Virus record (IMG/VR): IMGVR_UViG_3300017528_000567
Coordinates: 124,001-188,000 of that record
Reading direction: 5' to 3' (one strand)
Length of the DNA: 64,000 nt
Shown: positions 1 through 64,000 of the stretch, piece by piece
Layout of the letters: each line of letters opens with the position of its first letter
Numbering within the stretch: position 1 is the stretch's first letter
The notes under the pieces: generated by a model
Told to the model about the DNA's origin: nothing
Seen by the model: the letters and a program-made list of their open reading frames with translations, nothing else
Database searches by the model: none
Program-made: the position numbers and the translations under genes

Positions 1-3000
1 ACGCAACGGAGTTAGCTTTAAGTGCTGTTGACGGATCATCTAGGAAAGTGGTGACCCAGGTGGTTCCCCCGTCGAATGAAACCTCCGGCAGTATCGTTCC
101 AATCAAGGTACCAGCGGCCAGCTGAAAACCTACAGACCCGATGCCACTGGTCGCGATTTGAACTGCTGCATTCAGCGCACCTAGAGCTCCCGTTGCCGTT
201 ACATCTGGAGTGACAGTAGCGCTTGTGCTATTGGGCGAGACGGCCACTACCAACGCGGTGTCAGTCGCAAGTGCCGGGCTGCTGGCAGGCTTCACGGTGC
301 CAAAATTGGTGCCGTCCGTGATTCGGGCATTTGTATTTATTCGCCCGTTGACGTCGCCCGAAACACTCTGAATGTTGGTGCCATCATCGACCATTGAAAG
401 GGTGCCAGTAGCGGTCCCCCGAGCGGCGCCGTCAGCGTACTGAGACCCACCCCCAAACGTTGTGACTTGGTTGCCGGCGGCGTCGTAGATCGCGACATCC
501 AAGGGCTGGTGGTTCGCCCCCGAGGCGGTGCTCGTGAGATCTGCCGCCGCCGTGCTGCCCTTCGCGCCACCCCTGATGATGGCCTTGGCTGTACCGCCTG
601 TGAGGGTTGCATCCAAAGCCAGGCCGTTGGTGGTCCCGATGTTCGACGTTACTGTGCCGCTGACCGGAAGCGCGCTCTGGTCACTCGCCAAGACAACCGG
701 AGTAGAGGCCGCCGAAGTCTTTTGCCCGAGCGTGTTGATCCGACCCGTGAACGTTGCATCGGCTAGGCGGGTCGCAAGCGTCGCCTCGGTAGCAGCTCCT
801 GCGGGCAACGGAAGAGAGCCAGCACTGACCGAGACCGTATTGTTGGGTGAGACCGCGACAACAAGGGCTGTATCCGTGGCGACGGCAGCTGCACTCGCGG
901 GCTTGACGGTGCCAAAGTTAGTGCCATCCGTCACGCGTGCGTTCGTATTGAGACGGCCCGTAGTGTCACCAGAGACGCTCTGGATGTTGGTCCCGTCATC
1001 CACCATCAGGAGATTGCCGGTAGCCGTACCCCTGGCTACCCCATCAGCATACTGAGTGCCACCACCGCCAAACGACGTGACCTGATTGCCCGCTGCATCA
1101 TAGATGGCAACGTCCAACGCCTGATGGTTAGCGCCGGACGCACTGCTCGTGACATCTGCCGCCGTTGTGCTGCCCTTAGCACCACCTCGTGCAATGGCCT
1201 TCGCCGTGCCGCCCGTGAGGGTTGCATTCAAGGCAAGAGTACCTGCGGTGCCGATGTTCGCGGTCACCGTGCCGCTGACTGGGACCGCAGTTTGATCGGA
1301 TGCCAGAACCACAGGGGTCGAGCTCGCCGAAGTCTTCTGACCCAACGTGTTGACACGGGACGTGAACGTCGAATCCGCTAAGCGTGTTGCGAGCGTGACT
1401 TCCGTGGCTGCGCCGGTAGGCAAAGGAAGCGAAGTCGCGCTGATTGGCAGTGTGCTATTCGGAGAGATCGCGACCACGAGTGCCGGATCCGTGACCACGG
1501 CTGCTGTGCTCGCAGCCTTGACCGCAGCGACATTCGTGCCGTCGGTAATCTTGGTCTGTTGACTGCCACTTGTCTGATTGGTCTTGATAACCGACAAGTT
1601 GTCGTCGTCTGCGGCGATCGCTACCCTGAGAGTCGCAGTTGATGAATTGCCCTTGTCAACGTCGGTGTTCCGCCCGGCAACCTTAGCCAGGTCGATCTTC
1701 GAGGTCGACACAACACTGCTGATCTCGCTGTTGACATCACTGCCATGGACCTGGCCGCCGATCGCCCACAACGAATCCACCACCACTCCAGCAAGGGTGG
1801 AGTTCACGTTAGTAAACTCAAGGCCGACCGCGTAGTATGTGATCGCCGACAGGTCCCATCCGTTACCTACGCTGGCATTGGAAGTACCAAGCGGTGCGCG
1901 AAAGCTCTGCCAGACGCCTCCAACGGCACTACTATTCGCGACAGAAACACTCCACGAGTTATAGTTACTGTCATCGGTACCCAACCGGATGACTACGTTG
2001 TTTACGTTTGAGATGTTGGGTATGAACACAAGCAGCTGAACAAACGTGATGCCCGTCGCAAGATTCACAAGGTTTACAGCGGGGATGGTCTTCTGGATCA
2101 ACGCAAACGCACTGTTGGCAGCGCTGTTGACGACGTCGAACGATATGGCGCCTGTGCCTCGCACGTGATTGGTCGAGACAGCGATGTTTGTCACATCAGT
2201 GTTGACCGCGGTAATTCCAGTGGCAGAATCGAAGGTGTCTATTATGACGACCCCGCCAGGCGAAACCCTGAGCCGGCCCTTGTCATCGATGTTGAGCGTT
2301 GCATAGTCGCCTATGCTGCTCGAGCTGACCCCCACGGTATCCGGCTGATACACGCCGAGCATCGCAATCCCAGTGTCTCCTGAGGCCGCAGCGGCATCTT
2401 CCGCTTTACCGAGACTGGTCGACCCGACCCCCGGGATAACCGAGGTGATCGCCACGGAACCGTCAACCGTGAGCGACCCGCCGTTGTCGGTGACAGGCAG
2501 GGGCGCCTGATCGCTCGCCAGCACAACCGGCGTCGAGCTCGCCGAAGTCTTCGACCCGAGCGTGTTGATCCGCCCCGTGAAGGTAGCTTCTGCCAATCGG
2601 GTCGCGAGCGTCGCTTCTGTGGCGGCGCCAGTGGGCAGTGGCAGTGAAGCGGCCGAGATGGGTTGCGTGGTTGTCCCCGTGGGGTCGACGCGCAAAGGGT
2701 CCGAAAGGGTGCCCGTCTCAACCGAACCGCCTGCCGCGGACTTTCTGAGCACCGCGCCCAGCACATACTGGGACCCCGCGCCACTGTCGGCGTCAAAGAC
2801 CCGGACCGATTGCAGATTGGTACCGTCGGAGCCACCCATCTGCGAAGAAGAAGCCGGAGCCGCGGCGTTGTTGGGGCCGATGGACGCATCGGAGACAATA
2901 ACCGCCCCCGCCGGTGTGGAGGCTGTGCCGACCTTCGAAGAGGCCGTAGCGTAGACACCCGTGAAGGATGCGCCCGCCCCCGTGACTACCCAGCTGATCT

Positions 3001-3304
3001 TGACCGCCCCGCCGACGGTCGAGCCCAGCGCCGCCGTATAGACCCCTATGGCTGAGATCGAAGGCGTAGACGATATCGGGCCAAAGACGGCTGTCTGATC
3101 CCCCGGGTCAACCTCCTGAAGCGAGTAGGTCAGCGTCGGGGTCGTGCCTGTCGGGGCCGCCGTGACATTGACAACCAGTGTGACCTCTTTGGAGCCAACC
3201 CCGGTCATCACGATGGAGCCAGAAGCCGTGATGGTAGAGTTGCTATGTACGTATGTACTGCCGGAGTCAGGCTCGGTCGGAATGATCTGTTGTGGATATG
3301 TCAT
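1..3304 (-). CDS. Repeat-built fibre/virion protein, >1100 aa, running off the left edge (absent from the ORF track)
   Basis: Hand translation from ATG at 3304 (MTYPQQIIPTEPDSG...) found no stop in the segments read, down to the window edge. It shares the SLPLPxGAATEATLATRLADATF...GQK...STPVVLASDQ module and the GGSDGTNLQ...RVFDADSGAG module with 3307..6522. Confidence 0.85.
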   Translation of the reverse strand, partial: MTYPQQIIPTEPDSGSTYVHSNSTITASGSIVMTGVGSKEVTLVVNVTAAPTGTTPTLTYSLQEVDPGDQTAVFGPISSTPSISAIGVYTAALGSTVGGAVKISWVVTGAGASFTGVYATASSKVGTASTPAGAVIVSDASIGPNNAAAPASSSQMGGSDGTNLQSVRVFDADSGAGSQYVLGAVLRKSAAGGSVETGTLSDPLRVDPTGTTTQPISAASLPLPTGAATEATLATRLAEATFTGRINTLGSKTSASSTPVVLASDQAPLPVTDNGGSLTVDGSVAITSVIPGVGSTSLGKAEDAAAASGDTGIAMLGVYQPDTVGVSSSSIGDYATLNIDDKGRLRVSPGGVVIIDTFDSATGITAVNTDVTNIAVSTNHVRGTGAISFDVVNSAANSAFALIQKTIPAVNLVNLATGITFVQLLVFIPNISNVNNVVIRLGTDDSNYNSWSVSVANSSAVGGVWQSFRAPLGTSNASVGNGWDLSAITYYAVGLEFTNVNSTLAGVVVDSLWAIGGQVHGSDVNSEISSVVSTSKIDLAKVAGRNTDVDKGNSSTATLRVAIAADDDNLSVIKTNQTSGSQQTKITDGTNVAAVKAASTAAVVTDPALVVAISPNSTLPISATSLPLPTGAATEVTLATRLADSTFTSRVNTLGQKTSASSTPVVLASDQTAVPVSGTVTANIGTAGTLALNATLTGGTAKAIARGGAKGSTTAADVTSSASGANHQALDVAIYDAAGNQVTSFGGGGTQYADGVARGTATGNLLMVDDGTNIQSVSGDTTGRLNTNARVTDGTNFGTVKPASAAAVATDTALVVAVSPNNTVSVSAGSLPLPAGAATEATLATRLADATFTGRINTLGQKTSAASTPVVLASDQSALPVSGTVTSNIGTTNGLALDATLTGGTAKAIIRGGAKGSTAAADLTSTASGANHQPLDVAIYDAAGNQVTTFGGGSQYADGAARGTATGTLSMVDDGTNIQSVSGDVNGRINTNARITDGTNFGTVKPASSPALATDTALVVAVSPNSTSATVTPDVTATGALGALNAAVQIATSGIGSVGFQLAAGTLIGTILPEVSFDGGTTWVTTFLDDPSTALKANSVA

Positions 3305-5545
3305 ATCTAAGCCTTGCCTGCGATCGTTGCCGTAGCGGTTCTGCTGGTGCCGCTCTGCAACCTCACGTATCTCGCCCCAATCATATAGTTCCCACCAAAG
3401 TCACCGCCGCCTAAGCTCGATATCGTGATGGAGTCGACCGTGTAGAAGTTCGTGTTGTTCTGAGACACCTGGATCGAGATAGTCGTTGTTCCGTTAACAG
3501 TCCCAAACACGCTGACGTAGGGCGTGTACTGACAATCAATGGCTGTCGAGTTTCCGTTAGTTCCGGTAGAAACTGCATTCCACGCATTGGCATGCGTCCC
3601 TACCACAGCGGTCGGCGAAGGGGTCTGGTCGCTCGCGATAACGATCGGAACGCTGTTGGCCATGGTCTTCTGACCAACAGTTGGAGCTGTCGACCCGAGC
3701 CAAGCCCCGTTATTCGTGTCGAGTCTGCCGCCCACCAACGCTGCAGGGAGTTGCGGAGTGTCGACCGTGATCGAACCACCGTTATCAGTGATCGCGAGGG
3801 GGCTCTGGTCCGACGCCAAGACGACAGGGGTCGAGCTCGCCGCCGTTTTTTGCCCTAACGTGTTGATGCGAGCCGTGAAGGTCGCATCGGCTAGACGCGT
3901 GGCCAGCGTCGCTTCCGTCGCCGCGCCCGCGGGGAGAGGCAACGAAACTGCCGAAATAGGTTGTGTGGTTGTCCCCGTGGGATCGACCCGAAGAGGATCG
4001 GTCGCCGTACCCGCTTCTACAGAGCCGCCCGAGGCGGTCTTGCGGAGGGTCGCCCCAAGAACATACTGGGTGCCGGCGCCGCTATCCGCATCGAAGACAC
4101 GGATTGCCTGTAGGTTCGTGCCGTCAGAGCCGCCGATTTCAGTCGACGAAGTCGGCAACGCGGCGTTGTTGAGGCCGACCGAAAGGTTCGAAGTGGCGAC
4201 AGGGTTGTTCGGACTGATCGCGACCACCAGCGCCGGGTCCGTGGCAAGAGCAGCCGTTGAAGCAGGCTTCACGGCGGCATTGCTCGTGCCGTCAGTGATC
4301 CGCGTGCGCTGCGTACCGCCCGTCAACGTCGCGTCGAGAGCCAGACCATTCGTAGTCCCGATGTTGGCGGTAACCGTACCATCGATGGTCAGCGAGCCGC
4401 CCCCGTCAGAGATGGGTATCGAGGTCTGATCACTCGCCAACACAACCGGCGTGGAATCTGCCATCGCCTTCTGACCCAGCGTGTTTACCCGGGCCGTGAA
4501 GGTCGCATCCGCTAGCCTTGTTGCGAGTGTGGCTTCCGTGGCCGCGCCCGTCGGTAAAGGCAAGGACGTTGCTGAGATGGGCTGACTGGTCGTGCCCGTC
4601 GGATCAACTCGCAGGGGATCTGTGGCAGTGCCTGCCTCAACGGTGCCGCCCGCCGCACCCTTGCGAAGGATCGCGCCGAGCACAAATTGCGTACCGGCCC
4701 CGGTGTCCCCGTCGAAAACCCGGATTCCCCGCAAGGTGCTTCCATCAGTGCCACCTATGTGCGTGGAGAAACTGGGGACCGCTCCATTGTTGGTGGCCAC
4801 TGAAGCGTTTGAAGTTACGACGGTATTATTGGGGCTGAACGCTACGACAAGCGCTGGGTCTGCAGCGACTGCAGGTGTGCTCGCCGCTTTGACGGCGGCG
4901 TTGCTGGTGCCGTCAGTGATGCGAGTTCGAGCTGCTCCGCCCGTCAAAGTCGCATCAAGGGCAAGGCCGTTCGTAGTCCCGATGTTCGCGGTGATCGCCC
5001 CATCGATGGTCAACGACCCGCCCCCGTCGGAGATTGGCAGCGAGCTCTGGTCACTCGCCAGTACCACGGGCGTAGAGTCCGCCATGGCCTTTTGACCCAG
5101 CGTGTTGACCCGAGATGTGAACGTCGCTTCAGCTAATCTGGTGGCAAGGGTCGCTTCAGTGGCAGCCCCTGTCGGCAAAGGCAGAGATGCAGCCGTGATC
5201 GGGAGGGCTGTTTGGTCGCTCGAGACGACGACCGGCAGCGATGCTGCCATCGTCTTCTGGCCAACCGTGGGAGCCGTCGAGCCTAGCCACGCACCGCTGT
5301 TGACATCTAGACGGCTGCCAACCAGCGCGGCGGGAAGCTGCGGCGTATCGACGGTAATGGAGCCGCCGCCGTCCGCGATAGAGACAGGCGTCTGATCGCT
5401 CGCCAACACGACAGGGGTCGAGCCCGCCATGGCCTTCTGGCCTTGCGTGTTGATGCGAGCCGCGAAGGTGGCCTCAGCCACACGAGTGGCGAGCGTGGCC
5501 TCTGTGGCTGCACCCGCTGGCAAAGGCAGCGAGGTCGCTGAGATG
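690..5545 (-). repeat. Dispersed ~150-bp coding repeat, 7 diverged copies across the two fibre genes
   Basis: Copies at about 690-830, 1290-1440, 2510-2660, 3815-3955, 4430-4575, 5045-5195 and 5395-5545. The protein is nearly constant while the DNA is diverged. Confidence 0.85.
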
Positions 5546-6522
5546 GGCTGACTGGTTGTACCCGTCGGATCGGTGCGGAGAGGGTTTGAAGCAGTGCCTG
5601 CCTCAACGGTGCCACCAGACGCACTCTTGCGAAGGATCGCGCCTAGTACGTATTGGGTACCAGCGCCCGCATCCCCATCGAATACATGAGCGGCTTGAAG
5701 ATTACCGCTCTCATCTGGACCGCCAATCTGCGTAGACGATCCGGGAGCACCATCATTGTTATTTCCATCTGCGCCTGAGCTGACATTGCCGAAGACATAT
5801 AGAGCGCCATTTTGTGTCACACTGACATTACGATACCGAAGACTACCATCCTCAACAGAAATACCGGCAAGAACGGATTTGACCAGCGTGGCACTGGAGT
5901 CTACGCTACCATCCTCTGCAATCCGAACGGTATCAGCTCGCACGTCTTTATAGTGCAGAGTCGTGTGAATCCGGACGAATGATCCACTACCCGCACCGTT
6001 CAGATAAGAGACCCGAAAATAGTCGCCTCTGGGACCGGCTACATATGTTTTGCCTGGCCCAAGGTGATGTGTAAACCTCAGCGCCTCATCAGACTCATCG
6101 ACAGCAAAACTCCACCACAAGACAAGACCATCCGTCGCGCTGTCCAGCAACGAATAGACACTAACACTAACCGCCGCGACATCTGGTGCGTACACCCATT
6201 CGCCGACGAACGACTCATTGGGCGCAAACTCCCTAAACTCAACACTATTGGTCGCGTCGCGAACTGAAGGCGCGGAGACCCGCACCGGCTCGCCCGCGGC
6301 GTCTCCCTGGACAGTAAGAACACCGCCTGCCGGAGTCCCCGCTGTTCCCGCGCCAACGATGCTAAGCCGACCAGCAGCGTCCACCGCTATGATATGGGCG
6401 TCAGTCCCATCAGTGCCGGCCGCCAATAGAGCTTGGGTCCCCACCGGGATCGCAAGGCCATCCTCCACGGCCATCGCCACGCCGTTAGAGTCGAATAGGA
6501 TAACTGCGGGGGACTTAGCCAT
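3307..6522 (-). CDS. Repeat-built fibre/virion protein (1071 aa) with small beta-sandwich-like terminal domains
   Basis: T/A/G/S-rich, four full internal modules plus partial ones. The N-terminal (GEW..YFRVSYLNG) and C-terminal (ISIQVSQNN..ARYVRLQ) segments look related. SD-like GGAGG upstream. Confidence 0.8.
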   Translation of the reverse strand: MAKSPAVILFDSNGVAMAVEDGLAIPVGTQALLAAGTDGTDAHIIAVDAAGRLSIVGAGTAGTPAGGVLTVQGDAAGEPVRVSAPSVRDATNSVEFREFAPNESFVGEWVYAPDVAAVSVSVYSLLDSATDGLVLWWSFAVDESDEALRFTHHLGPGKTYVAGPRGDYFRVSYLNGAGSGSFVRIHTTLHYKDVRADTVRIAEDGSVDSSATLVKSVLAGISVEDGSLRYRNVSVTQNGALYVFGNVSSGADGNNNDGAPGSSTQIGGPDESGNLQAAHVFDGDAGAGTQYVLGAILRKSASGGTVEAGTASNPLRTDPTGTTSQPISATSLPLPAGAATEATLATRVAEATFAARINTQGQKAMAGSTPVVLASDQTPVSIADGGGSITVDTPQLPAALVGSRLDVNSGAWLGSTAPTVGQKTMAASLPVVVSSDQTALPITAASLPLPTGAATEATLATRLAEATFTSRVNTLGQKAMADSTPVVLASDQSSLPISDGGGSLTIDGAITANIGTTNGLALDATLTGGAARTRITDGTSNAAVKAASTPAVAADPALVVAFSPNNTVVTSNASVATNNGAVPSFSTHIGGTDGSTLRGIRVFDGDTGAGTQFVLGAILRKGAAGGTVEAGTATDPLRVDPTGTTSQPISATSLPLPTGAATEATLATRLADATFTARVNTLGQKAMADSTPVVLASDQTSIPISDGGGSLTIDGTVTANIGTTNGLALDATLTGGTQRTRITDGTSNAAVKPASTAALATDPALVVAISPNNPVATSNLSVGLNNAALPTSSTEIGGSDGTNLQAIRVFDADSGAGTQYVLGATLRKTASGGSVEAGTATDPLRVDPTGTTTQPISAVSLPLPAGAATEATLATRLADATFTARINTLGQKTAASSTPVVLASDQSPLAITDNGGSITVDTPQLPAALVGGRLDTNNGAWLGSTAPTVGQKTMANSVPIVIASDQTPSPTAVVGTHANAWNAVSTGTNGNSTAIDCQYTPYVSVFGTVNGTTTISIQVSQNNTNFYTVDSITISSLGGGDFGGNYMIGARYVRLQSGTSRTATATIAGKA

Positions 6523-6558
6523 CTAGGGTACCTCCTACCGCTTTAAACAAAAGCAGGT

Positions 6559-7686
6559 TCATGTGATGGTCCTCACTCGGCTAAGCTCGAACACGCCGGA
6601 ATAGGTCATCGTGTCTGTGACCGTGGCCAAGACCGTGACCCCGTCAGTGGAATAGACTTTCCACTGATCGGTAGCGACGGTGCTGTTCAAGTTATAGGTG
6701 ACCGTCTCCTCGACGATCTTTGAGACCTTGGCGGCATTGGTCCACCAGATCACTGAGCTCGGAAACGGGGTGGCCGCGGGCAACGTCTCTTGGTATGCCC
6801 CCGAGGCAAACCCCTCGTACGGCCCGCCCTCTTCCGCCAAATGGATAAGCTGGCGCAAGGTTTTGTGGCTGTCGATCGTGACCGTCGCCGAAGCACCCGC
6901 AAAGTGGTCAATAATCGTGCGGACTCGACTCAGCTCGAACACACCAGAGTACGAAATCGTGTCCGTGATCTCTGCCATCAGAGTCACGCCATCTGTGTCA
7001 TACACAACCCAGCTGTCACTCGCGATCGTGCTGTTCGGATTGTACGTGACCGTTTCTTCAAGAATCTTTGCGGTCTTGCTTGAGTCAGTCCACCAAGTCA
7101 CCAAGACAGGAAATGGGGTCGCCGATGGCAACGTTTCCTGAAAAGCGCCAGTGGTGAAACCCTCAAACGGTCCGCCTTCATCGGCCAAGTGGATCAGCTG
7201 CCGTAGCGCTTTATGCTCGGCCTCACTTAGACCCTCACTGCCACCAGTACCAACCGCCGCATCGAGCTCTTCAATCGCGCCTTGGACGTTGTTGGACGTC
7301 ACGTGAGTCAGACCGGTCGCGTCCAACCCAATCCGCTCCGCGCCGGATCGGTAATGAAAACTAATCGAGCCCCCGGTGGACGTCCCGATGCCCCCTAGAA
7401 CCGAAAACGAGGTGTCACTGAGCACCACGTCGACCGTGAACTTGCCGTTGCCCAGCCCGCCACTTGTCCCCGTGATGACCACGAAGTCTCCCGACTCAGC
7501 CGGATGATCCCTACCAAGCAGGATCCCTTCCCCATCCGCTGGAAGGTTGATCACGACCACCTTCGTGCCCGAGGTCGTGGATACTACCGTACTAGTCAGG
7601 TAGACGAATGTGCCGTCGCTTTCGAGCTCCTCTTGGTCGAGGAACTCGCTATCGACCACATCCGTCTTGCTGATCTGATTGACCAC
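6559..7686 (-). CDS. Virion structural protein with a tandemly duplicated C-terminal domain
   Basis: HKxLRQLIHLAxEGGP..GAxQETLP.ATPFP..WWT..EETVTYN..YSGVFELSRVRTI occurs twice; also carries the fibre-like motif NVQGAIEELD. Confidence 0.7.
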   Translation of the reverse strand: MVNQISKTDVVDSEFLDQEELESDGTFVYLTSTVVSTTSGTKVVVINLPADGEGILLGRDHPAESGDFVVITGTSGGLGNGKFTVDVVLSDTSFSVLGGIGTSTGGSISFHYRSGAERIGLDATGLTHVTSNNVQGAIEELDAAVGTGGSEGLSEAEHKALRQLIHLADEGGPFEGFTTGAFQETLPSATPFPVLVTWWTDSSKTAKILEETVTYNPNSTIASDSWVVYDTDGVTLMAEITDTISYSGVFELSRVRTIIDHFAGASATVTIDSHKTLRQLIHLAEEGGPYEGFASGAYQETLPAATPFPSSVIWWTNAAKVSKIVEETVTYNLNSTVATDQWKVYSTDGVTVLATVTDTMTYSGVFELSRVRTIT

Positions 7687-7689
7687 TCT

Positions 7690-8070
7690 CTAGCTCTTTT
7701 TGGCGCGTGCTCGCTTGATGGGCGTAACTGCCGCTTGAGGTTCCGGAGCGTTCTCGGCTGCCTCGCGCTTACGCTCGGCCTCCTCTTGCGACCGTTTCTG
7801 GCCAGCCTCCACAAAGCCGTTGACGATGCTGAACAGAATGGATGCCATCGTGGCGAAAGCGCCGGCTTGAGCGTCGGCTGCTGCGGCTTGGCGGCGAAGT
7901 GTCTCCGCCTGACTCAAAAGGCTCTGTCGCCGCCGATCAGCTTCCTGCCATGTCTGCAAAATAGTCTGCTCGTACATCCCCGCGGACTCCGGCGTCATGT
8001 AGCCTAGAGCCTGAAGATCGTTGACTCGCTTCCGAAGTTTCAACAAGTCAATCTGAAAACTGTTGTCCAT
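7690..8070 (-). CDS. Hypothetical coiled-coil protein
   Basis: 126-aa ORF tightly packed in the operon; helical, Ala/Gln-rich. Confidence 0.7.
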   Translation of the reverse strand: MDNSFQIDLLKLRKRVNDLQALGYMTPESAGMYEQTILQTWQEADRRRQSLLSQAETLRRQAAAADAQAGAFATMASILFSIVNGFVEAGQKRSQEEAERKREAAENAPEPQAAVTPIKRARAKKS

Positions 8071-8073
8071 ATT

Positions 8074-8304
8074 TCATCTCTTCTTTTGTCGTGCCATCGC
8101 GTTGGCGACCATCAAGCACGGCTCACAGTAAGTGCCGCTAACATTGTGATCGCCCGCGCTCGTAACTTGAAAAAACGCGGTGGGCAGGGGCGGTGTCCCC
8201 CGCCCCTCTCTCGACCAACTCTCCGGCGCTGTGTGCCCAGACGAGCACCACCTGCCGTGAGTCGCCGGCACCTGTTTGACCTGAAGATCAACCTTCGGTT
8301 GCAT
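8074..8304 (-). CDS. Small Cys/His protein
   Basis: 76 aa; CSSGH and CEPC motifs; its start abuts the upstream stop. Confidence 0.6.
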   Translation of the reverse strand: MQPKVDLQVKQVPATHGRWCSSGHTAPESWSREGRGTPPLPTAFFQVTSAGDHNVSGTYCEPCLMVANAMARQKKR

Positions 8305-9800
8305 CAGCCGTAAACGTAGTAGTTGATGTGATCGCCAAGCTTCTGCTTGGCGTAGAACGTCACCGTGGTGACGCTAGACTCAGCATAATCATCGCCATTG
8401 ATTACTGTGCCAGGGTCTCTCAGAATGCCGCGTGTATAGACACTGAGCCCCTTGCCGTTGTTGGTGCCATCCACCACATAGGTCGCGGCTCCCGGCAGCG
8501 TGTGCGCCGTGTTAGCAGGCAAATCGGCACCCAGGCGTTCGATGTAACGCACGACGTTCGCTCCGGCTATCGAGTCAGACAGCGCTTGCAGAGACGCAGC
8601 AATGGTCTGCCCATCGGTCAAAATCGGGCTGCTATAGTCGCGGTTTCCGATCTGTGCATTCAGCGTGTTGAGCGCCTCGGTCACAGATGGGTTTGCATCA
8701 GGTAGGGCAACAAACGGGAAGAACGCAGATGTATCGGTGAGCCCGTGGAGATACGTCTCACCGTCAGCGACGCCGATAACTTGCTGCAAGTCGGTAATGT
8801 CTTGGCGCAGAGTGCCAGACTCCTCCACCCCCAAGGTCTGGAGCGAGCGGAGGATGTAGTCACTAGCTTCATCTAGCTGCTCAAAGTACCCGTAGATGAG
8901 GTCGATCGTCGTCGGCTGTCCAGCTTCCCATGTGTATGGGTTTGACTGAGTCGAGAGATTGCCACCAAGCGGAACTGAAAAAAACCTAACCTCTACGGAG
9001 TTCGGACTTGTCGATGCCCCGGCGTAAGTCAGGCCGTAGATCTTCTTGCCGATATGGGTGCCACCTAGAACTTTGAGGTCGGTGCCGTCTGCAGTATTCG
9101 TAATGCGGACGTAACAAGCTAGGTAGTCATTTAGGTAGAGCGCTGTTGCGTCGTCGAAGCACGGAACACCAGTTTTGTCAGTGGTACCAGAATGCTTTAG
9201 GTTGCCAACGCTCGCGAGCGTGATCTGAGTGTTGGTAGCCGCAACGGTCGCTCCGACAAACTGGCGATTGAAGATAAAGCCGCGAGCATCCGTGGTCTTG
9301 CCAGCAATGTTGTTGAGATTCGCCGGGACATCGGTGCCAACCGCCGTCGGCCTCTCGTATGTCGGGATCGGATCACTATACAGAACACCCTTGATGGCCG
9401 CACGATCCGTCCGCTCGAAGTCGAGGTCGTCGTTCAAGCAATATGCGCGCCGCTCGGTCCACGTGAGACCTGTCTCGGGAGAAACGCCAGCAGCGTTGGA
9501 AATGACGACACTGTTCGCCGTGACGTATGCAACGATCAGGAACGTACCGTTGTTGCCCGGATTGGTGGCGCCGGAAACGGTCAAGAAGTTGCCAACCGAG
9601 CTGGCCGTCATTCCCGTCAAACCAGCGACGGTCGACTGACTAGCGTTGAACGCGGTGATGGTGCCAGCCACACCCGTCTGCCCGGTGGAGGCACCTAAGC
9701 CTGCAGGTTCGTCAGTCAGCACCCTCGTAGGGTCCTGTGAGAACGATCCCTGAATGTCTAGGATCTGGTCCAGTGCATTGAAGCGTGAAAATTGAGCCAC
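8304..9800 (-). CDS. Virion structural protein (498 aa)
   Basis: Thr/Gly-rich, beta-strand-like composition; C-terminal GILRDPG..DDYAES..TVTF motif related to the two neighbouring genes; GGAG upstream. Confidence 0.7.
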   Translation of the reverse strand: MAQFSRFNALDQILDIQGSFSQDPTRVLTDEPAGLGASTGQTGVAGTITAFNASQSTVAGLTGMTASSVGNFLTVSGATNPGNNGTFLIVAYVTANSVVISNAAGVSPETGLTWTERRAYCLNDDLDFERTDRAAIKGVLYSDPIPTYERPTAVGTDVPANLNNIAGKTTDARGFIFNRQFVGATVAATNTQITLASVGNLKHSGTTDKTGVPCFDDATALYLNDYLACYVRITNTADGTDLKVLGGTHIGKKIYGLTYAGASTSPNSVEVRFFSVPLGGNLSTQSNPYTWEAGQPTTIDLIYGYFEQLDEASDYILRSLQTLGVEESGTLRQDITDLQQVIGVADGETYLHGLTDTSAFFPFVALPDANPSVTEALNTLNAQIGNRDYSSPILTDGQTIAASLQALSDSIAGANVVRYIERLGADLPANTAHTLPGAATYVVDGTNNGKGLSVYTRGILRDPGTVINGDDYAESSVTTVTFYAKQKLGDHINYYVYG

Positions 9801-9811
9801 GGTTTATTCTC

Positions 9812-10348
9812 CTAAGAAGCCTTGTGGTAGCTCGCCAATAGACTGGACCTACCTACTGGAGAAAAAGTCAAAAGGTTTACCGTGTCGAACCCCGTCCCTA
9901 CCCCACCGCTCTCCTCGACGGTGAAGTCTCCTAGACTGGGATCCGACACCGGGGTCTGAACCAGGCGCCGGCCATTGTGCCAGAGCTCGATGGTCTTCCC
10001 GGTCCCGCCCAAGTCATGAACGAAGTGCTCCGGCGTTGTCCGAAACACGCGATTCATGCCGTTCATGGGACCGACCAGGCTCACCCCGATCCGGACAACG
10101 GCCGCCGAGCTCGAGCCCGACAGCTCCTTGAGCGACAAGATCCCGTCACTGAACAGGTCGTCGTACCAGTGCTCTGGAGCTGTCTCGCCAAAAATGATCT
10201 GGCGCAACCGGCTCAAGATGAAGACCTGGAGCTGCTCCTGCGTCTCGGAGGCGACCAAGGCCCCCGAGATGGCAGCGGACCCCTGCTGATCGTCTACGTC
10301 ATCCGTACGCCGAATGCTGTTGAAGCGTTTGAGCGTGTTTCCCATCAA
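9812..10348 (-). CDS. Virion structural protein, paralogue of 10345..10671
   Basis: NGRRL...DFTVEESGGVGTGFDTV motif. Confidence 0.65.
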   Translation of the reverse strand: MMGNTLKRFNSIRRTDDVDDQQGSAAISGALVASETQEQLQVFILSRLRQIIFGETAPEHWYDDLFSDGILSLKELSGSSSAAVVRIGVSLVGPMNGMNRVFRTTPEHFVHDLGGTGKTIELWHNGRRLVQTPVSDPSLGDFTVEESGGVGTGFDTVNLLTFSPVGRSSLLASYHKAS

Positions 10349-10671
10349 ATGGCCCGCAATATATAGTCGGCCAAGAGATGATCATCAGGCCGGGGCGCGG
10401 GAACCAAGAGCATGACTGTGTCAAACCCAGTCCCGGGGCCTCCGGACTCCATAACGAGATAGTCTTCCAGCAGCGCCAAGCGACTACCGTTGAAGAAGAT
10501 CGAGATGTCTAGGAACGGCAAATTATGCGAGAATTTCTCAAGCCCCGGTGTCGTAAACATCACGTTGAGCCCGTCCCGAGCTCCGACCAGATTCTGGCCG
10601 ACCCTATACCGGTCGACAGCTATGAATAGCTGCTGCGCAACCTGTAACGATAGCGGGTTGAGAAGATACAC
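10345..10671 (-). CDS. Virion structural protein, paralogue of 9812..10348
   Basis: NGSRL...DYLVMESGGPGTGFDTV motif. Confidence 0.65.
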   Translation of the reverse strand: MYLLNPLSLQVAQQLFIAVDRYRVGQNLVGARDGLNVMFTTPGLEKFSHNLPFLDISIFFNGSRLALLEDYLVMESGGPGTGFDTVMLLVPAPRPDDHLLADYILRAI

Positions 10672-10699
10672 ACGACCAGTCCTTTAGAATCAGAGTGCT

Positions 10700-12610
10700 T
10701 CAGCCAAGAGCCGCGATCGCAGCCGCGATCGCCGCATCAACGTAGGCTCGGGTCGCGACGTCCTGTGGCCCGACAGGGTCGAGCGCGTTACTAATCACCT
10801 TATCCCCAACGTCAAACTCAGTGGCAGGGTCATCGCGGATCGTCGCGCTCACGCTGGCCCAGCTCGCCGCTGCAGGGCCACTCGCAACAAGTGCCTGCCC
10901 AGCGCTCGGAGCCACAGCGGCCGACACCACAACCACGCTTGACGCCGTACGTACCCCCGAAGCCGTACGATCATTCGACAATCTCGGGTCCACGCCTTCC
11001 ACAAGATTTCCAGCGGATGAGCCAAACGGCGGCAAGCCATGCAAATGGTCGCTCCGAGCAAGCGTCGCAGCTGAACCAACTGCGCTCGCTCCGCCTACGG
11101 TGAGCGCAAGAGCAGCGGCCGTCGCTGGTAGTGCATGCACATGGTCACTCCGAGCAAGCGTCGCAGCTGAACCAGCCGCACTCGCGCCGGCCAAGGTAAG
11201 CGCCACGGGTGTTCCAGCCCCTGGCATTGCATGCACATGATCGCTCCGAGAAAGCGAAGCCGCCGTCCCAGCTACCACTGTCGAAGCAATCAAAAGAGCT
11301 GCTGGCGCCGCAGTCACAACATCGTGTAGATGGTCAAGCCGAGATGCACTCGGCGAAGCTCCAGCGCTCGCCGTTTGAGGCTTAACGGCAGCCGGCGCGA
11401 CGTTGCTGAGGGCAAGCGGCATCTTCCATGTCGCTGTATTTGACGACGTCGCAGTAAGCACGGCGTTCGTTGCGGGCGTGTCAGCCGCAACAGTCGACAC
11501 TATTGTCTGCTGCGCCGTGCGCAGACCGGTACTCGTGCGGTCATCAAACAATCTGGGATCGTTACCTTCCGCGAACGCCCCCGCAGTCGAACCAAAAATT
11601 GGAATTTCATGTGCGTGGTCTGCGCGTGACGCTTCATCCGATGTGCCGATCGCACTGGGCTGACCTGGGATCGACCCGAGCGGATCAATTGTCGACGTGA
11701 CCCCGCCACCGCCCGCTACTGTGGTCCAGCTCGCCGCCGTAGGCCCTTGTGCCGTGAGCACCTGCCCTGCACTCGGAGCCGCCGCAGTCGACACCGAGAC
11801 GACGCCTGCCGCGGTGCGTAGCCCCGAGGCTACCCTGTCATCAGACAGTCTTTCATCATCGCCTTCCGCGAACGTCCCAGAAATTTCACCAAAAGGCGGA
11901 AGACCATGGCGGTGATCCGCATGCGGAACTTCCGTCGAGGTACCCATCACGCTCGGCTGACCTGGCACCGATGGGGTGGGGACAATCGACGTTCCGTCCT
12001 GAGTCGATGGCTGAAGGTCGACCCCCAAAGCCAATCTCGCGGACATCGAGAAAGCTCCCCCACTCACATAGATGGTAGCGAGAGACCCCAAGAAGCTGAG
12101 CGAATGAGTCTCCGTTGTGCTTCCTGGGACATTGAAGGTTGCGCCGCCGTCTTCAGTTCCGATCTCGATGTCAGCATCGCACTGAAAGTTGAAATCGCGC
12201 ATCAACGGCAAGTCGAGCTGCTGCGTCCCGATAGGTGTGCCGGCTATGAGGATAAGCCCCGTGCTAGAAATGAAGCTAGCAGGCAAAACTAGAGTCATTG
12301 CCCCAGGCGTGCCCTCTACCCCGTTGGTCACAGTCACAAACTGCATCCAGAAGGCTATCCCATCCGGGATGCCATACGACGCCGGGTCAAAAACAATGCG
12401 AATCTGATCTTCCAGCGGCTGAACACTCAACTTTTGGCGATCGACATTCGGATCGAGAAACCCAATATTCGTCGACGTAAGGAGGAGCTGAGGGGACTGG
12501 TCAAAATTCTCAGCCCACTTCAAGCGATACCCTTCAACCCCCGGGACCCTCGGGGTCATGATGTTGACCACGTTGGGAAGTCGAGGGAAGATACTAAATA
12601 GTCGTTTCAT
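10700..12610 (-). CDS. Fibre protein with repeated DHxH metal-binding-type motifs
   Basis: Six DHxH motifs; three EGxDxRLxxDRxxxGxRTA repeats; C-terminal DVATRAYVD resembles the DAATKxYVD motif of phage fibres. Confidence 0.75.
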   Translation of the reverse strand: MKRLFSIFPRLPNVVNIMTPRVPGVEGYRLKWAENFDQSPQLLLTSTNIGFLDPNVDRQKLSVQPLEDQIRIVFDPASYGIPDGIAFWMQFVTVTNGVEGTPGAMTLVLPASFISSTGLILIAGTPIGTQQLDLPLMRDFNFQCDADIEIGTEDGGATFNVPGSTTETHSLSFLGSLATIYVSGGAFSMSARLALGVDLQPSTQDGTSIVPTPSVPGQPSVMGTSTEVPHADHRHGLPPFGEISGTFAEGDDERLSDDRVASGLRTAAGVVSVSTAAAPSAGQVLTAQGPTAASWTTVAGGGGVTSTIDPLGSIPGQPSAIGTSDEASRADHAHEIPIFGSTAGAFAEGNDPRLFDDRTSTGLRTAQQTIVSTVAADTPATNAVLTATSSNTATWKMPLALSNVAPAAVKPQTASAGASPSASRLDHLHDVVTAAPAALLIASTVVAGTAASLSRSDHVHAMPGAGTPVALTLAGASAAGSAATLARSDHVHALPATAAALALTVGGASAVGSAATLARSDHLHGLPPFGSSAGNLVEGVDPRLSNDRTASGVRTASSVVVVSAAVAPSAGQALVASGPAAASWASVSATIRDDPATEFDVGDKVISNALDPVGPQDVATRAYVDAAIAAAIAALG

Positions 12611-13062
12611 GAGGCAGCCTCTCGCTTGATGTGGGGATCGAAAGTCTTGGCGCTCGCCGCGGCTGCGCGAGCCGCATCCCGAGCTCCGTGCTCTCTATTC
12701 ACGCGCGCATAGGTAGACTGGTATGCCGCGTCCTTGGCCTCCGACCACGAACCAGTCACCTGCCCATTGTGGTTCGGAACCAGTCGCTTAGGCGTCACAT
12801 GGTCGCGCTCGCGGCGACCCATGATCTGCCGGCGAGCAGCTCTATACTTGTTCTCTTTGGTGGCCTTTGAAATCCAACCGCCAGCCTCACCGTCCTTCAA
12901 CACGAAGCTGACAGCCGACGGTTCGAACACGAGGTCCGGCTTTCCACCGCACGCACAGGCCAGCACGACAGTCCCCGAGCTCACCCCCTCATACTGCTCG
13001 AAGGAAAGCTTGCGTATCTCTTGCTTCTGACAAGTCGAACATTGCGTGTCGTATAGTGGCAT
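12607..13062 (-). CDS. FmdB-like zinc-ribbon protein
   Basis: MPLYDTQCSTC...CACGG pattern; start moved to the ATG at 13062. Confidence 0.7.
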   Translation of the reverse strand: MPLYDTQCSTCQKQEIRKLSFEQYEGVSSGTVVLACACGGKPDLVFEPSAVSFVLKDGEAGGWISKATKENKYRAARRQIMGRRERDHVTPKRLVPNHNGQVTGSWSEAKDAAYQSTYARVNREHGARDAARAAAASAKTFDPHIKREAAS

Positions 13063-13064
13063 AT

Positions 13065-13973
13065 CTAAATCTTTCGCTTTGCTACAGTCCAATCTTTCAC
13101 GTGAGCGAGTACAGCAGCCACGTGCTTACAGACTCGGTTGACCATCGTCGGGTCGCGAATCACCGGCACCGAGGCAGTCCCCCTGGGCTTGCCATCCAAG
13201 TAATCCTCCCGCTTCGAATGGTGCTCCGGCCCCTGCCAACGCCACGCCGGGCACGAGCAAGTAAGGTCCAGGTCCATCTTGGTTAGCTTCGTGATGCGCG
13301 CATTCCTGACCCCCTTGATCTTGACGACCCGGTCCACGTTCCCGCAGTTCACAGCCAAGAGCCATCGCAGGTTCTTTGTGTCAGCTCGCTTGAGCTTCAC
13401 ACCACAGCGTCGCGAGCGCCATTTCACCCTAGGATTCAACCCGCTTACGATCGAGTCTAAGCGCAGAGCGATCTTGGTCCGCTTGGCCGCTTCGATCCGC
13501 CTGACAGGAGCGTGCTCCGCATCCCATCTGGCAAGCACGAACTCGGCTGACGCATTCACCGTATTCGGGATGTCGTCACGGTACGGGTATTTGGTCTTAG
13601 GGCCTTCCCATTCACCCTTACCCCACGCTCCAATCCCATCGTGCTTGTTCGCGTTCTCGTCTTTGAATTCGATCCGCTCGCGATGCGTCAGCTGATCATC
13701 AGCGTTATCCGTGCGATAGATGCTCTCATCATCGCCCTTGTCGAAGTCACGAATGTCCTTCTCATCTTTGTCATGGACAGACGTTCCGGGGATCTTGTTG
13801 TCGAGCGACAACCCCTTGCTCGCGGGCTCATCATCACCCGGCAACTTCGCGCCATTGGACGGCCCGCCGCCTGGCAATCCCGACTCACCAAGGCGCTCGC
13901 CTCCCTTGGGCAGAGCTGGATCGCCCTCACCATAAGCAGGCCTGGTCATCAACGGTTGCTTCAGATCGGGCAC
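13065..13973 (-). CDS. SWIM zinc-finger protein with acidic, disordered N-terminus
   Basis: LTCSCPAW...VCKHVAAVL matches the SWIM CxC...CxH signature. Confidence 0.75.
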   Translation of the reverse strand: MPDLKQPLMTRPAYGEGDPALPKGGERLGESGLPGGGPSNGAKLPGDDEPASKGLSLDNKIPGTSVHDKDEKDIRDFDKGDDESIYRTDNADDQLTHRERIEFKDENANKHDGIGAWGKGEWEGPKTKYPYRDDIPNTVNASAEFVLARWDAEHAPVRRIEAAKRTKIALRLDSIVSGLNPRVKWRSRRCGVKLKRADTKNLRWLLAVNCGNVDRVVKIKGVRNARITKLTKMDLDLTCSCPAWRWQGPEHHSKREDYLDGKPRGTASVPVIRDPTMVNRVCKHVAAVLAHVKDWTVAKRKI

Positions 13974-13978
13974 TCACT

Positions 13979-15379
13979 CTAGACCTTCCAGGGATCCGAG
14001 CCCCCGCTAGCCTTCTTGAACTTGTCCTTGTACTTATCGGTGTTAGATTCCCACTCCTTCGCCTCCTCATCGGACATGTTGTCTGTAGGATCAGCCGGTT
14101 TGCCTTCTTCGAACCGTGACTCCTTCTCATCCGACGCGGATTTGAATTTGTCCTCGTACTTATCGGTATTGGCTTTCCATGCTTTGGCATCCTCTTCGGA
14201 CATGTCTTTCGTAGGATCCGCGGGCTTGCCCTCTTCGAATCTTGACTCCTTCTCATCCGACGCGGACTTGAACTTGTCCTCGTACTTATCGGTGTTGGCT
14301 TTCCATGCTTTGGCATCCTCTTCGGACATGTCTTTCGTAGGATCCGCGGGCTTACCCTCTTCGAACCGTGACTCCTTCTCATCCGACGCCAGCACCATCG
14401 AATCCATCACATCGGGCTTCAGGTAACGCCGCGCGAGCCGGACGGCCTTGCTCATACGAATGGCTAGACCTGCCACATCGCTCGCGCCGATGCTGTCACA
14501 CATGAGTCCGATCTCCGAGACGATGCTTGCCAGCTGGTCGAATGCCTGACGCATCTGGCTCCCCGAGGTGCCTCGAATATAGGCAATACGAGCAGCATCG
14601 CGGATATAATCAAAGCCAAGGGACATGTTGTATGGTCCATCAACCCCGAGGTCCCCAGCGTCGGCGGTCTTGACCCCTGCCGCCGCCTTGACCTCAAGAC
14701 TGTCTCCCAACACACGCCGGAGAATGGCCGCGAGCATTAGACGGCTCGGACGCTTCTTTTCATTGCCGAGCCCATGAGCCAGCCGACGCAGCGTTACCGC
14801 CACTTCTTGATTGGATGACGCAGTACGAACCGCGTCCCCCTCAAGGGAAGCGATCAGCCGAGTCAAAGACTCCGTATCGACATGTCCCGTCTCTTCGATC
14901 TGAGCGGCGACCCGCTTCAACTGTACTGCAGCATCTTGAACTCTCATGCGTGACTCCGGTTGTGATGACTTTCGCTTGACACGACGCACTCGGACGTCTT
15001 TCAGAGCGTCCTCCAGCTGTTCGACTTTCTCAGGTCTGAGGTCGTCTTTGATCTCTTCGTAATCCCATCGCGCTACGGCCATCGCTGCCGCATCCAATGA
15101 CTTGGTCACGCGCATCAAGGTGTCTGGGATGGCATGCAACAGATGGCCCGCGACCTCGAAAAAGTGGTCGCGGTGCTCCGACTTCTCGATCAGTTCGTTA
15201 GCCTCATCGATGTAGTTCTTGAGCTGATTAGTTCTAAGCCGAGCATCGCCAAGTTCCTCAAGGAGGAAGACAGAGATCCCCGAGGCTGTCTTGGCTTGCT
15301 TCAAGCACCGATCGTCCAATGGAACACGCTCCCAGGTCGCAAATGGGTCACGTGAGCGTTCCCACAAAGAAAACATCAC
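13979..15379 (-). CDS. Probable internal head protein with 3 x 42-aa C-terminal repeats
   Basis: Lies in the head module; KTAS, RTAS and KSAS motifs; tandem repeat. Confidence 0.65.
   Translation of the reverse strand: MMFSLWERSRDPFATWERVPLDDRCLKQAKTASGISVFLLEELGDARLRTNQLKNYIDEANELIEKSEHRDHFFEVAGHLLHAIPDTLMRVTKSLDAAAMAVARWDYEEIKDDLRPEKVEQLEDALKDVRVRRVKRKSSQPESRMRVQDAAVQLKRVAAQIEETGHVDTESLTRLIASLEGDAVRTASSNQEVAVTLRRLAHGLGNEKKRPSRLMLAAILRRVLGDSLEVKAAAGVKTADAGDLGVDGPYNMSLGFDYIRDAARIAYIRGTSGSQMRQAFDQLASIVSEIGLMCDSIGASDVAGLAIRMSKAVRLARRYLKPDVMDSMVLASDEKESRFEEGKPADPTKDMSEEDAKAWKANTDKYEDKFKSASDEKESRFEEGKPADPTKDMSEEDAKAWKANTDKYEDKFKSASDEKESRFEEGKPADPTDNMSDEEAKEWESNTDKYKDKFKKASGGSDPWKV
14009..14386 (-). 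repeat. Tandem 126-bp coding repeat x3
   Basis: Anchor tccttctcatccgacgc at 14121, 14247 and 14373 (126-bp period); unit SDEKESRFEEGKPADPTKDMSEEDAKAWKANTDKYEDKFKSA. Confidence 0.95.
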
Positions 15380-15403
15380 ACTTCAGGGCGCCGAGCCCGA
15401 CCT

Positions 15404-16477
15404 TCAGGCGAAGGCCTGAGGGAACAGCGCGAGGATCTGCGATTTGATGACTTCTTCTTCCGCAGCAAACACGGCACGCAGAATGTCTAGCCGGTCCTCA
15501 AAATCAGCCTGCAGCCGCGCCAGCTTCTTCTTTGTCGGGGCCGCGAAGTCGTAGGACTCCGGGAAGTCCGGGCAAAGGGCCTTGGCGATCCTCAGACGCA
15601 CCGCCGCACTCATCGGCGGTATGGCCGCCTTGACGGTAGGCTTTTTCACGGCTTTTGCGGTCGGGACGTTCGTATTCGAGAACGTGATGCCATCCTCGAC
15701 GGTCTTTGAGGTGACCTCCCCCACACTGGCCACAACCTCCGCGTCGCCGCCATCCCAGGTCTCGATCCCGCCGCCCGTGGACCCCGTGACGGTCATGCCC
15801 TCGGACGTCGTCTTGGACCCCGACGCTGTCTTTATCTTGCCAACGGTCTTACCGGACCCCGAGCTCGCCACCGCCTGCACATAGCTGGCTTTGACGGCCT
15901 CCTTCTTGAGCAAGTAGGCCTCCCGCTCCACATCGCTCATGCGCTCCAGCATCTCCTCTACGGAGATGCCCTGGCCAGGAGTGATGCTCACGTGGTCGAG
16001 CGCGTTCAGGACCTCCCGGGCCTCAGCTATGTTCGTGGTCGAGACCGCTGGGGTCTTGAGCTTACGCACCGGGACGCCATCCGATCCGGCTTCAGAGGCC
16101 GTGCGGCGATTGGCTGCCTTCGTGTTGGAGGCGTGCTCGCTGTAGTTCATCACGATGCGCTCATCCTGCTCGACAGTGGCGATCATCGTTTTGGGCTGGT
16201 CTCGCTCTGTCGCAGAACGCACCTGGATCTTAGCTGCGAGCGGCCGTCCGTATGCCGGGTCGGTTGAGTCGTAGCTCTCAGTCAGCACAATCCACGCCGC
16301 AGAGAGAGCCCCGCGGAGCTGGGGAAAAGCATATTCCGCACCAGCGTACTTCACCGTAGAGCCGTCGAACTCGAGCTCCGTGCCGTTCTCGACCCGCACA
16401 TTGAAGTTCCCAAGTGCGAAGCTACGAGTGGCCGTGAAGGCCTGGAACTCCCCTGTCTTAAATCTGATTTGGTCCAT
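15404..16477 (-). CDS. Hypothetical head-module protein
   Basis: Start moved to ATG 16477 (GGAG upstream, MDQIRF); folded-looking ends with an RTAS/KTAS-containing linker. Confidence 0.7.
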   Translation of the reverse strand: MDQIRFKTGEFQAFTATRSFALGNFNVRVENGTELEFDGSTVKYAGAEYAFPQLRGALSAAWIVLTESYDSTDPAYGRPLAAKIQVRSATERDQPKTMIATVEQDERIVMNYSEHASNTKAANRRTASEAGSDGVPVRKLKTPAVSTTNIAEAREVLNALDHVSITPGQGISVEEMLERMSDVEREAYLLKKEAVKASYVQAVASSGSGKTVGKIKTASGSKTTSEGMTVTGSTGGGIETWDGGDAEVVASVGEVTSKTVEDGITFSNTNVPTAKAVKKPTVKAAIPPMSAAVRLRIAKALCPDFPESYDFAAPTKKKLARLQADFEDRLDILRAVFAAEEEVIKSQILALFPQAFA

Positions 16478-16565
16478 TATGATCTCCATCGAAGGGCGTG
16501 AACGATGCCCTCCCAATAGGAAAACCATAGGTAGACTATTTATGCGGCAGCTTCTGATCTGGCCA

Positions 16566-16814
16566 TTAGACGTGGCCGGCGGTCTCGTTGTACCGTTTTG
16601 CCAACTGGTTGCGCTCGCGGATCGCGGCGTTGATAGCGTTGATAAGCGCGTTTCGCCGCCCGATGCTCGTAGCGTGACCCTTTTGAAAGGTCAGCGTCTT
16701 GAGCTTACTATCAAGCGCCGCGATCTCAGCCTTCATTTCCAGGGTAGTCATCAAGGGCGGACGCTGCGCGTGTGCCCAACGCTGAAGAACCCTGCTCGCC
16801 AATGCCTCGCTCAT
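16566..16814 (-). CDS. Small coiled-coil protein with N-terminal RVLQRW tag
   Basis: Begins MSEALASRVLQRWAHA, followed by a heptad-like helix. Confidence 0.65.
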   Translation of the reverse strand: MSEALASRVLQRWAHAQRPPLMTTLEMKAEIAALDSKLKTLTFQKGHATSIGRRNALINAINAAIRERNQLAKRYNETAGHV

Positions 16815-16850
16815 GTATGAGCCAGCAAAGGCACAGATTATTGCGACCGC

Positions 16851-17183
16851 TTACTTGACCAAGACCCCAGTGTTTTCCTTGACCTGCCGGGCCAAGTCAT
16901 CCCAGAGCTGCACCATCCTGAAATCCTTCTCGGCGGTCACCTCCAGCCGAACACCGAAGTGTTTCTCGGTCCAATCCTGGATGGCCTCGATGGCGAGCTC
17001 ACGCTCCGTGTACGTGGAGGCTGCGCGGGCAGTGAAGATCTTCACCGTCTTACCGTCTGCGAGCCAAGTCTCGACCCGAGCCGCCATCAATGGAATGGGC
17101 TCGCCGATGTGCTTGGGGCCGCGCCACTCATCGTAGTACGCAAGGGTCCCGTCCAAGTCTACTGCATACCAACCGTTTGCCAT
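16851..17183 (-). CDS. HAD-superfamily phosphatase (polynucleotide kinase/phosphatase-like)
   Basis: AVDLDGTLA (motif I), IFTAR (motif II), LWDD (motif IV). Confidence 0.85.
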   Translation of the reverse strand: MANGWYAVDLDGTLAYYDEWRGPKHIGEPIPLMAARVETWLADGKTVKIFTARAASTYTERELAIEAIQDWTEKHFGVRLEVTAEKDFRMVQLWDDLARQVKENTGVLVK

Positions 17184-17192
17184 ACAGCGGCG

Positions 17193-17199
17193 CTACACC
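17193..17199 (-). promoter_or_regulatory. GGTGTAG element 9 nt upstream of the HAD gene ATG
   Basis: GGTGTAG-CGCCGCTGT-ATG. Confidence 0.55.
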
Positions 17200-17206
17200 A
17201 GAGCAC

Positions 17207-17584
17207 TCAGCCGCCAACGCTGAACTGGCAGAACCACTCGTTGCCGCGCTGTTGCACCCTCTTGCACGTGACATTGGTTGCGTCGAAGATCGCATCCTTG
17301 AGGAACTTCTCGTCGAACTTGCCCGTAGGGTCAATAATCGTCAAAGACCCGTCGATCATTGCTGAATCGCTACCCACGCGAAACTTCGAGATCTGCGACT
17401 TGTCGAGGTCCAACTCCAACCCAAAGTTGCTAAGTTGCTCCGCAGCAATGCTAAGCGTCACGCGTGCGGCCTTCCTAGCAGCCTTCTTGGCTGTCTCCTC
17501 CACCTTTTGAATGTATGACTCAAAGGTATCGATCAAGTCACGTTGACCGGCCTGGCGGCGCCGAAAGTCGTATTGCATACCCAC
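17207..17584 (-). CDS. Hypothetical protein with YDFR N-terminal motif
   Basis: Begins MGMQYDFRRRQAG. Confidence 0.6.
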   Translation of the reverse strand: MGMQYDFRRRQAGQRDLIDTFESYIQKVEETAKKAARKAARVTLSIAAEQLSNFGLELDLDKSQISKFRVGSDSAMIDGSLTIIDPTGKFDEKFLKDAIFDATNVTCKRVQQRGNEWFCQFSVGG

Positions 17585-17602
17585 GCCAAGCGATAAAAGC
17601 TT

Positions 17603-18376
17603 TCAGGCGCGGTCCGGCAAGTACTCGCGGTACACAGCGTCATGAACGTCCCCAACAGCCCACTGCACGGCCTGATTGTCTGCGTTAGGAGCGTCCAGGT
17701 CGACGCCCTGATCACGAACGTACTGCTCGACAAGCTTCTCTGAAAACTTCCGCGCCATCACATCCGAGATGACCTTGGTCGTCATCTGGCGCTCGCGATC
17801 CTCGGGATTCCCGAATGGCTTGAAACCCAACGGTACAGCCCCGGATTGGACCGCCGAGATTGCCCGCTCAACATCTGGGCGAACGTACCGGTCGAAGTAC
17901 TGCTGAGTCAGCTCATTCACCGACTTCTGAAAATCAGACTCGATCTCCGAGATGTATTGCCTCAGAGCATCCTCGTTCTCGCGTGCCGCTTCAGCCATTG
18001 CACGCTCGATGACCACGAAGGTCCCATGATCCACCCGGTTGAGCTGGCTCTTCTTGCCCAGCTGTACCAGCTTATGCGTCATGCCGCTCGCGCGGTCCGA
18101 CAACTTCTCGTTGCCGTCGTGAGCTCGCCACATCACCACAAGCTGGCGGTCGGTGTCGTGCACCCACAGGTATTTGAACTTGCCGGCACCAGGCCCCATG
18201 ATGATCCGAGCATCACCCGCCCACTCTGCCTGCTCCTCTGCAGTACCTAGCGGGCCACCATCATCCGACAGGAAATACTTCTCGCCGTGAATCTTGATCA
18301 CGTGCGGATTCTTGACGTGCTTACCCCCGAACGGGATCACGTCGCCAGCAAGCCTGCCTCGGAAATCGTAGGTCAT
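17603..18376 (-). CDS. Hypothetical protein with YDFR N-terminal motif
   Basis: Begins MTYDFRGRLAG. Confidence 0.7.
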   Translation of the reverse strand: MTYDFRGRLAGDVIPFGGKHVKNPHVIKIHGEKYFLSDDGGPLGTAEEQAEWAGDARIIMGPGAGKFKYLWVHDTDRQLVVMWRAHDGNEKLSDRASGMTHKLVQLGKKSQLNRVDHGTFVVIERAMAEAARENEDALRQYISEIESDFQKSVNELTQQYFDRYVRPDVERAISAVQSGAVPLGFKPFGNPEDRERQMTTKVISDVMARKFSEKLVEQYVRDQGVDLDAPNADNQAVQWAVGDVHDAVYREYLPDRA

Positions 18377-18385
18377 ATCAGCGGG

Positions 18386-18703
18386 CTATATGCCGTACCG
18401 ATCGAGAACCTTCGCCAACTCCTCCAACGCCTTAGCTGCCTGGTCGGCGCTCGCCTTGATTCGTGGAAACTGGTCGATTGTAACAACAACGGCCGCATCA
18501 CTACCGGAAGTATGCCAACGAATCATGCCGAGCTGCCCAGCGCGAGCCTCACCCTTTCCGGTTTTTTCGTCGTACTTGACGTGGTTCCAGTGGTCGTTCA
18601 TGAGCTCGTAGAACTCATCGCCGTCATGACCAGCAACCTTACTGCGAGCCGCTACCCGTTCAGCCCTAAGCGCCGCTTCAAATTCATCGCGTACATTCGC
18701 CAT
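18386..18703 (-). CDS. Small hypothetical protein with RVAAR tag
   Basis: Contains LRAERVAARSKVAG near the N-terminus. Confidence 0.65.
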   Translation of the reverse strand: MANVRDEFEAALRAERVAARSKVAGHDGDEFYELMNDHWNHVKYDEKTGKGEARAGQLGMIRWHTSGSDAAVVVTIDQFPRIKASADQAAKALEELAKVLDRYGI

Positions 18704-18742
18704 ACTTCACCCCAAGATAAGAAGTTCTGCATCCGCAGCCCC

Positions 18743-18780
18743 AAAGAACAAGAGGCCAATCCATCTCTGGATCGGCCTCT
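18743..18780 (-). terminator. Intrinsic terminator downstream of the major capsid gene
   Basis: Minus-strand AGAGGCCGAUCCA-GAGA-UGGAUUGGCCUCU (13-bp stem including one G-U, GNRA loop) followed by UGUUCUUU. Confidence 0.85.
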
Positions 18781-18813
18781 CAGGTTACGTCAAGTCATTT
18801 CAAGCTACTTAGA

Positions 18814-19695
18814 TCAGACGCGGGTGATGACCACGCGGGTCAGACCACGCGGGTTGAACGCACCGATGCCCAAGTTCTCAAAACATGAGAAACCAATCGT
18901 ACGAGCCTTCGGATCGTCTGCCGAAAGGACGGTGATCTCGGTACGAACCGGGATACGACCGAACTGCTCGGGCTCGCAGCACACGTATGTGAAGCCAGCG
19001 GGCACGAGACGTGACGTGATGATCTGAGCTCCCCAGAGAACGGCCTGGAGACCTGTCTTGAGCAACGTGGCCTGGCTCTCAATGTCCAGGATGTCGCGAC
19101 CGAACTTACGAATGTCGGCATAGTCGACCGCGTTCATGTAGATGCGGGCGACACGTAGGTCGTGACGCTCAATCTCAGCAAACGCATCAGCCAAAACAGA
19201 CGGGCTGATCGGGGCGACAACCGGAACGTCCGGGTTCGTCTGGCCGGGCAGCGTGTCGAAACCAGAGACAGCGATGCTGTCCATGATCGCAAACGTACGC
19301 TCGTCTTCCGCGGCCTGAATCTGTGCCTTCGCAAGATCCTGAGCACGCTCGATCAGATCGAAGCGACGCTCCTTGATTTGCGTGAGCGGGATCTCCGGGT
19401 TCGAGGCAATCTCGAACAGCGGGAAGATCACGCGCCGTGGCTTCTGAATCGCAAGGATGTTCTCGCCCTCTTCGCCGACAACGAACGCCGTAACATCCGG
19501 GTCCTTGTCGTAGATTGGGAGAGCGCCATCAGGCAGCTGCTCGACCAGGAAGGTCTTACGACCTACAGCCGAATAGTCGCGACGCAGACGCAGGGGCTGC
19601 ACCATCGAAGCGGCGAGCTTCTGGCGGCCTGCAGCGGTCTTAATGTACTCACTAATGACCTGCTGCTTGAGTTGATTAGAAACTTGGTGTGCCAT
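18814..19695 (-). CDS. Major capsid protein, HK97-like fold (293 aa)
   Basis: Follows the protease, scaffold and decoration genes and precedes a strong terminator; HK97-like pattern (FEIASNPEIP..IKERRFDLIERAQ; LWGAQIITSRLVP; FENLGIGAFNPRG). Confidence 0.85.
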   Translation of the reverse strand: MAHQVSNQLKQQVISEYIKTAAGRQKLAASMVQPLRLRRDYSAVGRKTFLVEQLPDGALPIYDKDPDVTAFVVGEEGENILAIQKPRRVIFPLFEIASNPEIPLTQIKERRFDLIERAQDLAKAQIQAAEDERTFAIMDSIAVSGFDTLPGQTNPDVPVVAPISPSVLADAFAEIERHDLRVARIYMNAVDYADIRKFGRDILDIESQATLLKTGLQAVLWGAQIITSRLVPAGFTYVCCEPEQFGRIPVRTEITVLSADDPKARTIGFSCFENLGIGAFNPRGLTRVVITRV

Positions 19696-19733
19696 GGTTT
19701 TTCCTGGGCTCCTATTCTTCTTTGCCTAATGAC

Positions 19734-20360
19734 TCAGACCCGGAGGTCCAGGACTAGGAGTGAGGAGTTGGCGTCCGGAGCGACCTTGACGATACCAATC
19801 ACCGTGGCAACGCCAGGGGTGATGCTGTCCAGAGAGTCAGCGATGGTGTTCGTCAGCAGACCGTTGATCGAAGCATAGAGCTTGTCACCAACGGCATATG
19901 TGAGAGCAGCAAAACCGCCCGATTGCACCTTAGTCTCATAGATCGAAACGCCAACGCATGAGCCACTGCCGGTCACGTAAGGCGCACGACCTGATGCAAC
20001 ACCCGGCGTGTTCTCGAATGCGTTACCAAGCGCATCGTTCAAGAAGATCCCGAGAGGCAGGATGCCCGCAGCCACGCCACTGGCAGCCGCAGAGGCAGCC
20101 TTGGGGCCGCCGATATAGTTATTCCCGATGTCGCGGCGCGTGAAAGCCACCGATCCACCAAGAACGCCAACCTTAGTGATGCTGGCTAGAGTTGTAGACG
20201 TGGCGCCAATCGCGAGACCCCCGGGAGGATTAGCCTGTGTGAAACCATCCGGCGATAGCAGACCGACGCTGTTGCGGGTCACTACGTGGAACAGTTGAAC
20301 ACGACCAGACGTCTCACGGAAATCACCCGAGCTTTGGCCGCCGATTGCGAAAGTAGTCAT
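19734..20360 (-). CDS. Head decoration/cement protein
   Basis: Immediately upstream of the capsid gene; YAVGDKLYASINGLLT...IGIVKVAP pattern typical of cement proteins. Confidence 0.7.
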   Translation of the reverse strand: MTTFAIGGQSSGDFRETSGRVQLFHVVTRNSVGLLSPDGFTQANPPGGLAIGATSTTLASITKVGVLGGSVAFTRRDIGNNYIGGPKAASAAASGVAAGILPLGIFLNDALGNAFENTPGVASGRAPYVTGSGSCVGVSIYETKVQSGGFAALTYAVGDKLYASINGLLTNTIADSLDSITPGVATVIGIVKVAPDANSSLLVLDLRV

Positions 20361-20418
20361 TATTGACTTTTCTCCTTAGGGCGTGAAAACAGGGTGCTTT
20401 ACATTCGATCTAAATCTG

Positions 20419-20439
20419 AGGGGGAGCCGAGCTCCCCCT
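20419..20439 (-). other. GC-rich hairpin between the scaffold and decoration genes
   Basis: AGGGGGAG-CUCGG-CUCCCCCU with no U-tract; possible mRNA stabilising or processing element. Confidence 0.55.
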
Positions 20440-20446
20440 AAACACT

Positions 20447-21769
20447 TCACTTCAGGCCGAAGGCGTCACGGACATCCGGAGCCGACTGCCAGAGACTCGA
20501 CAACTTATCGACTACGGCGTTGTTACTAGCCGTCTTCGAAGTGCCGCCGCCTAGCTTGGACACGCCATCGCGGGGGCGGGTGCCAACGGTGCGAGTGCTC
20601 GCGGTACGACGCGAACCCTGCTTCTGTTGCGCCTGACCCTGGCCTTGACCCTGGTCCGACTCTTCTTCGTCGGCCTGCTCGTCCTGTGCGAACAGGGTGC
20701 GGAGGATCTCATCCTCGCCGGCAAGAACCACTTGATCCACGTCCATCGGCGCGGGCTCCATCTCGATATCGCCCTCTGCCATCGGGCCGCAAGACTCGTC
20801 CGCAAGCAGCTGCTCGAGCTCGTCATCATTGCCCACGGGGGCCTGTTGCTGTCCGAGGCCCTGCTGCTGGCCAAGACCTTGCTGCTGTCCGAGGCCCTGC
20901 TGCTGACCTACAGACTGTTGCTGTTGGCCCTGTTGCTGGCCTTGAGCCTGCTGAATCATCTGTTGCAGCTGCGACATCATCTGTTGCATCTGCGCTACCT
21001 GCTGCTGGTTCGCAGACTTGCTCGTGGGCCAGTTCTCATTGGACTTAGCGTTCTGATCGCCGCCATCGTCCTTCGACTGCTCCGAGCGCTTCTTCTTCGC
21101 CAAGAGTTTCCGAGCGGCAGCCTGCTTCTGCTGGCCGTCATCATCATCGTCGTCGTCGTCGTCGTCCTCGCCGCCCTGAGACTTCGCCTTCATCTTCTCG
21201 ATGTTCTCTTTGAACTGAGGGGGCACCTCACCGGCCTGCTTCTCCTGACCTTCGTCAGCATCGTCATCATCTTCGGCGAAGCCGTCATCATCATCGGCCT
21301 CCTCCTCGTCATCCGCCTCGGTCTGCTCAGCAGCCAACCGCTTGTGCGTATTGATGAGCTCCTGGTCCGGCACATACATGAGAGCGAACGCCTGGTCCTC
21401 GATTGCATCGATTCCCGCGACCTTGCCGCCCTTCAACATAAGCTTCGCAACCGCGACACAGAGCTCAGCCTTCTTCAGGCGAACTCGGTCAGAGGCAGTC
21501 TTCTCAGCGTGGTTAAACGTGTCTTTACGCATCTCCGGTAGTCCGATCTCATCGCGTGCAGTCTGGCCATCCGAGTACTCGGCTTCCCAAGTGTTGGGTG
21601 AATGAACATCTTCGGCGAAGTCAGACGGGTCGCCGATCACGTACTCGTCCATTCCAGGTTGAGGGTGATCTTGGTTCATCGAATAGATATCGCCCGCGAC
21701 TTCAGCTGCCTGCTTCTTGGCAGCCTGCCTCGCGATCTCTTGAAGATTCCAGGTTGAGCGTTCACGCAT
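20447..21769 (-). CDS. Capsid scaffolding protein
   Basis: Acidic, Gln-rich low-complexity protein between the protease and capsid genes; many KxA motifs. Confidence 0.7.
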   Translation of the reverse strand: MRERSTWNLQEIARQAAKKQAAEVAGDIYSMNQDHPQPGMDEYVIGDPSDFAEDVHSPNTWEAEYSDGQTARDEIGLPEMRKDTFNHAEKTASDRVRLKKAELCVAVAKLMLKGGKVAGIDAIEDQAFALMYVPDQELINTHKRLAAEQTEADDEEEADDDDGFAEDDDDADEGQEKQAGEVPPQFKENIEKMKAKSQGGEDDDDDDDDDDGQQKQAAARKLLAKKKRSEQSKDDGGDQNAKSNENWPTSKSANQQQVAQMQQMMSQLQQMIQQAQGQQQGQQQQSVGQQQGLGQQQGLGQQQGLGQQQAPVGNDDELEQLLADESCGPMAEGDIEMEPAPMDVDQVVLAGEDEILRTLFAQDEQADEEESDQGQGQGQAQQKQGSRRTASTRTVGTRPRDGVSKLGGGTSKTASNNAVVDKLSSLWQSAPDVRDAFGLK

Positions 21770-21817
21770 GGCAGGGTTTCCTTTTTTCCTCGTAGGCTTG
21801 CAGTTGTATAGAAAGAA

Positions 21818-23383
21818 TCACGACCGACCTAAGGCGTAGAGTCTGCCCTTCTCAAGAAGCTTACTCGCCTCAGAGCCGGTCACTACCCGGCCAATTACCT
21901 GACGGCACGCCGCCAAGTAGGTCTCATCATCTTCATATGGAGCGGTACCGCCCACACTTAGTACCGTCCTATAAACTCTTGTTTCACCAGCCATTGACGA
22001 TTTCTTCGTCAAAACATCCAGCATGCGAGAAACCGCGAGGATCTCTCGGCCTGTTAGACCGGCTTGCCTCACTCGACGCCATCCACCATTCTTCTGGAGG
22101 ATCAGCCCTTGTAAGACCCGCTTGGCTTGAGCTTTTCCAACAAACGAAAGAACGATCCTAGCAATGCGGCGCCACTGAGGGTGCACTAGAGCCGAGCGGA
22201 TCAAGCTCTCATTCTGTTTGTTGTTGTCGACGACTTCACGAACCTCGTTCGGTCCGCCCTTGCTGATCTCTTCGCGAACATGCTCGATGGCCTTGTCCCG
22301 CAACGCAGTAGAGAGATCCTTGACCGCCTTGTTGATGGGGTCTTCATCTTCACCTCCGGGGGGAGCTGGCGCCGGTGCACCCTCCGCGGGAGCTTCCGCA
22401 GGAGCTTGACCCTGCTCGGGAGCGGCCTGCTCTGCGGGCGCTTGCTCTGCCGGTGCTTGTTGCTGTGCAGGGGCCTCTGTCTGCTGCTGTTGCCCTTGGC
22501 CAAACAGTGAGCGAGCGGCTTTCGCGACCCCTCCTGGGATCGGCGCCGGGGCGGCTTTCGAGAAAGCCATGTGGAGCTTGTTTTCAACCTGCGCGACTTC
22601 TTTGGCAGACAGCACCCCACGCAACACCGCACCCTTGAAGGCCGGGTTAGCTACCCACGAGGCCTCGATAAACCTAACCGACGTAGGGTCCGTGTGGTGC
22701 CCGCAGAGCTCGGCCACTTTTCGTGGGGTCGCCGATTCGTCCACGAACTGCTGACCCTTGAAATAGCGGATGCACGCACACAACTGCGTTTCGTCTTTGG
22801 CGACGTTGCCGCACTTCGTGCAGGTCGTTGAGCTCGTGGAGCAACCCATGGAGAGCGTCCCGAGCTGGCCAGACTTGATCGAGCGGATGAGCGCCGCGTG
22901 CTTCAAGTCGTTGGCGATCAGAATGTCGACGTAGACCGAATCCCCGATGTCACGAGCCGCCGCATCAATGATGCGTCCCTGAGAGAGCTCGGGGATCTGG
23001 ACGTGCTCGATGTACGACTGCGCCCCAACAAACGACTTGAACGATGACATGAGCAGCTTGCGCTCGAACGCATCGTTGTTGTTGTTGATAAACCGCTGCG
23101 TTGCGGGCGTGACGTAGTAGTCCTGAAAGGGCCGGTTAACCTCGAAGCCCTCGACAAAGTGACGTCCAACAGGGGCGCTCGCGTTGTCAACGTCAACGGA
23201 TGCGACGATCGTCGCGTGACTCAACATGTACCTGCTGGGGTCGTACTCCTGTAGGATGACCCGAGCGGTCCGCTTCTGAAAATCGAGCTCCGGCAAGATC
23301 GCTGTACGACGCAAAGCATCCCACTCGGCGAACTTGATTCCCGGCTTCTGGAGTTTTGCTTTAGCGAACTTGAGAAACGCCAA
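21818..23383 (-). CDS. Prohead (maturation) protease, HK97/assemblin-type, with Cys-rich insert
   Basis: YIEHVQ...GRIIDA (candidate His), GQLGTLSMGC (candidate Ser), RFIEASWVANPAF; CTKC..CAC insert; upstream of the scaffold. Confidence 0.8.
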   Translation of the reverse strand: MAFLKFAKAKLQKPGIKFAEWDALRRTAILPELDFQKRTARVILQEYDPSRYMLSHATIVASVDVDNASAPVGRHFVEGFEVNRPFQDYYVTPATQRFINNNNDAFERKLLMSSFKSFVGAQSYIEHVQIPELSQGRIIDAAARDIGDSVYVDILIANDLKHAALIRSIKSGQLGTLSMGCSTSSTTCTKCGNVAKDETQLCACIRYFKGQQFVDESATPRKVAELCGHHTDPTSVRFIEASWVANPAFKGAVLRGVLSAKEVAQVENKLHMAFSKAAPAPIPGGVAKAARSLFGQGQQQQTEAPAQQQAPAEQAPAEQAAPEQGQAPAEAPAEGAPAPAPPGGEDEDPINKAVKDLSTALRDKAIEHVREEISKGGPNEVREVVDNNKQNESLIRSALVHPQWRRIARIVLSFVGKAQAKRVLQGLILQKNGGWRRVRQAGLTGREILAVSRMLDVLTKKSSMAGETRVYRTVLSVGGTAPYEDDETYLAACRQVIGRVVTGSEASKLLEKGRLYALGRS

Positions 23384-23389
23384 GACTAC

Positions 23390-24109
23390 TCACCATCCAA
23401 TCGGTTCACCCAGTGGCCCAACGAGTGCGTCGGACTTGAGCAAAAAGAGGTCTTTCGGGCACGCGAACAAACGGACGCGGGCGCCCTTGTCCATCTTGTA
23501 GGTTGTGCGACGCATCTCGGTCGCACACTTTGGGCAACGAGGCTTGCCGACCTCGACTTCACCTGTGGTGAGCCGATACTGGCGGTTCTGTGCAACCCAG
23601 TATGCTGCCGTCTTTGCAATGTGCTGCTTGATCCGCAGGTCCCGCAGCCGCTCCCCCAGTCGATAGAACTTCTGAACTTCGGCCCGTAGCCCGTCATCAT
23701 CCACGCCTTGAGCGGCGTATCGATGCCACGCGTCATCGTAAGCGGCCACCTCAGAAGAGCCCGACGCCCAGCTCTTAGCTAGGCTTGTGTAGAACCCACG
23801 CGGGAGCTTAGAGCCGGCCCATGGGCTCGTAGTCGCCCACTTCTTACGGGCCTTCTCGATATCGTAACTGCTGTAAGACTGGTCGAACTCAGGGGGCAAG
23901 AATTGCGCGACCGCTGGGTTGACCTTGACAACATCATCCGCGCTCACTCGTTCGTTGCCGTGAGGCCATTGAACGTCTAAGTAGCCAAGGCCGCGGTGGA
24001 CCGCCGTCACCCTACCAACGAAAGGCGACAATGCGATGGACGTCGGCACAAACCTATGCACGATGTCCCCTCGCTTGAAACCAGCCGCAAGTTTCCAGAG
24101 GTCTATCAT
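23390..24109 (-). CDS. Hypothetical protein with SH3-like N-terminus and C-terminal zinc ribbon
   Basis: FKRGDIVHRF..VGRV..DVQWP at the N-terminus; CPKC...LFAC at the C-terminus. Confidence 0.65.
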   Translation of the reverse strand: MIDLWKLAAGFKRGDIVHRFVPTSIALSPFVGRVTAVHRGLGYLDVQWPHGNERVSADDVVKVNPAVAQFLPPEFDQSYSSYDIEKARKKWATTSPWAGSKLPRGFYTSLAKSWASGSSEVAAYDDAWHRYAAQGVDDDGLRAEVQKFYRLGERLRDLRIKQHIAKTAAYWVAQNRQYRLTTGEVEVGKPRCPKCATEMRRTTYKMDKGARVRLFACPKDLFLLKSDALVGPLGEPIGW

Positions 24110-24171
24110 CGACTTTCCTCGTACTTCTTCAGATGTCCCCTTGGAACGATTGCAGGCATGGATCTTTCAGT

Positions 24172-27100
24172 TCACTTAGCTAGCGGGCGACCGGAAGTAG
24201 ACTTTCCAGTGTGGACCGCCGATGACTGGTCATCCTTGTAGGCCTTCATGTACGGCTCGTCAGCCTCGGTCTGAATCGGCTGCATTGGATTCTTGAACGC
24301 GTCCATGTACTTCTCATCGGAGTCACGCTGGAGCACCTGAGCCAGCTTCCCCCGACCGATCTCGCTCGCCTGGCGATTCAGCAGCGAATCAGTCCCGTAG
24401 GTAGCGGTTTCGAGGTCATCAGCGATCTTATCGATCGCGTTCACCAGATTCTTAGCCGCCGTGAAGTCCATCCCCCACTTGCTGTGGTTAGACTGGACAA
24501 CAGAGGCCACGCGGTCCAAGCGGGCCAACAGCTTGTCGGCTTGGGCGGTCTCGAGTTGAAGTTTGTTGTTCGGCATGGTGTTCCTCGCAGTTCGTGATCT
24601 AACCGTCAGTAAGGTCTCGTCCTCAGACACGCCCGCTAGGCGCGCCAAAAGCTTGTTGTAAACAGTCGGATGGATTGCGTGGTCGTAGTTCTCAGCGCGC
24701 AATGCGAGGTCCAGTGCGGCACGCAACTGGGTGTCGCGAACAACGCCATCGATCTTCGTCGACAACGCGGGCGTGGAGAGCCACTCGCGAGCTGCCTTTA
24801 GCAGTCGGGTATAGTCCGACGCAGCCAGGTCTCTAGCCTGTGGCTGCTCCCACCCGCGGTAAGGCTCAAACCCCTCGTGGCCTTTCGGATAGGGGGCAAC
24901 ACCCCAATAGACAGCTGATCGATCCATCGGACTAGTAGCGGAATAAAAGGAAAAGGTGTGCCCCGAGCTCCTGGCCGCTACGCGCAGAGCGATGCTCTGG
25001 TCCGAGGCGAACCGAGACATGAAGCTGTCCCAAACGGCTGATGAGGCGTCCGCCAACCACTTCGGGACCTTGGCCTTCCCGGTATACCTAGGCGGCTTGA
25101 TCGGTATCTGCGGGGCTATGATGTTCGACTGGAGTAGACGATCTTCGACCTTGAGAGGTCGCTTCCCAGGTTTGCCACCAGCCTTCTTCTTCGCTTTGTA
25201 TTCCTTGAGCTCGGCGTCGTATTCCTGGGTCGCCCGTTCCTTGTGCTTTTCGTAGCCCTTGGCGGCCTTCTCATACTGTTTCAGGTCTTTGTCGTACCGC
25301 CGACTGTCATCGTGATCGAACAACTCCTGCACGGCACTCAGCTTCTCCGGCCGGAGGCCTGCGAGCTGTTTCATCACACGGTCGCGAAATGTCCGGTGCG
25401 TATCCTGGACCGTTGTGCCCTGGGGATAGCGCTTGTCCTTTTCCTCCAGATAGGCGCTGGCCTCACGGATACCTTCCGCGATTTCTTTGGGGGACTGATG
25501 CTCGGAAATGTTCTTTCCGTCCGCCGAAGTCAGAAACAGCTTCCGGGCCTGACGATAGTCATTGGCCTGGCAATAACCGACGATCAGCTTCTGCATCGCC
25601 GGATCCTTGGTCGAGCTCAAGAGCTTCTGAACCTCCTGATCTGACACTGGCGGCACAGGCGTTCTTTTATCCAAGCCTGCCTTGAACAGGTCGGAGGCCT
25701 CTTGCGTCGCCCGCTGGAAACGATCAGTGGGCATCTCTGAAAAGCTAGACAGCGCGAAGTTAGACATCACGCTTGCGAGCTCCTTGGGAGTTCCGCGCTG
25801 CTGAAAGCTACCAGCCAGCGCGTCTTGAGCCGCCAGGCTCATCGCAACGCCTTGGACTTGATGCTTACGGTTAGCTCGCGCCTTCTCGACTGGGTCCGTA
25901 ATACTATCGAAGGGGACGGTGCTCCCATCGGCCAATTCGACCGTTGTGGGAGACGCCACCGCATTCGGATCAGTGGTGTAGAATGGCGCCGCCTGTTTCA
26001 GTAGAGATTGGATATCCTTGGGGGCCGGCGTCGCCCTCGCCACATTGTAGTCTTTGATGATCTGCTGTATCTCATCCGGGTGATAGCTCGGCTTGGAGAA
26101 CATCAGCTTTTTGGCGATGTCCATCGGAAACGTCTGCATTAGAAGGCGGTCTGCCGCCGCGACTTCAGAGTGTCGGACGGGGCGCTGCGGTTGTGATGGG
26201 TCAAACTTAGGCGGGGGTTCCTCCTCGCTCTGGCTCTTGCCCTTGCCTTTACCCTTGCCTTTACCCTTGCCTGCAGGTGGCTGACCCGCGGCGGGTGCAG
26301 CGGCGCCAGGTGCTGGCGGAGCTCCGGTTGCGGGTGGGGTCGGTTGAGCCGGTGCAGCAGGAGCTCCGGGGGCTGCTCCTGGTTGCGCTGGCGCTGCACC
26401 TGGGGCTGGCGCTGCACCCGGTTGTGCAGGGGCCGCTCCTGGTTGTGCTGGGGCTGCTCCTGGAGCGGGCGCCGCGCCTGGTTCTGCGGGCGGGGTACCT
26501 TCGGCGGCAGGGGCTGGCGGGGCTCCGGGGGCCGGGCCTTTAGGCTTTTTCTGTTTCGGCTTTTTCTGCGCAGCAGCTTCTGCTTGCTCTTTTGCGGCGA
26601 GAGCGGCTTTTGTCTCTGCCAGCTCCTTGGCGATCTGGTCATATTCCGCGAGCGCCTTGAGAGCCTCCTTGATGGCAGCTCTGTCCGCCTTTGCGCCCTC
26701 CGACTTCGGATCCTCTTTCAGCTCCTCCTTAATGCCTTTCAAACGCTCTTGGAGCTGAGCACGATCTCGGCTCGTATCAACCGGCTTGGCCTCCTGCTCT
26801 GGTTCCTTAGCACCAGGTTTCTTTGGGCCTTTCTTGGGCTTCGGTGCTTCGCCTTGAACGGCAAGAACCCGCGCGAGGTCCCCCATCGTCTTGACACCCT
26901 CGGGCGGGGTCTTGCCCTGCATGAACGCCTTAGCGCTATACCCGGGGTTATTCTTAGCGAACTGGGAACTGTCCGACTCGGGCTTCCGGAATGACTTTAG
27001 GAAGCTGTCGAACTTGGGATCGTCCTTCGCCAACTCTCGCAGCGCATCACGCGCCGCCATGTCCTTCTCGACATTCCCAGGGGCCGGCGCGTCGGACTGC

Positions 27101-27516
27101 GGGGCCTTCTTCTCTTCTGGCTTAGGCTTGCCCTTTGACTTGAACGTCTCCTCTGCGGAATCGTCCGCGAGCTCATATTTACCAGGCAGCTCCTTAAGTT
27201 TGTCTTCACTGATCTGACCAACCCAGCCAGTGGCTTTGGATCGGACTTTGACCTTCTTGGCTTCGGGCTTAGTAGCCTTGGTCCCCGGAGCCGCGGCCCA
27301 CCGGCGCAAAACCCTCGCCGCGACCGACCCCCCGATGTCTTTGAAGTTCTTAGAGAGGTCCTTATCCCTACCGGCTAGGTCAGGATCGTCGTCGACTTCC
27401 ACCCGCTCCCTACGTAGGTCATGCCGTGCCGGCTTAACCTTGGGGCTCGGGCGAACAAGCCTCTCGACTTCTTCATCCTCCCGCTCTCCGCGGCTTTTCG
27501 TAGCTTCGCGATCCAT
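24172..27516 (-). CDS. Large multi-segment head-associated protein (1114 aa)
   Basis: Between the portal and protease genes; Pro/Ala linker of PAQPGAA repeats; RVLRRW and RVAAR tags. Confidence 0.7.
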   Translation of the reverse strand: MDREATKSRGEREDEEVERLVRPSPKVKPARHDLRRERVEVDDDPDLAGRDKDLSKNFKDIGGSVAARVLRRWAAAPGTKATKPEAKKVKVRSKATGWVGQISEDKLKELPGKYELADDSAEETFKSKGKPKPEEKKAPQSDAPAPGNVEKDMAARDALRELAKDDPKFDSFLKSFRKPESDSSQFAKNNPGYSAKAFMQGKTPPEGVKTMGDLARVLAVQGEAPKPKKGPKKPGAKEPEQEAKPVDTSRDRAQLQERLKGIKEELKEDPKSEGAKADRAAIKEALKALAEYDQIAKELAETKAALAAKEQAEAAAQKKPKQKKPKGPAPGAPPAPAAEGTPPAEPGAAPAPGAAPAQPGAAPAQPGAAPAPGAAPAQPGAAPGAPAAPAQPTPPATGAPPAPGAAAPAAGQPPAGKGKGKGKGKGKSQSEEEPPPKFDPSQPQRPVRHSEVAAADRLLMQTFPMDIAKKLMFSKPSYHPDEIQQIIKDYNVARATPAPKDIQSLLKQAAPFYTTDPNAVASPTTVELADGSTVPFDSITDPVEKARANRKHQVQGVAMSLAAQDALAGSFQQRGTPKELASVMSNFALSSFSEMPTDRFQRATQEASDLFKAGLDKRTPVPPVSDQEVQKLLSSTKDPAMQKLIVGYCQANDYRQARKLFLTSADGKNISEHQSPKEIAEGIREASAYLEEKDKRYPQGTTVQDTHRTFRDRVMKQLAGLRPEKLSAVQELFDHDDSRRYDKDLKQYEKAAKGYEKHKERATQEYDAELKEYKAKKKAGGKPGKRPLKVEDRLLQSNIIAPQIPIKPPRYTGKAKVPKWLADASSAVWDSFMSRFASDQSIALRVAARSSGHTFSFYSATSPMDRSAVYWGVAPYPKGHEGFEPYRGWEQPQARDLAASDYTRLLKAAREWLSTPALSTKIDGVVRDTQLRAALDLALRAENYDHAIHPTVYNKLLARLAGVSEDETLLTVRSRTARNTMPNNKLQLETAQADKLLARLDRVASVVQSNHSKWGMDFTAAKNLVNAIDKIADDLETATYGTDSLLNRQASEIGRGKLAQVLQRDSDEKYMDAFKNPMQPIQTEADEPYMKAYKDDQSSAVHTGKSTSGRPLAK

Positions 27517-27542
27517 TCGATAGGAACGGATTCATCGAAAGA

Positions 27543-29318
27543 TCACCCAAAGCGGTCATCGGGGGGCGCCTCTTGCTCCACCTTCTTGAGGCCAAGAGTC
27601 TTGATCAGGCGATCCGTCACGTCAGTCTTGCCGATCAGTTCAGTCGATACCGCGCCGTAGATACCGCGCATCAGCTCGTTGAACAGAGCGTCGTTGACCG
27701 TGAACAGGTCGCGCTCCAACTTCACTCTGGTGTCATCGGGGTCGATGTTGAACATCTCCAGGATGAGCGAGATATCGATCGAGCCCTTGTTGTAGAGATT
27801 GAACAGGGCGTCGTACGTGTCCTGCGAATCGCGCAAAGGCAACCGGGTGAACGAGAGGCGCGGAAACAACACAACCTCCCCGCCCCACTGGTTCTTCTCA
27901 ACGAAACCCTTACGGCGAGCCACGGGCTTGAAAATGTGCTTCTCGACATATTCCTGCAGCATCTCGCGCAGGAACATGTACCGGGTGTTGATCACCTCCA
28001 GCTTGAGGCGATCTCCCGAGTACAGTTGCTCGCCGGAGAGCAAGCTCTCTGTAACGCCAAGCCCAGCGAACAGCTGCTTATCTGTGATCTCGTACTCGCT
28101 CGAGAGGTCCAGCAGCCGGTCCTTGGACCCCATTTCCTCCCAATGGACCTCGTAGTTCGCGACGATCGAGTAGTCCGGATCCACCAGCGACAGGTCGACC
28201 TGCTCGCGTAGATCCATCACGTCGAGCTCGGAGATTTTGTCACCCCAAACGATGCGCTTCGGTGTCATGGCGCGGGATGCGATCTGCGTCTGCGCTTGCC
28301 GCAACTTCTCGCGGTACATCAAAGTGCGCAGTACGCGATCGAGAATGCTCTGACCAAGGTCCTCACCCGCACCGCGGCGACCCGCCAAGTAATAGACGAA
28401 TGAGCCCTCATCCGCGTCGGTCCCCAGTGGGATGAGCTTGCCCTGCTCTAGGTGGTTGCGCACCTCTTCCGGGATCTCGCGAACCATCTCCTCCGCGAAG
28501 TCATCGCCGGCCTTGGCTTGCTCGATGAGCGCGCGGTCGCGGTCTGCCGGGATCAACTCGACCTTCATCTTGTCGGTGAACGAATAGGTGGTGACCTTCA
28601 CCTGGTCGATCGGCAAGACGATGATCCGGTCCCATCCTCGGTAGTATTTCTGATAGTACGCGAGCTCCTGGTCCTCTCGGTCGGGCCGCTCAACCCGAGT
28701 GACGTCATCTTCTTCGACCGCTTCGCCGTCCTCGGTGACCTTCGATTTTGTCCCAACCGACTTCGAGTCAAACCCGACGTCATCGGGAACATCCACGGTC
28801 GAGTCCTCTGCGAACGAGAACACCGACCCATCCAGCCAGTAGTGGTGAACCATCGTCACCAACCGCTGAAACAGCTTGATTCGGTCGCACATCTCTTGAA
28901 AGAACCAAAGGATGTAGTTGCCGTAGTCGTGCGCGTCCTTGAATCCTTCCGGAAAGGACGTTGGCTTGGGCGTAGCAAGTCGCACCTTGGACAGCGGGAG
29001 CTCGGTATGCAGGTCGATCGATTGCCCAACGATCGGGTCCGTGTTGTAAAAGTGCCGGTAGAGCTCGCGCTTCTCGCGCAGAGACTGCGGCAACTCCAGG
29101 AAGTCGGTTGAGAGCTGCGGCGAGAAGAACTGGCCAGCTGTGGCCAGCGACGTGTTCATCGAACCGCCATCATTGGCCTTCTTCAGTCGCCGGGCCTCTC
29201 GCTCCTTCTCAGTAAGCCCGTTGACCGGGCTCTTGGCCACGTACGGGCGGCTCTGAAGCTTCGTGGTCTGGGGTAGCTGTACCCCGCGTCTAACGTTGGT
29301 GAAATCTTTTGCCATCAC
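27543..29318 (-). CDS. Portal protein
   Basis: 591 aa downstream of the terminase; portal-like N-terminus (YRHFYNTDPIVGQSIDLHTELP) and GVTESLLSG segment. Confidence 0.8.
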   Translation of the reverse strand: MMAKDFTNVRRGVQLPQTTKLQSRPYVAKSPVNGLTEKEREARRLKKANDGGSMNTSLATAGQFFSPQLSTDFLELPQSLREKRELYRHFYNTDPIVGQSIDLHTELPLSKVRLATPKPTSFPEGFKDAHDYGNYILWFFQEMCDRIKLFQRLVTMVHHYWLDGSVFSFAEDSTVDVPDDVGFDSKSVGTKSKVTEDGEAVEEDDVTRVERPDREDQELAYYQKYYRGWDRIIVLPIDQVKVTTYSFTDKMKVELIPADRDRALIEQAKAGDDFAEEMVREIPEEVRNHLEQGKLIPLGTDADEGSFVYYLAGRRGAGEDLGQSILDRVLRTLMYREKLRQAQTQIASRAMTPKRIVWGDKISELDVMDLREQVDLSLVDPDYSIVANYEVHWEEMGSKDRLLDLSSEYEITDKQLFAGLGVTESLLSGEQLYSGDRLKLEVINTRYMFLREMLQEYVEKHIFKPVARRKGFVEKNQWGGEVVLFPRLSFTRLPLRDSQDTYDALFNLYNKGSIDISLILEMFNIDPDDTRVKLERDLFTVNDALFNELMRGIYGAVSTELIGKTDVTDRLIKTLGLKKVEQEAPPDDRFG

Positions 29319-29740
29319 TCAGCACCACTTGCGTCCCCGTCCACCACTGCTTGGATGACGCCATCCGTGAGGTCTGAGTCTTCTCCATACATATTGAGCA
29401 GAGACTCCACTGGAGTGGAGGCCACGGGGGCCTGCTTGAGAGGTGGTTTGACAATAGATTCTGCAGCTGCGGGTTCAGGAGTTAGGCCCTTGAGAATCCT
29501 GGCCCCCACCGACGCTCGTTTAATCCCTTGCCCCGCCATGCCCGCAAACCGAGACCATGTCGTCGCGAACCGCATGTAAATAGCCGTGTTGTCGTTGGCC
29601 GGAGCTCGGCGCACCCGCTGGTAAAGGCTCTGAGAGAGGCCGTGGATACGTGCCACGCGAGACTGCAGCTCCTGATGGAGGGTATTGATCTCCGCGACAA
29701 TGGCAGCGGGCTCCATGCGATCGGGCGGAGTCAGATTCAT
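29315..29740 (-). CDS. Hypothetical protein upstream of the portal gene
   Basis: Start moved to ATG 29740, which overlaps the upstream stop (ATGA). Confidence 0.65.
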   Translation of the reverse strand: MNLTPPDRMEPAAIVAEINTLHQELQSRVARIHGLSQSLYQRVRRAPANDNTAIYMRFATTWSRFAGMAGQGIKRASVGARILKGLTPEPAAAESIVKPPLKQAPVASTPVESLLNMYGEDSDLTDGVIQAVVDGDASGAE

Positions 29741-30306
29741 AGACTGGTCTGAATCCCTAGGAAGAATTGATTGATCGGAGCGGGCCGCTGGATCACAAAA
29801 CCGGTGAAGAAACACGGGGCAAATGGTAGTGCCGGAGCCATCGAAGCTTCATCCTCATTGGTCCAAAGTCCACGCCGCGAGAAAAAGAGCGGGTCCTTAG
29901 GGGTATACACCAATGGAACGTAGGGGCCGCCCGCAACCCTAGACGCGTATGTGTAGCGCTCGTAGCTCGAGGTTGACATGATGGCGTTGCCGGCCATCAT
30001 CACAGCGCTGCTGGGGTGCACAAGCTGAGACCTGGTGCTGCTTACGAATTGGTCTGCCGATTCATCGCTCCCCCACAGCATGAAGCCGCCGTAGAGCCCG
30101 GTCGAATAGCTCACCACAACGTCCTGCAGCGGTGAGTCGACCCACGTAACCCCCTGACCGCCGGCCCAACCGCCCTGCAGCATGGCTTCATCAACCGTGA
30201 CAACGTGAGAGTCCCCCTTGCCAAAGATGACGCAATCCCGCGAGCGGACAATGTCTAGCCCACGGAAGTCAATTTCGAATGATCCGACTGGAGGTGGAAA
30301 GGACAT
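29737..30306 (-). CDS. Decoration-like paralogue 3
   Basis: GWAGGQG..GGFMLWGSDE..YERYT..LFFSRRGLWTNEDE. Confidence 0.7.
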   Translation of the reverse strand: MSFPPPVGSFEIDFRGLDIVRSRDCVIFGKGDSHVVTVDEAMLQGGWAGGQGVTWVDSPLQDVVVSYSTGLYGGFMLWGSDESADQFVSSTRSQLVHPSSAVMMAGNAIMSTSSYERYTYASRVAGGPYVPLVYTPKDPLFFSRRGLWTNEDEASMAPALPFAPCFFTGFVIQRPAPINQFFLGIQTSL

Positions 30307-30821
30307 TAGAGGGCCGTCTGAACCATGAGTTGAAAGTTATTCTGACTTGAAGGGGCTTGAATGACCGAGCCGATTAGGAAGCCGTTTGAGCCTCGGGGAT
30401 CGCCAGAAACGCTCCACTCGTCCTCGGGTGTCCAAAGCCCCCGTAGGCTGAATCTGAGCCGAAGCCCTACAGGGTAGTCGTTTAGAACAAGGGGGCCGGT
30501 CAGCCTCGACTGCAGCGTGTACTTCTCATAGGAGACCGTCGAGATCACCCAAGTCCCAAAGCAACACACGCCAAATGTGTACTTGATCTGGTTCCCGGTA
30601 TAGGCGATGAACTGGTCTGCGGGCTCATCTGATCCCCACAGCAGAAAGCCGCCGTATGTCCCATCAGAGTAGGTGACGAGGAAGGTGTCGGAGCTCGACG
30701 CGGTCCACGTTGCACCCGAGCCCCCGGTCCAGCCATTGGTGACCATCGCTTGGTCGACCATCACCGGCACCGACAAATCTGTGACGAGCGCAATGCACTC
30801 TCGAGTGCGTGGCAAATCCAT
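30306..30821 (-). CDS. Decoration-like paralogue 2
   Basis: GWTGGSG..GGFLLWGSDE..YEKYT..LRFSLRGLWTPEDE..IGSVIQAP. Confidence 0.7.
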   Translation of the reverse strand: MDLPRTRECIALVTDLSVPVMVDQAMVTNGWTGGSGATWTASSSDTFLVTYSDGTYGGFLLWGSDEPADQFIAYTGNQIKYTFGVCCFGTWVISTVSYEKYTLQSRLTGPLVLNDYPVGLRLRFSLRGLWTPEDEWSVSGDPRGSNGFLIGSVIQAPSSQNNFQLMVQTAL

Positions 30822-30849
30822 CAGCCAGTCCTTTCCCCGGTGTCCATCA

Positions 30850-31368
30850 TCAGATGCTCACCTGTATTCCGAGGTGCCAATTGCGCTCTTCAATGGGTCT
30901 CTGTGTGACGAATGCAATGAAATAGCTATTAGGTCCCCTCGGGTCGCCCGAGAGGGTCCACTCGTCTTCCGTGGTAAAAAGGCCGGCCAAGCTAAAGACC
31001 AGCCGGTCACTTGCGTGATAGTCGATCGGCACAAGTGGCCCGCCGCCCGTGCGCGAGGCATAGGTGTACTTTTCGTAGTTCGCCGTGGAGATCGTCCAAC
31101 CGCCAGCACCAAGGACCACGAACTTGTAGGCCGGCTGGTTCCGGGTCATGGCCGTAAAATCGTCTGAAACCTCATCGGAGCCCCAGAGTGCGAAGCCCGC
31201 ATAGAGCCCGTCTGACTTCGTGACGATAAGCCGGTCTTCAGTAGTGTTAGCCCATTGGAAGCCTTGGCCGCCTTTCCACCCACTCACAGCGTCAGCCTCG
31301 GTCACGTCAACCGTTATGGTTGCCCCCTTGAAGAACGTGATCACGTCTCGAGTGCGAGGTATTTCCAT
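30850..31368 (-). CDS. Decoration-like paralogue 1
   Basis: GWKGGQG..AGFALWGSDE..YEKYT..LVFSLAGLFTTEDE. Confidence 0.7.
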   Translation of the reverse strand: MEIPRTRDVITFFKGATITVDVTEADAVSGWKGGQGFQWANTTEDRLIVTKSDGLYAGFALWGSDEVSDDFTAMTRNQPAYKFVVLGAGGWTISTANYEKYTYASRTGGGPLVPIDYHASDRLVFSLAGLFTTEDEWTLSGDPRGPNSYFIAFVTQRPIEERNWHLGIQVSI

Positions 31369-31619
31369 TAGACAACCCTCTTGAGCTCAATTTTGCGCAT
31401 CGGCATTTTCCCCCAGGCCGTCACGACATTGCGGAGCAGCTCCAGTTGCGAATGGTCACCGTCCAACAGGGCGATCCAGGAGCCCCCAATTTGCCGAAAC
31501 ACCAGCCGAATCGACGTAAAGTCTTCCCAGCTAGGGGCCAGCTCCTCCGACACGCCGTGTTGGATCAGCTGCAAGATAACCTTGTTCGCCAGAACTGTTG
31601 GTTTCTGCTCTTGATCCAT
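31368..31619 (-). CDS. Small hypothetical protein
   Basis: 83-aa ORF translationally coupled within the operon. Confidence 0.6.
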   Translation of the reverse strand: MDQEQKPTVLANKVILQLIQHGVSEELAPSWEDFTSIRLVFRQIGGSWIALLDGDHSQLELLRNVVTAWGKMPMRKIELKRVV

Positions 31620-31646
31620 CGTAGTAGGAGCTACCCAAAAAGATTC

Positions 31647-33734
31647 TCACCGGACGCCGCGGGGCGTGCGAGGTCGGACCATCCGATGCCTGGCTGCCGG
31701 GTTCCTGTCCGAGTGCAGCCCGTGGTTGCGAGCTCGCATCATCTGGTAGCGCTGCGCCGTCATCGCCCCAGTATCGGCGAGACGCATACCGGGCAAGGCC
31801 CCATAGACATACTTCTGGTTGCGCATGCGCTCCGCAGTCAGCCAGACGGCGCGAGTGAAGGCGTCACTCATATCATCGTGGTAGTCGACCCCCTGTGGGG
31901 CCGCGACCTCAACGATATTTTTGCTCTTGATCTTGGCTTCAAGCATCAGCAGCTCCTGAATGAAGGCGGAGTGCTTCTTCCCGGAGATCTCACCCATGAT
32001 GAATTTCGGGTAGTCGTACAGTAAGAGGCGCCTATCGAACATGAGCATCTTCGCGTTCTGGTAGATGCGCGATCGAAGGTCGGGGGTGAAGAACTCGCAC
32101 TTGAACTGTGTCAGCCCCTTCTTGAGCAGGGCCTGCTCAAGCGGTATCCCGTTCCAACGGTCGAAGATGCCCTCCGTGACGTAAAAACGCTTCGTGAGCT
32201 TGTAGATCCACTCCCCGATCTCATCGAACTCGAGCCGCGGGGCATCCCCCAACAGCCGGCAATAGTCGGTTGAATACTCGTTGCCAAGGTGCGGATTCGA
32301 CTTCTTCCATTCGACGCCCGCCTGCCAGACCTCGTGATAGATCAGAGTAACCTTGCCGCCAATCTCGGCCGTGATGAAGATAGCCGTGCCGTCACGCATG
32401 AGCCCGATGTCGATCCCCATCTGGTGCGGATACCGCGGAATGCCGAGATTCTGCGGGCGGTGCTCCTCCTCCACGCACGCCATGAGGTCTTCTTCCCGCT
32501 CGATCCAGCCGCGAACACGGCTGCTGAACTGAGCGCCGTGCTCGGTGAGGAACACCGCGGGGTCTTCGTGGTACTTCTGCTTGTAGTAGTCCGGCGAAAC
32601 CGTGGGGTTGATCTCCCAGGTCGGCGCCTGGATGGCGAGCATGTTCTCCGAGCCGGGGCCAGCGGACATCGCAAGGTGATACAGGTCGTAGAACTTGCCG
32701 CTCTTGTTCAAGGGCGACGAAATGGCGATGACCCTCGACTCGACGGGATAGGAGGTCCCGTCAGGCTTGAGCATCGTCATGCCCGTCTTCGGGTCTTTCG
32801 GAGAGTACGTCGCGGTCGACGGCGTCACCGAATCATAGATATCCTTGGCGCTCGACTGGCCACTATCCTGGTAGTGCGCCATCTCGTCCATGATAACCAC
32901 GGCATTGGAGTGACCGCGGAGACCCTTCGCGATGCACGATTTGAACGTGACTCGCAGCGTGGCCTTACCATTGAAGCTGACGAACTTGCCGTTTTGGTGT
33001 CGGGACGTTGGCCCGTAGCGCTCGATATCGTACGGCGTCCTAAACTTGATCTGCGACTGAGTGTTGTTGGCGATGTACGGCTTGAAGTAGTCGCACTTCG
33101 CGAGGTGAGTGGTCACCTCATTGAACAAGATACCCGCTTGGTCCTTGTCTGTTGCGACCGAGATGATCTGAATCAGGTTGCCGTTCGGAAAGCCGTAGTA
33201 GGCTTGCGGGTTGCCGAAGTTCAGCAGGCGGTAGATCTCATAGCTGGCGAAGATCGAGCTCAGGGTCGTCTTGCCACCACGGCGGCCGATCGAAAGCACC
33301 AGCTGCCGACGCTCGCGATCCTGCTCACCGATATTGCAGCGGCCCTCGTTGTGCAAGAAGGTCAGGTACTCACGCTCAGTGAAGCGGTACAGGACCTTCG
33401 TGCCGAGCATGTCTTTGATCTCAATGCTCTTCTCCGTTTCGTCCAACGGCATGAAATAGTAGAGCTTGACCAGGAAGCGCTGCACCGGGTAGAGCCGCAT
33501 CCCGAGGCCCCAACTAGACTCGATGTAGTCCAGGATGTTGAAGATCTTGGGCCGGAACGGCTTGACCTCGTCAATGACGAACTCCGCCTCTATCCCAGAC
33601 TCATCCTGTTCAGCCTGTGCTGCCGCCGCGGTCGCCGCTGCCGACTTCTGCTCGGACTCTAGTTTAGCCTGGGACGCGGCCTCTCGAATGAATCGAGCGA
33701 CGCCCTCCCCGGTTCGTTTCTTCTGCCCTGCCAC
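31647..33734 (-). CDS. terL: Terminase large subunit
   Basis: Walker A GRRGGKT, Walker B VVIMDE, coupling motif ISSP, nuclease acidic residues GIDIG and HDDMSDA. Confidence 0.93.
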   Translation of the reverse strand: MAGQKKRTGEGVARFIREAASQAKLESEQKSAAATAAAAQAEQDESGIEAEFVIDEVKPFRPKIFNILDYIESSWGLGMRLYPVQRFLVKLYYFMPLDETEKSIEIKDMLGTKVLYRFTEREYLTFLHNEGRCNIGEQDRERRQLVLSIGRRGGKTTLSSIFASYEIYRLLNFGNPQAYYGFPNGNLIQIISVATDKDQAGILFNEVTTHLAKCDYFKPYIANNTQSQIKFRTPYDIERYGPTSRHQNGKFVSFNGKATLRVTFKSCIAKGLRGHSNAVVIMDEMAHYQDSGQSSAKDIYDSVTPSTATYSPKDPKTGMTMLKPDGTSYPVESRVIAISSPLNKSGKFYDLYHLAMSAGPGSENMLAIQAPTWEINPTVSPDYYKQKYHEDPAVFLTEHGAQFSSRVRGWIEREEDLMACVEEEHRPQNLGIPRYPHQMGIDIGLMRDGTAIFITAEIGGKVTLIYHEVWQAGVEWKKSNPHLGNEYSTDYCRLLGDAPRLEFDEIGEWIYKLTKRFYVTEGIFDRWNGIPLEQALLKKGLTQFKCEFFTPDLRSRIYQNAKMLMFDRRLLLYDYPKFIMGEISGKKHSAFIQELLMLEAKIKSKNIVEVAAPQGVDYHDDMSDAFTRAVWLTAERMRNQKYVYGALPGMRLADTGAMTAQRYQMMRARNHGLHSDRNPAARHRMVRPRTPRGVR

Positions 33735-33758
33735 ATATCACCAGGAACGCAGCTAGAC

Positions 33759-34385
33759 CTATCTAACGAGGTCCGCCGCTCTCTCTTCCCAGCCATCCAT
33801 CGCCGTAGTCAAACGATTGAAAAACAGGTCGAGTTGCTCGGCTCCGAGGGTTGCGACTGCCGCATCCTTGACTATCTCGATCCAGAGCTGGAAAACACGC
33901 TGCAGCTTCTCGCCATGCAAGTCGATCTGGTCAAAGCCGATCTTGTGCATCTCGAGTTCAATGTCTGCAATCTTCTTCAGTGCATCGATACGGCGACCAG
34001 AGATCGAGCTCGAGTCTCGACCCATGCGCTCGTTGATTATGCGCTGGTATGCGAGGCTGGCCGTCTCCCTCGCGACCTCCTTCTTCAGGGCTGAAAGCAG
34101 CTGCAGAGGGTCCCGACCGGCTGCATTCTGAACTACAGGGTCCCCGGCTACGAACTGCTCGCGTTCTTCCTGCAGAGCCTCGTAGTATTCGAGGTCCTCC
34201 TGTGATGGACGATTGCGCACCATTGAGCGTGGCCTAGTGCCAAGAGCCTTACCCCCGGTCGGATTCTTCGGCGGGACAAACAGCACTTGTATCGTTGGTT
34301 GAGCTGGCTGTCTTTTTTCCTCTGGGCCGGTGATCTCCGCTAGGAGCTCATCGGCATCCTTGTCATCCAATATATCGCTGCTCAT
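33759..34385 (-). CDS. Candidate terminase small subunit
   Basis: Helical 208-aa protein directly upstream of terL; positional evidence only. Confidence 0.45.
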   Translation of the reverse strand: MSSDILDDKDADELLAEITGPEEKRQPAQPTIQVLFVPPKNPTGGKALGTRPRSMVRNRPSQEDLEYYEALQEEREQFVAGDPVVQNAAGRDPLQLLSALKKEVARETASLAYQRIINERMGRDSSSISGRRIDALKKIADIELEMHKIGFDQIDLHGEKLQRVFQLWIEIVKDAAVATLGAEQLDLFFNRLTTAMDGWEERAADLVR

Positions 34386-34388
34386 ATC

Positions 34389-34802
34389 TCATTTTCCGAC
34401 GGCCCTACTGCCGCCCCCACCATCGGTCTCCACCAAATACTGACTGAGGTTGCTGACCGTGGCGTAACCCTTGTCTTTGGGGATCTGCTTTCGGAGCGCC
34501 GTCTCCATGTCCCGGTAGTCATCGCTTACACCTGGCCAACCCTTGTTCACCAGGTCGACGACATTCATATTCCTCGGCTTTGGCTGAAACACATCCTGGG
34601 GGCGCAAGTCTCGGCTGCTTGGGTCCACAGTATCAGGGCGTCTAAGGTCGGTCTTGACATAGTCCTTGATTGTGGTGCTAGACATGCCTTTGGCCTTGTT
34701 GATCGGCTTGACCAGGTCCTTGACCTCTTTCCGTATATTTGACTGTTGCGCTGCTTGCTTGAAGCGGGCCGCAACGCGCTTGGCTATGTGACGGGAGGTC
34801 AA
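34389..34802 (-). CDS. Small basic protein with N-terminal RVAARF tag
   Basis: Begins (TTG)TSRHIAKRVAARFKQAA. Confidence 0.7.
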   Translation of the reverse strand: MTSRHIAKRVAARFKQAAQQSNIRKEVKDLVKPINKAKGMSSTTIKDYVKTDLRRPDTVDPSSRDLRPQDVFQPKPRNMNVVDLVNKGWPGVSDDYRDMETALRKQIPKDKGYATVSNLSQYLVETDGGGGSRAVGK

Positions 34803-36796
34803 AGCTTCACCTCGCCTTGGCCAAACATGATCGTGACGTCCCGGGGAGTTTCAGTAGCTTTGACATCGATCACGATGTCGTTCTGCATCTGGAACTCATC
34901 CACCATCGAAGCCCCGTTGTTCACGAGCTCCGCGTAGGCGATTGACGTCGAGCTACCAGACGCCAGGACGGCGCGCTGCTGCGCCGTCTTGTCCATGTAG
35001 GGCGGCTCGCTGACCAGCGGCTTGTTGATTTTCGAGCAATGCCCAGTCTTCACCTGGTGCACACAGCTCATGCACTTCGAGCCGTACTTGAGGTAGGGCA
35101 CCCCGCGCGAGCCATGAAGGCGGCTCGCCTCATCGCAGCCCTTGCCGTAATCGTCATACACAGACGGGTCGACGTAGTAGATGCCCTGCAGCCCCTGCTC
35201 GGCGAAGACCTTCCGGAGCTCGGCCTTGGACGCCTTGATATCGCGAGGGTCGAATCGAGCCTTGAGAGCAGTGGCAAGGTCACTGCCGTACAGGCCCTCG
35301 TTCATGTACCGGGAGGCCTGCTTGATGATCTCCTTGCGCGCCACACCGCTTGTCGCGTACTCGGGGGTCCCGCCATAGAAGCCGGTCATCGCTCCGAGAC
35401 GCACGGGGGCACTTGCCGCCCACCCAGCGGAGACTCGAACAACTTGATGAATTGCCTTCAGCGCCTGACTTGGGGTGCTCCCCCAGCTCGCCGCAGTCCT
35501 TGTGCTCACATTCGGCAACCGACCAGCCGTGCGATGCTCCAGCAGGACGGCGTCGACCGTTTCCTGGGTGAGAATATCCGCGGCTTGTTTCACCAGCGGC
35601 TTGCCGTAGAGCAGGCAGCGGGTCTTGTTGTAGATGCACGACCCACACTTCGCGCCGGCCACGATTGCCCGGACCGTCGGGTTGTGCTTCGCCAGGAAAT
35701 CAGCGCCCTCGTGACAATCTTGGAAGCTGGCCTGCTTCGAGTAGATCACGCCGTAGAGGCCCGATTCTTTGAGAACGGGCGCCCAATGAGGGCTCGTGCG
35801 AACCAGCAGACTTTCGTCGAATGCCAGCCTGAGAGAAGAAGCGAGCTCAGCGTGCGAGAGGCCCTTCACCATCTCACGGTGGAGAAAATCGAGCACGGGC
35901 TTGGCTTCAACTGCCAACTGCTCCTGAGCCCGCTTGCCCTTCAAGAGCGACGTGGCCTCGATCAACTGCTCACGCGCTTGCACCGGGGTTGGCAGCGCCG
36001 GCTTGTGCTGGCTGATGCCCTGTCCGGCGTATGCCCCGGATCGTTCGGGCCGCGGGGCCAGGTAAGCCGCCCTGATGCGCTCTTTGGCAGAGACCGCACC
36101 CGAGGCCTGGATGATGCGACCACGGGCCGCCTGAGACTGCTCAACGGCGCTCGCGAGCTTGTCCGTGTACGGCACCTCAGTGACGAGCTCGCGCCCGAAC
36201 TGGCTGCAATGCCCAGCGCCACCTGGCTGCGCCGTGTGGCAATGTGGGCATCCGCCGCACGCGGTCTTCGAGAGAACGTACCGAGCGGTGGGGGCGTGCT
36301 TGTTGATGAACGAGCTGGCCTTTGCCGGGTCGAGCCCGGCGAAGTCTTCCGCCACAACGTAGTAGCGGCCCACAAGCCCGCGCTCCTGCAGCACCGAGGC
36401 CAACACCGTACGGTGCTCCTGCAGGGTCTCCGCTGGGTAGCGGCGTCGGAGCTCGCTGCGCATCCGCCCGAGGTCATCTGACTGCAGCAGAGCCAGGCGC
36501 GCGATCTTGGCAATCTCTTCGGCCCTCGAGCGAAGCTTGCCGTGCGCCTGAGACATATCACCCATCGTATGGGGATCGTTGATCCCAACATTGGGCACCG
36601 GCACCACGTTCGGGACCAAGAATGCCGTGGCCGACTCACCCTGACGGTCCCACAGAGCTTCCAGGTCCGGTCCGATGTTGAGGTTCTGCTTAGGCAACAC
36701 CGCTTCCGCGCGATACTTCTCTTCATCAACGTCAAGCCAGTCGAGATCGGCAACCGACGCATCTTTCAGAAAATCACTTAGGTCTAGTTCAGCCAT
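34799..36796 (-). CDS. Head-module protein with three Cys-rich repeated modules
   Basis: CGGC..C, CGSC..C and CMSC..C, each followed by (E/P)LV and preceded by GLxGxxY. Confidence 0.75.
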   Translation of the reverse strand: MAELDLSDFLKDASVADLDWLDVDEEKYRAEAVLPKQNLNIGPDLEALWDRQGESATAFLVPNVVPVPNVGINDPHTMGDMSQAHGKLRSRAEEIAKIARLALLQSDDLGRMRSELRRRYPAETLQEHRTVLASVLQERGLVGRYYVVAEDFAGLDPAKASSFINKHAPTARYVLSKTACGGCPHCHTAQPGGAGHCSQFGRELVTEVPYTDKLASAVEQSQAARGRIIQASGAVSAKERIRAAYLAPRPERSGAYAGQGISQHKPALPTPVQAREQLIEATSLLKGKRAQEQLAVEAKPVLDFLHREMVKGLSHAELASSLRLAFDESLLVRTSPHWAPVLKESGLYGVIYSKQASFQDCHEGADFLAKHNPTVRAIVAGAKCGSCIYNKTRCLLYGKPLVKQAADILTQETVDAVLLEHRTAGRLPNVSTRTAASWGSTPSQALKAIHQVVRVSAGWAASAPVRLGAMTGFYGGTPEYATSGVARKEIIKQASRYMNEGLYGSDLATALKARFDPRDIKASKAELRKVFAEQGLQGIYYVDPSVYDDYGKGCDEASRLHGSRGVPYLKYGSKCMSCVHQVKTGHCSKINKPLVSEPPYMDKTAQQRAVLASGSSTSIAYAELVNNGASMVDEFQMQNDIVIDVKATETPRDVTIMFGQGEVKL

Positions 36797-38709
36797 TACC
36801 GCTCTCCGTCCTTCTGATTGATGTATGGCCCCTCATCGTCCCGTTGGTACAAGGGATCCGGACGCATATTGCGGGTTGAATGGTCCCACTTCACGTAAGG
36901 TTGATTCTGCTCGTGCCGGTAACCAAGGCCAGGTTGAACATCCATTGAATGGTCGTACGAGGCATCAGCCTCCGAAGGCAGCTCAGAGTCTGCAAACATG
37001 TGCTCGCGATAATGCGCGGGCCGCGGTGTTACAGGTCTAGGTTGACCTGGAAAAGCCTGGTCCGGCATCTTGGAGGAACCGACGTTGCTCGGTCCCACAT
37101 TCACCGGATTCGAGCCCTTGTCGCCGCTCCGGTAATAGTCAGATCTGGCAACAGGAGGCTGACCATCGTTAGGCAAATGCGACTGGCCTCTATGCGCTTG
37201 CCGGTTGCTCCGGCCCATCTCCATCTCGATAGACGGCGTTGTGTCGCTTTCATCATCGTGCAGCTTGCCGCCCGGATCGCTCGGCAACTTGGACGATGGT
37301 CCAAAGACGCCCTTTCCATCAGGGTCCTTTTCACCGTAGCCGCCCGCCCCTTGGCCATGAGCATCATCGCCGTCGCCGTACCCGATACCAAAATCCCAAC
37401 CTTCTGTTGGCGTGTTGTCGGTATAACGGCCTGGCATCCTGGAGTCGGCGCTCTTCAACAGGCCCCGCTGATCCATCAGCATGAAACCGTCGAGGTCCTT
37501 TTTCGTAAGCTTGTACTTCCGCGCACCGTGGGTGTTCAGGATCTGAGCTGGCGGTCGCCCCTTCTTGAGCAAATCCACGATGCCCCGAATCGTGTTCATG
37601 TCCGGGGCATCCACGTTCATTCGCGGGTCGTAGTCGTAGTCAGTAAGCGATGGCCAGGCCGCTGACTTGTCTGGCAGCGCATTCTCCCACTCAGACTCGT
37701 AAAGGTAGTCCTTCCCAGCCCCGTCCTCCCTGCTCCACTCATCCTTCATGGACGGCGGTTCATCCTGGTTGTAGGAGCCGAATGGACCCGTTTGGTCGGT
37801 ATCTGCGCGGTCCATGTGCTGGACTCGAGGCCCGCCCGACATGGTTTCCACAGGGATCGAGGAATTCGCGAACCGCTTCGCGATACGTGCGATCATGGGG
37901 TCAACCCAGGATGCGGTCTTTACCTTGGCAGACTCGCTGTCAGGCATGTCCCGCGCGTCGGGGACCCCAGCCCCTTCTTCATCCTCGTCTTCTTCATCCT
38001 CGTCTTCATCATCCTCATCGTCATCCTTCTTTTTCATGGAGGGTGGCGGAGGTGGAGGGTGAAAGCGCTGGTCGGACTCGGGGTTATTGACTTCACCCTC
38101 TTCTAGCTCGGCTTGCTCGCCCGATTCCTCCGCCTTGTTCAAACCATCCTCTACGAAGGATTCATCTTCGGGGTTCTCTAAGACGCGCTCGGCGTCCCCA
38201 ACCAAGCGCTCGACACCCTCGACGTCTTGGCTTTCGAGCTCGCCCAACTTTGGGCGCCAGTGCGGTGCGTGGAGCTCATCGTGGATCGTGTCCGAAACAG
38301 ATGAGATGGCCTCGCACGCATCGTGCAGCGCGCCACGAACATCCTTGACTGACATCACATAGCCCCGCCCGCCAATGAGCCCATCGGGAGAGATGGTCGC
38401 CGACTTCAACTTCGTAAACTCTCGGTGCGCCGACATCGCATGCCCGAGCGAGATACTCAGCGTCCATAGCATCCGAGCCAGTGGCTTCAGGGCTTGGGGG
38501 TCGTAGTCGAAATCTTTCGGGATGGCCCGCCGCATCGTGGTCGAGGGACCGCTCGACGCCCTATCCGGACGCTCCGGTTGCGCTGCCACACCTGCGGGCT
38601 CAACGTCATCCTCCAGCCCAGCCAGTCGCATCTGGTGCTTGAGGTTCATTCGTTCGGACGCACGCACGTGGCGCCGTAGAGCCGCTATGGTCTTCTTGCG
38701 AGATTCCAC
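36796..38709 (-). CDS. Acidic, largely disordered probable internal head protein (637 aa)
   Basis: D/E/G/P-rich; KTAS, KSAA and KSAD motifs; RIAKRF tag. Confidence 0.7.
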   Translation of the reverse strand: MESRKKTIAALRRHVRASERMNLKHQMRLAGLEDDVEPAGVAAQPERPDRASSGPSTTMRRAIPKDFDYDPQALKPLARMLWTLSISLGHAMSAHREFTKLKSATISPDGLIGGRGYVMSVKDVRGALHDACEAISSVSDTIHDELHAPHWRPKLGELESQDVEGVERLVGDAERVLENPEDESFVEDGLNKAEESGEQAELEEGEVNNPESDQRFHPPPPPPSMKKKDDDEDDEDEDEEDEDEEGAGVPDARDMPDSESAKVKTASWVDPMIARIAKRFANSSIPVETMSGGPRVQHMDRADTDQTGPFGSYNQDEPPSMKDEWSREDGAGKDYLYESEWENALPDKSAAWPSLTDYDYDPRMNVDAPDMNTIRGIVDLLKKGRPPAQILNTHGARKYKLTKKDLDGFMLMDQRGLLKSADSRMPGRYTDNTPTEGWDFGIGYGDGDDAHGQGAGGYGEKDPDGKGVFGPSSKLPSDPGGKLHDDESDTTPSIEMEMGRSNRQAHRGQSHLPNDGQPPVARSDYYRSGDKGSNPVNVGPSNVGSSKMPDQAFPGQPRPVTPRPAHYREHMFADSELPSEADASYDHSMDVQPGLGYRHEQNQPYVKWDHSTRNMRPDPLYQRDDEGPYINQKDGER

Positions 38710-38710
38710 G

Positions 38711-38980
38711 TTAGCCCTTCAGAGCCTCTCCGTTGTCGTCAAACAGGCGCTCGATAAAATATTGCCCATCCGCCTCCTTCTTGAGCGCCCAAAGGTCGCG
38801 CTCACTCCGGTGAATCAGCGTCTCAGCTGATAGGCGAATGAACGACTGGAGGTCCCCCATCGAGGCCACCTTCTTGCGCCCCGATCCATGCGGCTTCAGA
38901 ATGTGGTCCTCGCGCTGAAGCATGGCATCCAAGCCAACTGCACCGGACATCATCATATTGCCTAGATCAAAATCGGCCAT
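38711..38980 (-). CDS. Small hypothetical protein
   Basis: Start moved to 38980 (GAGGGAAG upstream); ends LIHRSERDLW..YFIERLFDDNG. Confidence 0.65.
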   Translation of the reverse strand: MADFDLGNMMMSGAVGLDAMLQREDHILKPHGSGRKKVASMGDLQSFIRLSAETLIHRSERDLWALKKEADGQYFIERLFDDNGEALKG

Positions 38981-38987
38981 CTTCCCC

Positions 38988-39896
38988 TCACGCAATGTTG
39001 AGTGTGACAACAACGTCCACGCTCATGTTAGTGCTATACCCGGTGATCCTCAGCGTCTCCATATAGACGCCCGACATCATCCCGGTCGGCGGCGCCACCG
39101 CGACGATAACAGGCTGCATGCCCCCGCTATTGATCGAACCATAGACGGGCGAGACACTCGCAAGCCAAGGTACACCCACCAGGCTGCGAATCTGATAGTC
39201 GAGTACGCTAGTAGACGGCCCGGTGTTGAATAGCGAAATCTGCTGAGACGGGATTGGCGGAAAGACTCCAGTCAACGGCAACCCCACGTAGAACGACAGG
39301 GCCGTGGGCGCCGGGGCGATCGTCGCCTTCGGTCTGACCGTCACCGCGACAGGTATTAACTGCGGACTGTTAGAAGCCGCGCTACTCTGCACAGTCAGCC
39401 CCGCAGTGTATGGGCTCCCGCTTGCAAGCAGGTACGTGCTGTCAACGGACACGTCAAAGCTGCCCGATGCGTTGGCAACCAGCCCGCTCACGTTGGCCGG
39501 CATCGCAATCACGTAAGGAGCCGACGACGTGACCTGGATACTCAGCAGTGACCCCAAGATGCCGTTGTTCGTAACCCGGATCGGCACCGAGGCCGACACC
39601 CCACGGCCCTCATCAACCACAAAGACCAGCGAAGCCGGGTCGAGCAGGATCGACGGTGGGTACGCCAGGAGAACCTGCTGGATCGAATCCGCCATCTCCT
39701 GCACGACTTCGCCGGGGATCGGGATCGAATCCCGCAGCAAGCCGTACGGCGTGATCACGTCCCGGATCTCTGTCTGGACTTGCGCCTTCGAGACATCCAC
39801 ACGCGTAGTCCACCGCCAAGTCCCGCTCGCAAGCGACACCTCGAACTGATAGTCCTGGAACCGGAGTAGGGATTGGATCGCCAAGGAAGCCCTCAA
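38988..39896 (-). CDS. Tandem Ig-like (BACON-type) domain virion protein
   Basis: Two beta-sandwich-like repeats with APYV/VPWL..SP..G patterns. Confidence 0.65.
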   Translation of the reverse strand: MRASLAIQSLLRFQDYQFEVSLASGTWRWTTRVDVSKAQVQTEIRDVITPYGLLRDSIPIPGEVVQEMADSIQQVLLAYPPSILLDPASLVFVVDEGRGVSASVPIRVTNNGILGSLLSIQVTSSAPYVIAMPANVSGLVANASGSFDVSVDSTYLLASGSPYTAGLTVQSSAASNSPQLIPVAVTVRPKATIAPAPTALSFYVGLPLTGVFPPIPSQQISLFNTGPSTSVLDYQIRSLVGVPWLASVSPVYGSINSGGMQPVIVAVAPPTGMMSGVYMETLRITGYSTNMSVDVVVTLNIA

Positions 39897-39954
39897 CTAC
39901 CCCCAGGATACAAAAGGAATCAGGGACCGAGCGGCGCTTCGCTCCACCCCACGT

Positions 39955-40581
39955 CTACAGACAGCGGTCGAGGCCGCGATTGCTCCACTGCGGAAGACTC
40001 ACGGCGCGTAGGATGTTGAACTTCTTTGATGAGATCGAGGTGAAGATCTTTTCGTACGGCCGAAAGAGCTCGTTGTGCGCCGCCGCGATCTTGAGCTTAC
40101 TGACCGCCTTGAAGAAGCGGTGCCGGACGCGCCCCTGGGTTAGCTGGAGGCTGTTGGCAACCTCCGACTGACAGGTGGTCTGCCACATGCCGACCAGGAT
40201 ATCGACGTCGATCTGCTCGAACAGCTCGCAGAGGTCTTCGCGCAGCTCCTCTTCCGTGACAGCGGGGATGGCCAGCAAGAACTTCAGCCGCTGGATCCCC
40301 CTGTCTAGGCGGTAGCTAATCGCCGCTTGCGTCACATCAAAGATCTCAGCGATGTCCGCTTGCCGCTTCTTGCACACATAGTACAGGTAGATCAAATCGG
40401 CTTCGCGCTCAGGGATCCGGTCCAACAGCGGAGCGATCCTTGTCTCATAGTCGCCGCTAGAGAACAACGCGGAGACATCCTCCGACTCGGGCGGCGCCTC
40501 GTCATCTAAGAGCACCGCGGGAGCCGCGAAGCGATTGGCCAACTCGGCGGGGTCGACAGGGATCACATAACCGTTGGACAT
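39955..40581 (-). CDS. Sigma70 region-4-like protein with two tandem HTH units
   Basis: LDRIPEREADLIYLYY..RQADIAEIFDVTQAAISYRL and CQSEVANSLQLTQGRVRHR; no region-2 motif seen; GAGGAGG upstream. Confidence 0.75.
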   Translation of the reverse strand: MSNGYVIPVDPAELANRFAAPAVLLDDEAPPESEDVSALFSSGDYETRIAPLLDRIPEREADLIYLYYVCKKRQADIAEIFDVTQAAISYRLDRGIQRLKFLLAIPAVTEEELREDLCELFEQIDVDILVGMWQTTCQSEVANSLQLTQGRVRHRFFKAVSKLKIAAAHNELFRPYEKIFTSISSKKFNILRAVSLPQWSNRGLDRCL

Positions 40582-40602
40582 GGTGCCTCCTCAAAACGGT
40601 AA

Positions 40603-42309
40603 TCACATGCCCACGTCGGACACGGCTTCGGTGCGTCGTGACGCCTCGAAAAATGCCGTCAAGATTGGGTCCGGACGAATGTTCAGCGCCTTGATCCGTG
40701 CGCGGGCGGCCTCTTGATCTTTGTTTGGTTTGATTTGGCTGAATGGGACGTCGCATAGAGACATGAGCTCTACGTTCAGCAACACCTGCTTCTCACTAGC
40801 CCGAAGGCTCACGGCTTGCGTCTTGCTCAAGCCGGCGAGATTTGACTTGAAGAGACTGCTAACCGTTCCGTACGGCTTCAACGCCTTCGCGGCCGTCTTC
40901 AAGCCAAAGCCCGGCGCACCAGGGATATGGTCAGAAGTGTCCCCACTGATCGCGCGTAGCTGCACCATCGAGCGCGGCGGGACCCCATACTCAGCCTCGA
41001 CGGCAGCGGGATCGTACAACTTCTCTTTGCCGCCGCCCATGGCCGGGCACAGCTGATGCGTGAAGTCGTTGACCACCTGAAGTAGGTCTCGATCAGAGGT
41101 GATGATCAAGTTAGTCGCACCACTAAGCGGGCCTCGCACAAGAGCGGCCATCACGTCGTCAGCCTCCTCTTCAGCATTGAAGGCTTGATGCACACCCAGC
41201 ATTGGCAGAACCTCGCGTAACCAAGCCCAGCCAAAGGAGGGCGTCTCGGACCGTGGGATCCGGTTACCCTTGTACCCCACAAATATCGCTTTTCGACGTT
41301 GAGAGCTACCATCCCAACAAATATAGATAGAACACCGAGGAAATCGCTTGCGGTACGCAGCCACACTGCGCAGAAACCCGACGACCCCTCCAGTGCGTTG
41401 CCCCTGACTATCAGTCAGACCCGAGAGCCCCGGCGCCTCGGAGCACCGGATAAACAGTTGGGTCCCGTCAATGACCACATTTAATCCCGAGCTTTGTTGT
41501 TCCATAGGTGTAACCGGTTCCGAGTTCAGCCGATGTGACAGCGCCTCCAGGGTCCCAAGGGCGCGCGACTTTTCCACAAGGAGCGAGAGGTCTAGTACCG
41601 AGTAGAAAGCGTTGAACCAGCGGTACAGAGACACGCTCCGGTCAACCCAGCCATCTAGGCGGTAGACGGTCTCCGCCCGCTCCTTCAGCCCGTCCAGCTT
41701 ATTAGCCGGCCACTGGGAAACCTTGCGAACCGACTCAACCCAAGCCCCTATGCGCCGGACCCGTTCCCGATACGCCGTATCCGGCGACTTACACTCCAGC
41801 CGAAGGAAAGCTCTTGGCAACGTAACTAGTCGATCGGTCGACCTCAGGTGGATGTGCACCACAACCGAGTCTTGCTCCAGGATCTCCTCACGAACGGTCG
41901 CCTTGATATTCTTGTAGGGGCCGGAGATGATCGTCACCGCATCCCCGACCTCGATGCCTTGGTCCACCTCGACCGTGATCTGAGCTCGCAGAGTCTCGAT
42001 CTGGCCGTTGGTGACGGTCGCCAGCTTCTTCTCTCGCCGATTGCCCGTCACATGATAGAGCGGCGCCTGAACGTACTTCGTTTCTTCTAGCCGCAGATAG
42101 CAGTGGTCCGGATGTCTATGGCGAACGAACGCGTAGCCGTCTACCAGATACTTAAACTCCCGGATGGGTCCGCGTTCGACCACCGAGGCGGGTATGAAAA
42201 CCTCAGCATCCCTGATGTGGTGTCGAATCGAGGCTGCGATTGCAGCCGGGTCCGCACCCTCTGCCTTGGAGGTAAGTTCAAGGACCACCCATTGAATGTC
42301 ACAACTCAT
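40603..42309 (-). CDS. Fusion of NusG-like (NGN+KOW) and 5'-3' exonuclease (FEN/PolI N-terminal) domains
   Basis: N-terminal WVVL..VFIP..DGYAFV and KOW motif VGDAVTIISGPYKNIKATV; C-terminal VIDG, CWDG, YKGNR, EADD, SDRD, GDTSD and GFGLKTA. Confidence 0.88.
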   Translation of the reverse strand: MSCDIQWVVLELTSKAEGADPAAIAASIRHHIRDAEVFIPASVVERGPIREFKYLVDGYAFVRHRHPDHCYLRLEETKYVQAPLYHVTGNRREKKLATVTNGQIETLRAQITVEVDQGIEVGDAVTIISGPYKNIKATVREEILEQDSVVVHIHLRSTDRLVTLPRAFLRLECKSPDTAYRERVRRIGAWVESVRKVSQWPANKLDGLKERAETVYRLDGWVDRSVSLYRWFNAFYSVLDLSLLVEKSRALGTLEALSHRLNSEPVTPMEQQSSGLNVVIDGTQLFIRCSEAPGLSGLTDSQGQRTGGVVGFLRSVAAYRKRFPRCSIYICWDGSSQRRKAIFVGYKGNRIPRSETPSFGWAWLREVLPMLGVHQAFNAEEEADDVMAALVRGPLSGATNLIITSDRDLLQVVNDFTHQLCPAMGGGKEKLYDPAAVEAEYGVPPRSMVQLRAISGDTSDHIPGAPGFGLKTAAKALKPYGTVSSLFKSNLAGLSKTQAVSLRASEKQVLLNVELMSLCDVPFSQIKPNKDQEAARARIKALNIRPDPILTAFFEASRRTEAVSDVGM

Positions 42310-42324
42310 TCTTAGTGATCGGCT

Positions 42325-42331
42325 CTACACC
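42325..42331 (-). promoter_or_regulatory. GGTGTAG element 15 nt upstream of the NusG-exonuclease ATG
   Basis: GGTGTAG-AGCCGATCACTAAGA-ATG. Confidence 0.5.
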
Positions 42332-42336
42332 TGAAC

Positions 42337-43773
42337 CTAAGAATCTGGATTCCAAACTGTTCTTTTTCGATATAGCCGCATTAACTCTCCTCGCCACTCG
42401 GCTGGCTCCAGGAGCTGGTGATTACCCCGTGGCTTGGACTGAGCCGGCGCTGGCGCCTGATTGGCGCGTGAACGGGGCGCCTGTTGCTCAGATACCGTCT
42501 TCTCCATGGCCGAATTGGGCGTCGGGTCTGGAAAGCCAAGCCCAAACTCTGCGCCTACAGGTGCAATCGGCATTGCTCCAGAACCAGTACTTTTACGGGG
42601 CGAGCTCGGCGCGACCGGGGGCAAAGACTCGACAGGAGCTCGCTCTGGAACGGTCTCTTGCGACGGCGGCGGCGCCACTGCAATTTGAGGTGCCTGACTA
42701 GCGAACACCACTGGCGGCGGTGCCATCTCCGGGGGCAAGTTCCTAGCGTTCTGAGAGAAAGCCAGAACGTCTAGCTCTAGAGCTAGACGGGTAACACTGC
42801 GATGCCCCAAAAACCACTTGGCGAATCTGACCACATGGTCCTGATACTTATCGTAGACCTGCTCGGCTAAGGTCTTGTCGACGTAGGCGAGATCGGCATA
42901 CCAGCCATGAGCCATCCGATAGGTGTTCATGGCTGCTTCAGCCAGACCGGCTGCAACCTCATCTGCGGGCGTCGCCTCGCACGCTTGACGAACCAAATCG
43001 ATGGCCTTGAGCGGGTTGTCGAGGCTCAGGAGGATCTGATAGTACAGGGTTACCACAGAGAGATTCAGATACTCTCTGACACTTGCTACGGTGATCGGCC
43101 CGAGCTGCGCCATCATCTCGAGATTGTTGAGCACGTTGCGGACGTGCCCCCCGGCCCGATCGATGATGATCAAGACAGCGTCATCCTCGTGCTGGACCCC
43201 CTGCTCGTTGAGCACCATCTTCATGCGGGGCAACACGTCGTCCCGCGTCACCTTCTTGATCGTGTACTCCTCACACCTTGAGCGTATCGCACCACGGATC
43301 TTTTCCGCCTCCGTGGTGCAGAGCATTGCGACCATCTTCTTTTCTTCGATGGGCTTCAACAGCACATCTTGAGCCGCGTGGTGCATACGCTGGCACTCGT
43401 CGATCAGATAGATCCGCTTCGGGGCGTTTGGGAGCATGTACGGGAGCTCCTCGACCAAGCTCCGCATGCTGTCCGTTGATCCGCTGCTTGCGGCGTCGCG
43501 CTCAGTGAACGCCTCAGACTGCTCTTGCAGGATAGCTTTGCAGCTGTCGCATGCCCCGCACGGCTCGGGGTCGGCCTTGTCCAAATCCTGGCAAAGCATC
43601 GCCATCGCGTGGATACGGCTCAGGGTCGTTTTTCCCTGGCCGTACCCACCCGCGAAGATGTAGCTAGTCTCAAACGCCGTACCCCTACTGATCCGAGTTT
43701 TGAGAAGCCGCACACTGCCGGCCTGACCCAGAACGTCCGAATACTTGCGTGGCCGATACAAAATATCCCACAC
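42337..43773 (-). CDS. dnaX: DNA polymerase III gamma/tau clamp-loader subunit
   Basis: LYRPRKYSDVLGQ, Walker A GYGQGKTT, zinc motif PCGACDSC, DAAS, IDE, IRSRC. Confidence 0.92.
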   Translation of the reverse strand: MWDILYRPRKYSDVLGQAGSVRLLKTRISRGTAFETSYIFAGGYGQGKTTLSRIHAMAMLCQDLDKADPEPCGACDSCKAILQEQSEAFTERDAASSGSTDSMRSLVEELPYMLPNAPKRIYLIDECQRMHHAAQDVLLKPIEEKKMVAMLCTTEAEKIRGAIRSRCEEYTIKKVTRDDVLPRMKMVLNEQGVQHEDDAVLIIIDRAGGHVRNVLNNLEMMAQLGPITVASVREYLNLSVVTLYYQILLSLDNPLKAIDLVRQACEATPADEVAAGLAEAAMNTYRMAHGWYADLAYVDKTLAEQVYDKYQDHVVRFAKWFLGHRSVTRLALELDVLAFSQNARNLPPEMAPPPVVFASQAPQIAVAPPPSQETVPERAPVESLPPVAPSSPRKSTGSGAMPIAPVGAEFGLGFPDPTPNSAMEKTVSEQQAPRSRANQAPAPAQSKPRGNHQLLEPAEWRGELMRLYRKRTVWNPDS

Positions 43774-43790
43774 GGTTCAATCGGCCCTTT

Positions 43791-44276
43791 CTAGGCTTGG
43801 ATCTGTGTCTGCGCAATCGTCTCCACTACCTCCTGTGCGCGAGCCTCAAGGTTCAAGCGCTGCGCGACTTCCACCATGCCGGAAAGCTCGTCCGTCCATG
43901 CGCCATGCCGGTTGAGGATCGACGTGAATTCCTTGACGTCTGCCTCACGCATCACCCACTTCATTGCGCCACTCTTCTCATCCTCGACGCCGGTGCACGA
44001 TTCGAGTAGGTGGTCTACGAGCGCATTACGCTGCCGCTCGGAGAGCTCGTTCCAGCCATCCAGCGCAACCTCCAGCAAGAAGTCCCGCTCCAATAGGAAC
44101 TCGAGTGCCCCTGATATCTTGCGGGCCTTACCGAGCACCGCCCGCCCCGCCTTCTTACCGGCCTTGTCCACGAAGATGTAGACAATGCGCGCTGTCGCGA
44201 GCTCAGGGTGATAGGTTGGGATCAAACGAAGCGCAATCTCTTCTACCGTTTCTGCTGGGCCGTATTCTCTAGCCAT
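43791..44276 (-). CDS. Putative phage metallopeptidase-family protein with degenerate HExxH
   Basis: The family-like pattern ends in ALVDHLLES where HELxH would be expected. Confidence 0.6.
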   Translation of the reverse strand: MAREYGPAETVEEIALRLIPTYHPELATARIVYIFVDKAGKKAGRAVLGKARKISGALEFLLERDFLLEVALDGWNELSERQRNALVDHLLESCTGVEDEKSGAMKWVMREADVKEFTSILNRHGAWTDELSGMVEVAQRLNLEARAQEVVETIAQTQIQA

Positions 44277-44292
44277 CTGAAGTCTCCTATTT

Positions 44293-44982
44293 TCACCCGA
44301 GGGGGTCTTTAGCTCTGGTCAGCTCTTGGATGAACGGGATGAATCGCGAGTCGCCCCATGCTTCCCACAAGTCTCCCGGGTCCTTGACGCTGCCGGGTGT
44401 TGGATACGACACGATATACACCTCGAGCTCACCACCGTGATCTCGCGCGAAGCCCGCACAACCACGGCGACCCGCCGCATCCATGTCATACCCAACCCAA
44501 ACGCGGTCAACGACTCGTTTGAGCAGCCTCGCGAACCTGGGGTTGGCCCGAGCTGTCAGCGTGGCCACCACAGGGGCAAAGGCCCGTTGGATCGGAAATA
44601 GATCGAAGGCGCCTTCAACGATGAACGCTGAACGCGTCTCGCTCATGGGTTTGGCCGCCTGACCAAGCCCAAATAGACAAGCCTCATGCAGATCAGGCAG
44701 ATAGTCCGAATACCCAGACTTCCCCCGCTCGACATTGCGAACCTGGAACCCTTTGACCTCGCCGTGTGCATTGGTCAGCGGAAACAGCAGGACGTCCTTG
44801 GTCTTACCCGCCGCCCAGGCACGGAACTCGTCCGGCACCCCCTCGGGCAACTCGTTGTCCAGATAGCCAATCCCGTATTGGGCCATCTGGGAGTCAGAAA
44901 CTCCGCGGTCAAGCAGTGCGTCTCGGACCCGGTCGTCAACCCGAGTGACCGCATAGCCGACCAAATCATCCATCCAGCTCAT
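44293..44982 (-). CDS. dnaG: DnaG-type primase catalytic core (TOPRIM) without N-terminal zinc domain
   Basis: YGIGY, LLFPLTN..GFQVR, LFGL, IVEGAFD, GYDMDAAG, KDPGD; start at 44982 overlaps the upstream stop. Confidence 0.85.
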   Translation of the reverse strand: MSWMDDLVGYAVTRVDDRVRDALLDRGVSDSQMAQYGIGYLDNELPEGVPDEFRAWAAGKTKDVLLFPLTNAHGEVKGFQVRNVERGKSGYSDYLPDLHEACLFGLGQAAKPMSETRSAFIVEGAFDLFPIQRAFAPVVATLTARANPRFARLLKRVVDRVWVGYDMDAAGRRGCAGFARDHGGELEVYIVSYPTPGSVKDPGDLWEAWGDSRFIPFIQELTRAKDPLG

Positions 44983-45512
44983 GGGGCCACTGCCACAAAG
45001 CAACGGTCCACACGATAGGCAAGCACGCCCACATAGTCCCCAACCCTGGTATGGAGCCCAGCCGCGGAGGGCTCAGCCACCAAGAGCGCGAGCCCATCGG
45101 AGAAGCCCCCGTCCAACACCCTCACGTCACCCGGGCCGCCCCCCAGCCACGGCCCGCCCACCAGGTGATAGGGCTTGACCCCGTGGTCCGACATCACGCG
45201 CAATGCCTCGCCCACGGTAGAGGCTGCAGAGCGCCAGCCGTTCACGTTTGTCCTGTCGAGCAGCACCCGATGGAACTCCTGCAAAAGCGTGCCTTCCTGT
45301 TTCACGGAACACTCCGAAAAGCCGTACCTTGCGTAGCCCGCGCTCGACACCCTGCTCTGTAAGAAGGTCCCGCGAGTCGTTGTAATCAGGAGAGGCTCAA
45401 TCGAGCGGTCCTGAACATCAACCTCGGAAGCGAGAGGCATCGAGTACCCAACTTGGCCGGCGCGCAGCCGATGCCTCTCTGTAATGAAGATCTCAGACAA
45501 TAGGGTGAGCAT
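44979..45512 (-). CDS. Hypothetical protein
   Basis: Start moved to ATG 45512, just after the upstream stop. Confidence 0.6.
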   Translation of the reverse strand: MLTLLSEIFITERHRLRAGQVGYSMPLASEVDVQDRSIEPLLITTTRGTFLQSRVSSAGYARYGFSECSVKQEGTLLQEFHRVLLDRTNVNGWRSAASTVGEALRVMSDHGVKPYHLVGGPWLGGGPGDVRVLDGGFSDGLALLVAEPSAAGLHTRVGDYVGVLAYRVDRCFVAVAP

Positions 45513-45514
45513 CT

Positions 45515-46033
45515 TCACCCCTCGGGGGGTAATAGGGCCGGGGCGGCGCGAACAAGGGGCTCTGGTCGGATTTGCAGTAGGCGAAAAAGAAGCGCCTTCC
45601 ACCATGGCAGCCTAGGGACCATCTCCGACCCAAGAGCCCACAGGAGACCGTAGACCTCTGGCAGGTTCGCGCTGACCCACTCAAGATCGCGGAGCTCCCC
45701 CTTGAACTGTTCCTCTAGCAGCGCCTTGTTAAGGACGGAGGAAAAATATGGACAACGCTTCGCATCGATCGGGTCCTCACAAATAGTCCCCGGCCACGAA
45801 GTAGGGTCCTCCGCACCCAACATACACAACCCGATCACCGGCAAGCTTTTGCCCGCGATACGGTTGTACTGCTCATTTTCCTCGCCAGCGACTTCTTTGC
45901 GGACATCCAGGGGGTGCCGGCGATTATGACGACAGAGGTGCGGGAGTCGAGCGCTAGCCTCCGCAACCCTCCGGTCAACTTCTAGAGTCAACAGGTAGCG
46001 TATTCGGTCTTGGACTTCCAGCTCGGTTCTCAT
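45515..46033 (-). CDS. Hypothetical Cys/His-containing protein
   Basis: CRHN, GLCM, TICE and RCPYF; hydrophobic/basic C-terminus. Confidence 0.65.
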   Translation of the reverse strand: MRTELEVQDRIRYLLTLEVDRRVAEASARLPHLCRHNRRHPLDVRKEVAGEENEQYNRIAGKSLPVIGLCMLGAEDPTSWPGTICEDPIDAKRCPYFSSVLNKALLEEQFKGELRDLEWVSANLPEVYGLLWALGSEMVPRLPWWKALLFRLLQIRPEPLVRAAPALLPPEG

Positions 46034-46698
46034 GACTTGCCCAACCTCTGCAGATCCACATGGGGGAGGCCCTCGGAACCGACACGCTCGGTAGCCCGAT
46101 ATGCAACGTTGGCGTGCTCCAAGAACGCAGGCTTGTGCGTGACCAAGAGAATAGAGAAGCCTGTCTTCTCGGCCAGCCCTTTCAGGAATGCCCCGGTCTG
46201 GTCAATGTAATCATCCGAGACGGCCGCCAAAGTCTCATCGAGCACGAGTAGCGGCCATTTTCCTAGGCGGGTCATGGTTAGGACTTTCAGAATCAGTGAG
46301 GCCACACTGCTCGGCCCACCCCCAAAAGCCTCCAGGGGGTGAGCTCTGATCGACACGCGCTTGTGGTCCTGCCGAAGGTAGAAATCGATGGCCACCTTGT
46401 TGTAGCGCTGCTGGACCTCTGCCTCGAACACCATCGTCTGATCGTCAAAGACTGCTCTCAGGCCCTCCGTGACCACCATTTCAATCGACCTGACATGTGC
46501 CATGACGAGCATGTCCATCAAGGACCGGAACAGCTCGCTCACCTTGGCAAGGACATCGAGCCTACGCGTGAGCTCGCCAACGTCCTTGCTCTTGGCCTCT
46601 CTGTCCTGCAGCAGTCTCCGGCGAAGCGTCTGGTGAGCGACAGCCGCTTGCCGCACTTCGATCAATCGATCCCGGGTGCGAACCTGGTCACTCGACAT
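46030..46698 (-). CDS. SbcC/Rad50 C-terminal half (ABC-ATPase)
   Basis: Signature-like FGGG, Walker B/D-loop LLVLDETLAAVS, H-loop LLVTH; short coiled coil. Confidence 0.85.
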   Translation of the reverse strand: MSSDQVRTRDRLIEVRQAAVAHQTLRRRLLQDREAKSKDVGELTRRLDVLAKVSELFRSLMDMLVMAHVRSIEMVVTEGLRAVFDDQTMVFEAEVQQRYNKVAIDFYLRQDHKRVSIRAHPLEAFGGGPSSVASLILKVLTMTRLGKWPLLVLDETLAAVSDDYIDQTGAFLKGLAEKTGFSILLVTHKPAFLEHANVAYRATERVGSEGLPHVDLQRLGKS

Positions 46699-47942
46699 TC
46701 ATACGCCCCCTTAGGTGGGTACTCCGTGTCTGCTGGCGGGTTATCGCTTAGGCCTCCGACGACCACGCCATCCTCACTCAGCAGGAAGCCATCGATCGTT
46801 CTGAACATGAAACGGTCCTTGGGCCGGCGCTCGTCAGCAGGGATCACCTTGATCCTGAACTCCACCTTGTCGCCGCGAATCCCCTCAAAAAGATGCAGCA
46901 TCTGGTTCACGTTTACGTTCATCGCCAGAGGCTCGGAGACCTTGACCTCGATCTTCTCCGTGGGCACCGGGTCAGAGGACAGCGTGTTGCTCTCCTCCGC
47001 ACTCGATAACCTGATGACCCCCGTAGCTGGATCAAAATGCATGCGGATCTTCGTCTTGGTCTTGTCCTTGTCCTTCGCCAAGCTGTCTCGCATGTACTTG
47101 AGCTGCGACCCGATCTGGTCACGGGCAACCCGGACGACCACCTCATCGGTCTTGGCGTAGTAGCTGAATTTCTTGTACTCGATCGTGTGCCGTGGCCAAC
47201 CGAGCACGTCGCCCCGCCCATTGATCATGTAGACCTTGGTGTCGGTCTGGTACGTCGAGACGTTCCCCGTGGAGCGGCCCAAGAAGGACTCGATCAAGCC
47301 CAGGTGCTGGGCTGGCAAGGACAGGTCCTTGTCCATGAAGGCCGGGCACTGCACGTAACAGATCTCTTTGCTGTTGGACGCGAGCATGTAGCCGTTCGCC
47401 CGTGCGAGCTCGGGGTCAGCGTTGCCAAAGATTCGAATCGTTTTGAAAACGTCCTGGTCAAGCACGTCCCCTGACTTAGGCAAAAAAGACTTTGCCAACC
47501 CGAGCCCGAACTGAAGGATCTTGATCGAGAACTCCTTCGGAGGCACCGACTCCTGCGCAGCGGCGATATCCCTCTCGAACATGTGGGTGCTTCGTGGGTC
47601 AAACGAGACCCGCTCATTAGAGCCCGACTCGCCGAACGTGTACTTGACCTTGCAAGCACCGTTCTCTTCAGTGGCCTTGAAGTTGATCGACCCAGAGATA
47701 TGACCCAACCCCTTGATGGCCTCAGAGGGTAGGATGAAGGCACCTTCGCCAGTTACATCAAAGATCGGGAATGACGAGCGCGCCTCGTGCTTGCCATCTC
47801 GCGAGTACACATCGCAGGTGTCCCGACGAACCATCATGAGATACCCGCCGCCCGTCTGCGGGGTGACTTGGGGGGCAACGATTGAGGCGATCCCGATCGC
47901 CCGGTTCAGAGCCGATGCGTCAACTGTGAATGTGATTTCCAT
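46662..47942 (-). CDS. dnaN: DNA polymerase III beta sliding clamp (divergent)
   Basis: N-terminus MEITFTVDASALNRAI..DVYSRDG..EGAFILP follows the DnaN pattern; late segment AMNVNVNQMLHLF..VEF; clamp-loader genes nearby. Confidence 0.65.
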   Translation of the reverse strand: MEITFTVDASALNRAIGIASIVAPQVTPQTGGGYLMMVRRDTCDVYSRDGKHEARSSFPIFDVTGEGAFILPSEAIKGLGHISGSINFKATEENGACKVKYTFGESGSNERVSFDPRSTHMFERDIAAAQESVPPKEFSIKILQFGLGLAKSFLPKSGDVLDQDVFKTIRIFGNADPELARANGYMLASNSKEICYVQCPAFMDKDLSLPAQHLGLIESFLGRSTGNVSTYQTDTKVYMINGRGDVLGWPRHTIEYKKFSYYAKTDEVVVRVARDQIGSQLKYMRDSLAKDKDKTKTKIRMHFDPATGVIRLSSAEESNTLSSDPVPTEKIEVKVSEPLAMNVNVNQMLHLFEGIRGDKVEFRIKVIPADERRPKDRFMFRTIDGFLLSEDGVVVGGLSDNPPADTEYPPKGAYECRVTRFAPGID

Positions 47943-47956
47943 CTGGGTCTCTCTCG

Positions 47957-48226
47957 TTACTTGATAGATGGGAAGCCTTGCAGAGCGTTCTCAACTTCTG
48001 CCAACTCTGCCTCATGCTTGGCGATCTCTTTCACCAACTCGGCCCGCGCTTGATCGCGAATCTGTGTGATCTGCTTTGGGTCAAACCCGGAGTCACGAAT
48101 CTCCTGTACGATCGCAGAAAGCTCATCCTTGCGCGCCTGTAATTGCCCAGCGGCGGTCGCCTTGCGCTGCATGACTTCGGCGTGGCGGCGCTGCAGAGCC
48201 TCAATACGCTTCTGAATCTCATCCAA
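47957..48226 (-). CDS. Small coiled-coil protein
   Basis: 89 aa, heptad-rich; GAGGTGAG upstream of a TTG start. Confidence 0.65.
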   Translation of the reverse strand: MDEIQKRIEALQRRHAEVMQRKATAAGQLQARKDELSAIVQEIRDSGFDPKQITQIRDQARAELVKEIAKHEAELAEVENALQGFPSIK

Positions 48227-48243
48227 AACTCACCTCACCTAAA

Positions 48244-49140
48244 TCAAAAGCTGACGTCGCCCTCCTCTACACCGCGCTTTCGATCCGCTGTTCGCTGGGC
48301 CTTGAACTCATCCGACTGCACCTTCTTGCCCTCTTTGCACTGAGACAAAAACTTGCAAAACTTGCACATAAAGCCCGGCGTAGGAGGGAACAGCTGGAAG
48401 GGGTCAGCGCCTTGCTCGATCCGCTTGATAGCCACCCCCACCTCTTCCAGCGCCCCCACAACCGCGCCCCGCAGGTCTCTTAAGTCTTGAGTAGTCGGGG
48501 TGCTCCAATCCATGCTCTCAGCCGGTTCGGACCGCCAATAGAGAAACCCGACCTTGTCTGGGATGACTCCGTGCTTCATCTCGTAAAGCATCGAGTACCA
48601 TCGAAGCTGCCGATGATTCGTATAGGTGTCGCGGTACCTCGACCCCTTGCCGTCGACCAACACCAGGTCTTTGGTCTGAACCCGAGTCATCACAAAGTCG
48701 GCACGACCGCCGATACGATGCCCACCAAAGTCAACGTCCAGATTCAACTCTGCCTTGGCATCTAGGCCAATCAGACCATGCTGCCGTATGCTGCTCAACC
48801 CCCGAGGGATCGTAGTACGGACCTCGGAGATCACCTCATCTAGAGACTTGGTCCCCTCCTTCAGCGATGGGTCCTTCCAATTGAAGACCCCGCCCTTTTC
48901 GGTCTCCTTGGTAAGGATGCGCTCGATGGTCGGCGTAACCAACGCTTGAAGCCTCGCGGTAGTGTTCGACCGCCAGATCTCATCCCTATAGAAGGCCTCG
49001 AAGATCTTGCCTACAGCATCGCCGTAGAGCATGTTGACCCGGTTCTCTGGTTCCTCGAGCCGGACCTTGGCGATGTAGCCCAGGTAGTATGATTTGCGGC
49101 ACGACGCCAAAATGTCGTAGCCAGAATATGAAATATACAT
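48244..49140 (-). CDS. Cas4/RecB-like PD-(D/E)XK nuclease with probable Fe-S cluster
   Basis: GRADF, LVDGK, QLRWY; one N-terminal Cys plus a C-terminal CKFC..C. Confidence 0.85.
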   Translation of the reverse strand: MYISYSGYDILASCRKSYYLGYIAKVRLEEPENRVNMLYGDAVGKIFEAFYRDEIWRSNTTARLQALVTPTIERILTKETEKGGVFNWKDPSLKEGTKSLDEVISEVRTTIPRGLSSIRQHGLIGLDAKAELNLDVDFGGHRIGGRADFVMTRVQTKDLVLVDGKGSRYRDTYTNHRQLRWYSMLYEMKHGVIPDKVGFLYWRSEPAESMDWSTPTTQDLRDLRGAVVGALEEVGVAIKRIEQGADPFQLFPPTPGFMCKFCKFLSQCKEGKKVQSDEFKAQRTADRKRGVEEGDVSF

Positions 49141-50114
49141 CAGCCGCCCCTCGGTTGAGCCAGGTACTTGAGCGCGAGCTCACGGACATCGGCCGCGAAG
49201 TCCATGGCCTCGATGTTCGATTCAATAGTCTTCGTGGGGTCGAAACTGGCGTCTGCCTGCAACAGTTGAACGAACGCGTCGATACTGCGGGCTTCAGCCT
49301 CACCCCGCTCTTTACGCTCCATGTCAAACACATCGGCAGCCGGAGCCACCACCAGCGGGTGTTCGGTCGTCTGAATCAGTGACGGCGAGAACTCCACCAA
49401 CGAAACCTTGGGAGCTCGCTCAGTGTTCTCTCTAGTGAGAGCGCCGCGCGACACGGCCCCCTGGTTCACGAAGCGTTTGCCGGCGAGCTCAACGATCCCT
49501 TGATCTCGGTGCCAGTGACCGAACATCCAAACATCCGGCCCGTCCGGCGTCGCCAGGTCGGCATATCGAAACACCGGCTCCCCGAAAAAGTCCTCTACTT
49601 TAGAGGGTGGGTTCTCACTTGCCAGGGCGTGCACTACGGCCACTAGGAAGTCGTCACCGGGTTTCTTCTGAATCGCGAGCAGATCAGCGAGTGACCTCCG
49701 CGGGTCATAGGGCACCCCGACCACCCGAACACGCAAGCCGCCATCCTCGAACACGGCCTCCCGCAAGTGGCGGAACACGCCGCAGCTGTACAGGACCCCG
49801 AGGGGCTGATGCTCGATGCTGGCCAGATTGTTGTACTCGAGATCGTGGTTGCCCTCGACACAGAACACGGGGCAGGGGTAGCCCTTGTGGAGCTCCGCCG
49901 TTTGGCGGATGGCCCCGTGGCTCGTTCGTCGCGCCGTCTTGATGTGAAAATAGTCGCCCCCATCAAGGACGGCAGTTGCGTCTCGCGCCTTGGCGAGCTG
50001 CCCGATCTGTTCAAGGTTGGACCAAATCTCAGCCGGGTAGTCGCCCTTCCACGATGCCGGGCTCTTGTCCGCGACGTGAGTATCAGTGCGGAAAACCAGA
50101 GCTACTCTAGGCAT
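49140..50114 (-). CDS. sbcD: SbcD/Mre11 metallophosphoesterase nuclease
   Basis: TDTH, GGDYFH, GNHD, HAL and GHWH motifs. Confidence 0.9.
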   Translation of the reverse strand: MPRVALVFRTDTHVADKSPASWKGDYPAEIWSNLEQIGQLAKARDATAVLDGGDYFHIKTARRTSHGAIRQTAELHKGYPCPVFCVEGNHDLEYNNLASIEHQPLGVLYSCGVFRHLREAVFEDGGLRVRVVGVPYDPRRSLADLLAIQKKPGDDFLVAVVHALASENPPSKVEDFFGEPVFRYADLATPDGPDVWMFGHWHRDQGIVELAGKRFVNQGAVSRGALTRENTERAPKVSLVEFSPSLIQTTEHPLVVAPAADVFDMERKERGEAEARSIDAFVQLLQADASFDPTKTIESNIEAMDFAADVRELALKYLAQPRGG

Positions 50115-51345
50115 GGGCAGTCCCCCCGTGTAGATGCTCAGAGATCTGGATCGGTTGCCTGCAGGTTGGGCACACCGCCAGCGCTTTGAACTCTGCTAGT
50201 ACCGCTGCCACTTCTGCTTCAGCCGAATCCGTGGCCTTCTGCAGTTGAATCGCGGCAGTTTCTACACCGGACATTTTCGCCGCCCACCCGGACATTGTCC
50301 GGTAGGTCTCGTGCAGCGATACGAGCCGTGAGTTATCGGGCACGGTTGCGGCCTCAGCCGCTTTGAACTTCGCAAAGAAAGCCTTCATCGCAACAAGCTG
50401 GGACGTCCAGCTCTCAAGCCTGGAGCGGGTCGCCGCTTGAGCTGTGATGCGCGAAAGATCGGGGATCGATACGTCGGCAACACCTTTGAGCGCTGCCACT
50501 GATGCAGATTTGACCTGGATGAAATCAAGCCACCTAGTCAACGCCTTCAGCTTCGCCGATTGCTCCGTGACCTGTGCCAACGAACTGAGCTCGAGCTCCC
50601 CGATAGGCGCCAAAGCACTGATCGCACTGGTCACAGCTTCCGATGCTGCAGTGAGTCGATCGAGGGTCTTTAGCTTGGATTCGAGACTCGCGACCGCCTC
50701 GCCTCCCGCTTCAACAGCTTTGACCCGTGCGAGCACTGCATCCAGGTCGGCGTACAGCGCGAGCGTGTCGTCGAGCTCCTTGAGGTCCTTCTCCCGCACC
50801 CTGCGTGTGGCCGCAGATTCTCGCCGGTCCCGCTCAACCGCACGGGACGCATCGTTGATTTGGTCGAGCTTCGCAACATCCGACAGCACGTCTGCGACAG
50901 CTGTTCCCGAGCGATCCAATATGAACAACGGTCGAAACTGATCAGCCACCTGCAAGAGAGTCGCGGTCGTGTCGCCGCCGATGTGTATGGGCGCGAACCC
51001 GGGGCCGAGAAACTCAGGCGTACCTTTACCCACCACGGTGTGCTCAGTGCCGTTGTGGACGTAGCGATTGACCGAATCGCCCTTCTCCCAGAGCAGGTCC
51101 AGCCCGGGGCCTTGAAGCCGCACCGAGCAGAAGCATTTGCAGCTCTTGGAGCCCTTCAGGAGGCGCTGGCAGTCGGGACCGTGGCGAACGTACGTATCCG
51201 CGGGCGCGCCGGTCAGGGACGCCTTGATGGCCCTGACCAGCGCGCTCTTGCCGATGTTGCTCCGCCCAACCACCACAGAGAAGCCGTCGATATCGACGAC
51301 CCCGTCCTGGATGGATTGGAAGTCATGCACCTCGACACGAACCAT
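50107..51345 (-). CDS. SbcC/Rad50 N-terminal half
   Basis: DFQSI, Walker A GRSNIGKS, Q-loop VADQF, long coiled coil, ends at the zinc-hook-like CPTC. Confidence 0.85.
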   Translation of the reverse strand: MVRVEVHDFQSIQDGVVDIDGFSVVVGRSNIGKSALVRAIKASLTGAPADTYVRHGPDCQRLLKGSKSCKCFCSVRLQGPGLDLLWEKGDSVNRYVHNGTEHTVVGKGTPEFLGPGFAPIHIGGDTTATLLQVADQFRPLFILDRSGTAVADVLSDVAKLDQINDASRAVERDRRESAATRRVREKDLKELDDTLALYADLDAVLARVKAVEAGGEAVASLESKLKTLDRLTAASEAVTSAISALAPIGELELSSLAQVTEQSAKLKALTRWLDFIQVKSASVAALKGVADVSIPDLSRITAQAATRSRLESWTSQLVAMKAFFAKFKAAEAATVPDNSRLVSLHETYRTMSGWAAKMSGVETAAIQLQKATDSAEAEVAAVLAEFKALAVCPTCRQPIQISEHLHGGTAHA

Positions 51346-51347
51346 TG

Positions 51348-52616
51348 TTACTCCGCGGCGTCCTCTGCGATGATCTCTTCGGCAACCGCTTCAACAGCAG
51401 CCGACACATCGTCATCGTCCGACTCGTCAACATCACCCAACGCTGTGATGAACTCGTCCTCCTCGGGATCTTCCTCTGCAGCCACTGCACCCGAGTTGAC
51501 CACCTGGGCCAGCTTGAGCCGCAGCGCGTCATACACCGTGGGGTTGTCCATCAGATACTTGCGGAAGGCATCACGCCCCTTGAAGCGTTCGGTTCCAAGC
51601 GTATAGAACCCGCCGCCCTCCTTCCGGACCAACTTGTAGGCCACGCCCGTCTCGATGACCGAGAAGTAGTCGTCGATGCCACTACCGAATCGAATGAAGA
51701 TCTGAGTCGAGTGCCCCTGCTTCGCGTCGATCTTTGACTTCACCACTTTGACGTCAGTGACGTTGCCGTACGGGTAGCGCTTCTTTCTCCCGGTCATAGG
51801 ATCGATTCGCTCAATGACCTCCGCTTTGATCTTCGCCAGCCGCAACCGCTCGTAGGCGAAGAACTTGAGTGCTTTACCGCCGCTCGTGTTCTCCTGCTCC
51901 CCGCCGCCACCTCCGTAGCCGCCCGTATTGATCAGAGCTCGCACCTGGTTGATGAACACCAAGGCAGTTCCCGGATGATTCGGGTCCCGAACCTTCTTCT
52001 CTTTGTCTCCAGGGAGGACCGGATACCGGTTTAGCCAAGACACAAACTTTGGGAGCTCGCGCGAGAACTTCGCCGCCACGGCACCGATCTTTGCCGCATC
52101 GTCAAACCCCTTCTCGAGCTCCGCCTTGGGCACCATCGCGGCGACCGAGTCTACGCCGATGATATCGTACCCGGCCATGATACCGAGGTACATCACGTTG
52201 AACCCGGCCTCCATATTGTCAGGCTGGTAGACGAGGATCTTATCCTCGTCCATCGACAGACCGAGCTTCTGCGCGTAGCTCAGGTCAAGGCTGTGCTCGA
52301 AGTCGATCAGGAGCGCCTTGCCTCCCGCTTTCTGTGCCTGGACCATCGCCGAGATGAGCAGCGTGGTCTTGCCGCTAGACTCCGCACCATAAACTTCCGT
52401 GATCCGACGACGCGGGAAGCCGGGGCAAATGACGCCCTTACCATCCAGCGTCTTGGTCCCTCCGATCAACATGTCCACCGAAAACGATCCGGTAGAGACA
52501 TAGCCGTACGAGTGGGAGCCTGGCTGTAGAGGCTTCATGCCCGTAGCTTTCAGAATGGCAGCACGTGCCCGCGCCGCAACTGATGAGTTTGCAGATGGAG
52601 TCTTCTTCTCTGGCAT
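51348..52616 (-). CDS. recA: RecA recombinase
   Basis: STGSFSVD, EVYGAESSGKTT, IDFEH, VDSVAAMVP, FINQVR, SGGKALKF. Confidence 0.95.
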   Translation of the reverse strand: MPEKKTPSANSSVAARARAAILKATGMKPLQPGSHSYGYVSTGSFSVDMLIGGTKTLDGKGVICPGFPRRRITEVYGAESSGKTTLLISAMVQAQKAGGKALLIDFEHSLDLSYAQKLGLSMDEDKILVYQPDNMEAGFNVMYLGIMAGYDIIGVDSVAAMVPKAELEKGFDDAAKIGAVAAKFSRELPKFVSWLNRYPVLPGDKEKKVRDPNHPGTALVFINQVRALINTGGYGGGGGEQENTSGGKALKFFAYERLRLAKIKAEVIERIDPMTGRKKRYPYGNVTDVKVVKSKIDAKQGHSTQIFIRFGSGIDDYFSVIETGVAYKLVRKEGGGFYTLGTERFKGRDAFRKYLMDNPTVYDALRLKLAQVVNSGAVAAEEDPEEDEFITALGDVDESDDDDVSAAVEAVAEEIIAEDAAE

Positions 52617-52630
52617 TGGCTTCTATTTCC

Positions 52631-53272
52631 TCATGGTAGTGAACTGAATCGGAAGTACCGTTGGTTCTCTTTGAAGACAGCCCCCGTGTAGACTGTTTGA
52701 CCGGCCCGCTTGCCGCGTACAAACGTGTGCTCCCTGGAGAAGGCTTGATATTCAGAGGGTGTGAGATCGTCGATCGTGATCTCACCGCGTAGGAGCGACC
52801 AGAACCGGGCCGCGAAACGAGCGATGTGATAGGCGTCTGCTTCGTCGGCATTCCAGCGACTAACATCAGTGTCCAGCTTCGCCGCGTCGATCATGTCTGA
52901 CTTGAACATCTTGCCCTTGCGTTGCTTCGGGTCCTGCTTGGCAAGCATCTTCACTGTGCCGGGATCAAAATGAACAACGTCGCGACGCCTGGACCACACT
53001 GCCTCATTGACCATCACGAACAGGGCGTACAGGCCCTCGCTGAACTGCTCTCCAAACGGAGGCGACTCTACGCCGACAGCTTCGATCACCAGGTAGCGGT
53101 CTAAGAGAGATTTGACTTGCTCTCTGAGCTCAACATATCGAGAGACCCAGATCTCCTTGGGAGACGTGGACCACCGCCCCTTCGCCATCACGCGCTCCTT
53201 GCCAGAGGCAAGCGAGTTGTGGACGCACCAACCAAACCCCGTGAGGGACGGATCTAGACCGAGGGTTATCAT
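52631..53272 (-). CDS. ruvC: RuvC-like Holliday junction resolvase
   Basis: LGLDPS, VGVES and DEADA; start moved to ATG 53272. Confidence 0.85.
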   Translation of the reverse strand: MITLGLDPSLTGFGWCVHNSLASGKERVMAKGRWSTSPKEIWVSRYVELREQVKSLLDRYLVIEAVGVESPPFGEQFSEGLYALFVMVNEAVWSRRRDVVHFDPGTVKMLAKQDPKQRKGKMFKSDMIDAAKLDTDVSRWNADEADAYHIARFAARFWSLLRGEITIDDLTPSEYQAFSREHTFVRGKRAGQTVYTGAVFKENQRYFRFSSLP

Positions 53273-53319
53273 GATGAATGCGGGTCGAGAGCCGCAGCCC
53301 TCGACCCGCACCCCTCCCT

Positions 53320-54231
53320 TCAAACGCCTGACAGCATATCGTTGAAGTTGTCGGCAGAGGCATCAACACCGCCGCTGCCTTCATCACTCGAGCTACTACC
53401 GCCACCAATACCCAGCTTCTCTCGGAGCTGGTCTGTCGTCATCTCGCGAAACGGATTCAGCTTGTCGTACAGATTCAGAGCACCAGTCAAAACGGCAGCC
53501 TTCATCTTCTCGTTGCGCTGCCATGTCGCCGGACCAGCGGCTACCACTTTGACCCCCTGGAACTTCGGGTTGTCACAGGTGATCTTAACGTCCTGAGAGG
53601 CAAGGCTCAGTCCGTTGTCCCGCAGCCCTTCGTTGCACCCGTAAATCTCATCGTACGTCTTCCCACTGAAACGCCACGGCACAAGCTTCAACTTGGCAGT
53701 GTGGACTTGATTCGCGAGCGCCTCCTTGTTGATCGAGCCCTCGCTGTCCGTGGGATAGATGAGAAGCAGCGTCGTGAAGTATGACTTCACCGGGCCGATC
53801 TTTTTCCAGACCAGATCCGCGTCTGGTCCATCCTTGCCATACCGTGAAATCACGTAGCCCACGTCATCGTGAAAATGAGCCTTGAGCGACTTGAAGTGCG
53901 CGACCGTTGTGTCCAGCCGCTCGATAGCAGACAACTGATCTACCGACTTGCCCAAGTCCTGTGCACGCTTGGTTAGAGCCGCTTTTGCAACTGCGACGGT
54001 CTCCTCACGCGACAAGCGCTTACCGGCCTTACCGGCGTCCTTCATGGCCTTCTGAACCGCGTTGGCGTCGAGCGTGTACAGGTACACGAACGCCGCGCGA
54101 ATCATCTGCCCCTTGTTGCCGAACTTGAACCACTCTTGCCGGTCACGCCCGGCGTTCTTTTGATCGGGCTCAAGAGAGGCGTCGTCGTCGAAAGAGTAAT
54201 CTGTATCCAATTCCAGATCGTCGTCAGACAT
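53320..54231 (-). CDS. Probable single-stranded DNA-binding protein (gp32-like)
   Basis: Aromatic-rich core, Gly/Ser/acidic C-terminal tail ending DNFNDMLSGV, adjacent to recA and ruvC. Confidence 0.55.
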   Translation of the reverse strand: MSDDDLELDTDYSFDDDASLEPDQKNAGRDRQEWFKFGNKGQMIRAAFVYLYTLDANAVQKAMKDAGKAGKRLSREETVAVAKAALTKRAQDLGKSVDQLSAIERLDTTVAHFKSLKAHFHDDVGYVISRYGKDGPDADLVWKKIGPVKSYFTTLLLIYPTDSEGSINKEALANQVHTAKLKLVPWRFSGKTYDEIYGCNEGLRDNGLSLASQDVKITCDNPKFQGVKVVAAGPATWQRNEKMKAAVLTGALNLYDKLNPFREMTTDQLREKLGIGGGSSSSDEGSGGVDASADNFNDMLSGV

Positions 54232-54395
54232 ACTTCAGCTTCCTTATTGTTTCAGGCCGCCCCGACCACAAATGCCAGCTAGGCGGGAAGTCGGGAATCG
54301 GCAGGCTTTGGAGTTGTCAGTCCGGAAGATCCCAGTGAGGTCCCGGGAGCGTTAGTTGACTGCCAAGTGTCCTATGGAGAAATCACACAAGGCGA
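54232..54395 (-). promoter_or_regulatory. Structured 5' leader of the SSB-like gene
   Basis: Largest intergenic gap in the window; minus-strand pairings GGCAG/CUGCC, CAGUC/GACUG, CCGGGA/UUCCGG, CCCGAC/GUCGGG and GCCG/CGGC. Confidence 0.45.
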
Positions 54396-55148
54396 TTACA
54401 CATCCTTGAGTAGGTCCTCCCAATCCGCGTTCTCGACTGCCGTTGCCGTTCCAACCAACCGCCGCGGTACACCCTCACTGAGGAATCTTAGTGCGTCAGA
54501 TTCAGCTCCCTCTACACTGAGCTCAGCGGGCTGCGACGTGTTCTCAGAAGAAAGTTGATCTGAATTCTCGGCGGTGGGCGGGGGCTCCGACAACATCTGA
54601 GCGAGCTCCTCAGTGGTCATACCGCCGCCGTCATCTTCCCCGGGCCGCAGCGATGTAGTCCTCTCATCGCCGTAGAACGATCCGCTGCGTATCTCGGCGG
54701 TCATGAGCCGCTTCTGATCTCGAATCGCTGTCATCGTGGCGTGCAGTTCCTTGTTCCGGTAAGCAACCACTTTGTGCACAGCCTTCAGACTGTGCAGACG
54801 ACCACGAGCCTCAGTGAGCGCCGCACGTTGTTCTCGTAGACGCCAACCAACCGCCGCTTTACGATCCTCGATGGATGACCCGAGGTCCTTCACACTCTGG
54901 TCGTTGGCGAGAATGTCATCGTGCTCGAGCTCATAGGCAGCCTCCAAGCGCCTGACTTCCGAGCTCACAGTCAGGTGCTCGCGATCCAACTCATTGAGCA
55001 CCAGCCCCACACGATTCAGATAGTTCCGACAGGTGGCGATCAAGTCCTGGAAATATTGCGGACCCAACGAGCTCGGGTCCGACGCCAATTCAATCACGAG
55101 CCCATCCATCTCTTTGAAGATGGCGTCTATACGCTGATCGTTGAGCAT
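54396..55148 (-). CDS. Coiled-coil protein with acidic amphipathic tail
   Basis: 250 aa, helical; ends ENADWEDLLKDV. Confidence 0.7.
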   Translation of the reverse strand: MLNDQRIDAIFKEMDGLVIELASDPSSLGPQYFQDLIATCRNYLNRVGLVLNELDREHLTVSSEVRRLEAAYELEHDDILANDQSVKDLGSSIEDRKAAVGWRLREQRAALTEARGRLHSLKAVHKVVAYRNKELHATMTAIRDQKRLMTAEIRSGSFYGDERTTSLRPGEDDGGGMTTEELAQMLSEPPPTAENSDQLSSENTSQPAELSVEGAESDALRFLSEGVPRRLVGTATAVENADWEDLLKDV

Positions 55149-55156
55149 GCCCGGCC

Positions 55157-55163
55157 CTACACC
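55157..55163 (-). promoter_or_regulatory. GGTGTAG element 8 nt upstream of ATG 55148
   Basis: GGTGTAG-GGCCGGGC-ATG. Confidence 0.55.
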
Positions 55164-55203
55164 GCGAGGGGCACCGATAGTCCTTCAATATGCACGGGTG
55201 AGT

Positions 55204-55842
55204 ATGGAGTCTGAGAGTCGCGTGCTACGGCGGTTTAAGCGTGCCCAAGAGGAAGCGCTGGAAGAACTCGCCGACCACGTAGCAGACGAATTTCTGCAGG
55301 AGCTGAGTGGCTTGGGCATCTTCAGTGAGGACCGGGTTTCCACGGCACTCACTGTGAAGGGGCTCACCGCCGACAGCCTCAACTCCATCTCCGAGGGAAA
55401 GACCGCTGGCCCCGTGATCAAAGCTCTAGGAGGGCTCGTTCTACGCGGGGTCTGGTACGCCCTAAGCCACCCGTTCGTCATTCTCGGAAAGCTCATCAGC
55501 TCCGGGAAGTTCCGTGCAGAGATCAAGGGGGCCTTCAAGAAGGCACTCCACAGAGACCTCCGAGCAACGCGCCATCTTGGAAGCGTGGCCAGCCGCTGGG
55601 CGAACGGCGAAGCGATTCACCCCGAAGAGTTCAAGGCTGCCAAGCAACACCTGCTACGCATCCTCATCAAGATTGTGTTGATCTATTTTGCCGGCCCGGG
55701 GGTCGCCGGGGTCTTCTCGGGCGGAATTTGGAAAGCGGTCAGTGCCATAGGGTTCTCCGCTGAAGAAATCATCCTATTGCTGCTCGAGCGCCCTCTAAGT
55801 GCCGCCATGAAAAAGCTCATGAGCGGTCCCACTGCCGCCTAG
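55204..55842 (+). CDS. Lone plus-strand gene: RVLRRF-tagged protein with hydrophobic C-terminal helices
   Basis: Fills the gap between two minus-strand genes; begins MESESRVLRRFKRA; contains KTAG; hydrophobic LLRILIKIVLIYFAGPGVAGVFSGG. Confidence 0.7.
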   Translation: MESESRVLRRFKRAQEEALEELADHVADEFLQELSGLGIFSEDRVSTALTVKGLTADSLNSISEGKTAGPVIKALGGLVLRGVWYALSHPFVILGKLISSGKFRAEIKGAFKKALHRDLRATRHLGSVASRWANGEAIHPEEFKAAKQHLLRILIKIVLIYFAGPGVAGVFSGGIWKAVSAIGFSAEEIILLLLERPLSAAMKKLMSGPTAA

Positions 55843-58016
55843 CCGGCTAAGCACGCCCCGAAGACCGTGTTGCGCTGTTGAACCTTCGCGTTCGCCACGG
55901 CCTTCAAGACAGCGTCGACCTCTCCCAATAGCCAGACCTTCTTTCGAGCACGGGTGATCGCGGTATAGAAAAGGTTGCGCTGGAGCATGCGTCCATGGCC
56001 TCGAACGAGGGGTAGAATCACGGTCTCGAACTCTTCACCCTGGCTCTTGTGCACGGTGACCGCATACGCAAGCTTGAGCATCGTCGGGGCGATGTCTCTA
56101 GGGATGTCAACCACAGTGTCAGGGTGACGGCCGATCCCGTGGATACGGATGCTAAGGCGATCCCGGTGAACCTCTAAGAGCTTGCCGATGTCGCCGTTAT
56201 ACACGTTGAGCTTGTAGTCATTCTTAATGACCATCAAGCGATCGCCAACGCGGACATTGAAGCTCAGGAAGTCACATGATGATTGCCCAACATCAGGGTT
56301 GAGAGCATCGCGGAGCCTCGCATTGAGGTTGTCGACGCCGACGGCGCCCTCGTACTTCGGTGACAAAACCTGAAAGTTCGCATCGCGCTCTTTGAGCTTG
56401 CGCGCCATTCTCACGATGAGCTCGGCGATCGTCTCCTCGTTGGAGACTTCAACGAATTGAAACTCCGTGGCTTCCTTTGGCGGCAAGCCCAGCGGCGATT
56501 CCCCTCGACGGATCTTGTGCGCCGCCAAAACGATATCGCTGCTCTCTGCTTGTCGAAACACATGCTCCAAGCGGATGGTCGGGATCCGGGGACAGGCGAT
56601 CAGCTCCCGCAGAACATTGCCAGCGCCAACCGATGGAAGCTGCGCGTCATCCCCCACCAGCACGAGCATCGTGGTCGGCTCGAGCGCGTCAAGGAGCCGG
56701 TAGAAGAGCTCCTGATCGACCATGGACAGCTCGTCCACGATCACGGCCTGAGTGTCGAGCTTCTGGGTGCCGTCAAAGCCCCACCTAAAGCCGTCGTACT
56801 TCAACGCTCGGTGAATCGTGGATGCCAGCGCCCCAGTGACATGCGACAAACGCTTGGACGCGATCCCGGTGGGCGCCATCAGCGCGTGGGAGATACCAAG
56901 AGAGCTGAACAGGTGAACGAAGGTTTTGATCAGCGTGGTCTTGCCGGTGCCGGGAGCGCCAGTCACCACCAACACGCGATTCGAGATGAGCCGCACCACC
57001 GCTTCACGCTGGAGGTTTGATAGCTCGATACCGTTCGTGGCCTCGTACTCCGGCAGGAACTGCTCCGAGTCCAAGGTGAGCTCCACGGGGGTCAGAAACC
57101 CGGCCAGCATGGCAGCACCGCTGCGCTCGTACATGTAGAGCTCCGGGAGATACACGCCGACATCCGGGTCAACCTTCACCGCGTCGTGCTGCTCAAGCCC
57201 CACCAAGGCGTCGGAGACCGCTTGCGTGAGGTCCGGCACAGGGAACGGGGCCACGGCCGACCGTGTCACGAGCTCGGACAGCAACGGGACGATCTCGCCG
57301 CGCCGCAAGTACAGGTGGCCGTACTGTCGTGTCTGGTCTCGAATTGTCCACAGGACCGCGGCGGCTAGGCGGCGTGGGTCGCCGGGGTCAACGCCCCGCT
57401 TCTCGGCGATATGATCGGCCCGCTGAAACGAGATGCCGTCGATCTCCACCAACCGATACGGGTTCGCGGCCAACACCTCGACCGAGTCAAAGCCAAACTT
57501 CTGGAACACCGCGGCGATCAGGCTGGCCCCGAGCTCGTACTCCTGCAGGAAGTCGGCGAGTGCAGCAAGCCCTCGGATCACACGCCATCGAGCACACGCT
57601 TGGTCCAGTGCGACCTCTGCAATCTCATTGTCTGCCGCGAACATGTGGACACTATCGCCCATCAAGACATGGTATGAGTCGTTGCCGAAACATTCTACGA
57701 AGCGATCCATCAGGTCGTTGTCCTCGAACACCGTGACCGCAAACCTAAAGAATGCTTTGACGTCCAGCGAGTGCCTAGACCACGGCCGCCAGCTGCGGAT
57801 CTTGAACTGGCGGCCATACTTGATGTGCGTAATCCACTCCCCGTCGAGCTCAAACACCAAGCCCCGGAAGACCTGAGTTAGCCCAAACAAGTGTCCTGTG
57901 GCTTTCGTGGACTTGCCTGACACATAGCCGGAGCCCTCAAGGACGCTGAACGCGAGCACGTAAAAGGTGCCGCTCGCGTGAACGACCCTCTCTACTTGAC
58001 CTCGAATATAGCTCAC
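55839..58016 (-). CDS. recD2: RecD2-like SF1B helicase
   Basis: N-terminal OB-like region, HhH (ISFQRADHIA), GAPGTGKTT, VDELSM, VGDDAQLPSVG, AYAVTVHKSQG, YTAITRAR. Confidence 0.93.
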   Translation of the reverse strand: MSYIRGQVERVVHASGTFYVLAFSVLEGSGYVSGKSTKATGHLFGLTQVFRGLVFELDGEWITHIKYGRQFKIRSWRPWSRHSLDVKAFFRFAVTVFEDNDLMDRFVECFGNDSYHVLMGDSVHMFAADNEIAEVALDQACARWRVIRGLAALADFLQEYELGASLIAAVFQKFGFDSVEVLAANPYRLVEIDGISFQRADHIAEKRGVDPGDPRRLAAAVLWTIRDQTRQYGHLYLRRGEIVPLLSELVTRSAVAPFPVPDLTQAVSDALVGLEQHDAVKVDPDVGVYLPELYMYERSGAAMLAGFLTPVELTLDSEQFLPEYEATNGIELSNLQREAVVRLISNRVLVVTGAPGTGKTTLIKTFVHLFSSLGISHALMAPTGIASKRLSHVTGALASTIHRALKYDGFRWGFDGTQKLDTQAVIVDELSMVDQELFYRLLDALEPTTMLVLVGDDAQLPSVGAGNVLRELIACPRIPTIRLEHVFRQAESSDIVLAAHKIRRGESPLGLPPKEATEFQFVEVSNEETIAELIVRMARKLKERDANFQVLSPKYEGAVGVDNLNARLRDALNPDVGQSSCDFLSFNVRVGDRLMVIKNDYKLNVYNGDIGKLLEVHRDRLSIRIHGIGRHPDTVVDIPRDIAPTMLKLAYAVTVHKSQGEEFETVILPLVRGHGRMLQRNLFYTAITRARKKVWLLGEVDAVLKAVANAKVQQRNTVFGACLAG

Positions 58017-59935
58017 GAGACCCCGATGACTTTGAGCAGCTCATCCTCAGACACGCAGTTCGTGCCGTTCTTCCTAGCCGCTTGAGCCTTCGAGCTGGTT
58101 GAGCTCGGATCAGCCATCACGAGGTACGTGAGTTTCTTCCCAACCGATGTCTTGACCTCACCGCCAGCCTGCTTGACCAGGTTCTCGAGCTCCGCGCGAG
58201 GCCTCGCCAAGCTGCCGGTGAAGCACACGCTCATGCCGGACAGCGTGCCGTGCCGCTTGCCTTCAATCTCCACACCGAGGAGCAGGAGCTTGTCGATCAG
58301 CCAGGCATGATTGGCCAACCAGCCGTGAATGTTGCGTGCCCGCACCGGGCCTAACCCCTCCACAGACATGAGCTGCTCGACCGTGATGGACTTGAAGCGC
58401 GCCAAGGTGTCGAAGCCGGCGTCCATGGCCAGCTTGATGCAGCTCGGGCCGCAGAGCGGGATAGAGAGCGAGCCCAGCAGTGTATCGAGCGGCACCTTGC
58501 GCTTGGCCCAGAGGGTCTTGATGACCTTCGCCGCAGATTTCGGCCCCATCCTATCCACGTCGGCAAGCTGCGCCTCCGACAGCTTGTAGAGGTCACCGAC
58601 GTCAGCTACGAGCTCCATCTCCACAAGCTTCTCGATCAGCGTCTCGCCCCACTCCTTGATGTCGAGCACCGAGACGTAACGCTTGATGCGCCCGACCGCC
58701 TGAGCAGAGCACTCCATCGAGTTCGTGCAGATCAGGTATTCGCCGTCCATCTGCGTTGCGCCCTCGCAGCACGGACAGGTCAGCGGAGGAGCGGCCACGG
58801 TGCCAGTCGGCTTGCGTACAGCGGCGACCCTCGGGATCACATCCTGTGCACGAGCGATCAGGATCGTGGCCCCGATGTCTATCCCGAGGGTGTTGATGTA
58901 CGCGACGTTGTACAGCGAAGCGTTCGTGATCTCCGTGCCCAGCACACGCACGGGATCGAATATAGCAACGGGCGTGATGCGACCAGACCCACCAACCTGC
59001 CAATCGATGCGCCGCAACGTTGACTCGCGAGTCATGGGGGCAAACTTGAAAGCGACCGCGCCTTTCGGTCGATTGTCCACCTCACCCAGAGCGAGCTGAT
59101 TCGCCAAGTCGTTGACGCGCACCACAAGGCCGTCGATCTCGTAGTTCAGCTCGGCGCGCTTGAACTGCTGATATTCCAACCACAGATCGTGAGGCGTTCG
59201 GATCCCCGGCGTCATGGCCGTGACATACCAGTTCGGCACCTTGAGCCCCTGCTGCACAAGCCACGTGAACTGGTCGCCCTCCGACTCGAAGTCTTCCCCA
59301 TCGGCGACCTGGTAGAACATGATCGTCAGGTGCTCGCACCCGTGGCCATCGTAACGCTTGGCGATACCACTCGCGGCGTTACGAGGGTTTGCGTATTGCG
59401 GAAAATGCGCGGCGTGATCGCTCTTCGTGAGCACGATCTCGCCGCGAAGCGTGCCGGTGAATGCCTTGGGCAAGCGACCAGGAACGCCTTGCATCCTGGC
59501 AACATTCGCAGATATGTCTTCGCCAGTAACGCCATCACCTCGAGTGGCGGCGCGGGAAAATGTCCCCTTCACGTAGTCGACAGCGATCGAGATGCCGTCG
59601 AGTTTCTCAGTCACCAGAAGCGCCGCGAATTTCGAGCTACCCGTGGACATCACCCACGAAGTCAGCTCTTCCAAGGTGTTGATCTTGCTCAACGAGCCCA
59701 TGGCGATCGTGTGCGAGACCTTGGTCCACTCGGAAACTGGCGCTGCACCGACCTGAGTGACCGCGGCGCTATCGTGCTTCAGAGCTGAGAGCTCATCCAC
59801 CCACGCGTCGTAGGCCTCGTCGACGATCGTCGGCGTGCTGTTGTAGTACGCGTGTCGAGCTTGCTGGATGAGCCCCTCCAGTTCGATGATTCGATTTGAA
59901 GTGGCCTCATCCAACAGTTCCGGGAAATCTTCCAT
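58013..59935 (-). CDS. ligA: NAD-dependent DNA ligase
   Basis: EKLDG, TRGDG, RGE, NPRNAASG, EIDGLV, AFKF, zinc finger, HhH and C-terminal BRCT (CFTGSL). Confidence 0.96.
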   Translation of the reverse strand: MEDFPELLDEATSNRIIELEGLIQQARHAYYNSTPTIVDEAYDAWVDELSALKHDSAAVTQVGAAPVSEWTKVSHTIAMGSLSKINTLEELTSWVMSTGSSKFAALLVTEKLDGISIAVDYVKGTFSRAATRGDGVTGEDISANVARMQGVPGRLPKAFTGTLRGEIVLTKSDHAAHFPQYANPRNAASGIAKRYDGHGCEHLTIMFYQVADGEDFESEGDQFTWLVQQGLKVPNWYVTAMTPGIRTPHDLWLEYQQFKRAELNYEIDGLVVRVNDLANQLALGEVDNRPKGAVAFKFAPMTRESTLRRIDWQVGGSGRITPVAIFDPVRVLGTEITNASLYNVAYINTLGIDIGATILIARAQDVIPRVAAVRKPTGTVAAPPLTCPCCEGATQMDGEYLICTNSMECSAQAVGRIKRYVSVLDIKEWGETLIEKLVEMELVADVGDLYKLSEAQLADVDRMGPKSAAKVIKTLWAKRKVPLDTLLGSLSIPLCGPSCIKLAMDAGFDTLARFKSITVEQLMSVEGLGPVRARNIHGWLANHAWLIDKLLLLGVEIEGKRHGTLSGMSVCFTGSLARPRAELENLVKQAGGEVKTSVGKKLTYLVMADPSSTSSKAQAARKNGTNCVSEDELLKVIGVS

Positions 59936-59943
59936 CCCGGGAG

Positions 59944-59950
59944 CTACACC
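59944..59950 (-). promoter_or_regulatory. GGTGTAG element 8 nt upstream of the ligA ATG
   Basis: GGTGTAG-CTCCCGGG-ATG. Confidence 0.55.
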
Positions 59951-59955
59951 AAACG

Positions 59956-60174
59956 CTAGACGTCAACCTCCCCCAGTTCGATCATCTCCGCCAGCGTGGC
60001 GATCACGTCTAAAGGAGTGATAATCAAGCGAACTTCTTTGCCTTGGTGCAGACCAAGCACCTCCTGCATATCGAGGTACTCATTGGTCCCATTCGCTTGC
60101 GGGATACGTAGCACCCACTGTCCGCTCATGGGGTCCAGCTCCACGAAGCCCTCAGTCATCAAACCTAGATCCAT
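59956..60174 (-). CDS. Small hypothetical protein
   Basis: Start moved to ATG 60174 (AAGGGGG upstream). Confidence 0.55.
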   Translation of the reverse strand: MDLGLMTEGFVELDPMSGQWVLRIPQANGTNEYLDMQEVLGLHQGKEVRLIITPLDVIATLAEMIELGEVDV

Positions 60175-60185
60175 TGGAACCCCCT

Positions 60186-62489
60186 TCACACGATCTGGCA
60201 GAACCCGCCCGCACAAGCGGCCTCAGCGGAAAGCACGGTCCCATCTTCAGTCTCGAGTATCGCTGTGTAATCGATGGGCTTGTAGCAAGAGACGAGCTCG
60301 AGCCACCGCCGCTCGTCAGCCTCCGTTGTCACGGCTTCCAGTGGAGCGAACGCGTAATCTTTGTCTGCCGACGCCGGCAGCAACGAGATGCCCGTGAAGT
60401 CATCGCGGTGCGCCCAAATGTAGCTCGCCACGGCCTCCCACTCGTCGGGCTGAACCGTGACGGTATTCGACACATTGTGATGCCCGCCGTTGTATCCGGG
60501 GTGCATGCGGTCGGTCCCCGGGACAACCCAGTTGACTTGCGTGGACCGCACAGCATCCAAGAACTGCATCGCCGTCTGATCACCCTTGAGGATCGCCCCG
60601 TCCGGCGCCTGCACGGGGAACTCAACGACCCATTTGCCGTCTGGCTTTCGCTGGCACATTTTCGGATTCGCCGCCATGAACGCCTGAAAGACCGGCTCCA
60701 GCTCATCCGCTGTGACGCGGCGAATGTACCGGCGTGCATGGTGCGGGTGGATCCCGGAGCCAATGCACCCGAGGGCCAGTGACGTAGTTCCCGACGGTTT
60801 CACGCACGTCGTACGCGCCGCCGAGTTGATGCCCAGGCGAGCCGCATACTCCCGGTTCCACTCCTTCACCTTCACGGCGACCTGGCGCTGGTACTCTGCG
60901 TTGAGAGCAATCTGCGGGGCGTCCATGATGCCAGTCATGCCGATGCCCAGCAGGGCGTCGCGTTTGGCGATCTCCGACGACGCCCAGCCCAAGTACGGCA
61001 TATCCGTGTAGGCGGCCTGCACGGTCCCGATGAGCGTCGCGGCTTTGGCAGCCTCGACGAAGTCCTCGTAGCTGGTGAGCTTGGATGCATTGATCTCGCA
61101 CAGATTGCAGAACGCCCAGCCCGTGTGACGGCTGTCCGCCTCGACCGAGATGCCACGGGTAGCGAGTCGCGCCTGAATCTCCGGGGTCACCGTTACAACG
61201 GGGTACAGGTTGATCTCGCAGCACGGATTAGTCGCGTGATCGTAGTCGCTGACGAAAAAGAATCCCGGCTCACCCCACTCGCGCGTCATCTGAAAAATGC
61301 GCTTGAATTGCTTCTTCTTTACCTCATCGCGCTTCAGCACGACGGAATTGTTCGAATTGGCGAACCAAGGATCGGTCTGCCACCAGTTGCCCGTTTTGGC
61401 GAACATCATCTCGCTGTCTTCAAGCGAGAAAAGGCAGATCATCGCGCTTCTCCGGATGCCGCCAGACAGCACAGCATCAGCAGCGAAGCACATGATGCGA
61501 TACGCCTCAATCGGACGGAGCTTGCGACCCTGCGCAGCCAAGAGGGTGGCGCGCACCCGCTCCAACGACTCTTTCAGCTTCAAATGACCCGGAGCTCGAC
61601 CGCCGGAAGTCTTCAGCGGAGAACCAGCGGGCCGGACCTTGTGATAGCTCAGCTCGAGATTGGTCCCTTTTTGAAAGCTGTTGATCAGCGCCTTGAGCGC
61701 GTCAGCCCAGCCTTCAATCGTATCCTGCACCACGTGATGCTGGACCCTCTTCGGATCGATATGCGCCACCGGGGAGAGCCGCTCCACGTGATCGAACTGC
61801 ACGGAGAATCCAACGCCGCAACCTGACAGCAGCAGATACAGCGACTCACTGAATGCTTCCCAACGATCGACATGAGTCGCAGAGCAATTGTAGAGTCGAT
61901 TGTGATTCGCGAGGATCGCCGGACCGCCGAACTGCATCGAGCGCATCGAAGGCAAGACACGCTTGCTGTAGACGAGCTTGAACGCTTCACGGATCTCATC
62001 CGCCATGCCGGGGAACCGACCCAAGTGCATCCCCTCTACGCGGGCGACGGTCTCTTCATACACTTCACGGCGCAGCAACTCAGGCAGATAGCGTGCGTAC
62101 TTGCTCGCGTGGATGTAATCAGAGAGCCCCTTCGGATCGATCGCTTTCTCATGCAGCTGCCGCATCTCCTGACGGTGATGCCGATACAAGATGTAAGCTT
62201 TGGCGACCTTGTACTGATGGAGCCGCATCAACGCGATCTCCACAGCATTCTGAATCAGCTCAACGTCAACCACGTCACCCGGCAGCGAGAGCACCACTGT
62301 GGTGACCACCTCGTTGATGGCCTTATCGTCGGCAGCTCCTACGCTATCTACCCACGCGGCGTAGATAGCATTGCGCAGCTTCAAAGGATCGAAGGGCTGG
62401 ACAGTGACACCATCTCGCTTGCGGATCGAGCTCGGCTGGTGACTGTAGCTGACATGAGAGCCGTTGTGGACTTGAGGTTGGGCCTGCAT
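60186..62489 (-). CDS. nrdJ: Class II (adenosylcobalamin-dependent) ribonucleotide reductase with N-terminal ATP cone
   Basis: RKRDG..FD ATP-cone start, LYNCS, GCGVGFS, GGIRRSA, GEPGF, NPCCEI, CNLCEIN, TCVKPSGT, C-terminal ACAGGFC. Confidence 0.9.
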   Translation of the reverse strand: MQAQPQVHNGSHVSYSHQPSSIRKRDGVTVQPFDPLKLRNAIYAAWVDSVGAADDKAINEVVTTVVLSLPGDVVDVELIQNAVEIALMRLHQYKVAKAYILYRHHRQEMRQLHEKAIDPKGLSDYIHASKYARYLPELLRREVYEETVARVEGMHLGRFPGMADEIREAFKLVYSKRVLPSMRSMQFGGPAILANHNRLYNCSATHVDRWEAFSESLYLLLSGCGVGFSVQFDHVERLSPVAHIDPKRVQHHVVQDTIEGWADALKALINSFQKGTNLELSYHKVRPAGSPLKTSGGRAPGHLKLKESLERVRATLLAAQGRKLRPIEAYRIMCFAADAVLSGGIRRSAMICLFSLEDSEMMFAKTGNWWQTDPWFANSNNSVVLKRDEVKKKQFKRIFQMTREWGEPGFFFVSDYDHATNPCCEINLYPVVTVTPEIQARLATRGISVEADSRHTGWAFCNLCEINASKLTSYEDFVEAAKAATLIGTVQAAYTDMPYLGWASSEIAKRDALLGIGMTGIMDAPQIALNAEYQRQVAVKVKEWNREYAARLGINSAARTTCVKPSGTTSLALGCIGSGIHPHHARRYIRRVTADELEPVFQAFMAANPKMCQRKPDGKWVVEFPVQAPDGAILKGDQTAMQFLDAVRSTQVNWVVPGTDRMHPGYNGGHHNVSNTVTVQPDEWEAVASYIWAHRDDFTGISLLPASADKDYAFAPLEAVTTEADERRWLELVSCYKPIDYTAILETEDGTVLSAEAACAGGFCQIV

Positions 62490-62512
62490 GATTACCTAAG
62501 ATCTCCTTGTTT

Positions 62513-63475
62513 TCATTGTGCCATCGATAGGATGACCATCTCGATCATCGTTCGCTTGAATGGGGAAGACGACTTCACATCAACATCTAATTTGCTGAGC
62601 TGTCCCATGTAGCGAACGAGTGACCGCAGCTCATGTTTGCGGGCCGTAGGCGCTACGGCATTATTGAAGCGCCAGAGATTCTGGCCGAGAAGTCCCGCCA
62701 CATCCGCCGCTGACATCCCTTTGTCAAACATGCTGCGGACCACGGTTGTGTTTTCGACGTGCTTCATCAGCTGATAGACCACGGCGCCGTACTGGGTTTC
62801 GCCCGACTTGGCGCAGACTGCTCCAAACAGCTGCAAAGCGCGTTTGACGTCCTTTGCCATCACCGCCTCAGCCACGAGGCTGGGCTCCGCCTCGGGGGCC
62901 TGCGTAGCAATCTGAGCTACATGTGCTTCTGTGATCTCGCCGACACTCCCGGCATAGATCGCAAGCTTTTTGATCTCATTGGCGAGCCGATACAGGTCAG
63001 GGCCTGTTGATTGGTACAGCAACTCCACCGCTCGCTTTCGAATCGCGACGCCATTACGTGTCGCCTCCTTGCTGATGAAGTCGGTGTGATATGCCTCCTT
63101 GTCCCAAGGCTTGCACTTTTTCCATTCCAGAGACTTGCCCTTGCTGGCAACAAACGACCACAGCTCCGACAAGCTCTCAGACCTAACGATGGCCGCCAGT
63201 ATCACCGATTGATCAACAGGGTTGCGCCTCTCGACATAGCGCCGCAGTTCCTTGTTCCCCTTCAGCTCTTGAGCATTGTCTAACACAATGGTCCTGGGGT
63301 CCTCCGAGCTAGCTTCGCAGAGCTCAACGAGCTCAATGTCAGTGAGCCCGTCGCCGTCCAACAAGAGCACGCGGCGACGACTCTGCCTGGTCTGTTCAAT
63401 GTAACGGTCGAGGTAAAAAGGCTCACCGCCATATGCGACGTAGAACGCGTTGAATGTGGATCCCTTGCCAGCCAC
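62513..63475 (-). CDS. holA: DNA polymerase III delta subunit
   Basis: YVAYGGEPFYL, LYRLANEIKKL, C-terminal LDVDVKS..MIEMVI. Confidence 0.8.
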   Translation of the reverse strand: MAGKGSTFNAFYVAYGGEPFYLDRYIEQTRQSRRRVLLLDGDGLTDIELVELCEASSEDPRTIVLDNAQELKGNKELRRYVERRNPVDQSVILAAIVRSESLSELWSFVASKGKSLEWKKCKPWDKEAYHTDFISKEATRNGVAIRKRAVELLYQSTGPDLYRLANEIKKLAIYAGSVGEITEAHVAQIATQAPEAEPSLVAEAVMAKDVKRALQLFGAVCAKSGETQYGAVVYQLMKHVENTTVVRSMFDKGMSAADVAGLLGQNLWRFNNAVAPTARKHELRSLVRYMGQLSKLDVDVKSSSPFKRTMIEMVILSMAQ

Positions 63476-63488
63476 ACATCACCCCGCC

Positions 63489-64000
63489 TTAGACGAACGA
63501 TTCTGCGAGCACGGTCTTGAACTGGAAGGACAGATTGACGCTGACCTTGTTGGCGGTGTCTCGCAATGCCCCGACCTTCCGAGCAAGTTTGACCCACGCC
63601 GCCATTGGCACTTTCGCGCCCAGGGCAACGAGTGTATCGGTCACATCCACGTTGGTAGCCCGCAGAGGGTCGAGCCCGCAGATGAGCACGTCGTGAATGA
63701 CCTGCTCCATGAACTGCGCGGCTAATTCCAGGTCCTTCTTCATGGCATCTACCAAAGAAAACACTGCCCAGAGGTCTTTCTCCACGCTCGCGTGGAGGGC
63801 CTTCACGACCTGGTCTCGTAGGACTAACCTACTAGCGTTACAGTAGTCGATCGCTCTACCGGCCGATCCGTCACCCATTCGGCTATAGACAAGTGCTTTA
63901 GTAGGGTCCTCTTCGGACCGCTGAACTATCGATAGGATGAAGTCATCCGGCAAGCGGCGGTATGTGACTACCCCACAACGCGAACGAATCGTCAGCGGCA
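63489..64000 (-). CDS. holB: DNA polymerase III delta-prime subunit, C-terminal part (truncated by the window edge)
   Basis: The frame stays open to the edge and reads PLTIRSRC; GSAGRA motif and collar helices ending NLSFQFKTVL. Confidence 0.75.
   Translation of the reverse strand, partial: PLTIRSRCGVVTYRRLPDDFILSIVQRSEEDPTKALVYSRMGDGSAGRAIDYCNASRLVLRDQVVKALHASVEKDLWAVFSLVDAMKKDLELAAQFMEQVIHDVLICGLDPLRATNVDVTDTLVALGAKVPMAAWVKLARKVGALRDTANKVSVNLSFQFKTVLAESFV

What the first reader, a model, noticed from the sequence alone, without database searches (positions are those of the whole stretch)
13065..38709. Pervasive K/R-x-A|S(A,G) motifs: a candidate assemblin-like processing code for the head module
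Seen: the motif recurs in the scaffold (KQAA, KTAS, RLAA, KQAG, KQAA, KSAN, RTAS, KTAS), the capsid N-terminus (KTAA, KLAAS), 13979 (KTAS, RTAS, KTAD, KSAS twice, KKAS), 15404 (RTAS, KTAS), 23390 (KLAA, KTAA), 34799 (RTAAS, KQAS) and 36796 (KTAS, KSAA, KSAD). Established: HK97-type prohead proteases share the herpesvirus assemblin fold, and assemblin cleaves V/L-x-A|S. Inference: the protease at 21818..23383 cuts after K/R-x-A, fragmenting the scaffold and turning several large ORFs into polyproteins.
Basis: partly seen in the sequence, partly recalled or inferred. Interest (0 to 1): 0.78.

Follow-up and report, generated by a model that had tools for sequence, protein, structure and literature searches.

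The report
Predicted head-protease cutting motif, soil megaphage
A short motif (Lys/Arg-x-Ala followed by Ser/Ala/Gly, core K/R-T-A-S) is strongly over-represented and conserved in the head-assembly proteins of this giant soil phage and its relatives, and is most likely the cutting signal of the phage's capsid-maturation protease, although no cleavage has yet been measured.

Summary
After correcting for composition, [KR]-x-A-[SAG] is enriched in the head module (57 observed, 26.9 expected; narrower [KR][TQS]A[SAG] 27 vs 4.3). It is not enriched in the replication module (20 vs 21) or in the rest of the 255 kb genome (158 vs 149). The reversed motif is not enriched.

- 54 divergent scaffold orthologues carry 349 sites against 66 expected.
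- In the cultured relative Tunturi_5, the three most enriched ORFs genome-wide are the annotated ejection protein, gp348 and the scaffold-position gene.
- Two sites in 36796-38709 are kept in 12-13 of 15 orthologues although flanking identity is about 0.2.

The gene at 21818-23383 has a modelled N-terminal domain closest to the T4 gp21 prohead protease (Z 11.7), then to herpesvirus proteases (Z 5-7). It has an invariant His127 and Ser178.

Best reading: a new predicted specificity, K/R-(T/Q/x)-A↓S/A/G, for a gp21-fold prohead protease that fragments the scaffold and trims head proteins. Cleavage, the scissile bond and the "polyprotein" claim remain untested. P3 is basic, not hydrophobic as in assemblin.

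The parts
21818..23383 (-). Prohead (capsid maturation) protease, 521 aa: catalytic domain residues 1-290, Q/A/P-rich linker, C-terminal domain
   Evidence: phrog_18299 'head maturation protease' E 9.6e-10. Lies between portal and scaffold, syntenic with LR745208, Tunturi_5 gp331 and phage G gp19.
22514..23383 (-). Protease catalytic domain (residues 1-290)
   Evidence: AlphaFold2 model with mean pLDDT 85.2. VIA-align Z 11.7 to T4 gp21 (5JBL, 145 of 165 residues), and Z 5-7 to herpesvirus proteases. H56, H127 and S178 invariant in 82 homologues.
22778..22852 (-). Putative nucleophile Ser178 in 'LSMGC', followed by a Cys cluster (C181, C188, C191, C202) resembling a zinc ribbon
   Evidence: Invariant or nearly invariant columns in alignments A1 and A3. 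Inteins in orthologues are inserted at this motif.
23261..23272 (-). RTAR (residues 38-41) in a lower-confidence linker before the protease core: candidate N-terminal self-processing site
   Evidence: [KRQ]-x-A-[SAGRK]-like element at this position in most of 82 homologues. pLDDT 64-67 here. Inference only.
22511..22522 (-). KAAR (residues 288-291) at the end of the catalytic domain: candidate C-terminal self-processing site
   Evidence: A289 and A290 nearly invariant in alignment A2. [KR]-[AV]-A is the commonest form in 82 homologues, followed by a variable linker. Inference only.
20447..21769 (-). Scaffold protein (440 aa, acidic and Q-rich low complexity) with 10 motif sites
   Evidence: Lies between protease and decoration/capsid genes. 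9 [KR].A[SAG] sites vs 1.1 expected, z 7.7. Orthologues carry 349 vs 66.
21491..21502 (-). Scaffold KTAS (residues 90-93), conserved site before a conserved helix
   Evidence: Motif at this alignment column in 44 of 54 orthologues. Also aligned in LR745208 (KQAS) and Tunturi_5 gp332 (KQAA).
21413..21424 (-). Scaffold KVAG (residues 116-119)
   Evidence: Motif in 37 of 54 orthologues, mostly [KR]TAS followed by E..IEDQ.
20597..20608 (-). Scaffold RTAS (residues 388-391) at the start of the conserved RTASTRTVGTRP block
   Evidence: Motif in 51 of 54 orthologues.
20525..20536 (-). Scaffold KTAS (residues 412-415), about 25 residues from the C-terminus
   Evidence: A K-[TV]-A-S also lies 19-28 residues from the C-terminus in LR745208 and Tunturi_5 gp332.
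21704..21730 (-). Scaffold N-terminal sites RQAA and KQAA (residues 14-22)
   Evidence: 29 of 54 orthologues at the first column.
21008..21340 (-). Scaffold central sites RLAA (144), KQAG (177), KQAA (215), KSAN (251), which bracket the acidic runs
   Evidence: RLA is part of a conserved helix-like block and may be structural.
19609..19641 (-). Capsid protein N-terminal KTAA (19-22) and KLAA (26-29): possible maturation sites
   Evidence: Present throughout the family and in Tunturi_5 (KSAA, KLAA), but replaced by ETEE and ALAQ in phage G. The whole protein is at least 89% conserved, so conservation here is uninformative.
36796..38709 (-). 637-aa unknown protein, candidate substrate: RLAG (28-31; 38617-38628) and KTAS (264-267; 37909-37920, just after an acidic run)
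   Evidence: Sites kept in 12 of 15 and 13 of 15 orthologues with flank identity 0.17 and 0.21. Orthogroup carries 1.47 narrow motifs per protein vs 0.19 expected.
34799..36796 (-). 665-aa Cys-rich unknown protein, candidate substrate: KQAS (354), RTAG (422), RTAA (433), KQAS (492)
   Evidence: Orthogroup carries 3.06 narrow motifs per protein vs 0.37 expected. Sites at 422 and 492 kept in 13 and 12 of 17 orthologues. The LR745208 homologue has 11 vs 1.9.
13979..15379 (-). 466-aa unknown protein, candidate substrate: KTAS (30), RTAS (185), and three tandem 42-aa repeats each ending K-[SK]-A-S
   Evidence: 8 vs 2.2 expected, z 4.3. Site 185 kept in 16 of 23 orthologues at flank identity 0.30.
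15404..16528 (-). 374-aa unknown protein with RTAS (142) and KTAS (233) in low-complexity linkers
   Evidence: Orthogroup carries 0.78 [KR]TA[SA] per protein vs 0.074 expected, but positions do not align.
38711..39013 (-). 100-aa protein with KVAS (residues 48-51; 38861-38872)
   Evidence: Kept in 11 of 13 orthologues.
23390..24109 (-). 239-aa protein next to the protease: KLAA (6), RYAA (130), KTAA (166)
   Evidence: Orthogroup carries 2.97 vs 0.68 expected. Site 166 kept in 33 of 38 orthologues but flanks are also conserved (0.67).

Best explanation
The window is the head and replication region of an uncultivated soil megaphage related to LR745208, Tunturiibacter phage Tunturi_5 and, more distantly, Bacillus phage G.

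Proposed mechanism: the gene at 21818-23383 encodes a serine prohead protease with the T4 gp21 / assemblin fold. The putative nucleophile is Ser178 and the putative general base is His127. Inside the procapsid it recognises K/R at P3, preferably T or Q at P2, Ala at P1 and a small residue (S, then A, then G) at P1'. It would then:
- cut the scaffold (20447-21769) at about ten sites, giving fragments small enough to leave the shell;
- remove short N-terminal propeptides, or cut at a few internal sites, in several co-packaged proteins (36796-38709, 34799-36796, 13979-15379, 15404-16528, perhaps 38711-39013 and the capsid protein);
- possibly free its own catalytic domain at [KR]-x-A sites at residues 38-41 and 288-291.

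Shown: the motif's enrichment, its specificity to the head module, its conservation across divergent orthologues, and the protease fold with its conserved residues.

Inferred: that the motif is a cleavage site, that this protease is the enzyme, and that the cut is after Ala.
For: (1) Head module 57 vs 26.9, and 27 vs 4.3 for the narrow motif. Replication module 20 vs 21. Rest of genome 158 vs 149. Reversed motif not enriched.

(2) 54 non-identical scaffold orthologues (about 50-60% identical to the window's scaffold, usually only over the N-terminal ~150 residues): 349 vs 66 forward, 72 vs 64 reversed. Relaxing one position at a time recovers K/R (5.6-6.9x), T (7.9x), A (5.9x) and S (6.6x).

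(3) Recurrent sites at fixed alignment columns, in 44, 37 and 51 of 54 orthologues.

(4) Sites in 36796-38709 kept in 12-13 of 15 orthologues with about 20% flank identity.

(5) Independent genome Tunturi_5. Of 311 ORFs the most enriched are gp328 'DNA ejection protein' (14 vs 3.3, P 1e-5), gp348 (three KTAS in its first 75 residues) and the scaffold-position gene gp332. An ADP-ribosyltransferase and a DarB-like protein also rank among the eight most enriched ORFs. From established knowledge, their T4 (Alt) and P1 (DarB) counterparts are head-packaged. In the 31 kb around the capsid gene, the tail fibre and most other tail genes have no site (sheath 3 vs 1.9).

(6) Motif within the first 35 residues in 10 of 23 head-module proteins (expected 2.45, P 0.002) against 3 of 21 replication proteins. 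This is the layout of T4/phiKZ propeptides.

(7) Protease model with pLDDT 85, Z 11.7 to T4 gp21, and invariant H127 and S178. Inteins in orthologues sit in exactly these conserved motifs.

(8) The Glu-based codes of T4 and phiKZ are absent from the scaffolds, so a different specificity is needed. The P3-x-P1 spacing matches the [LI]-x-E and [SAG]-x-E rules of gp21-type enzymes.
Against: - There is no proteomic or biochemical evidence of cleavage for any member of this clade. The literature searches and the papers they led to gave none. The phage G capsid paper could not be read.
As a single-residue pattern in this genome alone it is not significant after multiple testing.
- The 54 scaffolds are related, so conserved sites are counted repeatedly.
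- Some conserved hits (RLA in the scaffold, R-[LVI]-A-x in the C-terminal helices of 24172-27516, RTASTRTVGTRP) may be structural or binding elements.
- The 1114-aa protein next to the protease is not enriched (9 vs 7.1).
- The phage G protein at the scaffold position, gp21, has no [KR].A[SAG] at all.
- A protease-peptide co-fold gave no answer.
- TerL and a few replication proteins also carry sites, so the motif alone does not define substrates.
Confidence: 0.6

Rival explanations
1. The motif is a binding or targeting element rather than a scissile site. It could be a short linear motif by which scaffold and internal proteins dock onto the capsid protein, portal or protease (a capsid-targeting signal), with cleavage, if any, occurring elsewhere.
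For: The best conserved copy sits in a 12-residue invariant block, RTASTRTVGTRP, near the scaffold C-terminus, the usual capsid-binding end. N-terminal placement in many head proteins also fits a targeting sequence.
Against: About ten copies are spread through one scaffold, many inside fast-evolving low-complexity linkers. Small residues are required at the fourth position. T4 capsid-targeting sequences themselves end in the protease site, so the two readings are not exclusive.
Confidence: 0.15
2. The motif is a cleavage signal, but either the bond cut or the enzyme differs from the proposal. The cut could follow the K/R (HK97-like K|S) or the Ser, or a host or second phage protease could be responsible.
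For: Sequence alone cannot place the scissile bond. HK97-type enzymes are known to cut after Lys (from memory). The candidate self-processing sites have R, not a small residue, after the Ala.
Against: K-S dipeptides are depleted, not enriched, in scaffolds (36 vs 70). Ala and Ser are as strongly selected as K/R. The enrichment follows the head module that encodes the protease.
Confidence: 0.1
3. There is no dedicated function. The pattern is a by-product of composition, helix-forming Lys/Ala-rich segments, internal repeats and shared ancestry.
For: LR745208's K/A/E-rich scaffold also scores high for other K/A orderings. Tail-module hits come from paralogous repeats 'QYVLGA.LRK[ST]A[SA]GG'. Three hits in 13979-15379 come from tandem repeats.
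Against: The reversed motif, with identical composition, is not enriched, even under 12-residue block shuffles. Sites persist where flanks have diverged to about 20% identity. The signal replicates in Tunturi_5 proteins without detectable homology to the window's proteins.
Confidence: 0.07
4. The motif is a phosphorylation site (basophilic kinase consensus R/K-x-x-S) that regulates assembly.
For: K/R lies three residues before Ser in the core KTAS/RTAS.
Against: Ala and Gly substitute freely for Ser at that position (34% and 19% of scaffold sites). Ala at -1 is as constrained as Ser. No kinase was noticed in the module.
Confidence: 0.03

Closest known systems
T4 gp21 prohead protease and its L/I-x-E↓ code (scaffold gp22, internal proteins, Alt, capsid protein gp23)
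   Same: It is the closest solved fold (Z 11.7). The gene sits beside the scaffold and capsid genes. There are many sites in the scaffold, N-terminal sites in co-packaged proteins, and P3 and P1 are the discriminating positions.
   Different: There is no detectable sequence similarity (hhalign probability 0.5%; no Pfam S77 hit). P1 is Ala, not Glu, and P3 is basic, not aliphatic. Glu codes are not enriched. This protease also has a Cys4 insertion after the putative catalytic Ser and a 230-residue C-terminal extension.
phiKZ gp175 / SPN3US gp245 proteases of giant phages (S/A/G-x-E↓, A-x-E↓; PMC10052503)
   Same: Giant-phage setting, with a simple tripeptide rule that marks propeptides of many head-internal and ejection proteins. 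A sequence logo can predict further substrates.
   Different: Different residues at P3 and P1. The phiKZ and SPN3US rules were mapped by mass spectrometry, whereas this one is only predicted.
Herpesvirus assemblin (peptidase S21), cleaving (V/L/I)-x-A↓S at the M and R sites
   Same: Same fold superfamily (Z 5-7 to VZV, PRV, HSV and HCMV proteases). Ala-Ser occupies the presumed P1-P1'. The scaffold is the main substrate. Self-processing sites are possible.
   Different: P3 is K/R, not hydrophobic. [VLI].A[SAG] is not enriched. There are about ten sites per scaffold rather than two. Structural similarity is much weaker than to T4 gp21. A Ser-His-His triad has not been verified.
HK97 gp4 (peptidase S78) type prohead proteases
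   Same: Same general role and fold class (from the literature).
   Different: No Pfam or PHROG match to S78-type families. HK97-like phages have no separate scaffold gene (the delta domain is fused to the capsid protein), whereas this phage has a separate scaffold.

Membership tests
Prohead/capsid-maturation serine protease (T4 gp21 - HK97 gp4 - assemblin fold) | The characteristic protease fold | tested here: met
   AF2 model pLDDT 85.2. VIA-align Z 11.7, rmsd 3.0 Å, 145 of 165 residues of 5JBL. Foldseek probability 0.99.
Prohead/capsid-maturation serine protease (T4 gp21 - HK97 gp4 - assemblin fold) | Conserved catalytic Ser and His | tested here: inconclusive
   H127 ('VEH.Q') and S178 ('LSMGC') are invariant in 82 homologues, as is H56. 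Their superposition on T4 gp21's catalytic residues was not examined because no residue-level structural alignment was available.
Prohead/capsid-maturation serine protease (T4 gp21 - HK97 gp4 - assemblin fold) | Gene placed between portal and scaffold/capsid genes | tested here: met
   Order is portal 27543-29318, two ORFs, protease, scaffold, decoration, capsid. This is syntenic in LR745208, Tunturi_5 and phage G.
Prohead/capsid-maturation serine protease (T4 gp21 - HK97 gp4 - assemblin fold) | Sequence membership in a curated family (Pfam S77/S78/S21) | tested here: not met
   No Pfam hit at E<=0.01. No PDB sequence hit. Only phrog_18299 'head maturation protease' E 9.6e-10 and phrog_2774.
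Assemblin-type specificity (V/L/I)-x-A↓S | Ala at P1 and Ser at P1' | tested here: inconclusive
   A and S are the selected residues at motif positions 3 and 4 (5.9x and 6.6x), but the scissile bond is unknown.
Assemblin-type specificity (V/L/I)-x-A↓S | Hydrophobic P3 | tested here: not met
   [VLI].A[SAG] is 40 vs 36.2 in the head module. P3 is K (6.9x) or R (5.6x).
T4/phiKZ-type cleavage code | Glu at P1 ([LI]-x-E or [SAG]-x-E) enriched in the scaffold | tested here: not met
   In 54 scaffolds, [LI].E is 86 vs 141 and [SAG].E is 444 vs 450.
T4/phiKZ-type cleavage code | Many sites in the scaffold plus N-terminal sites in co-packaged proteins, absent from non-virion proteins | tested here: met
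T4/phiKZ-type cleavage code | Mature termini mapped experimentally at the motif | not testable with these tools
   No virion proteomics for this clade was found.

The most novel reading that the evidence does not exclude
A very large, mostly uncultivated clade of soil megaphages shares this protease and capsid gene (1015 to 1348 protease homologues, depending on the database, and 581 capsid-gene loci in public data). The clade uses a gp21-fold prohead protease whose specificity has shifted from Glu to Ala at P1, with Lys/Arg at P3, converging on the Ala↓Ser bond cut by herpesvirus assemblin. If so, the motif works as a readable tag for the whole packaged and ejected proteome, including Alt-like ADP-ribosyltransferases and DarB-like anti-restriction proteins. 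Head-internal proteins of uncultivated megaphages could then be predicted from sequence alone.
Probability: 0.4. Interest if true: 0.65.

Novelty: new variant of a known kind. Interest (0 to 1): 0.55.

Why it matters
Prohead-protease cutting rules are known for only a few phage groups (T4, the phiKZ/SPN3US group, HK97-like phages). There they have been the key to identifying scaffold turnover, propeptides and the proteins injected with the DNA.

A rule for the phage G / Tunturi_5 / soil megaphage lineage would allow three things:
- mature capsid and internal proteins to be predicted directly from metagenomes;
- candidate ejected effectors to be flagged among hundreds of unknown ORFs;
- a natural specificity switch (Glu to Ala at P1) to be studied within one protease fold shared with herpesviruses.

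Tunturi_5 is in culture, so the prediction can be tested at once.

Tried and rejected
- Close DNA search against deposited phages: no match.
- Pfam on 20 head-module proteins: nothing useful.
- PDB sequence searches with the protease and with its profile: only chance hits.
- First AF2 run with 21 sequences: unusable (pLDDT 46.5). It was rescued with an 82-sequence alignment.
- hhalign of the protease profile against T4 gp21: not significant.
- Complex prediction of the protease domain with scaffold residues 376-440: no answer (score 0.00). It counts neither for nor against binding.
- Literature: no cleavage data for phage G, Tunturi_5 or related megaphages. The phage G capsid paper is not held.
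- De novo tetrapeptide and tripeptide enrichment in this genome alone: KTAS is 8 vs 1.4 and K.AS is 13 vs 3.6, both swamped by low-complexity patterns and not significant after correction.
- Phage G: the scaffold-position protein gp21 has no [KR].A[SAG], and no alternative motif emerged from four proteins. Whether specificity co-varies with the protease lineage therefore stays open.
- Homologues with annotation for 34799-36796 and 36796-38709: none beyond LR745208.
- Tail-module enrichment (21 vs 11.8): set aside because the hits come from paralogous repeats.
Full report
**What the window is.** All long ORFs lie on the minus strand. The window is bases 124001-188000 of a 255 kb IMG/VR virus record estimated 54% complete.

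The capsid protein (18814-19695) matches these phages:
- 85% identical to the 485 kb uncultured phage LR745208.1
- 48% to the cultured jumbo phage Tunturiibacter phage Tunturi_5
- 39% to gp27 of Bacillus phage G
- about 27% to cluster-C-type mycobacteriophage capsid proteins

PHROGs identify these genes:
- TerL at 31647-33734
- portal at 27543-29318
- a head maturation protease at 21818-23383
- the capsid protein

By position and synteny with LR745208, Tunturi_5 and phage G, 20447-21769 is the scaffold and 19734-20360 the decoration protein. From 39955 to the end of the window lies a replication module. It encodes a sigma factor, clamp loader, primase, clamp, SbcCD, UvsX, helicase, NAD ligase and RNR.

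| Protein set | [KR].A[SAG] observed vs expected | Narrower motifs |
|---|---|---|
| Head module 13065-38709 | 57 vs 26.9 (z 6.2) | [KR][TQS]A[SAG] 27 vs 4.3 (z 11); [KR]TA[SA] 11 vs 0.9 |
| Head module without scaffold | 48 vs 26 | [KR][TQS]A[SAG] 20 vs 4.1 |
| Replication module | 20 vs 21 | [KR][TQS]A[SAG] 6 vs 3.2 |
| 193 proteins outside the window | 158 vs 149 | |

Expectations come from 1000 within-protein shuffles.
- The reversed motif, which has the same composition, is not enriched (21 vs 27).
- The assemblin-style [VLI].A[SAG] is not enriched either (40 vs 36).
- Shuffling only within 12-residue blocks, which preserves local composition, changes nothing.

Two cautions apply:
- The motif classes were chosen after looking. 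As single-residue patterns found de novo in this genome, they do not survive multiple testing: KTAS 8 vs 1.4 and K.AS 13 vs 3.6.
- Some hits are not independent: the tandem repeats in 13979-15379, and the paralogous 'QYVLGA.LRK[ST]A[SA]GG' repeats in the tail-fibre-like proteins.

The capsid gene retrieved 581 related IMG/VR loci, and the best 80 were fetched with flanks. The capsid protein is at least 89% conserved. The neighbouring scaffold is only about 50-60% identical, usually over just the N-terminal ~150 residues.

In 54 non-identical full-length scaffolds the forward motif occurs 349 times against 66 expected. Every scaffold has 4-11 copies. The reversed motif occurs 72 times against 64.

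Sites recur at fixed alignment columns:
- KTA[SA] at window residue 90, in 44 of 54
- [KR]TAS before 'E..IEDQ' at residue 116, in 37 of 54
- RTAS opening the invariant RTASTRTVGTRP at residue 388, in 51 of 54

Relaxing one position at a time recovers K (6.9x) or R (5.6x), T (7.9x), A (5.9x) and S (6.6x). The core is therefore [K/R]-T-A-S, with looser K-Q-A-[AG] variants.

The scaffolds of LR745208 (11 vs 3.0) and Tunturi_5 gp332 (9 vs 2.3) are also enriched. Both have sites aligned with the window's residue 90 site and a K-[TV]-A-S near the C-terminus.

Other orthogroups are enriched too:

| Orthogroup | Narrow motifs per protein vs expected |
|---|---|
| 34799-36796 | 3.06 vs 0.37 |
| 36796-38709 | 1.47 vs 0.19 |
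| 13979-15379 | 1.0 vs 0.085 |
| 15404-16528 | 0.78 vs 0.074 |

The first two rows count [KR][TQS]A[SAG]. The last two count the stricter [KR]TA[SA].

The most telling case is 36796-38709. Its sites at residues 28 and 264 are retained in 12 and 13 of 15 orthologues, as KTAA, RQAG, KQAS, KEAS or KLAS. The 20 flanking residues are only 17-21% identical. The second site directly follows an acidic low-complexity run, as propeptide boundaries often do.

**An independent genome.** I assembled the cultured phage Tunturi_5 from its GenBank record and scanned all 311 ORFs.

The three most enriched ORFs are:
- gp328, annotated 'DNA ejection protein' (14 vs 3.3, P 1e-5)
- gp348 (12 vs 3.5, with three exact KTAS in its first 75 residues)
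- gp332, at the scaffold position

An ADP-ribosyltransferase (gp205) and a DarB-like antirestriction protein (gp350) also rank among the eight most enriched ORFs. From established knowledge, T4 Alt and P1 DarB are head-packaged, ejected proteins, and Alt is processed by gp21. The motif thus picks out the proteins one would expect to meet a prohead protease.

In the 31 kb around the capsid gene, the tail fibre and most other tail genes have no site. That includes proteins of 1293 and 1381 residues. The sheath has 3 against 1.9 expected.

Back in the window, 10 of 23 head-module proteins carry the motif within their first 35 residues (expected 2.45, P 0.002). Only 3 of 21 replication proteins do. 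This is the layout of propeptides and capsid-targeting sequences in T4 and phiKZ-like phages.

**The enzyme.**
- The 521-aa product of 21818-23383 has no Pfam or PDB sequence match.
- It belongs to a large metagenomic family: 1015 homologues in one database and 1348 cluster representatives in another.
- An AlphaFold2 model of residues 1-290 built on 82 homologues reached pLDDT 85.2.
- Foldseek ranks T4 gp21 (5JBL) first, followed by herpesvirus proteases.
- VIA-align gives Z 11.7 to gp21 over 145 of its 165 residues, well clear of the next hits: VZV, PRV, HSV and HCMV proteases at Z 5-7, and MCE-domain proteins at similar Z.
- H56, H127 and S178 ('LSMGC') are invariant. A Cys cluster (C181, C188, C191, C202) follows the serine.
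- In several orthologues, inteins with Hint and LAGLIDADG domains are inserted near the invariant N100-N102 motif, at S178/C181 and near residue 224. Inteins are known to home to functionally critical sites.
- The domain is flanked by conserved [KR]-x-A elements at residues 38-41 (RTAR) and 288-291 (KAAR), before a Q/A/P-rich linker. These could be self-processing sites, as in gp21, but that is inference.

**Mechanism proposed.** The protease is co-assembled into the procapsid and cuts after Ala in [K/R]-x-A↓[S/A/G]. In the window's scaffold the P1 alanines are at residues 16, 21, 92, 118, 146, 179, 217, 253, 390 and 414. Cutting there gives fragments of 5-137 residues.

Placing the cut after Ala rests on three things:
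- the analogy with the P3-x-P1 rules of gp21-type enzymes ([LI]-x-E, [SAG]-x-E; PMC10052503)
- the requirement for a small residue at the next position ([KR].A followed by a residue other than S, A or G is 84 vs 82 in the head module)
- the A↓S bond of assemblin

The Glu-based codes themselves are absent: [LI].E is 86 vs 141 and [SAG].E is 444 vs 450 in the scaffolds.

**What remains open.**
- Nothing here shows cleavage.
- The capsid N-terminal sites (KTAA, KLAA) are conserved, but so is the whole protein. Phage G has ETEE and ALAQ at those positions.
- The phage G protein at the scaffold position lacks the motif, so the rule may be restricted to the Tunturi_5/LR745208/window branch.
- The large protein 24172-27516 beside the protease is not enriched (9 vs 7.1). 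Its conserved R-[LVI]-A-x hits look like helix features.
- 'Polyprotein' is not the right word. The evidence points to scaffold fragmentation, propeptide removal and limited internal cuts.

**Comparison and novelty.** In kind this is the familiar prohead-protease cleavage code of T4 and phiKZ-like phages. The predicted residues (basic P3, Ala P1, small P1') are new to my knowledge. I found no report of a cleavage motif for phage G, Tunturi_5 or related megaphages. The likeness to assemblin is real at the level of fold class and the Ala-Ser pair, but it fails at P3. I rate it a new variant of a known kind. It is of moderate interest, and directly testable because Tunturi_5 is in culture.

Noticed in passing
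L019:5237-7999, L023:3678-7955, L042:4737-7841 (orthologues of window 21818-23383): Protease orthologues of 920-1425 aa carry one or more inteins (Hint, Intein_splicing and LAGLIDADG domains). They are inserted near the NNN motif (about residue 100), at the Ser178/Cys181 motif and near residue 224. Many 900-1900-aa database homologues show the same split matches.
   Followed up: partly
window 22778-22852 (-): A Cys cluster (C181, C188, C191, C202) resembling a zinc ribbon sits directly after the putative catalytic Ser of the protease. That seems unusual for a prohead protease. One database homologue was auto-named 'ribosomal protein L37E', perhaps because of it.
   Followed up: no
window 21818-22510 (-): The protease has a 230-residue C-terminal extension: a Q/A/P-rich linker plus a conserved basic domain. 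Tunturi_5 gp331 (287 aa) and phage G gp19 (300 aa) lack it. It may be a procapsid-targeting or scaffold-like domain.
   Followed up: no
window 14006-14392 (-): Three tandem copies of a 42-residue unit (SDEKESRFEEGKPADPTKDMSEEDAKAWKANTDKYEDKFKSA) lie at the C-terminus of the 466-aa protein. Each copy ends in K-[SK]-A-S.
   Followed up: partly
window 29737-31368 (-): Three tandem paralogous genes (189, 171 and 172 aa; 35-42% identical to a single LR745208 ORF) lie between TerL and the portal.
   Followed up: no
window 2-6522 (-) and 10700-12610 (-): Ala-rich proteins with little Lys/Arg (1510 aa, running beyond the window's first base; 1071 aa; 636 aa) carry internal repeats such as 'QYVLGA.LRK[ST]A[SA]GG[ST]VE.GT' and 'DR[TV]ASG[VL]RTA[SA]'. 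The 636-aa one has a weak 'minor tail protein' match. These repeats account for the apparent motif excess outside the head module.
   Followed up: partly
window 18814-19695 (-) against 20447-21769 (-): Evolutionary rates contrast sharply. The capsid protein is at least 89% identical across the 80 best of 581 IMG/VR loci. The adjacent scaffold is only about 50-60% identical, usually over just the N-terminal ~150 residues, while keeping its motif sites. The scaffold also carries a poly-Asp run and (GLGQQQ)n repeats.
   Followed up: partly
Tunturi_5 (PP885688.1) 302926-304518, gp348: This hypothetical protein has three exact KTAS within its first 75 residues and 12 motif sites in all. It is a strong candidate for a multiply processed head protein in a cultured phage.
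   Followed up: partly
window 12607-13092 and 13065-13973 (-): As called (longest ORFs from the first start codon), the two ORFs overlap by 28 bases.
   Followed up: no
G000 record: IMG/VR labels the 255 kb record 'provirus'. The 64 kb window, however, is uninterrupted phage head, tail and replication genes on one strand, and the relatives are 300-530 kb lytic-type jumbo phages. The label may be an artefact.
   Followed up: no

Follow-up and report, generated by a model that had tools for sequence, protein, structure and literature searches.

A short basic peptide shared by unrelated head-module proteins of uncultured megaphages, and its possible role as a capsid address tag

Results

We analysed a window of 64,000 nucleotides (IMG/VR record IMGVR_UViG_3300017528_000567, positions 124,001 to 188,000), part of a genome of at least 255 kb, that encodes 59 proteins (19,629 aa). 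The window includes a head-gene module on the minus strand. The portal protein (27543–29318, −) matches PHROG portal families (best E = 3.1e-28). The major capsid protein (18814–19695, −) matches PHROG 2522 (E = 1.3e-49) and is 47.7% identical to the major head protein of Tunturiibacter phage Tunturi_5 and 39% identical to gp27 of Bacillus phage G. Between these genes lies an acidic, Q-rich scaffold-like protein (20447–21769, −) with KTAS and RTAS sites; [KR]TA[SA] sites are conserved in its homologs.

The head maturation protease (21818–23383, −) comprises an N-terminal protease domain, a low-complexity linker and a C-terminal domain. It was identified by PHROG head maturation protease hits and is homologous to Tunturi_5 gp331 and phage G gp19. 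Residues H56, S134 and H162 are invariant, and resemble the positions of the HCMV catalytic triad. The AlphaFold2 model has a pLDDT of 72.6; the top five Foldseek hits in the PDB are HCMV protease, and VZV protease is also among the best hits, although these matches are not significant (E = 0.065–0.23 and TM 0.23–0.31 for the top five). A profile search of the protease against PDB sequences returned nothing.

The initial annotation had noticed a shared RVxxR[FW]-like peptide at seven sites on otherwise unrelated proteins, often N-terminal or next to an x-x-A site. This observation holds: all seven sites are present where they had been placed. Three lie near the start of small minus-strand ORFs. 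RVAARF (34761–34778, −) occupies residues 9–14 of a 137-aa protein (34389–34802). RVLQRW (16776–16793, −) occupies residues 8–13 of an 82-aa basic ORF (16566–16814; pI 10.9) that was found only in the same or a near-identical phage. RVAARS (18641–18658, −) occupies residues 16–21 of a 105-aa ORF (18386–18703) just downstream of the major capsid gene. Three more lie within large proteins. A 1114-aa protein (24172–27516), encoded directly downstream of the portal gene, has RVLRRW at residues 68–73 (27298–27315, −) and RVAARS, preceded by RFAS, at residues 845–850 (24967–24984, −). A 637-aa protein (36796–38709) has RIAKRF at residues 275–280 (37870–37887, −), 7 residues after KTAS. The seventh, RVLRRF (55219–55236, +), lies 6 residues after the ATG at 55204 of the protein at 55141–55842, the only plus-strand gene, which is located in the replication module and has one hydrophobic, membrane-like segment at residues about 171–195.

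The pattern was defined after inspection of the data, and the genome is GC-rich and rich in R, A and V, so we first asked whether chance or composition could explain it. The strict motif R[VI]xxR[FW] occurs 6 times in the 59 proteins against 0.48 expected, a count that 0 of 2000 shuffles reached; a looser pattern that allows S occurs 9 times against 1.05. In related loci the count is 82 against about 11, and 26 against 1.1 within the first 30 residues, although counts across homologous sites are not independent events. Ten same-composition sibling patterns (including reversed, other spacings, K for R, and L/M for V/I) are at 0.4–2.1 times expectation, compared with 7.8 for the tag. Moreover, a 485-kb related genome carries the motif at background rate (6 hits in 141,997 aa). 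A chance or compositional pattern, or a common helix in an Arg/Ala/Val-rich proteome, is contradicted by these controls and by the matrix and conservation data below, and we consider it all but excluded.

A position matrix trained only on other phages ranks exactly these seven sites at the top of the window, with five beyond the 1e-5 null quantile. The 137-aa protein tag scores 27.4 and the first tag of the 1114-aa protein 22.0. The tag of the 82-aa ORF scores 17.6 (null frequency about 1e-6) although this ORF has no homolog in the training set. The two S-variants are weaker: the second site in the 1114-aa protein scores 10.0 and that of the 105-aa ORF 8.1, which is marginal. The former is validated by homologs that have Y, F or H at the S position; the latter has no informative homologs and remains only a possible tag, although in related phages the same position holds other small ORFs with clear N-terminal tags. 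The sixth strict hit in the window (RVRHRFF, 39955–40581) sits in a conserved helix-turn-helix-like context and is not picked by the matrix; it is not a tag. Neither are the hits in terminase (RITDRF) and in a large insert in some protease genes (RVSKRF).

The motif is conserved at the peptide level. In the 137-aa family it is retained in about 30 homologs from IMG/VR loci, down to 35% identity, and 58 of 72 database representatives carry it, usually at residues 4–11. Codons vary synonymously and internal sites exist, which rules out a nucleotide-level element such as a promoter or translation signal at gene starts. In the 1114-aa family, NYK-x-IGGS-x2-3-RVxxR[FWY] is conserved across homologs at 30–70% identity, and sites homologous to the second tag read R-TAS...RVAAR[YFH] within an indel-rich linker. 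In the 637-aa family the flanks K[TQ]AS and ANSS-x-P...GPR are conserved; the tag itself is kept in closer relatives, whereas more distant homologs carry a tag at their N-terminus instead. The ortholog of the plus-strand protein in another locus (L071; 41% identity) has RVAARY-QRAS at residue 7. Some homologs (P0011, P0012 and L032) have tandem duplicated tags, as expected of a modular binding peptide.

The extended consensus, [LIV]-A-x-R-V-[ALV]-A-R-[FYW]-[LQK]-x-A, reads as an amphipathic helix; AlphaFold2 places a helix at residues 3–16 of the 137-aa protein, at low confidence (pLDDT 50.8). Neither this model nor Pfam, PHROGs or the ESM Atlas suggested a function for that protein.

At least 12 unrelated protein families in related phages carry the tag. 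Hidden paralogy of the carriers was rejected: pairwise BLAST of the six carriers in the window finds no significant similarity, and the short sub-significant matches include the tag segments themselves. Carriers are mostly basic (pI 9–11), and include small, fast-evolving ORFs that turn over between related phages, in variable islands next to the capsid and protease genes. By contrast, the capsid protein, portal, terminase, scaffold-like protein and protease all lack the tag.

The initial annotation had named equal abundance on non-virion proteins as an outcome that would count against a capsid role. The motif is concentrated in head-module loci, around the portal, protease, scaffold-like and major capsid genes, at 2.62 and 2.84 per 10,000 aa, against 0.44 in replication-module loci. 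The latter all come from one gene family, that of the protein at 55141–55842; apart from it there are no tags in about 45,000 aa of replication-module proteins from 16 loci, and no replication or recombination enzyme in the window carries one, although for this phage the scan covered only 64 kb of a genome of at least 255 kb. The tag is missing from the sister clade, where an RVAARF hit in the C-terminal domain of one protease (L041) aligns to an ordinary helix of that domain. It is also missing from Tunturi_5 and phage G, which share the capsid protein and protease but have no tags in 40 kb of structural genes, and from the 485-kb relative. The phage G proteomics paper gives no cleavage data. 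No cultured member of the tagged clade was found in the phage genome collection searched.

Tags are associated with a second motif. They start either 3–10 residues after a natural N-terminus (20 of 25 non-redundant N-terminal tags start at residues 4–11) or just downstream of [KR]-T-A-[SA] or GGS, which looks like a maturation-protease site. Internal tags are preceded by [KR][TSQ]A[SAR] or GGS in 17 of 31 cases against about 1 expected. N-terminal tags are usually followed by an x-x-A site, A-[SADQGP], in 17 of 25 cases against 2.5 expected, although this alanine could be part of the helix face (positions i, i+4, i+8) and not a cleavage site. [KR][TQ]AS is itself enriched in head proteins (11 against 0.67), and [KR]TA[SA] is conserved in the scaffold-like family even in the tag-less sister clade. 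We did not count the KTAA near the N-terminus of the capsid protein as a cleavage site, because it lies in a segment conserved even in phage G, where it reads differently.

The peptide does not correspond to two known arginine-containing motifs. The PP1-docking RVxF motif ([RK]-x0-1-[VI]-x-[FW]) is bound in extended form; here V and the aromatic residue are three residues apart, and R[VI].R[FWY] is not enriched (0.7 times expectation). Twin-arginine (Tat) signal peptides have consecutive arginines followed by a hydrophobic stretch; here the conserved arginines are four residues apart and the positions after the tag are polar (Q, A, D, P, G, K).

Discussion

We propose that the motif is the core of a 12–14-residue amphipathic helix that acts as a portable docking peptide. 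In this view it binds one common receptor in the assembling prohead and so recruits a changing set of accessory proteins into the capsid interior. The likely cargo is the 1114-aa and 637-aa proteins, the 137-aa protein and the small fast-evolving basic ORFs. The tag would work near an N-terminus, either natural or created when the head protease cuts at an upstream [KR]-T-A-[SA] or GGS site, and N-terminal tags would probably be trimmed afterwards at the x-x-A site that follows them. The receptor could be the acidic scaffold-like protein, the inner face of the capsid protein, the portal, or the C-terminal domain of the protease; presence and absence across loci gave no clean candidate. Our analysis establishes the motif, its conservation, its modular spread over unrelated families, its concentration in the head module, its restriction to one clade and its association with the second motif. 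Encapsidation, the receptor, the cleavage (including the protease's specificity for x-A|S-type sites), the sufficiency of the peptide for packaging and the order of events are inferred from sequence alone. We put the probability of this reading at roughly 0.55.

The initial annotation had suggested that the phage uses a basic amphipathic tag, analogous to but different from that of T4, to load diverse cargo into the prohead and then clips it off. This interpretation is partly supported. A tag that is conserved, and inferred to act, as a peptide, that sits mostly N-terminally on otherwise unrelated proteins and that is concentrated in the head module agrees with it, as does the x-x-A site that usually follows N-terminal tags. 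However, internal tags lie downstream of the candidate site, so that cleavage there would leave the tag near a new N-terminus and would not remove it, and one carrier lies outside the head module.

The position of internal tags raises the possibility that the tag is a permanent anchor, kept in the mature virion to hold each protein or cleavage fragment on the capsid wall, the portal or the packaged DNA. The tag is basic, and large proteins carry one tag per segment. On the other hand, the strict conservation of V and of the aromatic residue points to a protein pocket, not DNA, and N-terminal tags are followed by a conserved break and site (for example A-D-Q-P in the 137-aa family), which suggests removal. 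We regard this alternative as unlikely. Equally unlikely, in our view, is that the helix is a docking handle (exosite) for the maturation protease, marking where processing should occur. The protease-site-like motifs on one side of the tag or the other, and the conserved extra C-terminal domain of the protease, which could bind peptides, are consistent with this idea. Yet most [KR]-T-A-S sites have no tag nearby, including those in the scaffold-like protein and in the 374-aa and 466-aa proteins; the tag-less sister clade keeps both those sites and the protease C-terminal domain; and several N-terminal tags have no recognisable site next to them.

A third alternative is that the tag binds a hub unrelated to the capsid, such as a chaperone, a membrane site or a compartment, and that the head-module bias is secondary. 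The membrane-like carrier among replication genes, and the location of the 137-aa carrier just upstream of a possible small terminase and the large terminase, could be read this way. The near absence of tags from replication-module proteins, and their clustering on proteins between the terminase gene and the genes after the capsid gene, make this very doubtful.

The closest parallel is the capsid targeting sequence of the phage T4 internal proteins IPI, IPII, IPIII and Alt. It too is a short N-terminal peptide shared by otherwise unrelated, fast-evolving and mostly basic proteins encoded with the head genes, and it lies next to a prohead-protease site, for which our tag has only putative, motif-based counterparts; its first 10 residues suffice for packaging and are then removed (PMC9026906). 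The distribution of our tag over small, fast-evolving ORFs, in variable islands next to the capsid and protease genes, mirrors this T4 pattern of diverse internal proteins that share a targeting sequence. There is no sequence resemblance: the tag described here is basic, with two Arg plus V and an aromatic residue, whereas T4 sites end in Glu, and Glu does not stand out at the positions after our tag. The tag also occurs internally in giant proteins, just after a putative cleavage site, and the capsid lineage is that of phage G and Tunturi_5 relatives. In phage P1, the first 30 residues of DarB are sufficient to send a protein into the capsid (PMC9024508). That signal is known for one protein family and is not a motif shared by many families.

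In the giant phages SPN3US and phiKZ, many head and ejection proteins lose N-terminal propeptides to the prohead protease, and a targeting role has been proposed (PMC10052503). Those propeptides are 20–254 residues long, their cleavage motif ends in Glu, and no short sequence shared among them is reported in that paper; here a defined 6–12-residue motif is shared. In herpesviruses, an amphipathic capsid-binding helix is released by assemblin at an A|S site, and the protease is fused through a linker to a C-terminal domain. The herpesvirus helix is, however, C-terminal and on the scaffold only, and the structural match of our protease to HCMV and VZV proteases is not significant (E = 0.065, TM 0.25–0.30). 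Encapsulin cargo-loading peptides are short peptides on diverse cargo that dock onto the inside of an HK97-fold shell, as proposed here for the tag. They are usually C-terminal, have a different consensus, are not processed by a protease, and belong to cellular nanocompartments and not to virions.

A bolder reading, which we offer tentatively as somewhat less likely than not, is that the tag and the [KR]-T-A-[SA] motif together form a sequence-readable address-and-release code for capsid cargo in this clade. If so, packaged and ejected proteins could be predicted from sequence alone, including hypervariable islands of small effectors, possibly anti-defence proteins, and a membrane-active protein encoded outside the head module. 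The tag would have arisen in one lineage on top of an older protease code shared with its tag-less sister clade.

How giant phages load dozens of accessory and ejected proteins into their heads is poorly understood, and in SPN3US and phiKZ the role of the propeptides is still open (PMC10052503). A short, well-defined tag shared by many families would give a way to list likely virion cargo in uncultured megaphages directly from sequence. It would also give a natural case, traceable by comparison with the tag-less sister clade, in which a targeting peptide appeared in one clade and spread to new genes, and a candidate handle for loading foreign proteins into very large capsids, as was done with the T4 and P1 signals.

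Genomic setting

The window is part of an uncultured huge phage, with a GC content of about 0.59 and nearly all of its genes on the minus strand. It has no close DNA relative among deposited phage genomes. PHROG searches identified the genes for the portal (27543-29318), the head maturation protease (21818-23383), the major capsid protein (18814-19695) and the large terminase (31647-33734). To the right of 40.6 kb lie replication and recombination genes, encoding a 5'-3' exonuclease, a clamp-loader subunit, a Mre11-like phosphoesterase, RecA, a RecD2-like helicase, an NAD ligase and ribonucleotide reductase.

The portal retrieved 56 related IMG/VR loci, from contigs of up to 529 kb, and the window matches IMG/VR contigs of 255 kb and 175 kb at 100% portal identity. 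By capsid protein, the nearest cultured phages are Tunturiibacter phage Tunturi_5 (47.7%) and Bacillus phage G (39%). The capsid protein is far more conserved across the clade (70-99% identity) than the portal (45-96%) or any other head protein. Three tandem paralogous genes (29737-31368; 189, 171 and 172 aa) lie between terminase and portal; they are present in most loci of the tag-bearing clade and absent from its sister clade.

A recurrent peptide motif

The initial annotation had described a shared basic tag at seven sites on otherwise unrelated proteins, and this observation holds: all seven sites are where it had placed them. The strict pattern R[VI]xxR[FW] occurs six times in 59 proteins against 0.48 expected from residue shuffles, and none of 2000 shuffles reached six. 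In the related loci, after removal of identical proteins, R[VI]xxR[FWY] occurs 82 times against about 11 expected, and within the first 30 residues it occurs 26 times against 1.1.

Because the pattern was defined after the fact, we ran three further controls. First, ten sibling patterns of the same composition (reversed order, other spacings, swapped positions, K for R, L/M for V/I, aliphatic for aromatic, E for R) lie at 0.4-2.1 times expectation, against 7.8 for the tag. Second, a position matrix built only from other phages ranks exactly the same seven sites at the top of the window, and five of these are beyond the 1e-5 null quantile, where 0.19 are expected per proteome. An 82-aa ORF has no homolog in the training set and still scores at a null frequency near 1e-6; the orthologs of the other strong sites were in the training set. 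Third, the complete genome of the 485-kb relative LR745208, whose capsid protein is 85% identical to that of the window, shows six hits in 141,997 aa, which is the background rate; this phage has almost no detectable homologs of the tagged proteins.

One strict hit in the window is not a tag. It is accounted for by a 208-aa protein (39955-40581) with a conserved 'LTQGRVRHRFFKAV' segment that resembles a sigma-factor or helix-turn-helix recognition helix.

Conservation of the tag

The motif is kept in homologs while the codons change synonymously (CGC/CGT/CGG/AGG/AGA for Arg and all four Val codons), and selection therefore acts on the peptide. In the family of the 137-aa protein, RVAARF or a one-residue variant sits 4-11 residues from the start in about 30 IMG/VR homologs down to 35% identity. 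It is also present in 58 of 72 representatives from a collection of 5.8 billion proteins, the remainder being near variants or truncated gene calls. Some homologs carry two tags in tandem. Within this family a duplicated or partly duplicated tag, or an insertion right after it, is seen in the members labelled P0011 and P0012 and at positions 3804-4232 and 3122-3610 of loci L032 and L036, respectively.

Both sites in the 1114-aa protein (24172-27516) are conserved inside indel-rich linkers. The first reads NYK-x-IGGS-x2-3-RVxxR[FWY]. The second reads R-TAS...RVAAR[YFH], so that the RVAARS found there in the window is a weakened copy of a genuine site. A long P/A/G/Q-rich low-complexity stretch followed by a (GK)n run (residues about 320-430 of the same protein) is not conserved in homologs. 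In the 637-aa family, close relatives keep the internal tag after K[TQ]AS, whereas distant members carry a tag at their N-terminus instead. The RVAARS of the 105-aa ORF could not be validated.

A further carrier (55141-55842) is the only convincing plus-strand gene in the window. It is wedged between a RecD2-like helicase gene and a 250-aa gene, and it encodes an N-terminal tag and one hydrophobic segment. It was found in only one other locus (L071), where the ortholog, at 41% identity, starts with RVAARY-QRAS.

Distribution across families and loci

Clustering of the carriers gives at least 12 unrelated families. These include several small ORFs (65-218 aa) next to the capsid and protease genes in other phages, each of which begins M-x3-8-RVxxR[FY]. 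The carriers in the window show no significant similarity to one another, and the short sub-significant BLAST matches between them include the tag segments themselves.

The extended consensus is [LIV]-A-x-R-V-[ALV]-A-R-[FYW]-[LQK]-x-A, which places the hydrophobic residues on one face of a helix, flanked by the two arginines. AlphaFold2 draws a helix over the tag of the 137-aa protein and then a break, but at low confidence.

Tag density is 2.62 and 2.84 per 10,000 aa in the two sets of head-module loci. It is 0.44 in 16 replication-module loci, where the only hits are the orthologs of the plus-strand gene. Capsid protein, portal, terminase, scaffold-like protein and protease do not carry the tag. 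The tag is present in most loci whose portal is at least 52% identical to that of the window, and it is absent from nearly all loci of the 45-48% sister clade. It is also absent from 40 kb of structural genes in Tunturi_5 and in phage G. It is therefore a lineage-specific addition.

A companion motif and the putative processing site

A second motif, [KR]-[TQ]-A-S, is strongly enriched in head-module proteins (13979-38709), at 11 occurrences against 0.67 expected. Enrichment is only mild elsewhere, and there it falls in tail-like proteins (3307-12610), with KTAS in 3307-6522 and RTAS-GV-RTAS in 10700-12610. A 466-aa protein (13979-15379) ends in three near-identical repeats of about 40 aa (SASDEKESRFEEGKPADPT...KFK), each starting at a K-S-A-S site. 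The [KR]-[TQ]-A-S sites are conserved in the acidic, Q-rich scaffold-like protein, including in the tag-less sister clade. Moreover, a K-A-A-R site closes the protease domain just before its linker. The motif looks like the recognition site of the maturation protease.

The protease (21818-23383) has an N-terminal catalytic domain, an A/P/Q/E-rich linker and a conserved C-terminal domain of about 180 aa. Its protease domain is homologous to Tunturi_5 gp331 and phage G gp19, and has invariant H56, S134 and H162; Tunturi_5 gp331 (287 aa) lacks the C-terminal extension. The predicted structure (pLDDT 72.6) finds HCMV and VZV proteases as the best PDB matches, but without significance. The layout recalls the herpesvirus protease-scaffold fusion, yet this resemblance, like that to herpesvirus x-A|S sites, is a lead and not a result. 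In several related phages (L007/L008 15949-18711; also loci L034, L040, L047, L051 and L056) the protease genes are 900-1200 aa long because of a large insertion inside the catalytic domain, which could be an intein or a homing-endonuclease element.

The two motifs are related in position. Among non-redundant instances, 17 of 25 N-terminal tags are followed by A-[SADQGP] three to five residues after the aromatic residue, against 2.5 expected. Of 31 internal tags, 17 are preceded within 14 residues by [KR][TSQ]A[SAR] or GGS, against about 1 expected. Homologous sites are counted more than once, so these figures overstate the number of independent events. The regularity is that a tag is always close to an N-terminus, either the natural one or one that the protease would create. 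A rival reading of the tag is that it serves as a protease exosite.

Discussion

The pattern is what phage T4 shows for its internal proteins: a short conserved N-terminal peptide on diverse, fast-evolving, mostly basic proteins that are encoded with the head genes, and lying next to a protease site. In T4 the first ten residues suffice for packaging (PMC9026906), and P1 DarB has a comparable 30-residue signal (PMC9024508). Most carriers here are basic (pI 9-11). We therefore favour a capsid-addressing peptide that binds a shared receptor in the prohead. The very acidic scaffold-like protein is an obvious candidate partner for a basic helix, but presence and absence across loci did not single out a partner.

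The initial annotation had proposed that the tag loads diverse cargo into the prohead and is then clipped off, and this interpretation is supported only in part. The site after N-terminal tags suggests trimming. However, internal tags would be exposed, not removed, by cleavage at the upstream site, and the Ala after the tag also fits the helix face; a retained anchor is among the rival readings. The carrier in the replication module, with its hydrophobic segment, is either a packaged membrane-active protein or a sign that the partner of the tag is not strictly a capsid component, and the remaining rival is a hub outside the capsid. What the sequences themselves establish is the motif, its conservation as a peptide, its spread over unrelated families, its concentration in the head module of one clade and its association with the second motif; all functional steps, from receptor binding and entry into the capsid to cleavage, are inferred.

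Targeting propeptides are already described for T4 and P1, as are processed propeptides for phiKZ-like phages, whose role is still debated (PMC10052503). We found no description of the present tag in the papers searched. New here are the sequence, its sharp definition, its inferred use at both natural and protease-generated N-termini, its pairing with an A-S-type site code, and its presence in a clade of uncultured megaphages related to phage G.

What the first reader, a model, noticed from the sequence alone, without database searches (positions are those of the whole stretch)
29737..31368. Three tandem paralogues that resemble the head decoration protein: four cement-type genes
Seen: the three ORFs are clearly paralogous. 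Their C-halves (YEKY..YPVGLRLRFSLRGLWT..IGSVIQAP..L) align by eye with the gene upstream of the capsid gene (YETK..YAVGDKLYASINGLLT..IGIVKVAP..L). They sit between terL and the portal gene rather than beside the capsid gene. Established: lambda gpD-type cement proteins are homotrimers at three-fold axes. Inference: a heterotrimer or position-specific decoration set, for example around the portal vertex.
Basis: partly seen in the sequence, partly recalled or inferred. Interest (0 to 1): 0.62.

Follow-up and report, generated by a model that had tools for sequence, protein, structure and literature searches.

The report
Three extra capsid-cement paralogues in a megaphage
A giant bacteriophage carries three anciently duplicated genes with the fold of capsid "cement" proteins, in addition to the usual cement gene beside its capsid gene. 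Relatives keep the same set of three, so the large head probably uses more than one kind of cement, although how the three assemble has not been tested.

Summary
The three minus-strand ORFs at 30850-31368, 30306-30821 and 29737-30306 are paralogues (45-49% identity, E 1e-43 to 1e-55). They lie between terL and the portal gene.

A confident AF2 model of the middle one (pLDDT 92.9) matches only phage capsid cement/decoration proteins at the top of an unbiased PDB search (Z 11.5 to 6.4). Its best viral match is gp26, annotated as the capsid decoration protein of Bacillus phage G.

The 208-aa gene upstream of the capsid gene has the same fold, from a weaker model. Its C-terminal similarity to the trio is above chance (hhalign score 37.6 against 13.7±2.8 for shuffled controls).

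New here:
- The triplication is old. Copies cluster by gene position across 77 related megaphage loci.
- The set of three persists even where the genes are dispersed.
- In some relatives the trio lies downstream of the capsid gene instead, which weakens the portal-vertex argument.
- Codon usage groups the trio with terL and portal, and the 208-aa gene with the capsid gene.

Best reading: a non-redundant, low-abundance cement triad, either a heterotrimer or three site-specific trimers, alongside a bulk cement protein. The heterotrimer is not shown.

The parts
31647..33734 (-). Large terminase (terL), 695 aa, intein-free. It is the upstream boundary of the gene block.
   Evidence: PHROG 2 E 4.9e-19 and Pfam TerL_ATPase E 2.8e-4. 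Conserved neighbour of the trio in most related loci.
31368..31619 (-). Small conserved ORF (83 aa) of unknown function. Its stop overlaps the par1 start (TAATG).
   Evidence: No Pfam or PHROG match. A homologue lies between terL and the trio in most loci. Junction read.
30850..31368 (-). par1: cement-fold paralogue, position-1 subfamily, 172 aa.
   Evidence: 48% identical to par2, E 1e-55. Falls in the position-1 clade. Subfamily alignment A4.
30829..30838 (-). Shine-Dalgarno-like GGGGAAAGGA inside the 28-nt par1/par2 spacer, 7 nt before the par2 ATG.
   Evidence: Read directly from the sequence. Function inferred.
30306..30821 (-). par2: cement-fold paralogue, position-2 subfamily, 171 aa. 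This is the protein that was modelled.
   Evidence: AF2 pLDDT 92.9. VIA-align Z 11.5-8.0 to phage cement proteins. Best BFVD match is phage G gp26. 153 relatives found.
29737..30306 (-). par3: cement-fold paralogue, position-3 subfamily, 189 aa, with a clade-specific 16-residue N-terminal extension. Its start overlaps the par2 stop (TAATG).
   Evidence: 45% identical to par2, E 1e-43. Position-3 clade support 0.96. N-termini compared. Junction.
29315..29740 (-). Small conserved ORF, most likely 141 aa starting at the ATG at 29740 (ATGA overlap with the par3 stop). The ORF list gives a GTG start at 29815. Its stop overlaps the portal ATG (TGATG).
   Evidence: Homologues of 130-147 aa occupy the same position in relatives. 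No family match.
27543..29318 (-). Portal protein, about 590 aa. The likely start is the ATG at 29315.
   Evidence: phrog_16240 E 3.1e-28. Junction.
19734..20360 (-). 208-aa cement-fold protein directly upstream of the capsid gene. This is the position of lambda gpD and phage G gp26, so it is the likely bulk decoration protein.
   Evidence: - Model pLDDT 65 overall, 74-91 across the blocks covering residues 131-208.
- VIA-align Z 8.4 to HFTV1, 7.0 to phiCD508, Pam3 and Patience, 6.5 to TW1.
- 1286 relatives; single copy in this genome.
- Codon usage groups it with the capsid gene.
18814..19695 (-). Major capsid protein (HK97-type), 293 aa.
   Evidence: phrog_2522 E 1.3e-49. 39% identical to phage G gp27, 48% to Tunturi_5 and 85% to LR745208.1.

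Best explanation
par1, par2 and par3 are three anciently diverged members of one sequence family with the beta-tulip / TW1-gp56-type capsid cement (decoration) fold. They form a conserved, non-redundant triad in a clade of phage-G-like megaphages.

The most likely working:
1. They are accessory head proteins that assemble as trimers on local three-fold positions of the HK97-type capsid lattice.
2. They are made in roughly equal and comparatively low amounts from a translationally coupled block.
3. They act together as a 1:1:1 heterotrimer that fills a minority class of asymmetric sites, for example positions next to vertices.
4. The 208-aa cement-fold protein encoded beside the capsid gene supplies the bulk cement.

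Shown: the paralogy, the fold, the age and retention of the triplication, the gene coupling and the codon-usage grouping.
Inferred: presence in the virion, trimer formation, heterotrimer stoichiometry and the sites occupied.
For: Fold
- The par2 model has pLDDT 92.9.
- In an unbiased alignment to 48,161 PDB representatives, all 17 chains with Z >= 6.4 are phage capsid cement/decoration proteins, apart from the phi29 gp12 C-terminal fragment. Top values: HFTV1 11.5, phiBB1 11.1, Pam3 9.6, TW1 9.1, XM1 9.0.
- The next tier is herpesvirus triplex proteins and MoeA/gephyrin, the known wider beta-tulip set.
- The best BFVD match is phage G gp26 (E 2.9e-4, TM 0.61/0.63), annotated 'capsid decoration'.
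- ESM Atlas neighbours carry the Phage_cement Pfam families.

Non-redundancy
- 66 of the 83 fetched loci that carry the family have three tandem copies.
- Copies cluster by position rather than by genome.
- Two-copy loci lack the middle type, and lone copies elsewhere are of the middle type.
- A record that CheckV rates 100% complete (529 kb) has 2+1 copies, and a 372-kb record also has 2+1.

Coupling
- TAATG, TAATG, ATGA and TGATG overlaps run from the 83-aa ORF through to the portal gene.
- Gaps between the par genes are at most 10 nt in two distant relatives.

Abundance proxy
- Codon weights were trained leave-one-locus-out on the capsid gene versus terL plus portal.
- The 208-aa gene scores above the trio in 24 of 24 loci, and the capsid gene does so in 12 of 12.
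- The trio is indistinguishable from terL. This also holds where the trio is not next to terL or portal.

Co-variation
- Partial correlations of distance matrices among the three are 0.56-0.59.
- The same measure for portal against each paralogue is 0.10-0.24.

Precedent
- Mixed gpD/SHP oligomers bind lambda capsids, and herpesvirus triplexes are heterotrimers of this fold.
Against: - There is no evidence that any of the three is in virions. No cultured relative carries the family; phage G and Tunturi_5 give no sequence match.
- The complex prediction gave no verdict.
- LR745208.1, a 485-kb genome with an 85% identical capsid protein, has only one, very divergent copy. So a single member can suffice in some lineage.
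- Codon usage is only a proxy for expression, and the loci compared are related to each other.
- The mirror-tree signal would also arise if the trio were exchanged between genomes as a block.
- The same fold also occurs as a C-terminal module of fibre and tailspike proteins.
Confidence: 0.5

Rival explanations
1. Three separate homotrimers. Each paralogue trimerises with itself and occupies its own class of quasi-three-fold sites on a very large (phage-G-like, high T number) lattice. Examples are facet, edge and vertex-proximal positions.
For: - All solved phage cement proteins of this fold that I could check are described as homotrimers.
- Three old, separately conserved subfamilies fit site specialisation equally well.
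- LR745208.1 manages with a single copy.
Against: - Tight stop/start overlaps point to equal dosage, whereas site classes on a large lattice differ widely in number.
- The three subfamilies share a highly conserved N-terminal motif and many invariant positions. That argues for similar rather than different binding environments.
Confidence: 0.25
2. The trio is the main lattice cement: a triplex-like heterotrimer at all local three-fold sites and the functional counterpart of phage G gp26. The 208-aa protein beside the capsid gene would then do something else, such as forming a second layer or a hexon-centre decoration.
For: - The best viral structural match of par2 is phage G gp26 itself, and the sizes are similar (171-189 aa against 165 aa).
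- The 208-aa model is poor in its N-terminal half, so its role is less certain.
Against: - The 208-aa gene occupies the gpD/gp26 position directly upstream of the capsid gene.
- It groups with the capsid gene in codon usage, while the trio groups with terL and portal.
- The 208-aa family is also slightly better conserved across the same contigs.
Confidence: 0.1
3. The trio are not capsid decorations. They could be small trimeric beta-tulip modules in the neck, portal collar or fibres. They could also be non-virion assembly factors or chaperones acting during head or connector assembly.
For: - The fold recurs in the phi29 gp12 C-terminal fragment (Z 7.5) and in C-terminal parts of long fibre-like proteins in BFVD.
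- The genes usually lie between terL and portal, flanked by two small conserved ORFs of unknown function.
Against: - Full-length, highest-scoring matches are to free-standing cement proteins of the same size (Z 9-11.5 over 121-137 residues).
- In several relatives the trio lies downstream of the capsid gene, without terL or portal.
Confidence: 0.1

Closest known systems
TW1 gp56-type phage cement proteins (HFTV1, phiBB1, Pam3, FCWL1, T1, XM1 gp53, Patience, E217/Pa193; Pfam Phage_cement PF22758, XM1_gp53_minor_capsid PF23982, Phage_cement_3 PF23968)
   Same: Same predicted fold over the whole chain (Z 8.0-11.5, 116-142 aligned residues). Similar size, free-standing small protein, encoded in the head module. 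ESM Atlas neighbours carry these Pfam families.
   Different: - No sequence match to any of these Pfam models for any of 55 family members; identity in structural alignments is 5-12%.
- Three conserved paralogues occur in addition to a fourth cement-fold gene.
- The trio is usually not adjacent to the capsid gene.
Bacillus phage G gp26, annotated as the capsid decoration protein of the only cultured megaphage of this capsid lineage
   Same: Best viral structural match of par2 (E 2.9e-4, TM 0.61/0.63). The capsid proteins of the two phages are homologous (39% identity).
   Different: - gp26 is a single gene directly upstream of the capsid gene. That position is held here by the 208-aa protein, not by the trio.
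- Profile comparison finds no sequence similarity of gp26 to either family.
- Phage G has no sequence-detectable member of the trio family.
Lambda gpD / phage 21 SHP / P74-26 gp87 (classical beta-tulip decoration proteins)
   Same: Shared beta-tulip core (Z 6.4 to P74-26 Dec and P23-45, 6.2 to SHP, about 4 to gpD). The 208-aa gene reproduces the lambda gene order, with the decoration gene just before the capsid gene.
   Different: - More distant structurally than the TW1-type group.
- No match to Pfam HDPD.
- gpD is a single gene that forms homotrimers.
Herpesvirus triplex (Tri1/Tri2, VP19C/VP23)
   Same: Beta-tulip fold (Z about 4 for par2, 5.0 for the 208-aa model). A heterotrimer built from related chains at local three-fold sites, which is the architecture proposed for the trio.
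   Different: The triplex stoichiometry is 1:2 from two genes, it is essential for assembly, and it is present at all sites. Here there are three genes, the stoichiometry is untested, and abundance is probably low.

Membership tests
Beta-tulip / TW1-type phage capsid cement (decoration) proteins, defined structurally | The fold: a five-stranded antiparallel barrel with a helix between strands 3 and 4, joined to a mixed alpha+beta subdomain (definition from the review read). | tested here: met
   The par2 model (pLDDT 92.9) aligns over its full length to solved cement proteins at Z 8.0-11.5. They are the only fold class at the top of an unbiased search. The weaker 208-aa model reaches Z 8.4-6.0 against the same set.
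Beta-tulip / TW1-type phage capsid cement (decoration) proteins, defined structurally | Trimer bound at three-fold or quasi-three-fold positions of an HK97-type capsid through an N-terminal arm. | not testable with these tools
   No coordinates of a complex were available and the one complex job gave no verdict. The N-terminal motif (consensus M-x-E-I-x-R-x-R-D-C) is conserved in all three subfamilies. That is compatible with a binding arm but is not a test.
Beta-tulip / TW1-type phage capsid cement (decoration) proteins, defined structurally | Presence in the virion head. | not testable with these tools
   There is no cultured phage with this family. Phage G and Tunturi_5 lack sequence-detectable members.
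Pfam cement families (PF22758 Phage_cement, PF23982 XM1_gp53_minor_capsid, PF23968 Phage_cement_3, PF09956 Phage_cement_2, PF02924 HDPD) | Sequence match to the family HMM at or above its gathering score. | tested here: not met
   No member of alignment A2 (55 sequences) or A3 (47 sequences) matches any of these models, even at E <= 1. PHROGs also gives nothing. Both families are therefore new at sequence level.
Lambda gpD-like gene arrangement | Decoration gene immediately upstream of the major capsid gene. | tested here: not met
   Not met for the trio, which lies between terL and portal here and 5-9 kb downstream of the capsid gene in some relatives. Met for the 208-aa gene.
Heterotrimeric triplex-like cement | Different chains of the same fold in one trimer at fixed stoichiometry. 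| tested here: inconclusive
   The complex prediction gave no verdict. The indirect evidence is retention of one member of each subfamily, coupled translation and co-variation. All of it is compatible with a heterotrimer but does not discriminate it from three homotrimers.

The most novel reading that the evidence does not exclude
The three paralogues form an obligate ABC heterotrimer. That would make it a phage counterpart of the herpesvirus triplex, built from three genes. It would mark a special, asymmetric class of sites, such as the positions between one penton (or the portal) and two hexons, on a very large capsid that is otherwise cemented by a different homotrimer. This would be a two-tier cement system linked to giant capsid size.
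Probability: 0.25. Interest if true: 0.7.

Novelty: new variant of a known kind. Interest (0 to 1): 0.55.

Why it matters
Decoration proteins are the main known way in which tailed phages reinforce capsids. The phage examples tabulated in the review I read are single gene products that form trimers or smaller oligomers.

A conserved set of three old paralogues plus a fourth cement-fold gene, confined to megaphages of roughly 0.4-0.66 Mb, suggests that giant heads need differentiated cement. It gives a concrete, cloneable set of proteins with which to test how very large capsids are stabilised. It would also test whether heterotrimeric triplex-like cement exists outside herpesviruses.

It also defines two sequence families that Pfam and PHROGs do not yet cover.

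Tried and rejected
- Complex prediction of par1+par2+par3 (alignments A4-A6, partner par3) returned 'no answer'. The median score was 0.47 and the control with chain 1 replaced scored 0.45. I do not use it for or against binding. No homotrimer comparison was possible because only one job is allowed.
- Sequence searches of the PDB with both family profiles found nothing meaningful.
- Pfam and PHROGs scans of the trio, the 208-aa protein and the two small flanking ORFs found nothing.
- Profile comparison of either family with phage G gp26 gave no signal.
- A search of phage G and Tunturi_5 with the trio profile found nothing. This says only that any counterpart there is beyond sequence detection.
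- I considered that par3's N-terminal extension, which resembles the N-terminus of the 208-aa protein in alignment A1, might be a shared capsid-binding arm. The extension is confined to a subclade, so I dropped it as a general feature.
No read or RNA evidence was obtained, read laying was not used, and I did not try another route.
- Literature searches for a heterotrimeric phage cement of this fold found none. The phiBB1 procapsid paper is not held. The PDB representatives list two different cement-fold sequence clusters from that particle, so a mixed cement there is possible but unverified.
Full report
**What is in the sequence**

All genes of this part of the window lie on the minus strand. 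In the direction of transcription the order is:
- terL (31647-33734)
- an 83-aa ORF (31368-31619)
- par1 (30850-31368, 172 aa)
- par2 (30306-30821, 171 aa)
- par3 (29737-30306, 189 aa)
- a small ORF that most likely starts at the ATG at 29740 (141 aa)
- the portal gene (27543-29318)
- a 1114-aa low-complexity protein
- ORFs of 239, 521 and 440 aa
- a 208-aa ORF (19734-20360)
- the major capsid gene (18814-19695)

terL, portal and capsid protein are identified by PHROG matches (E 5e-19, 3e-28 and 1e-49). The junctions are TAATG (83-aa ORF/par1), a 28-nt spacer with a GGGGAAAGGA motif (par1/par2), TAATG (par2/par3), ATGA (par3/141-aa ORF) and TGATG (141-aa ORF/portal). The block therefore looks translationally coupled.

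- par1/par2 share 48% identity (E 1e-55) and par2/par3 share 45% (E 1e-43).
- The claimed resemblance to the 208-aa protein is not significant in pairwise BLASTP (E 0.17).
It gives probability 55%, E 1.2e-4, and probability 71%, E 3.6e-5 with larger alignments.
- As a control I shuffled the columns of the 208-aa family alignment 40 times. The scores were 13.7±2.8 (maximum 25.6) against 37.6 for the real alignment; a reversed alignment scored 13.6.
- With filters off, the trio HMM also picks the 208-aa homologues of other loci as its next, non-significant, hits.

**What the proteins are**

- Neither family matches any Pfam or PHROG model or any PDB sequence.
- AF2 with a 55-sequence alignment gives a confident par2 model (pLDDT 92.9, pTM 0.88).
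- Foldseek against the PDB returns capsid cement proteins as its leading matches (TW1 gp56, phiBB1, HFTV1, the phi29 gp8.5 base, T1, Pam3).
- A search independent of Foldseek, against 48,161 PDB representatives, gives the following Z scores:
  - HFTV1 11.5, phiBB1 11.1 and 10.5, Pam3 9.6, FCWL1 9.4
  - Patience 9.2, TW1 9.1, XM1 9.0, E217 8.7, Sf11 8.6, Adjutor 8.0
  - then phiCD508, the phi29 gp12 C-terminal fragment, phi29 gp8.5 and P23-45
  - only below these come herpesvirus triplex proteins, lambda gpD and MoeA/gephyrin
- This is the known beta-tulip set as defined in the review read.
- In BFVD the best match is gp26 of Bacillus phage G (E 2.9e-4, TM 0.61/0.63), which the phage G record annotates as capsid decoration, directly upstream of its capsid gene.
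- ESM Atlas neighbours carry the Phage_cement Pfam families.
- The 208-aa model is poor overall (pLDDT 65) but acceptable in the C-terminal part that carries the similarity (block means 74-91 across residues 131-208). It still hits the same proteins: HFTV1 Z 8.4; phiCD508, Pam3 and Patience 7.0; TW1 6.5; the HCMV triplex 5.0.
- 'Four cement-type genes' is therefore supported at the level of fold. Membership in the existing sequence families is not.

**Genomic and evolutionary context**

- The window is part of a 255-kb IMG/VR record cut from a 434-kb contig.
- Its capsid protein is 85% identical to that of the 485-kb uncultured phage LR745208.1, 48% to Tunturiibacter phage Tunturi_5 and 39% to phage G gp27. 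This is a phage-G-like megaphage.
- The trio family has 153 relatives in the word-index search. I fetched 77 loci from viral contigs. Only two hits came from 185,579 species-representative genomes, both MAG contigs.
- Of the 83 fetched loci that carry the family, 66 have three tandem copies.
- The usual context is terL, small ORF, three paralogues, small ORF, portal. This holds in contigs of 469 and 659 kb.
- In about seven loci the same ordered trio lies 5-9 kb downstream of the capsid gene, without terL or portal nearby.
- In a FastTree phylogeny of 170 distinct copies, the copies group by position in the array rather than by genome. The position-3 clade has support 0.96. The triplication therefore predates the sampled diversity and the gene order has been kept.
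- Two-copy loci lack one type. Most lack the middle type, and lone copies found elsewhere are of the middle type.
- A 529-kb record that CheckV rates 100% complete has two adjacent copies plus one 237 kb away. A 372-kb record shows the same pattern.
- The one exception is LR745208.1, which has a single copy on a very long branch whose placement is uncertain.
- This window's genome has three trio genes and one 208-aa gene.

**How it most likely works**

Steps that are shown:
- the cement fold;
- strict retention of one member of each of three old subfamilies;
- a compact, overlapping gene arrangement.

Two further computations bear on the role.

1. Codon usage.
   - I trained codon weights leave-one-locus-out on the capsid gene versus terL plus portal.
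   - The 208-aa gene, which was not used in training, scores above the trio in 24 of 24 loci. The capsid gene does so in 12 of 12.
   - The trio is indistinguishable from terL. This also holds in loci where the trio is not near terL or portal.
   - This is a proxy for expression and the loci are related to each other. It still points to the 208-aa protein as the abundant cement and to the trio as minor components.
2. Co-variation.
   - Distance matrices of the three paralogues remain correlated after removing the terL and portal signal (partial r 0.56-0.59, against 0.10-0.24 for portal with each paralogue).
   - This fits co-evolution of interacting partners. It equally fits exchange of the trio between genomes as a block.

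From this I infer a non-redundant, roughly equimolar, low-abundance cement triad that acts beside a bulk homotrimeric cement. A 1:1:1 heterotrimer would suit an asymmetric site, such as a position bordered by one vertex capsomer and two hexons. Heterotrimers of this fold exist in herpesviruses, and mixed gpD/SHP oligomers bind lambda capsids. None of this shows that a heterotrimer forms here, and the only complex job gave no verdict.

**Rivals**

- Three separate homotrimers, each for its own class of sites.
- The trio as the main triplex-like cement, with the 208-aa protein doing something else.
- A non-capsid role as a neck or fibre module or as an assembly factor.

Their evidence is listed in the rival entries. 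It remains possible but has no particular support.

**Comparison with what is known, and novelty**

- The closest structural relatives are TW1-gp56-type cement proteins and phage G gp26. The classical gpD/SHP/P74-26 group is more distant.
- The decoration-protein review and four literature searches gave no example of a conserved three-gene cement set in a phage. The search was limited and the phiBB1 procapsid paper is not held. The PDB representatives list two different cement-fold sequence clusters from that particle, so mixed cement may have a precedent there.
- I classify the finding as a new variant of a known kind: known fold and probable role, but an unusual, conserved four-gene cement repertoire in megaphages and two sequence families not yet in Pfam or PHROGs.

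**Limits**

- There are no virion, expression or binding data.
- The 208-aa model is weak in its N-terminal half.
- The tree is a FastTree estimate with midpoint rooting.

Noticed in passing
whole window; G000:C1:124001-188000: IMG/VR labels the 255-kb record a provirus, cut from a 434-kb contig (CheckV completeness 54%). The capsid protein, however, groups with phage G, Tunturi_5 and the 485-kb LR745208.1. All the annotated genes I examined (about 10-42 kb) are on one strand, GC skew is almost uniformly negative across the window, and there are no tRNAs. It looks like a free megaphage genome rather than a prophage.
   Followed up: partly
L005:5752-9174; also L020, L029, L040, L042, L046, L052, L066 (terL) and L021, L032, L052, L056 (portal): In many relatives terL is about 1100-1140 aa; in L005 it carries Intein_splicing and LAGLIDADG domains. 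Some portal genes are about 1090-1120 aa, which suggests inteins there too. The window's terL (695 aa) and portal (591 aa) are of the short form.
   Followed up: partly
window 29315-29815 and 29315-29318: The ORF listed as 166 aa with a GTG start overlaps par3 by 79 nt. An ATG at 29740 gives 141 aa with an ATGA overlap, matching homologues of 130-147 aa. The portal gene probably starts at the ATG at 29315 (TGATG overlap) rather than the GTG at 29318.
   Followed up: yes
window 29737-30306, N-terminus of par3; compare 19734-20360: par3 has a 16-residue N-terminal extension (P-F-P-P-P-x-G-S-F-x-I-D-F-x-G). It is conserved only in a subclade of relatives, with a shorter I-D-F-x-G-I-D form in others. 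MAFFT aligns it with the conserved G-x-S-S-G-D-F-R motif at the N-terminus of the 208-aa protein. It could be a shared capsid-binding arm or chance.
   Followed up: partly
LR745208.1 387122-387649 (L010:11842-12408): This 485-kb phage has an 85% identical capsid protein. Its 208-aa-family homologue is only 45% identical, and its single trio-family copy is very divergent (branch length 1.2) and sits in a rearranged neighbourhood. Whether one copy is the ancestral state or a reduction is open.
   Followed up: partly
window 24172-27516: The 1114-aa ORF just downstream of the portal gene has long Pro/Ala/Gly-rich repeats and a (GK)n run. It has no Pfam match. It is conserved in position but very variable in length (about 310-1360 aa) among relatives.
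   Followed up: no
window 13979-15379: The 466-aa ORF ends with three near-identical tandem repeats of about 42 residues, each starting S-D-E-K-E-S-R-F-E-E-G-K. This is seen directly in the translation. Its only Pfam hit is a marginal OAS1_C match with no significant stretch.
   Followed up: no
window 10700-12610: The 636-aa ORF carries a motif repeated about eight times, of the form (S/A)-R-x-D-H-x-H followed by a short variable segment. It is rich in Ala, Ser and Thr and is probably a fibre protein. This is seen directly in the translation.
   Followed up: no
window 31368-31619 and homologues (e.g. L026:8396, L030:8391): The 83-aa ORF upstream of par1 corresponds in a subset of relatives to ORFs of about 345-356 aa. 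These lengths come from longest-ORF calls and may include upstream extension. Function unknown.
   Followed up: no
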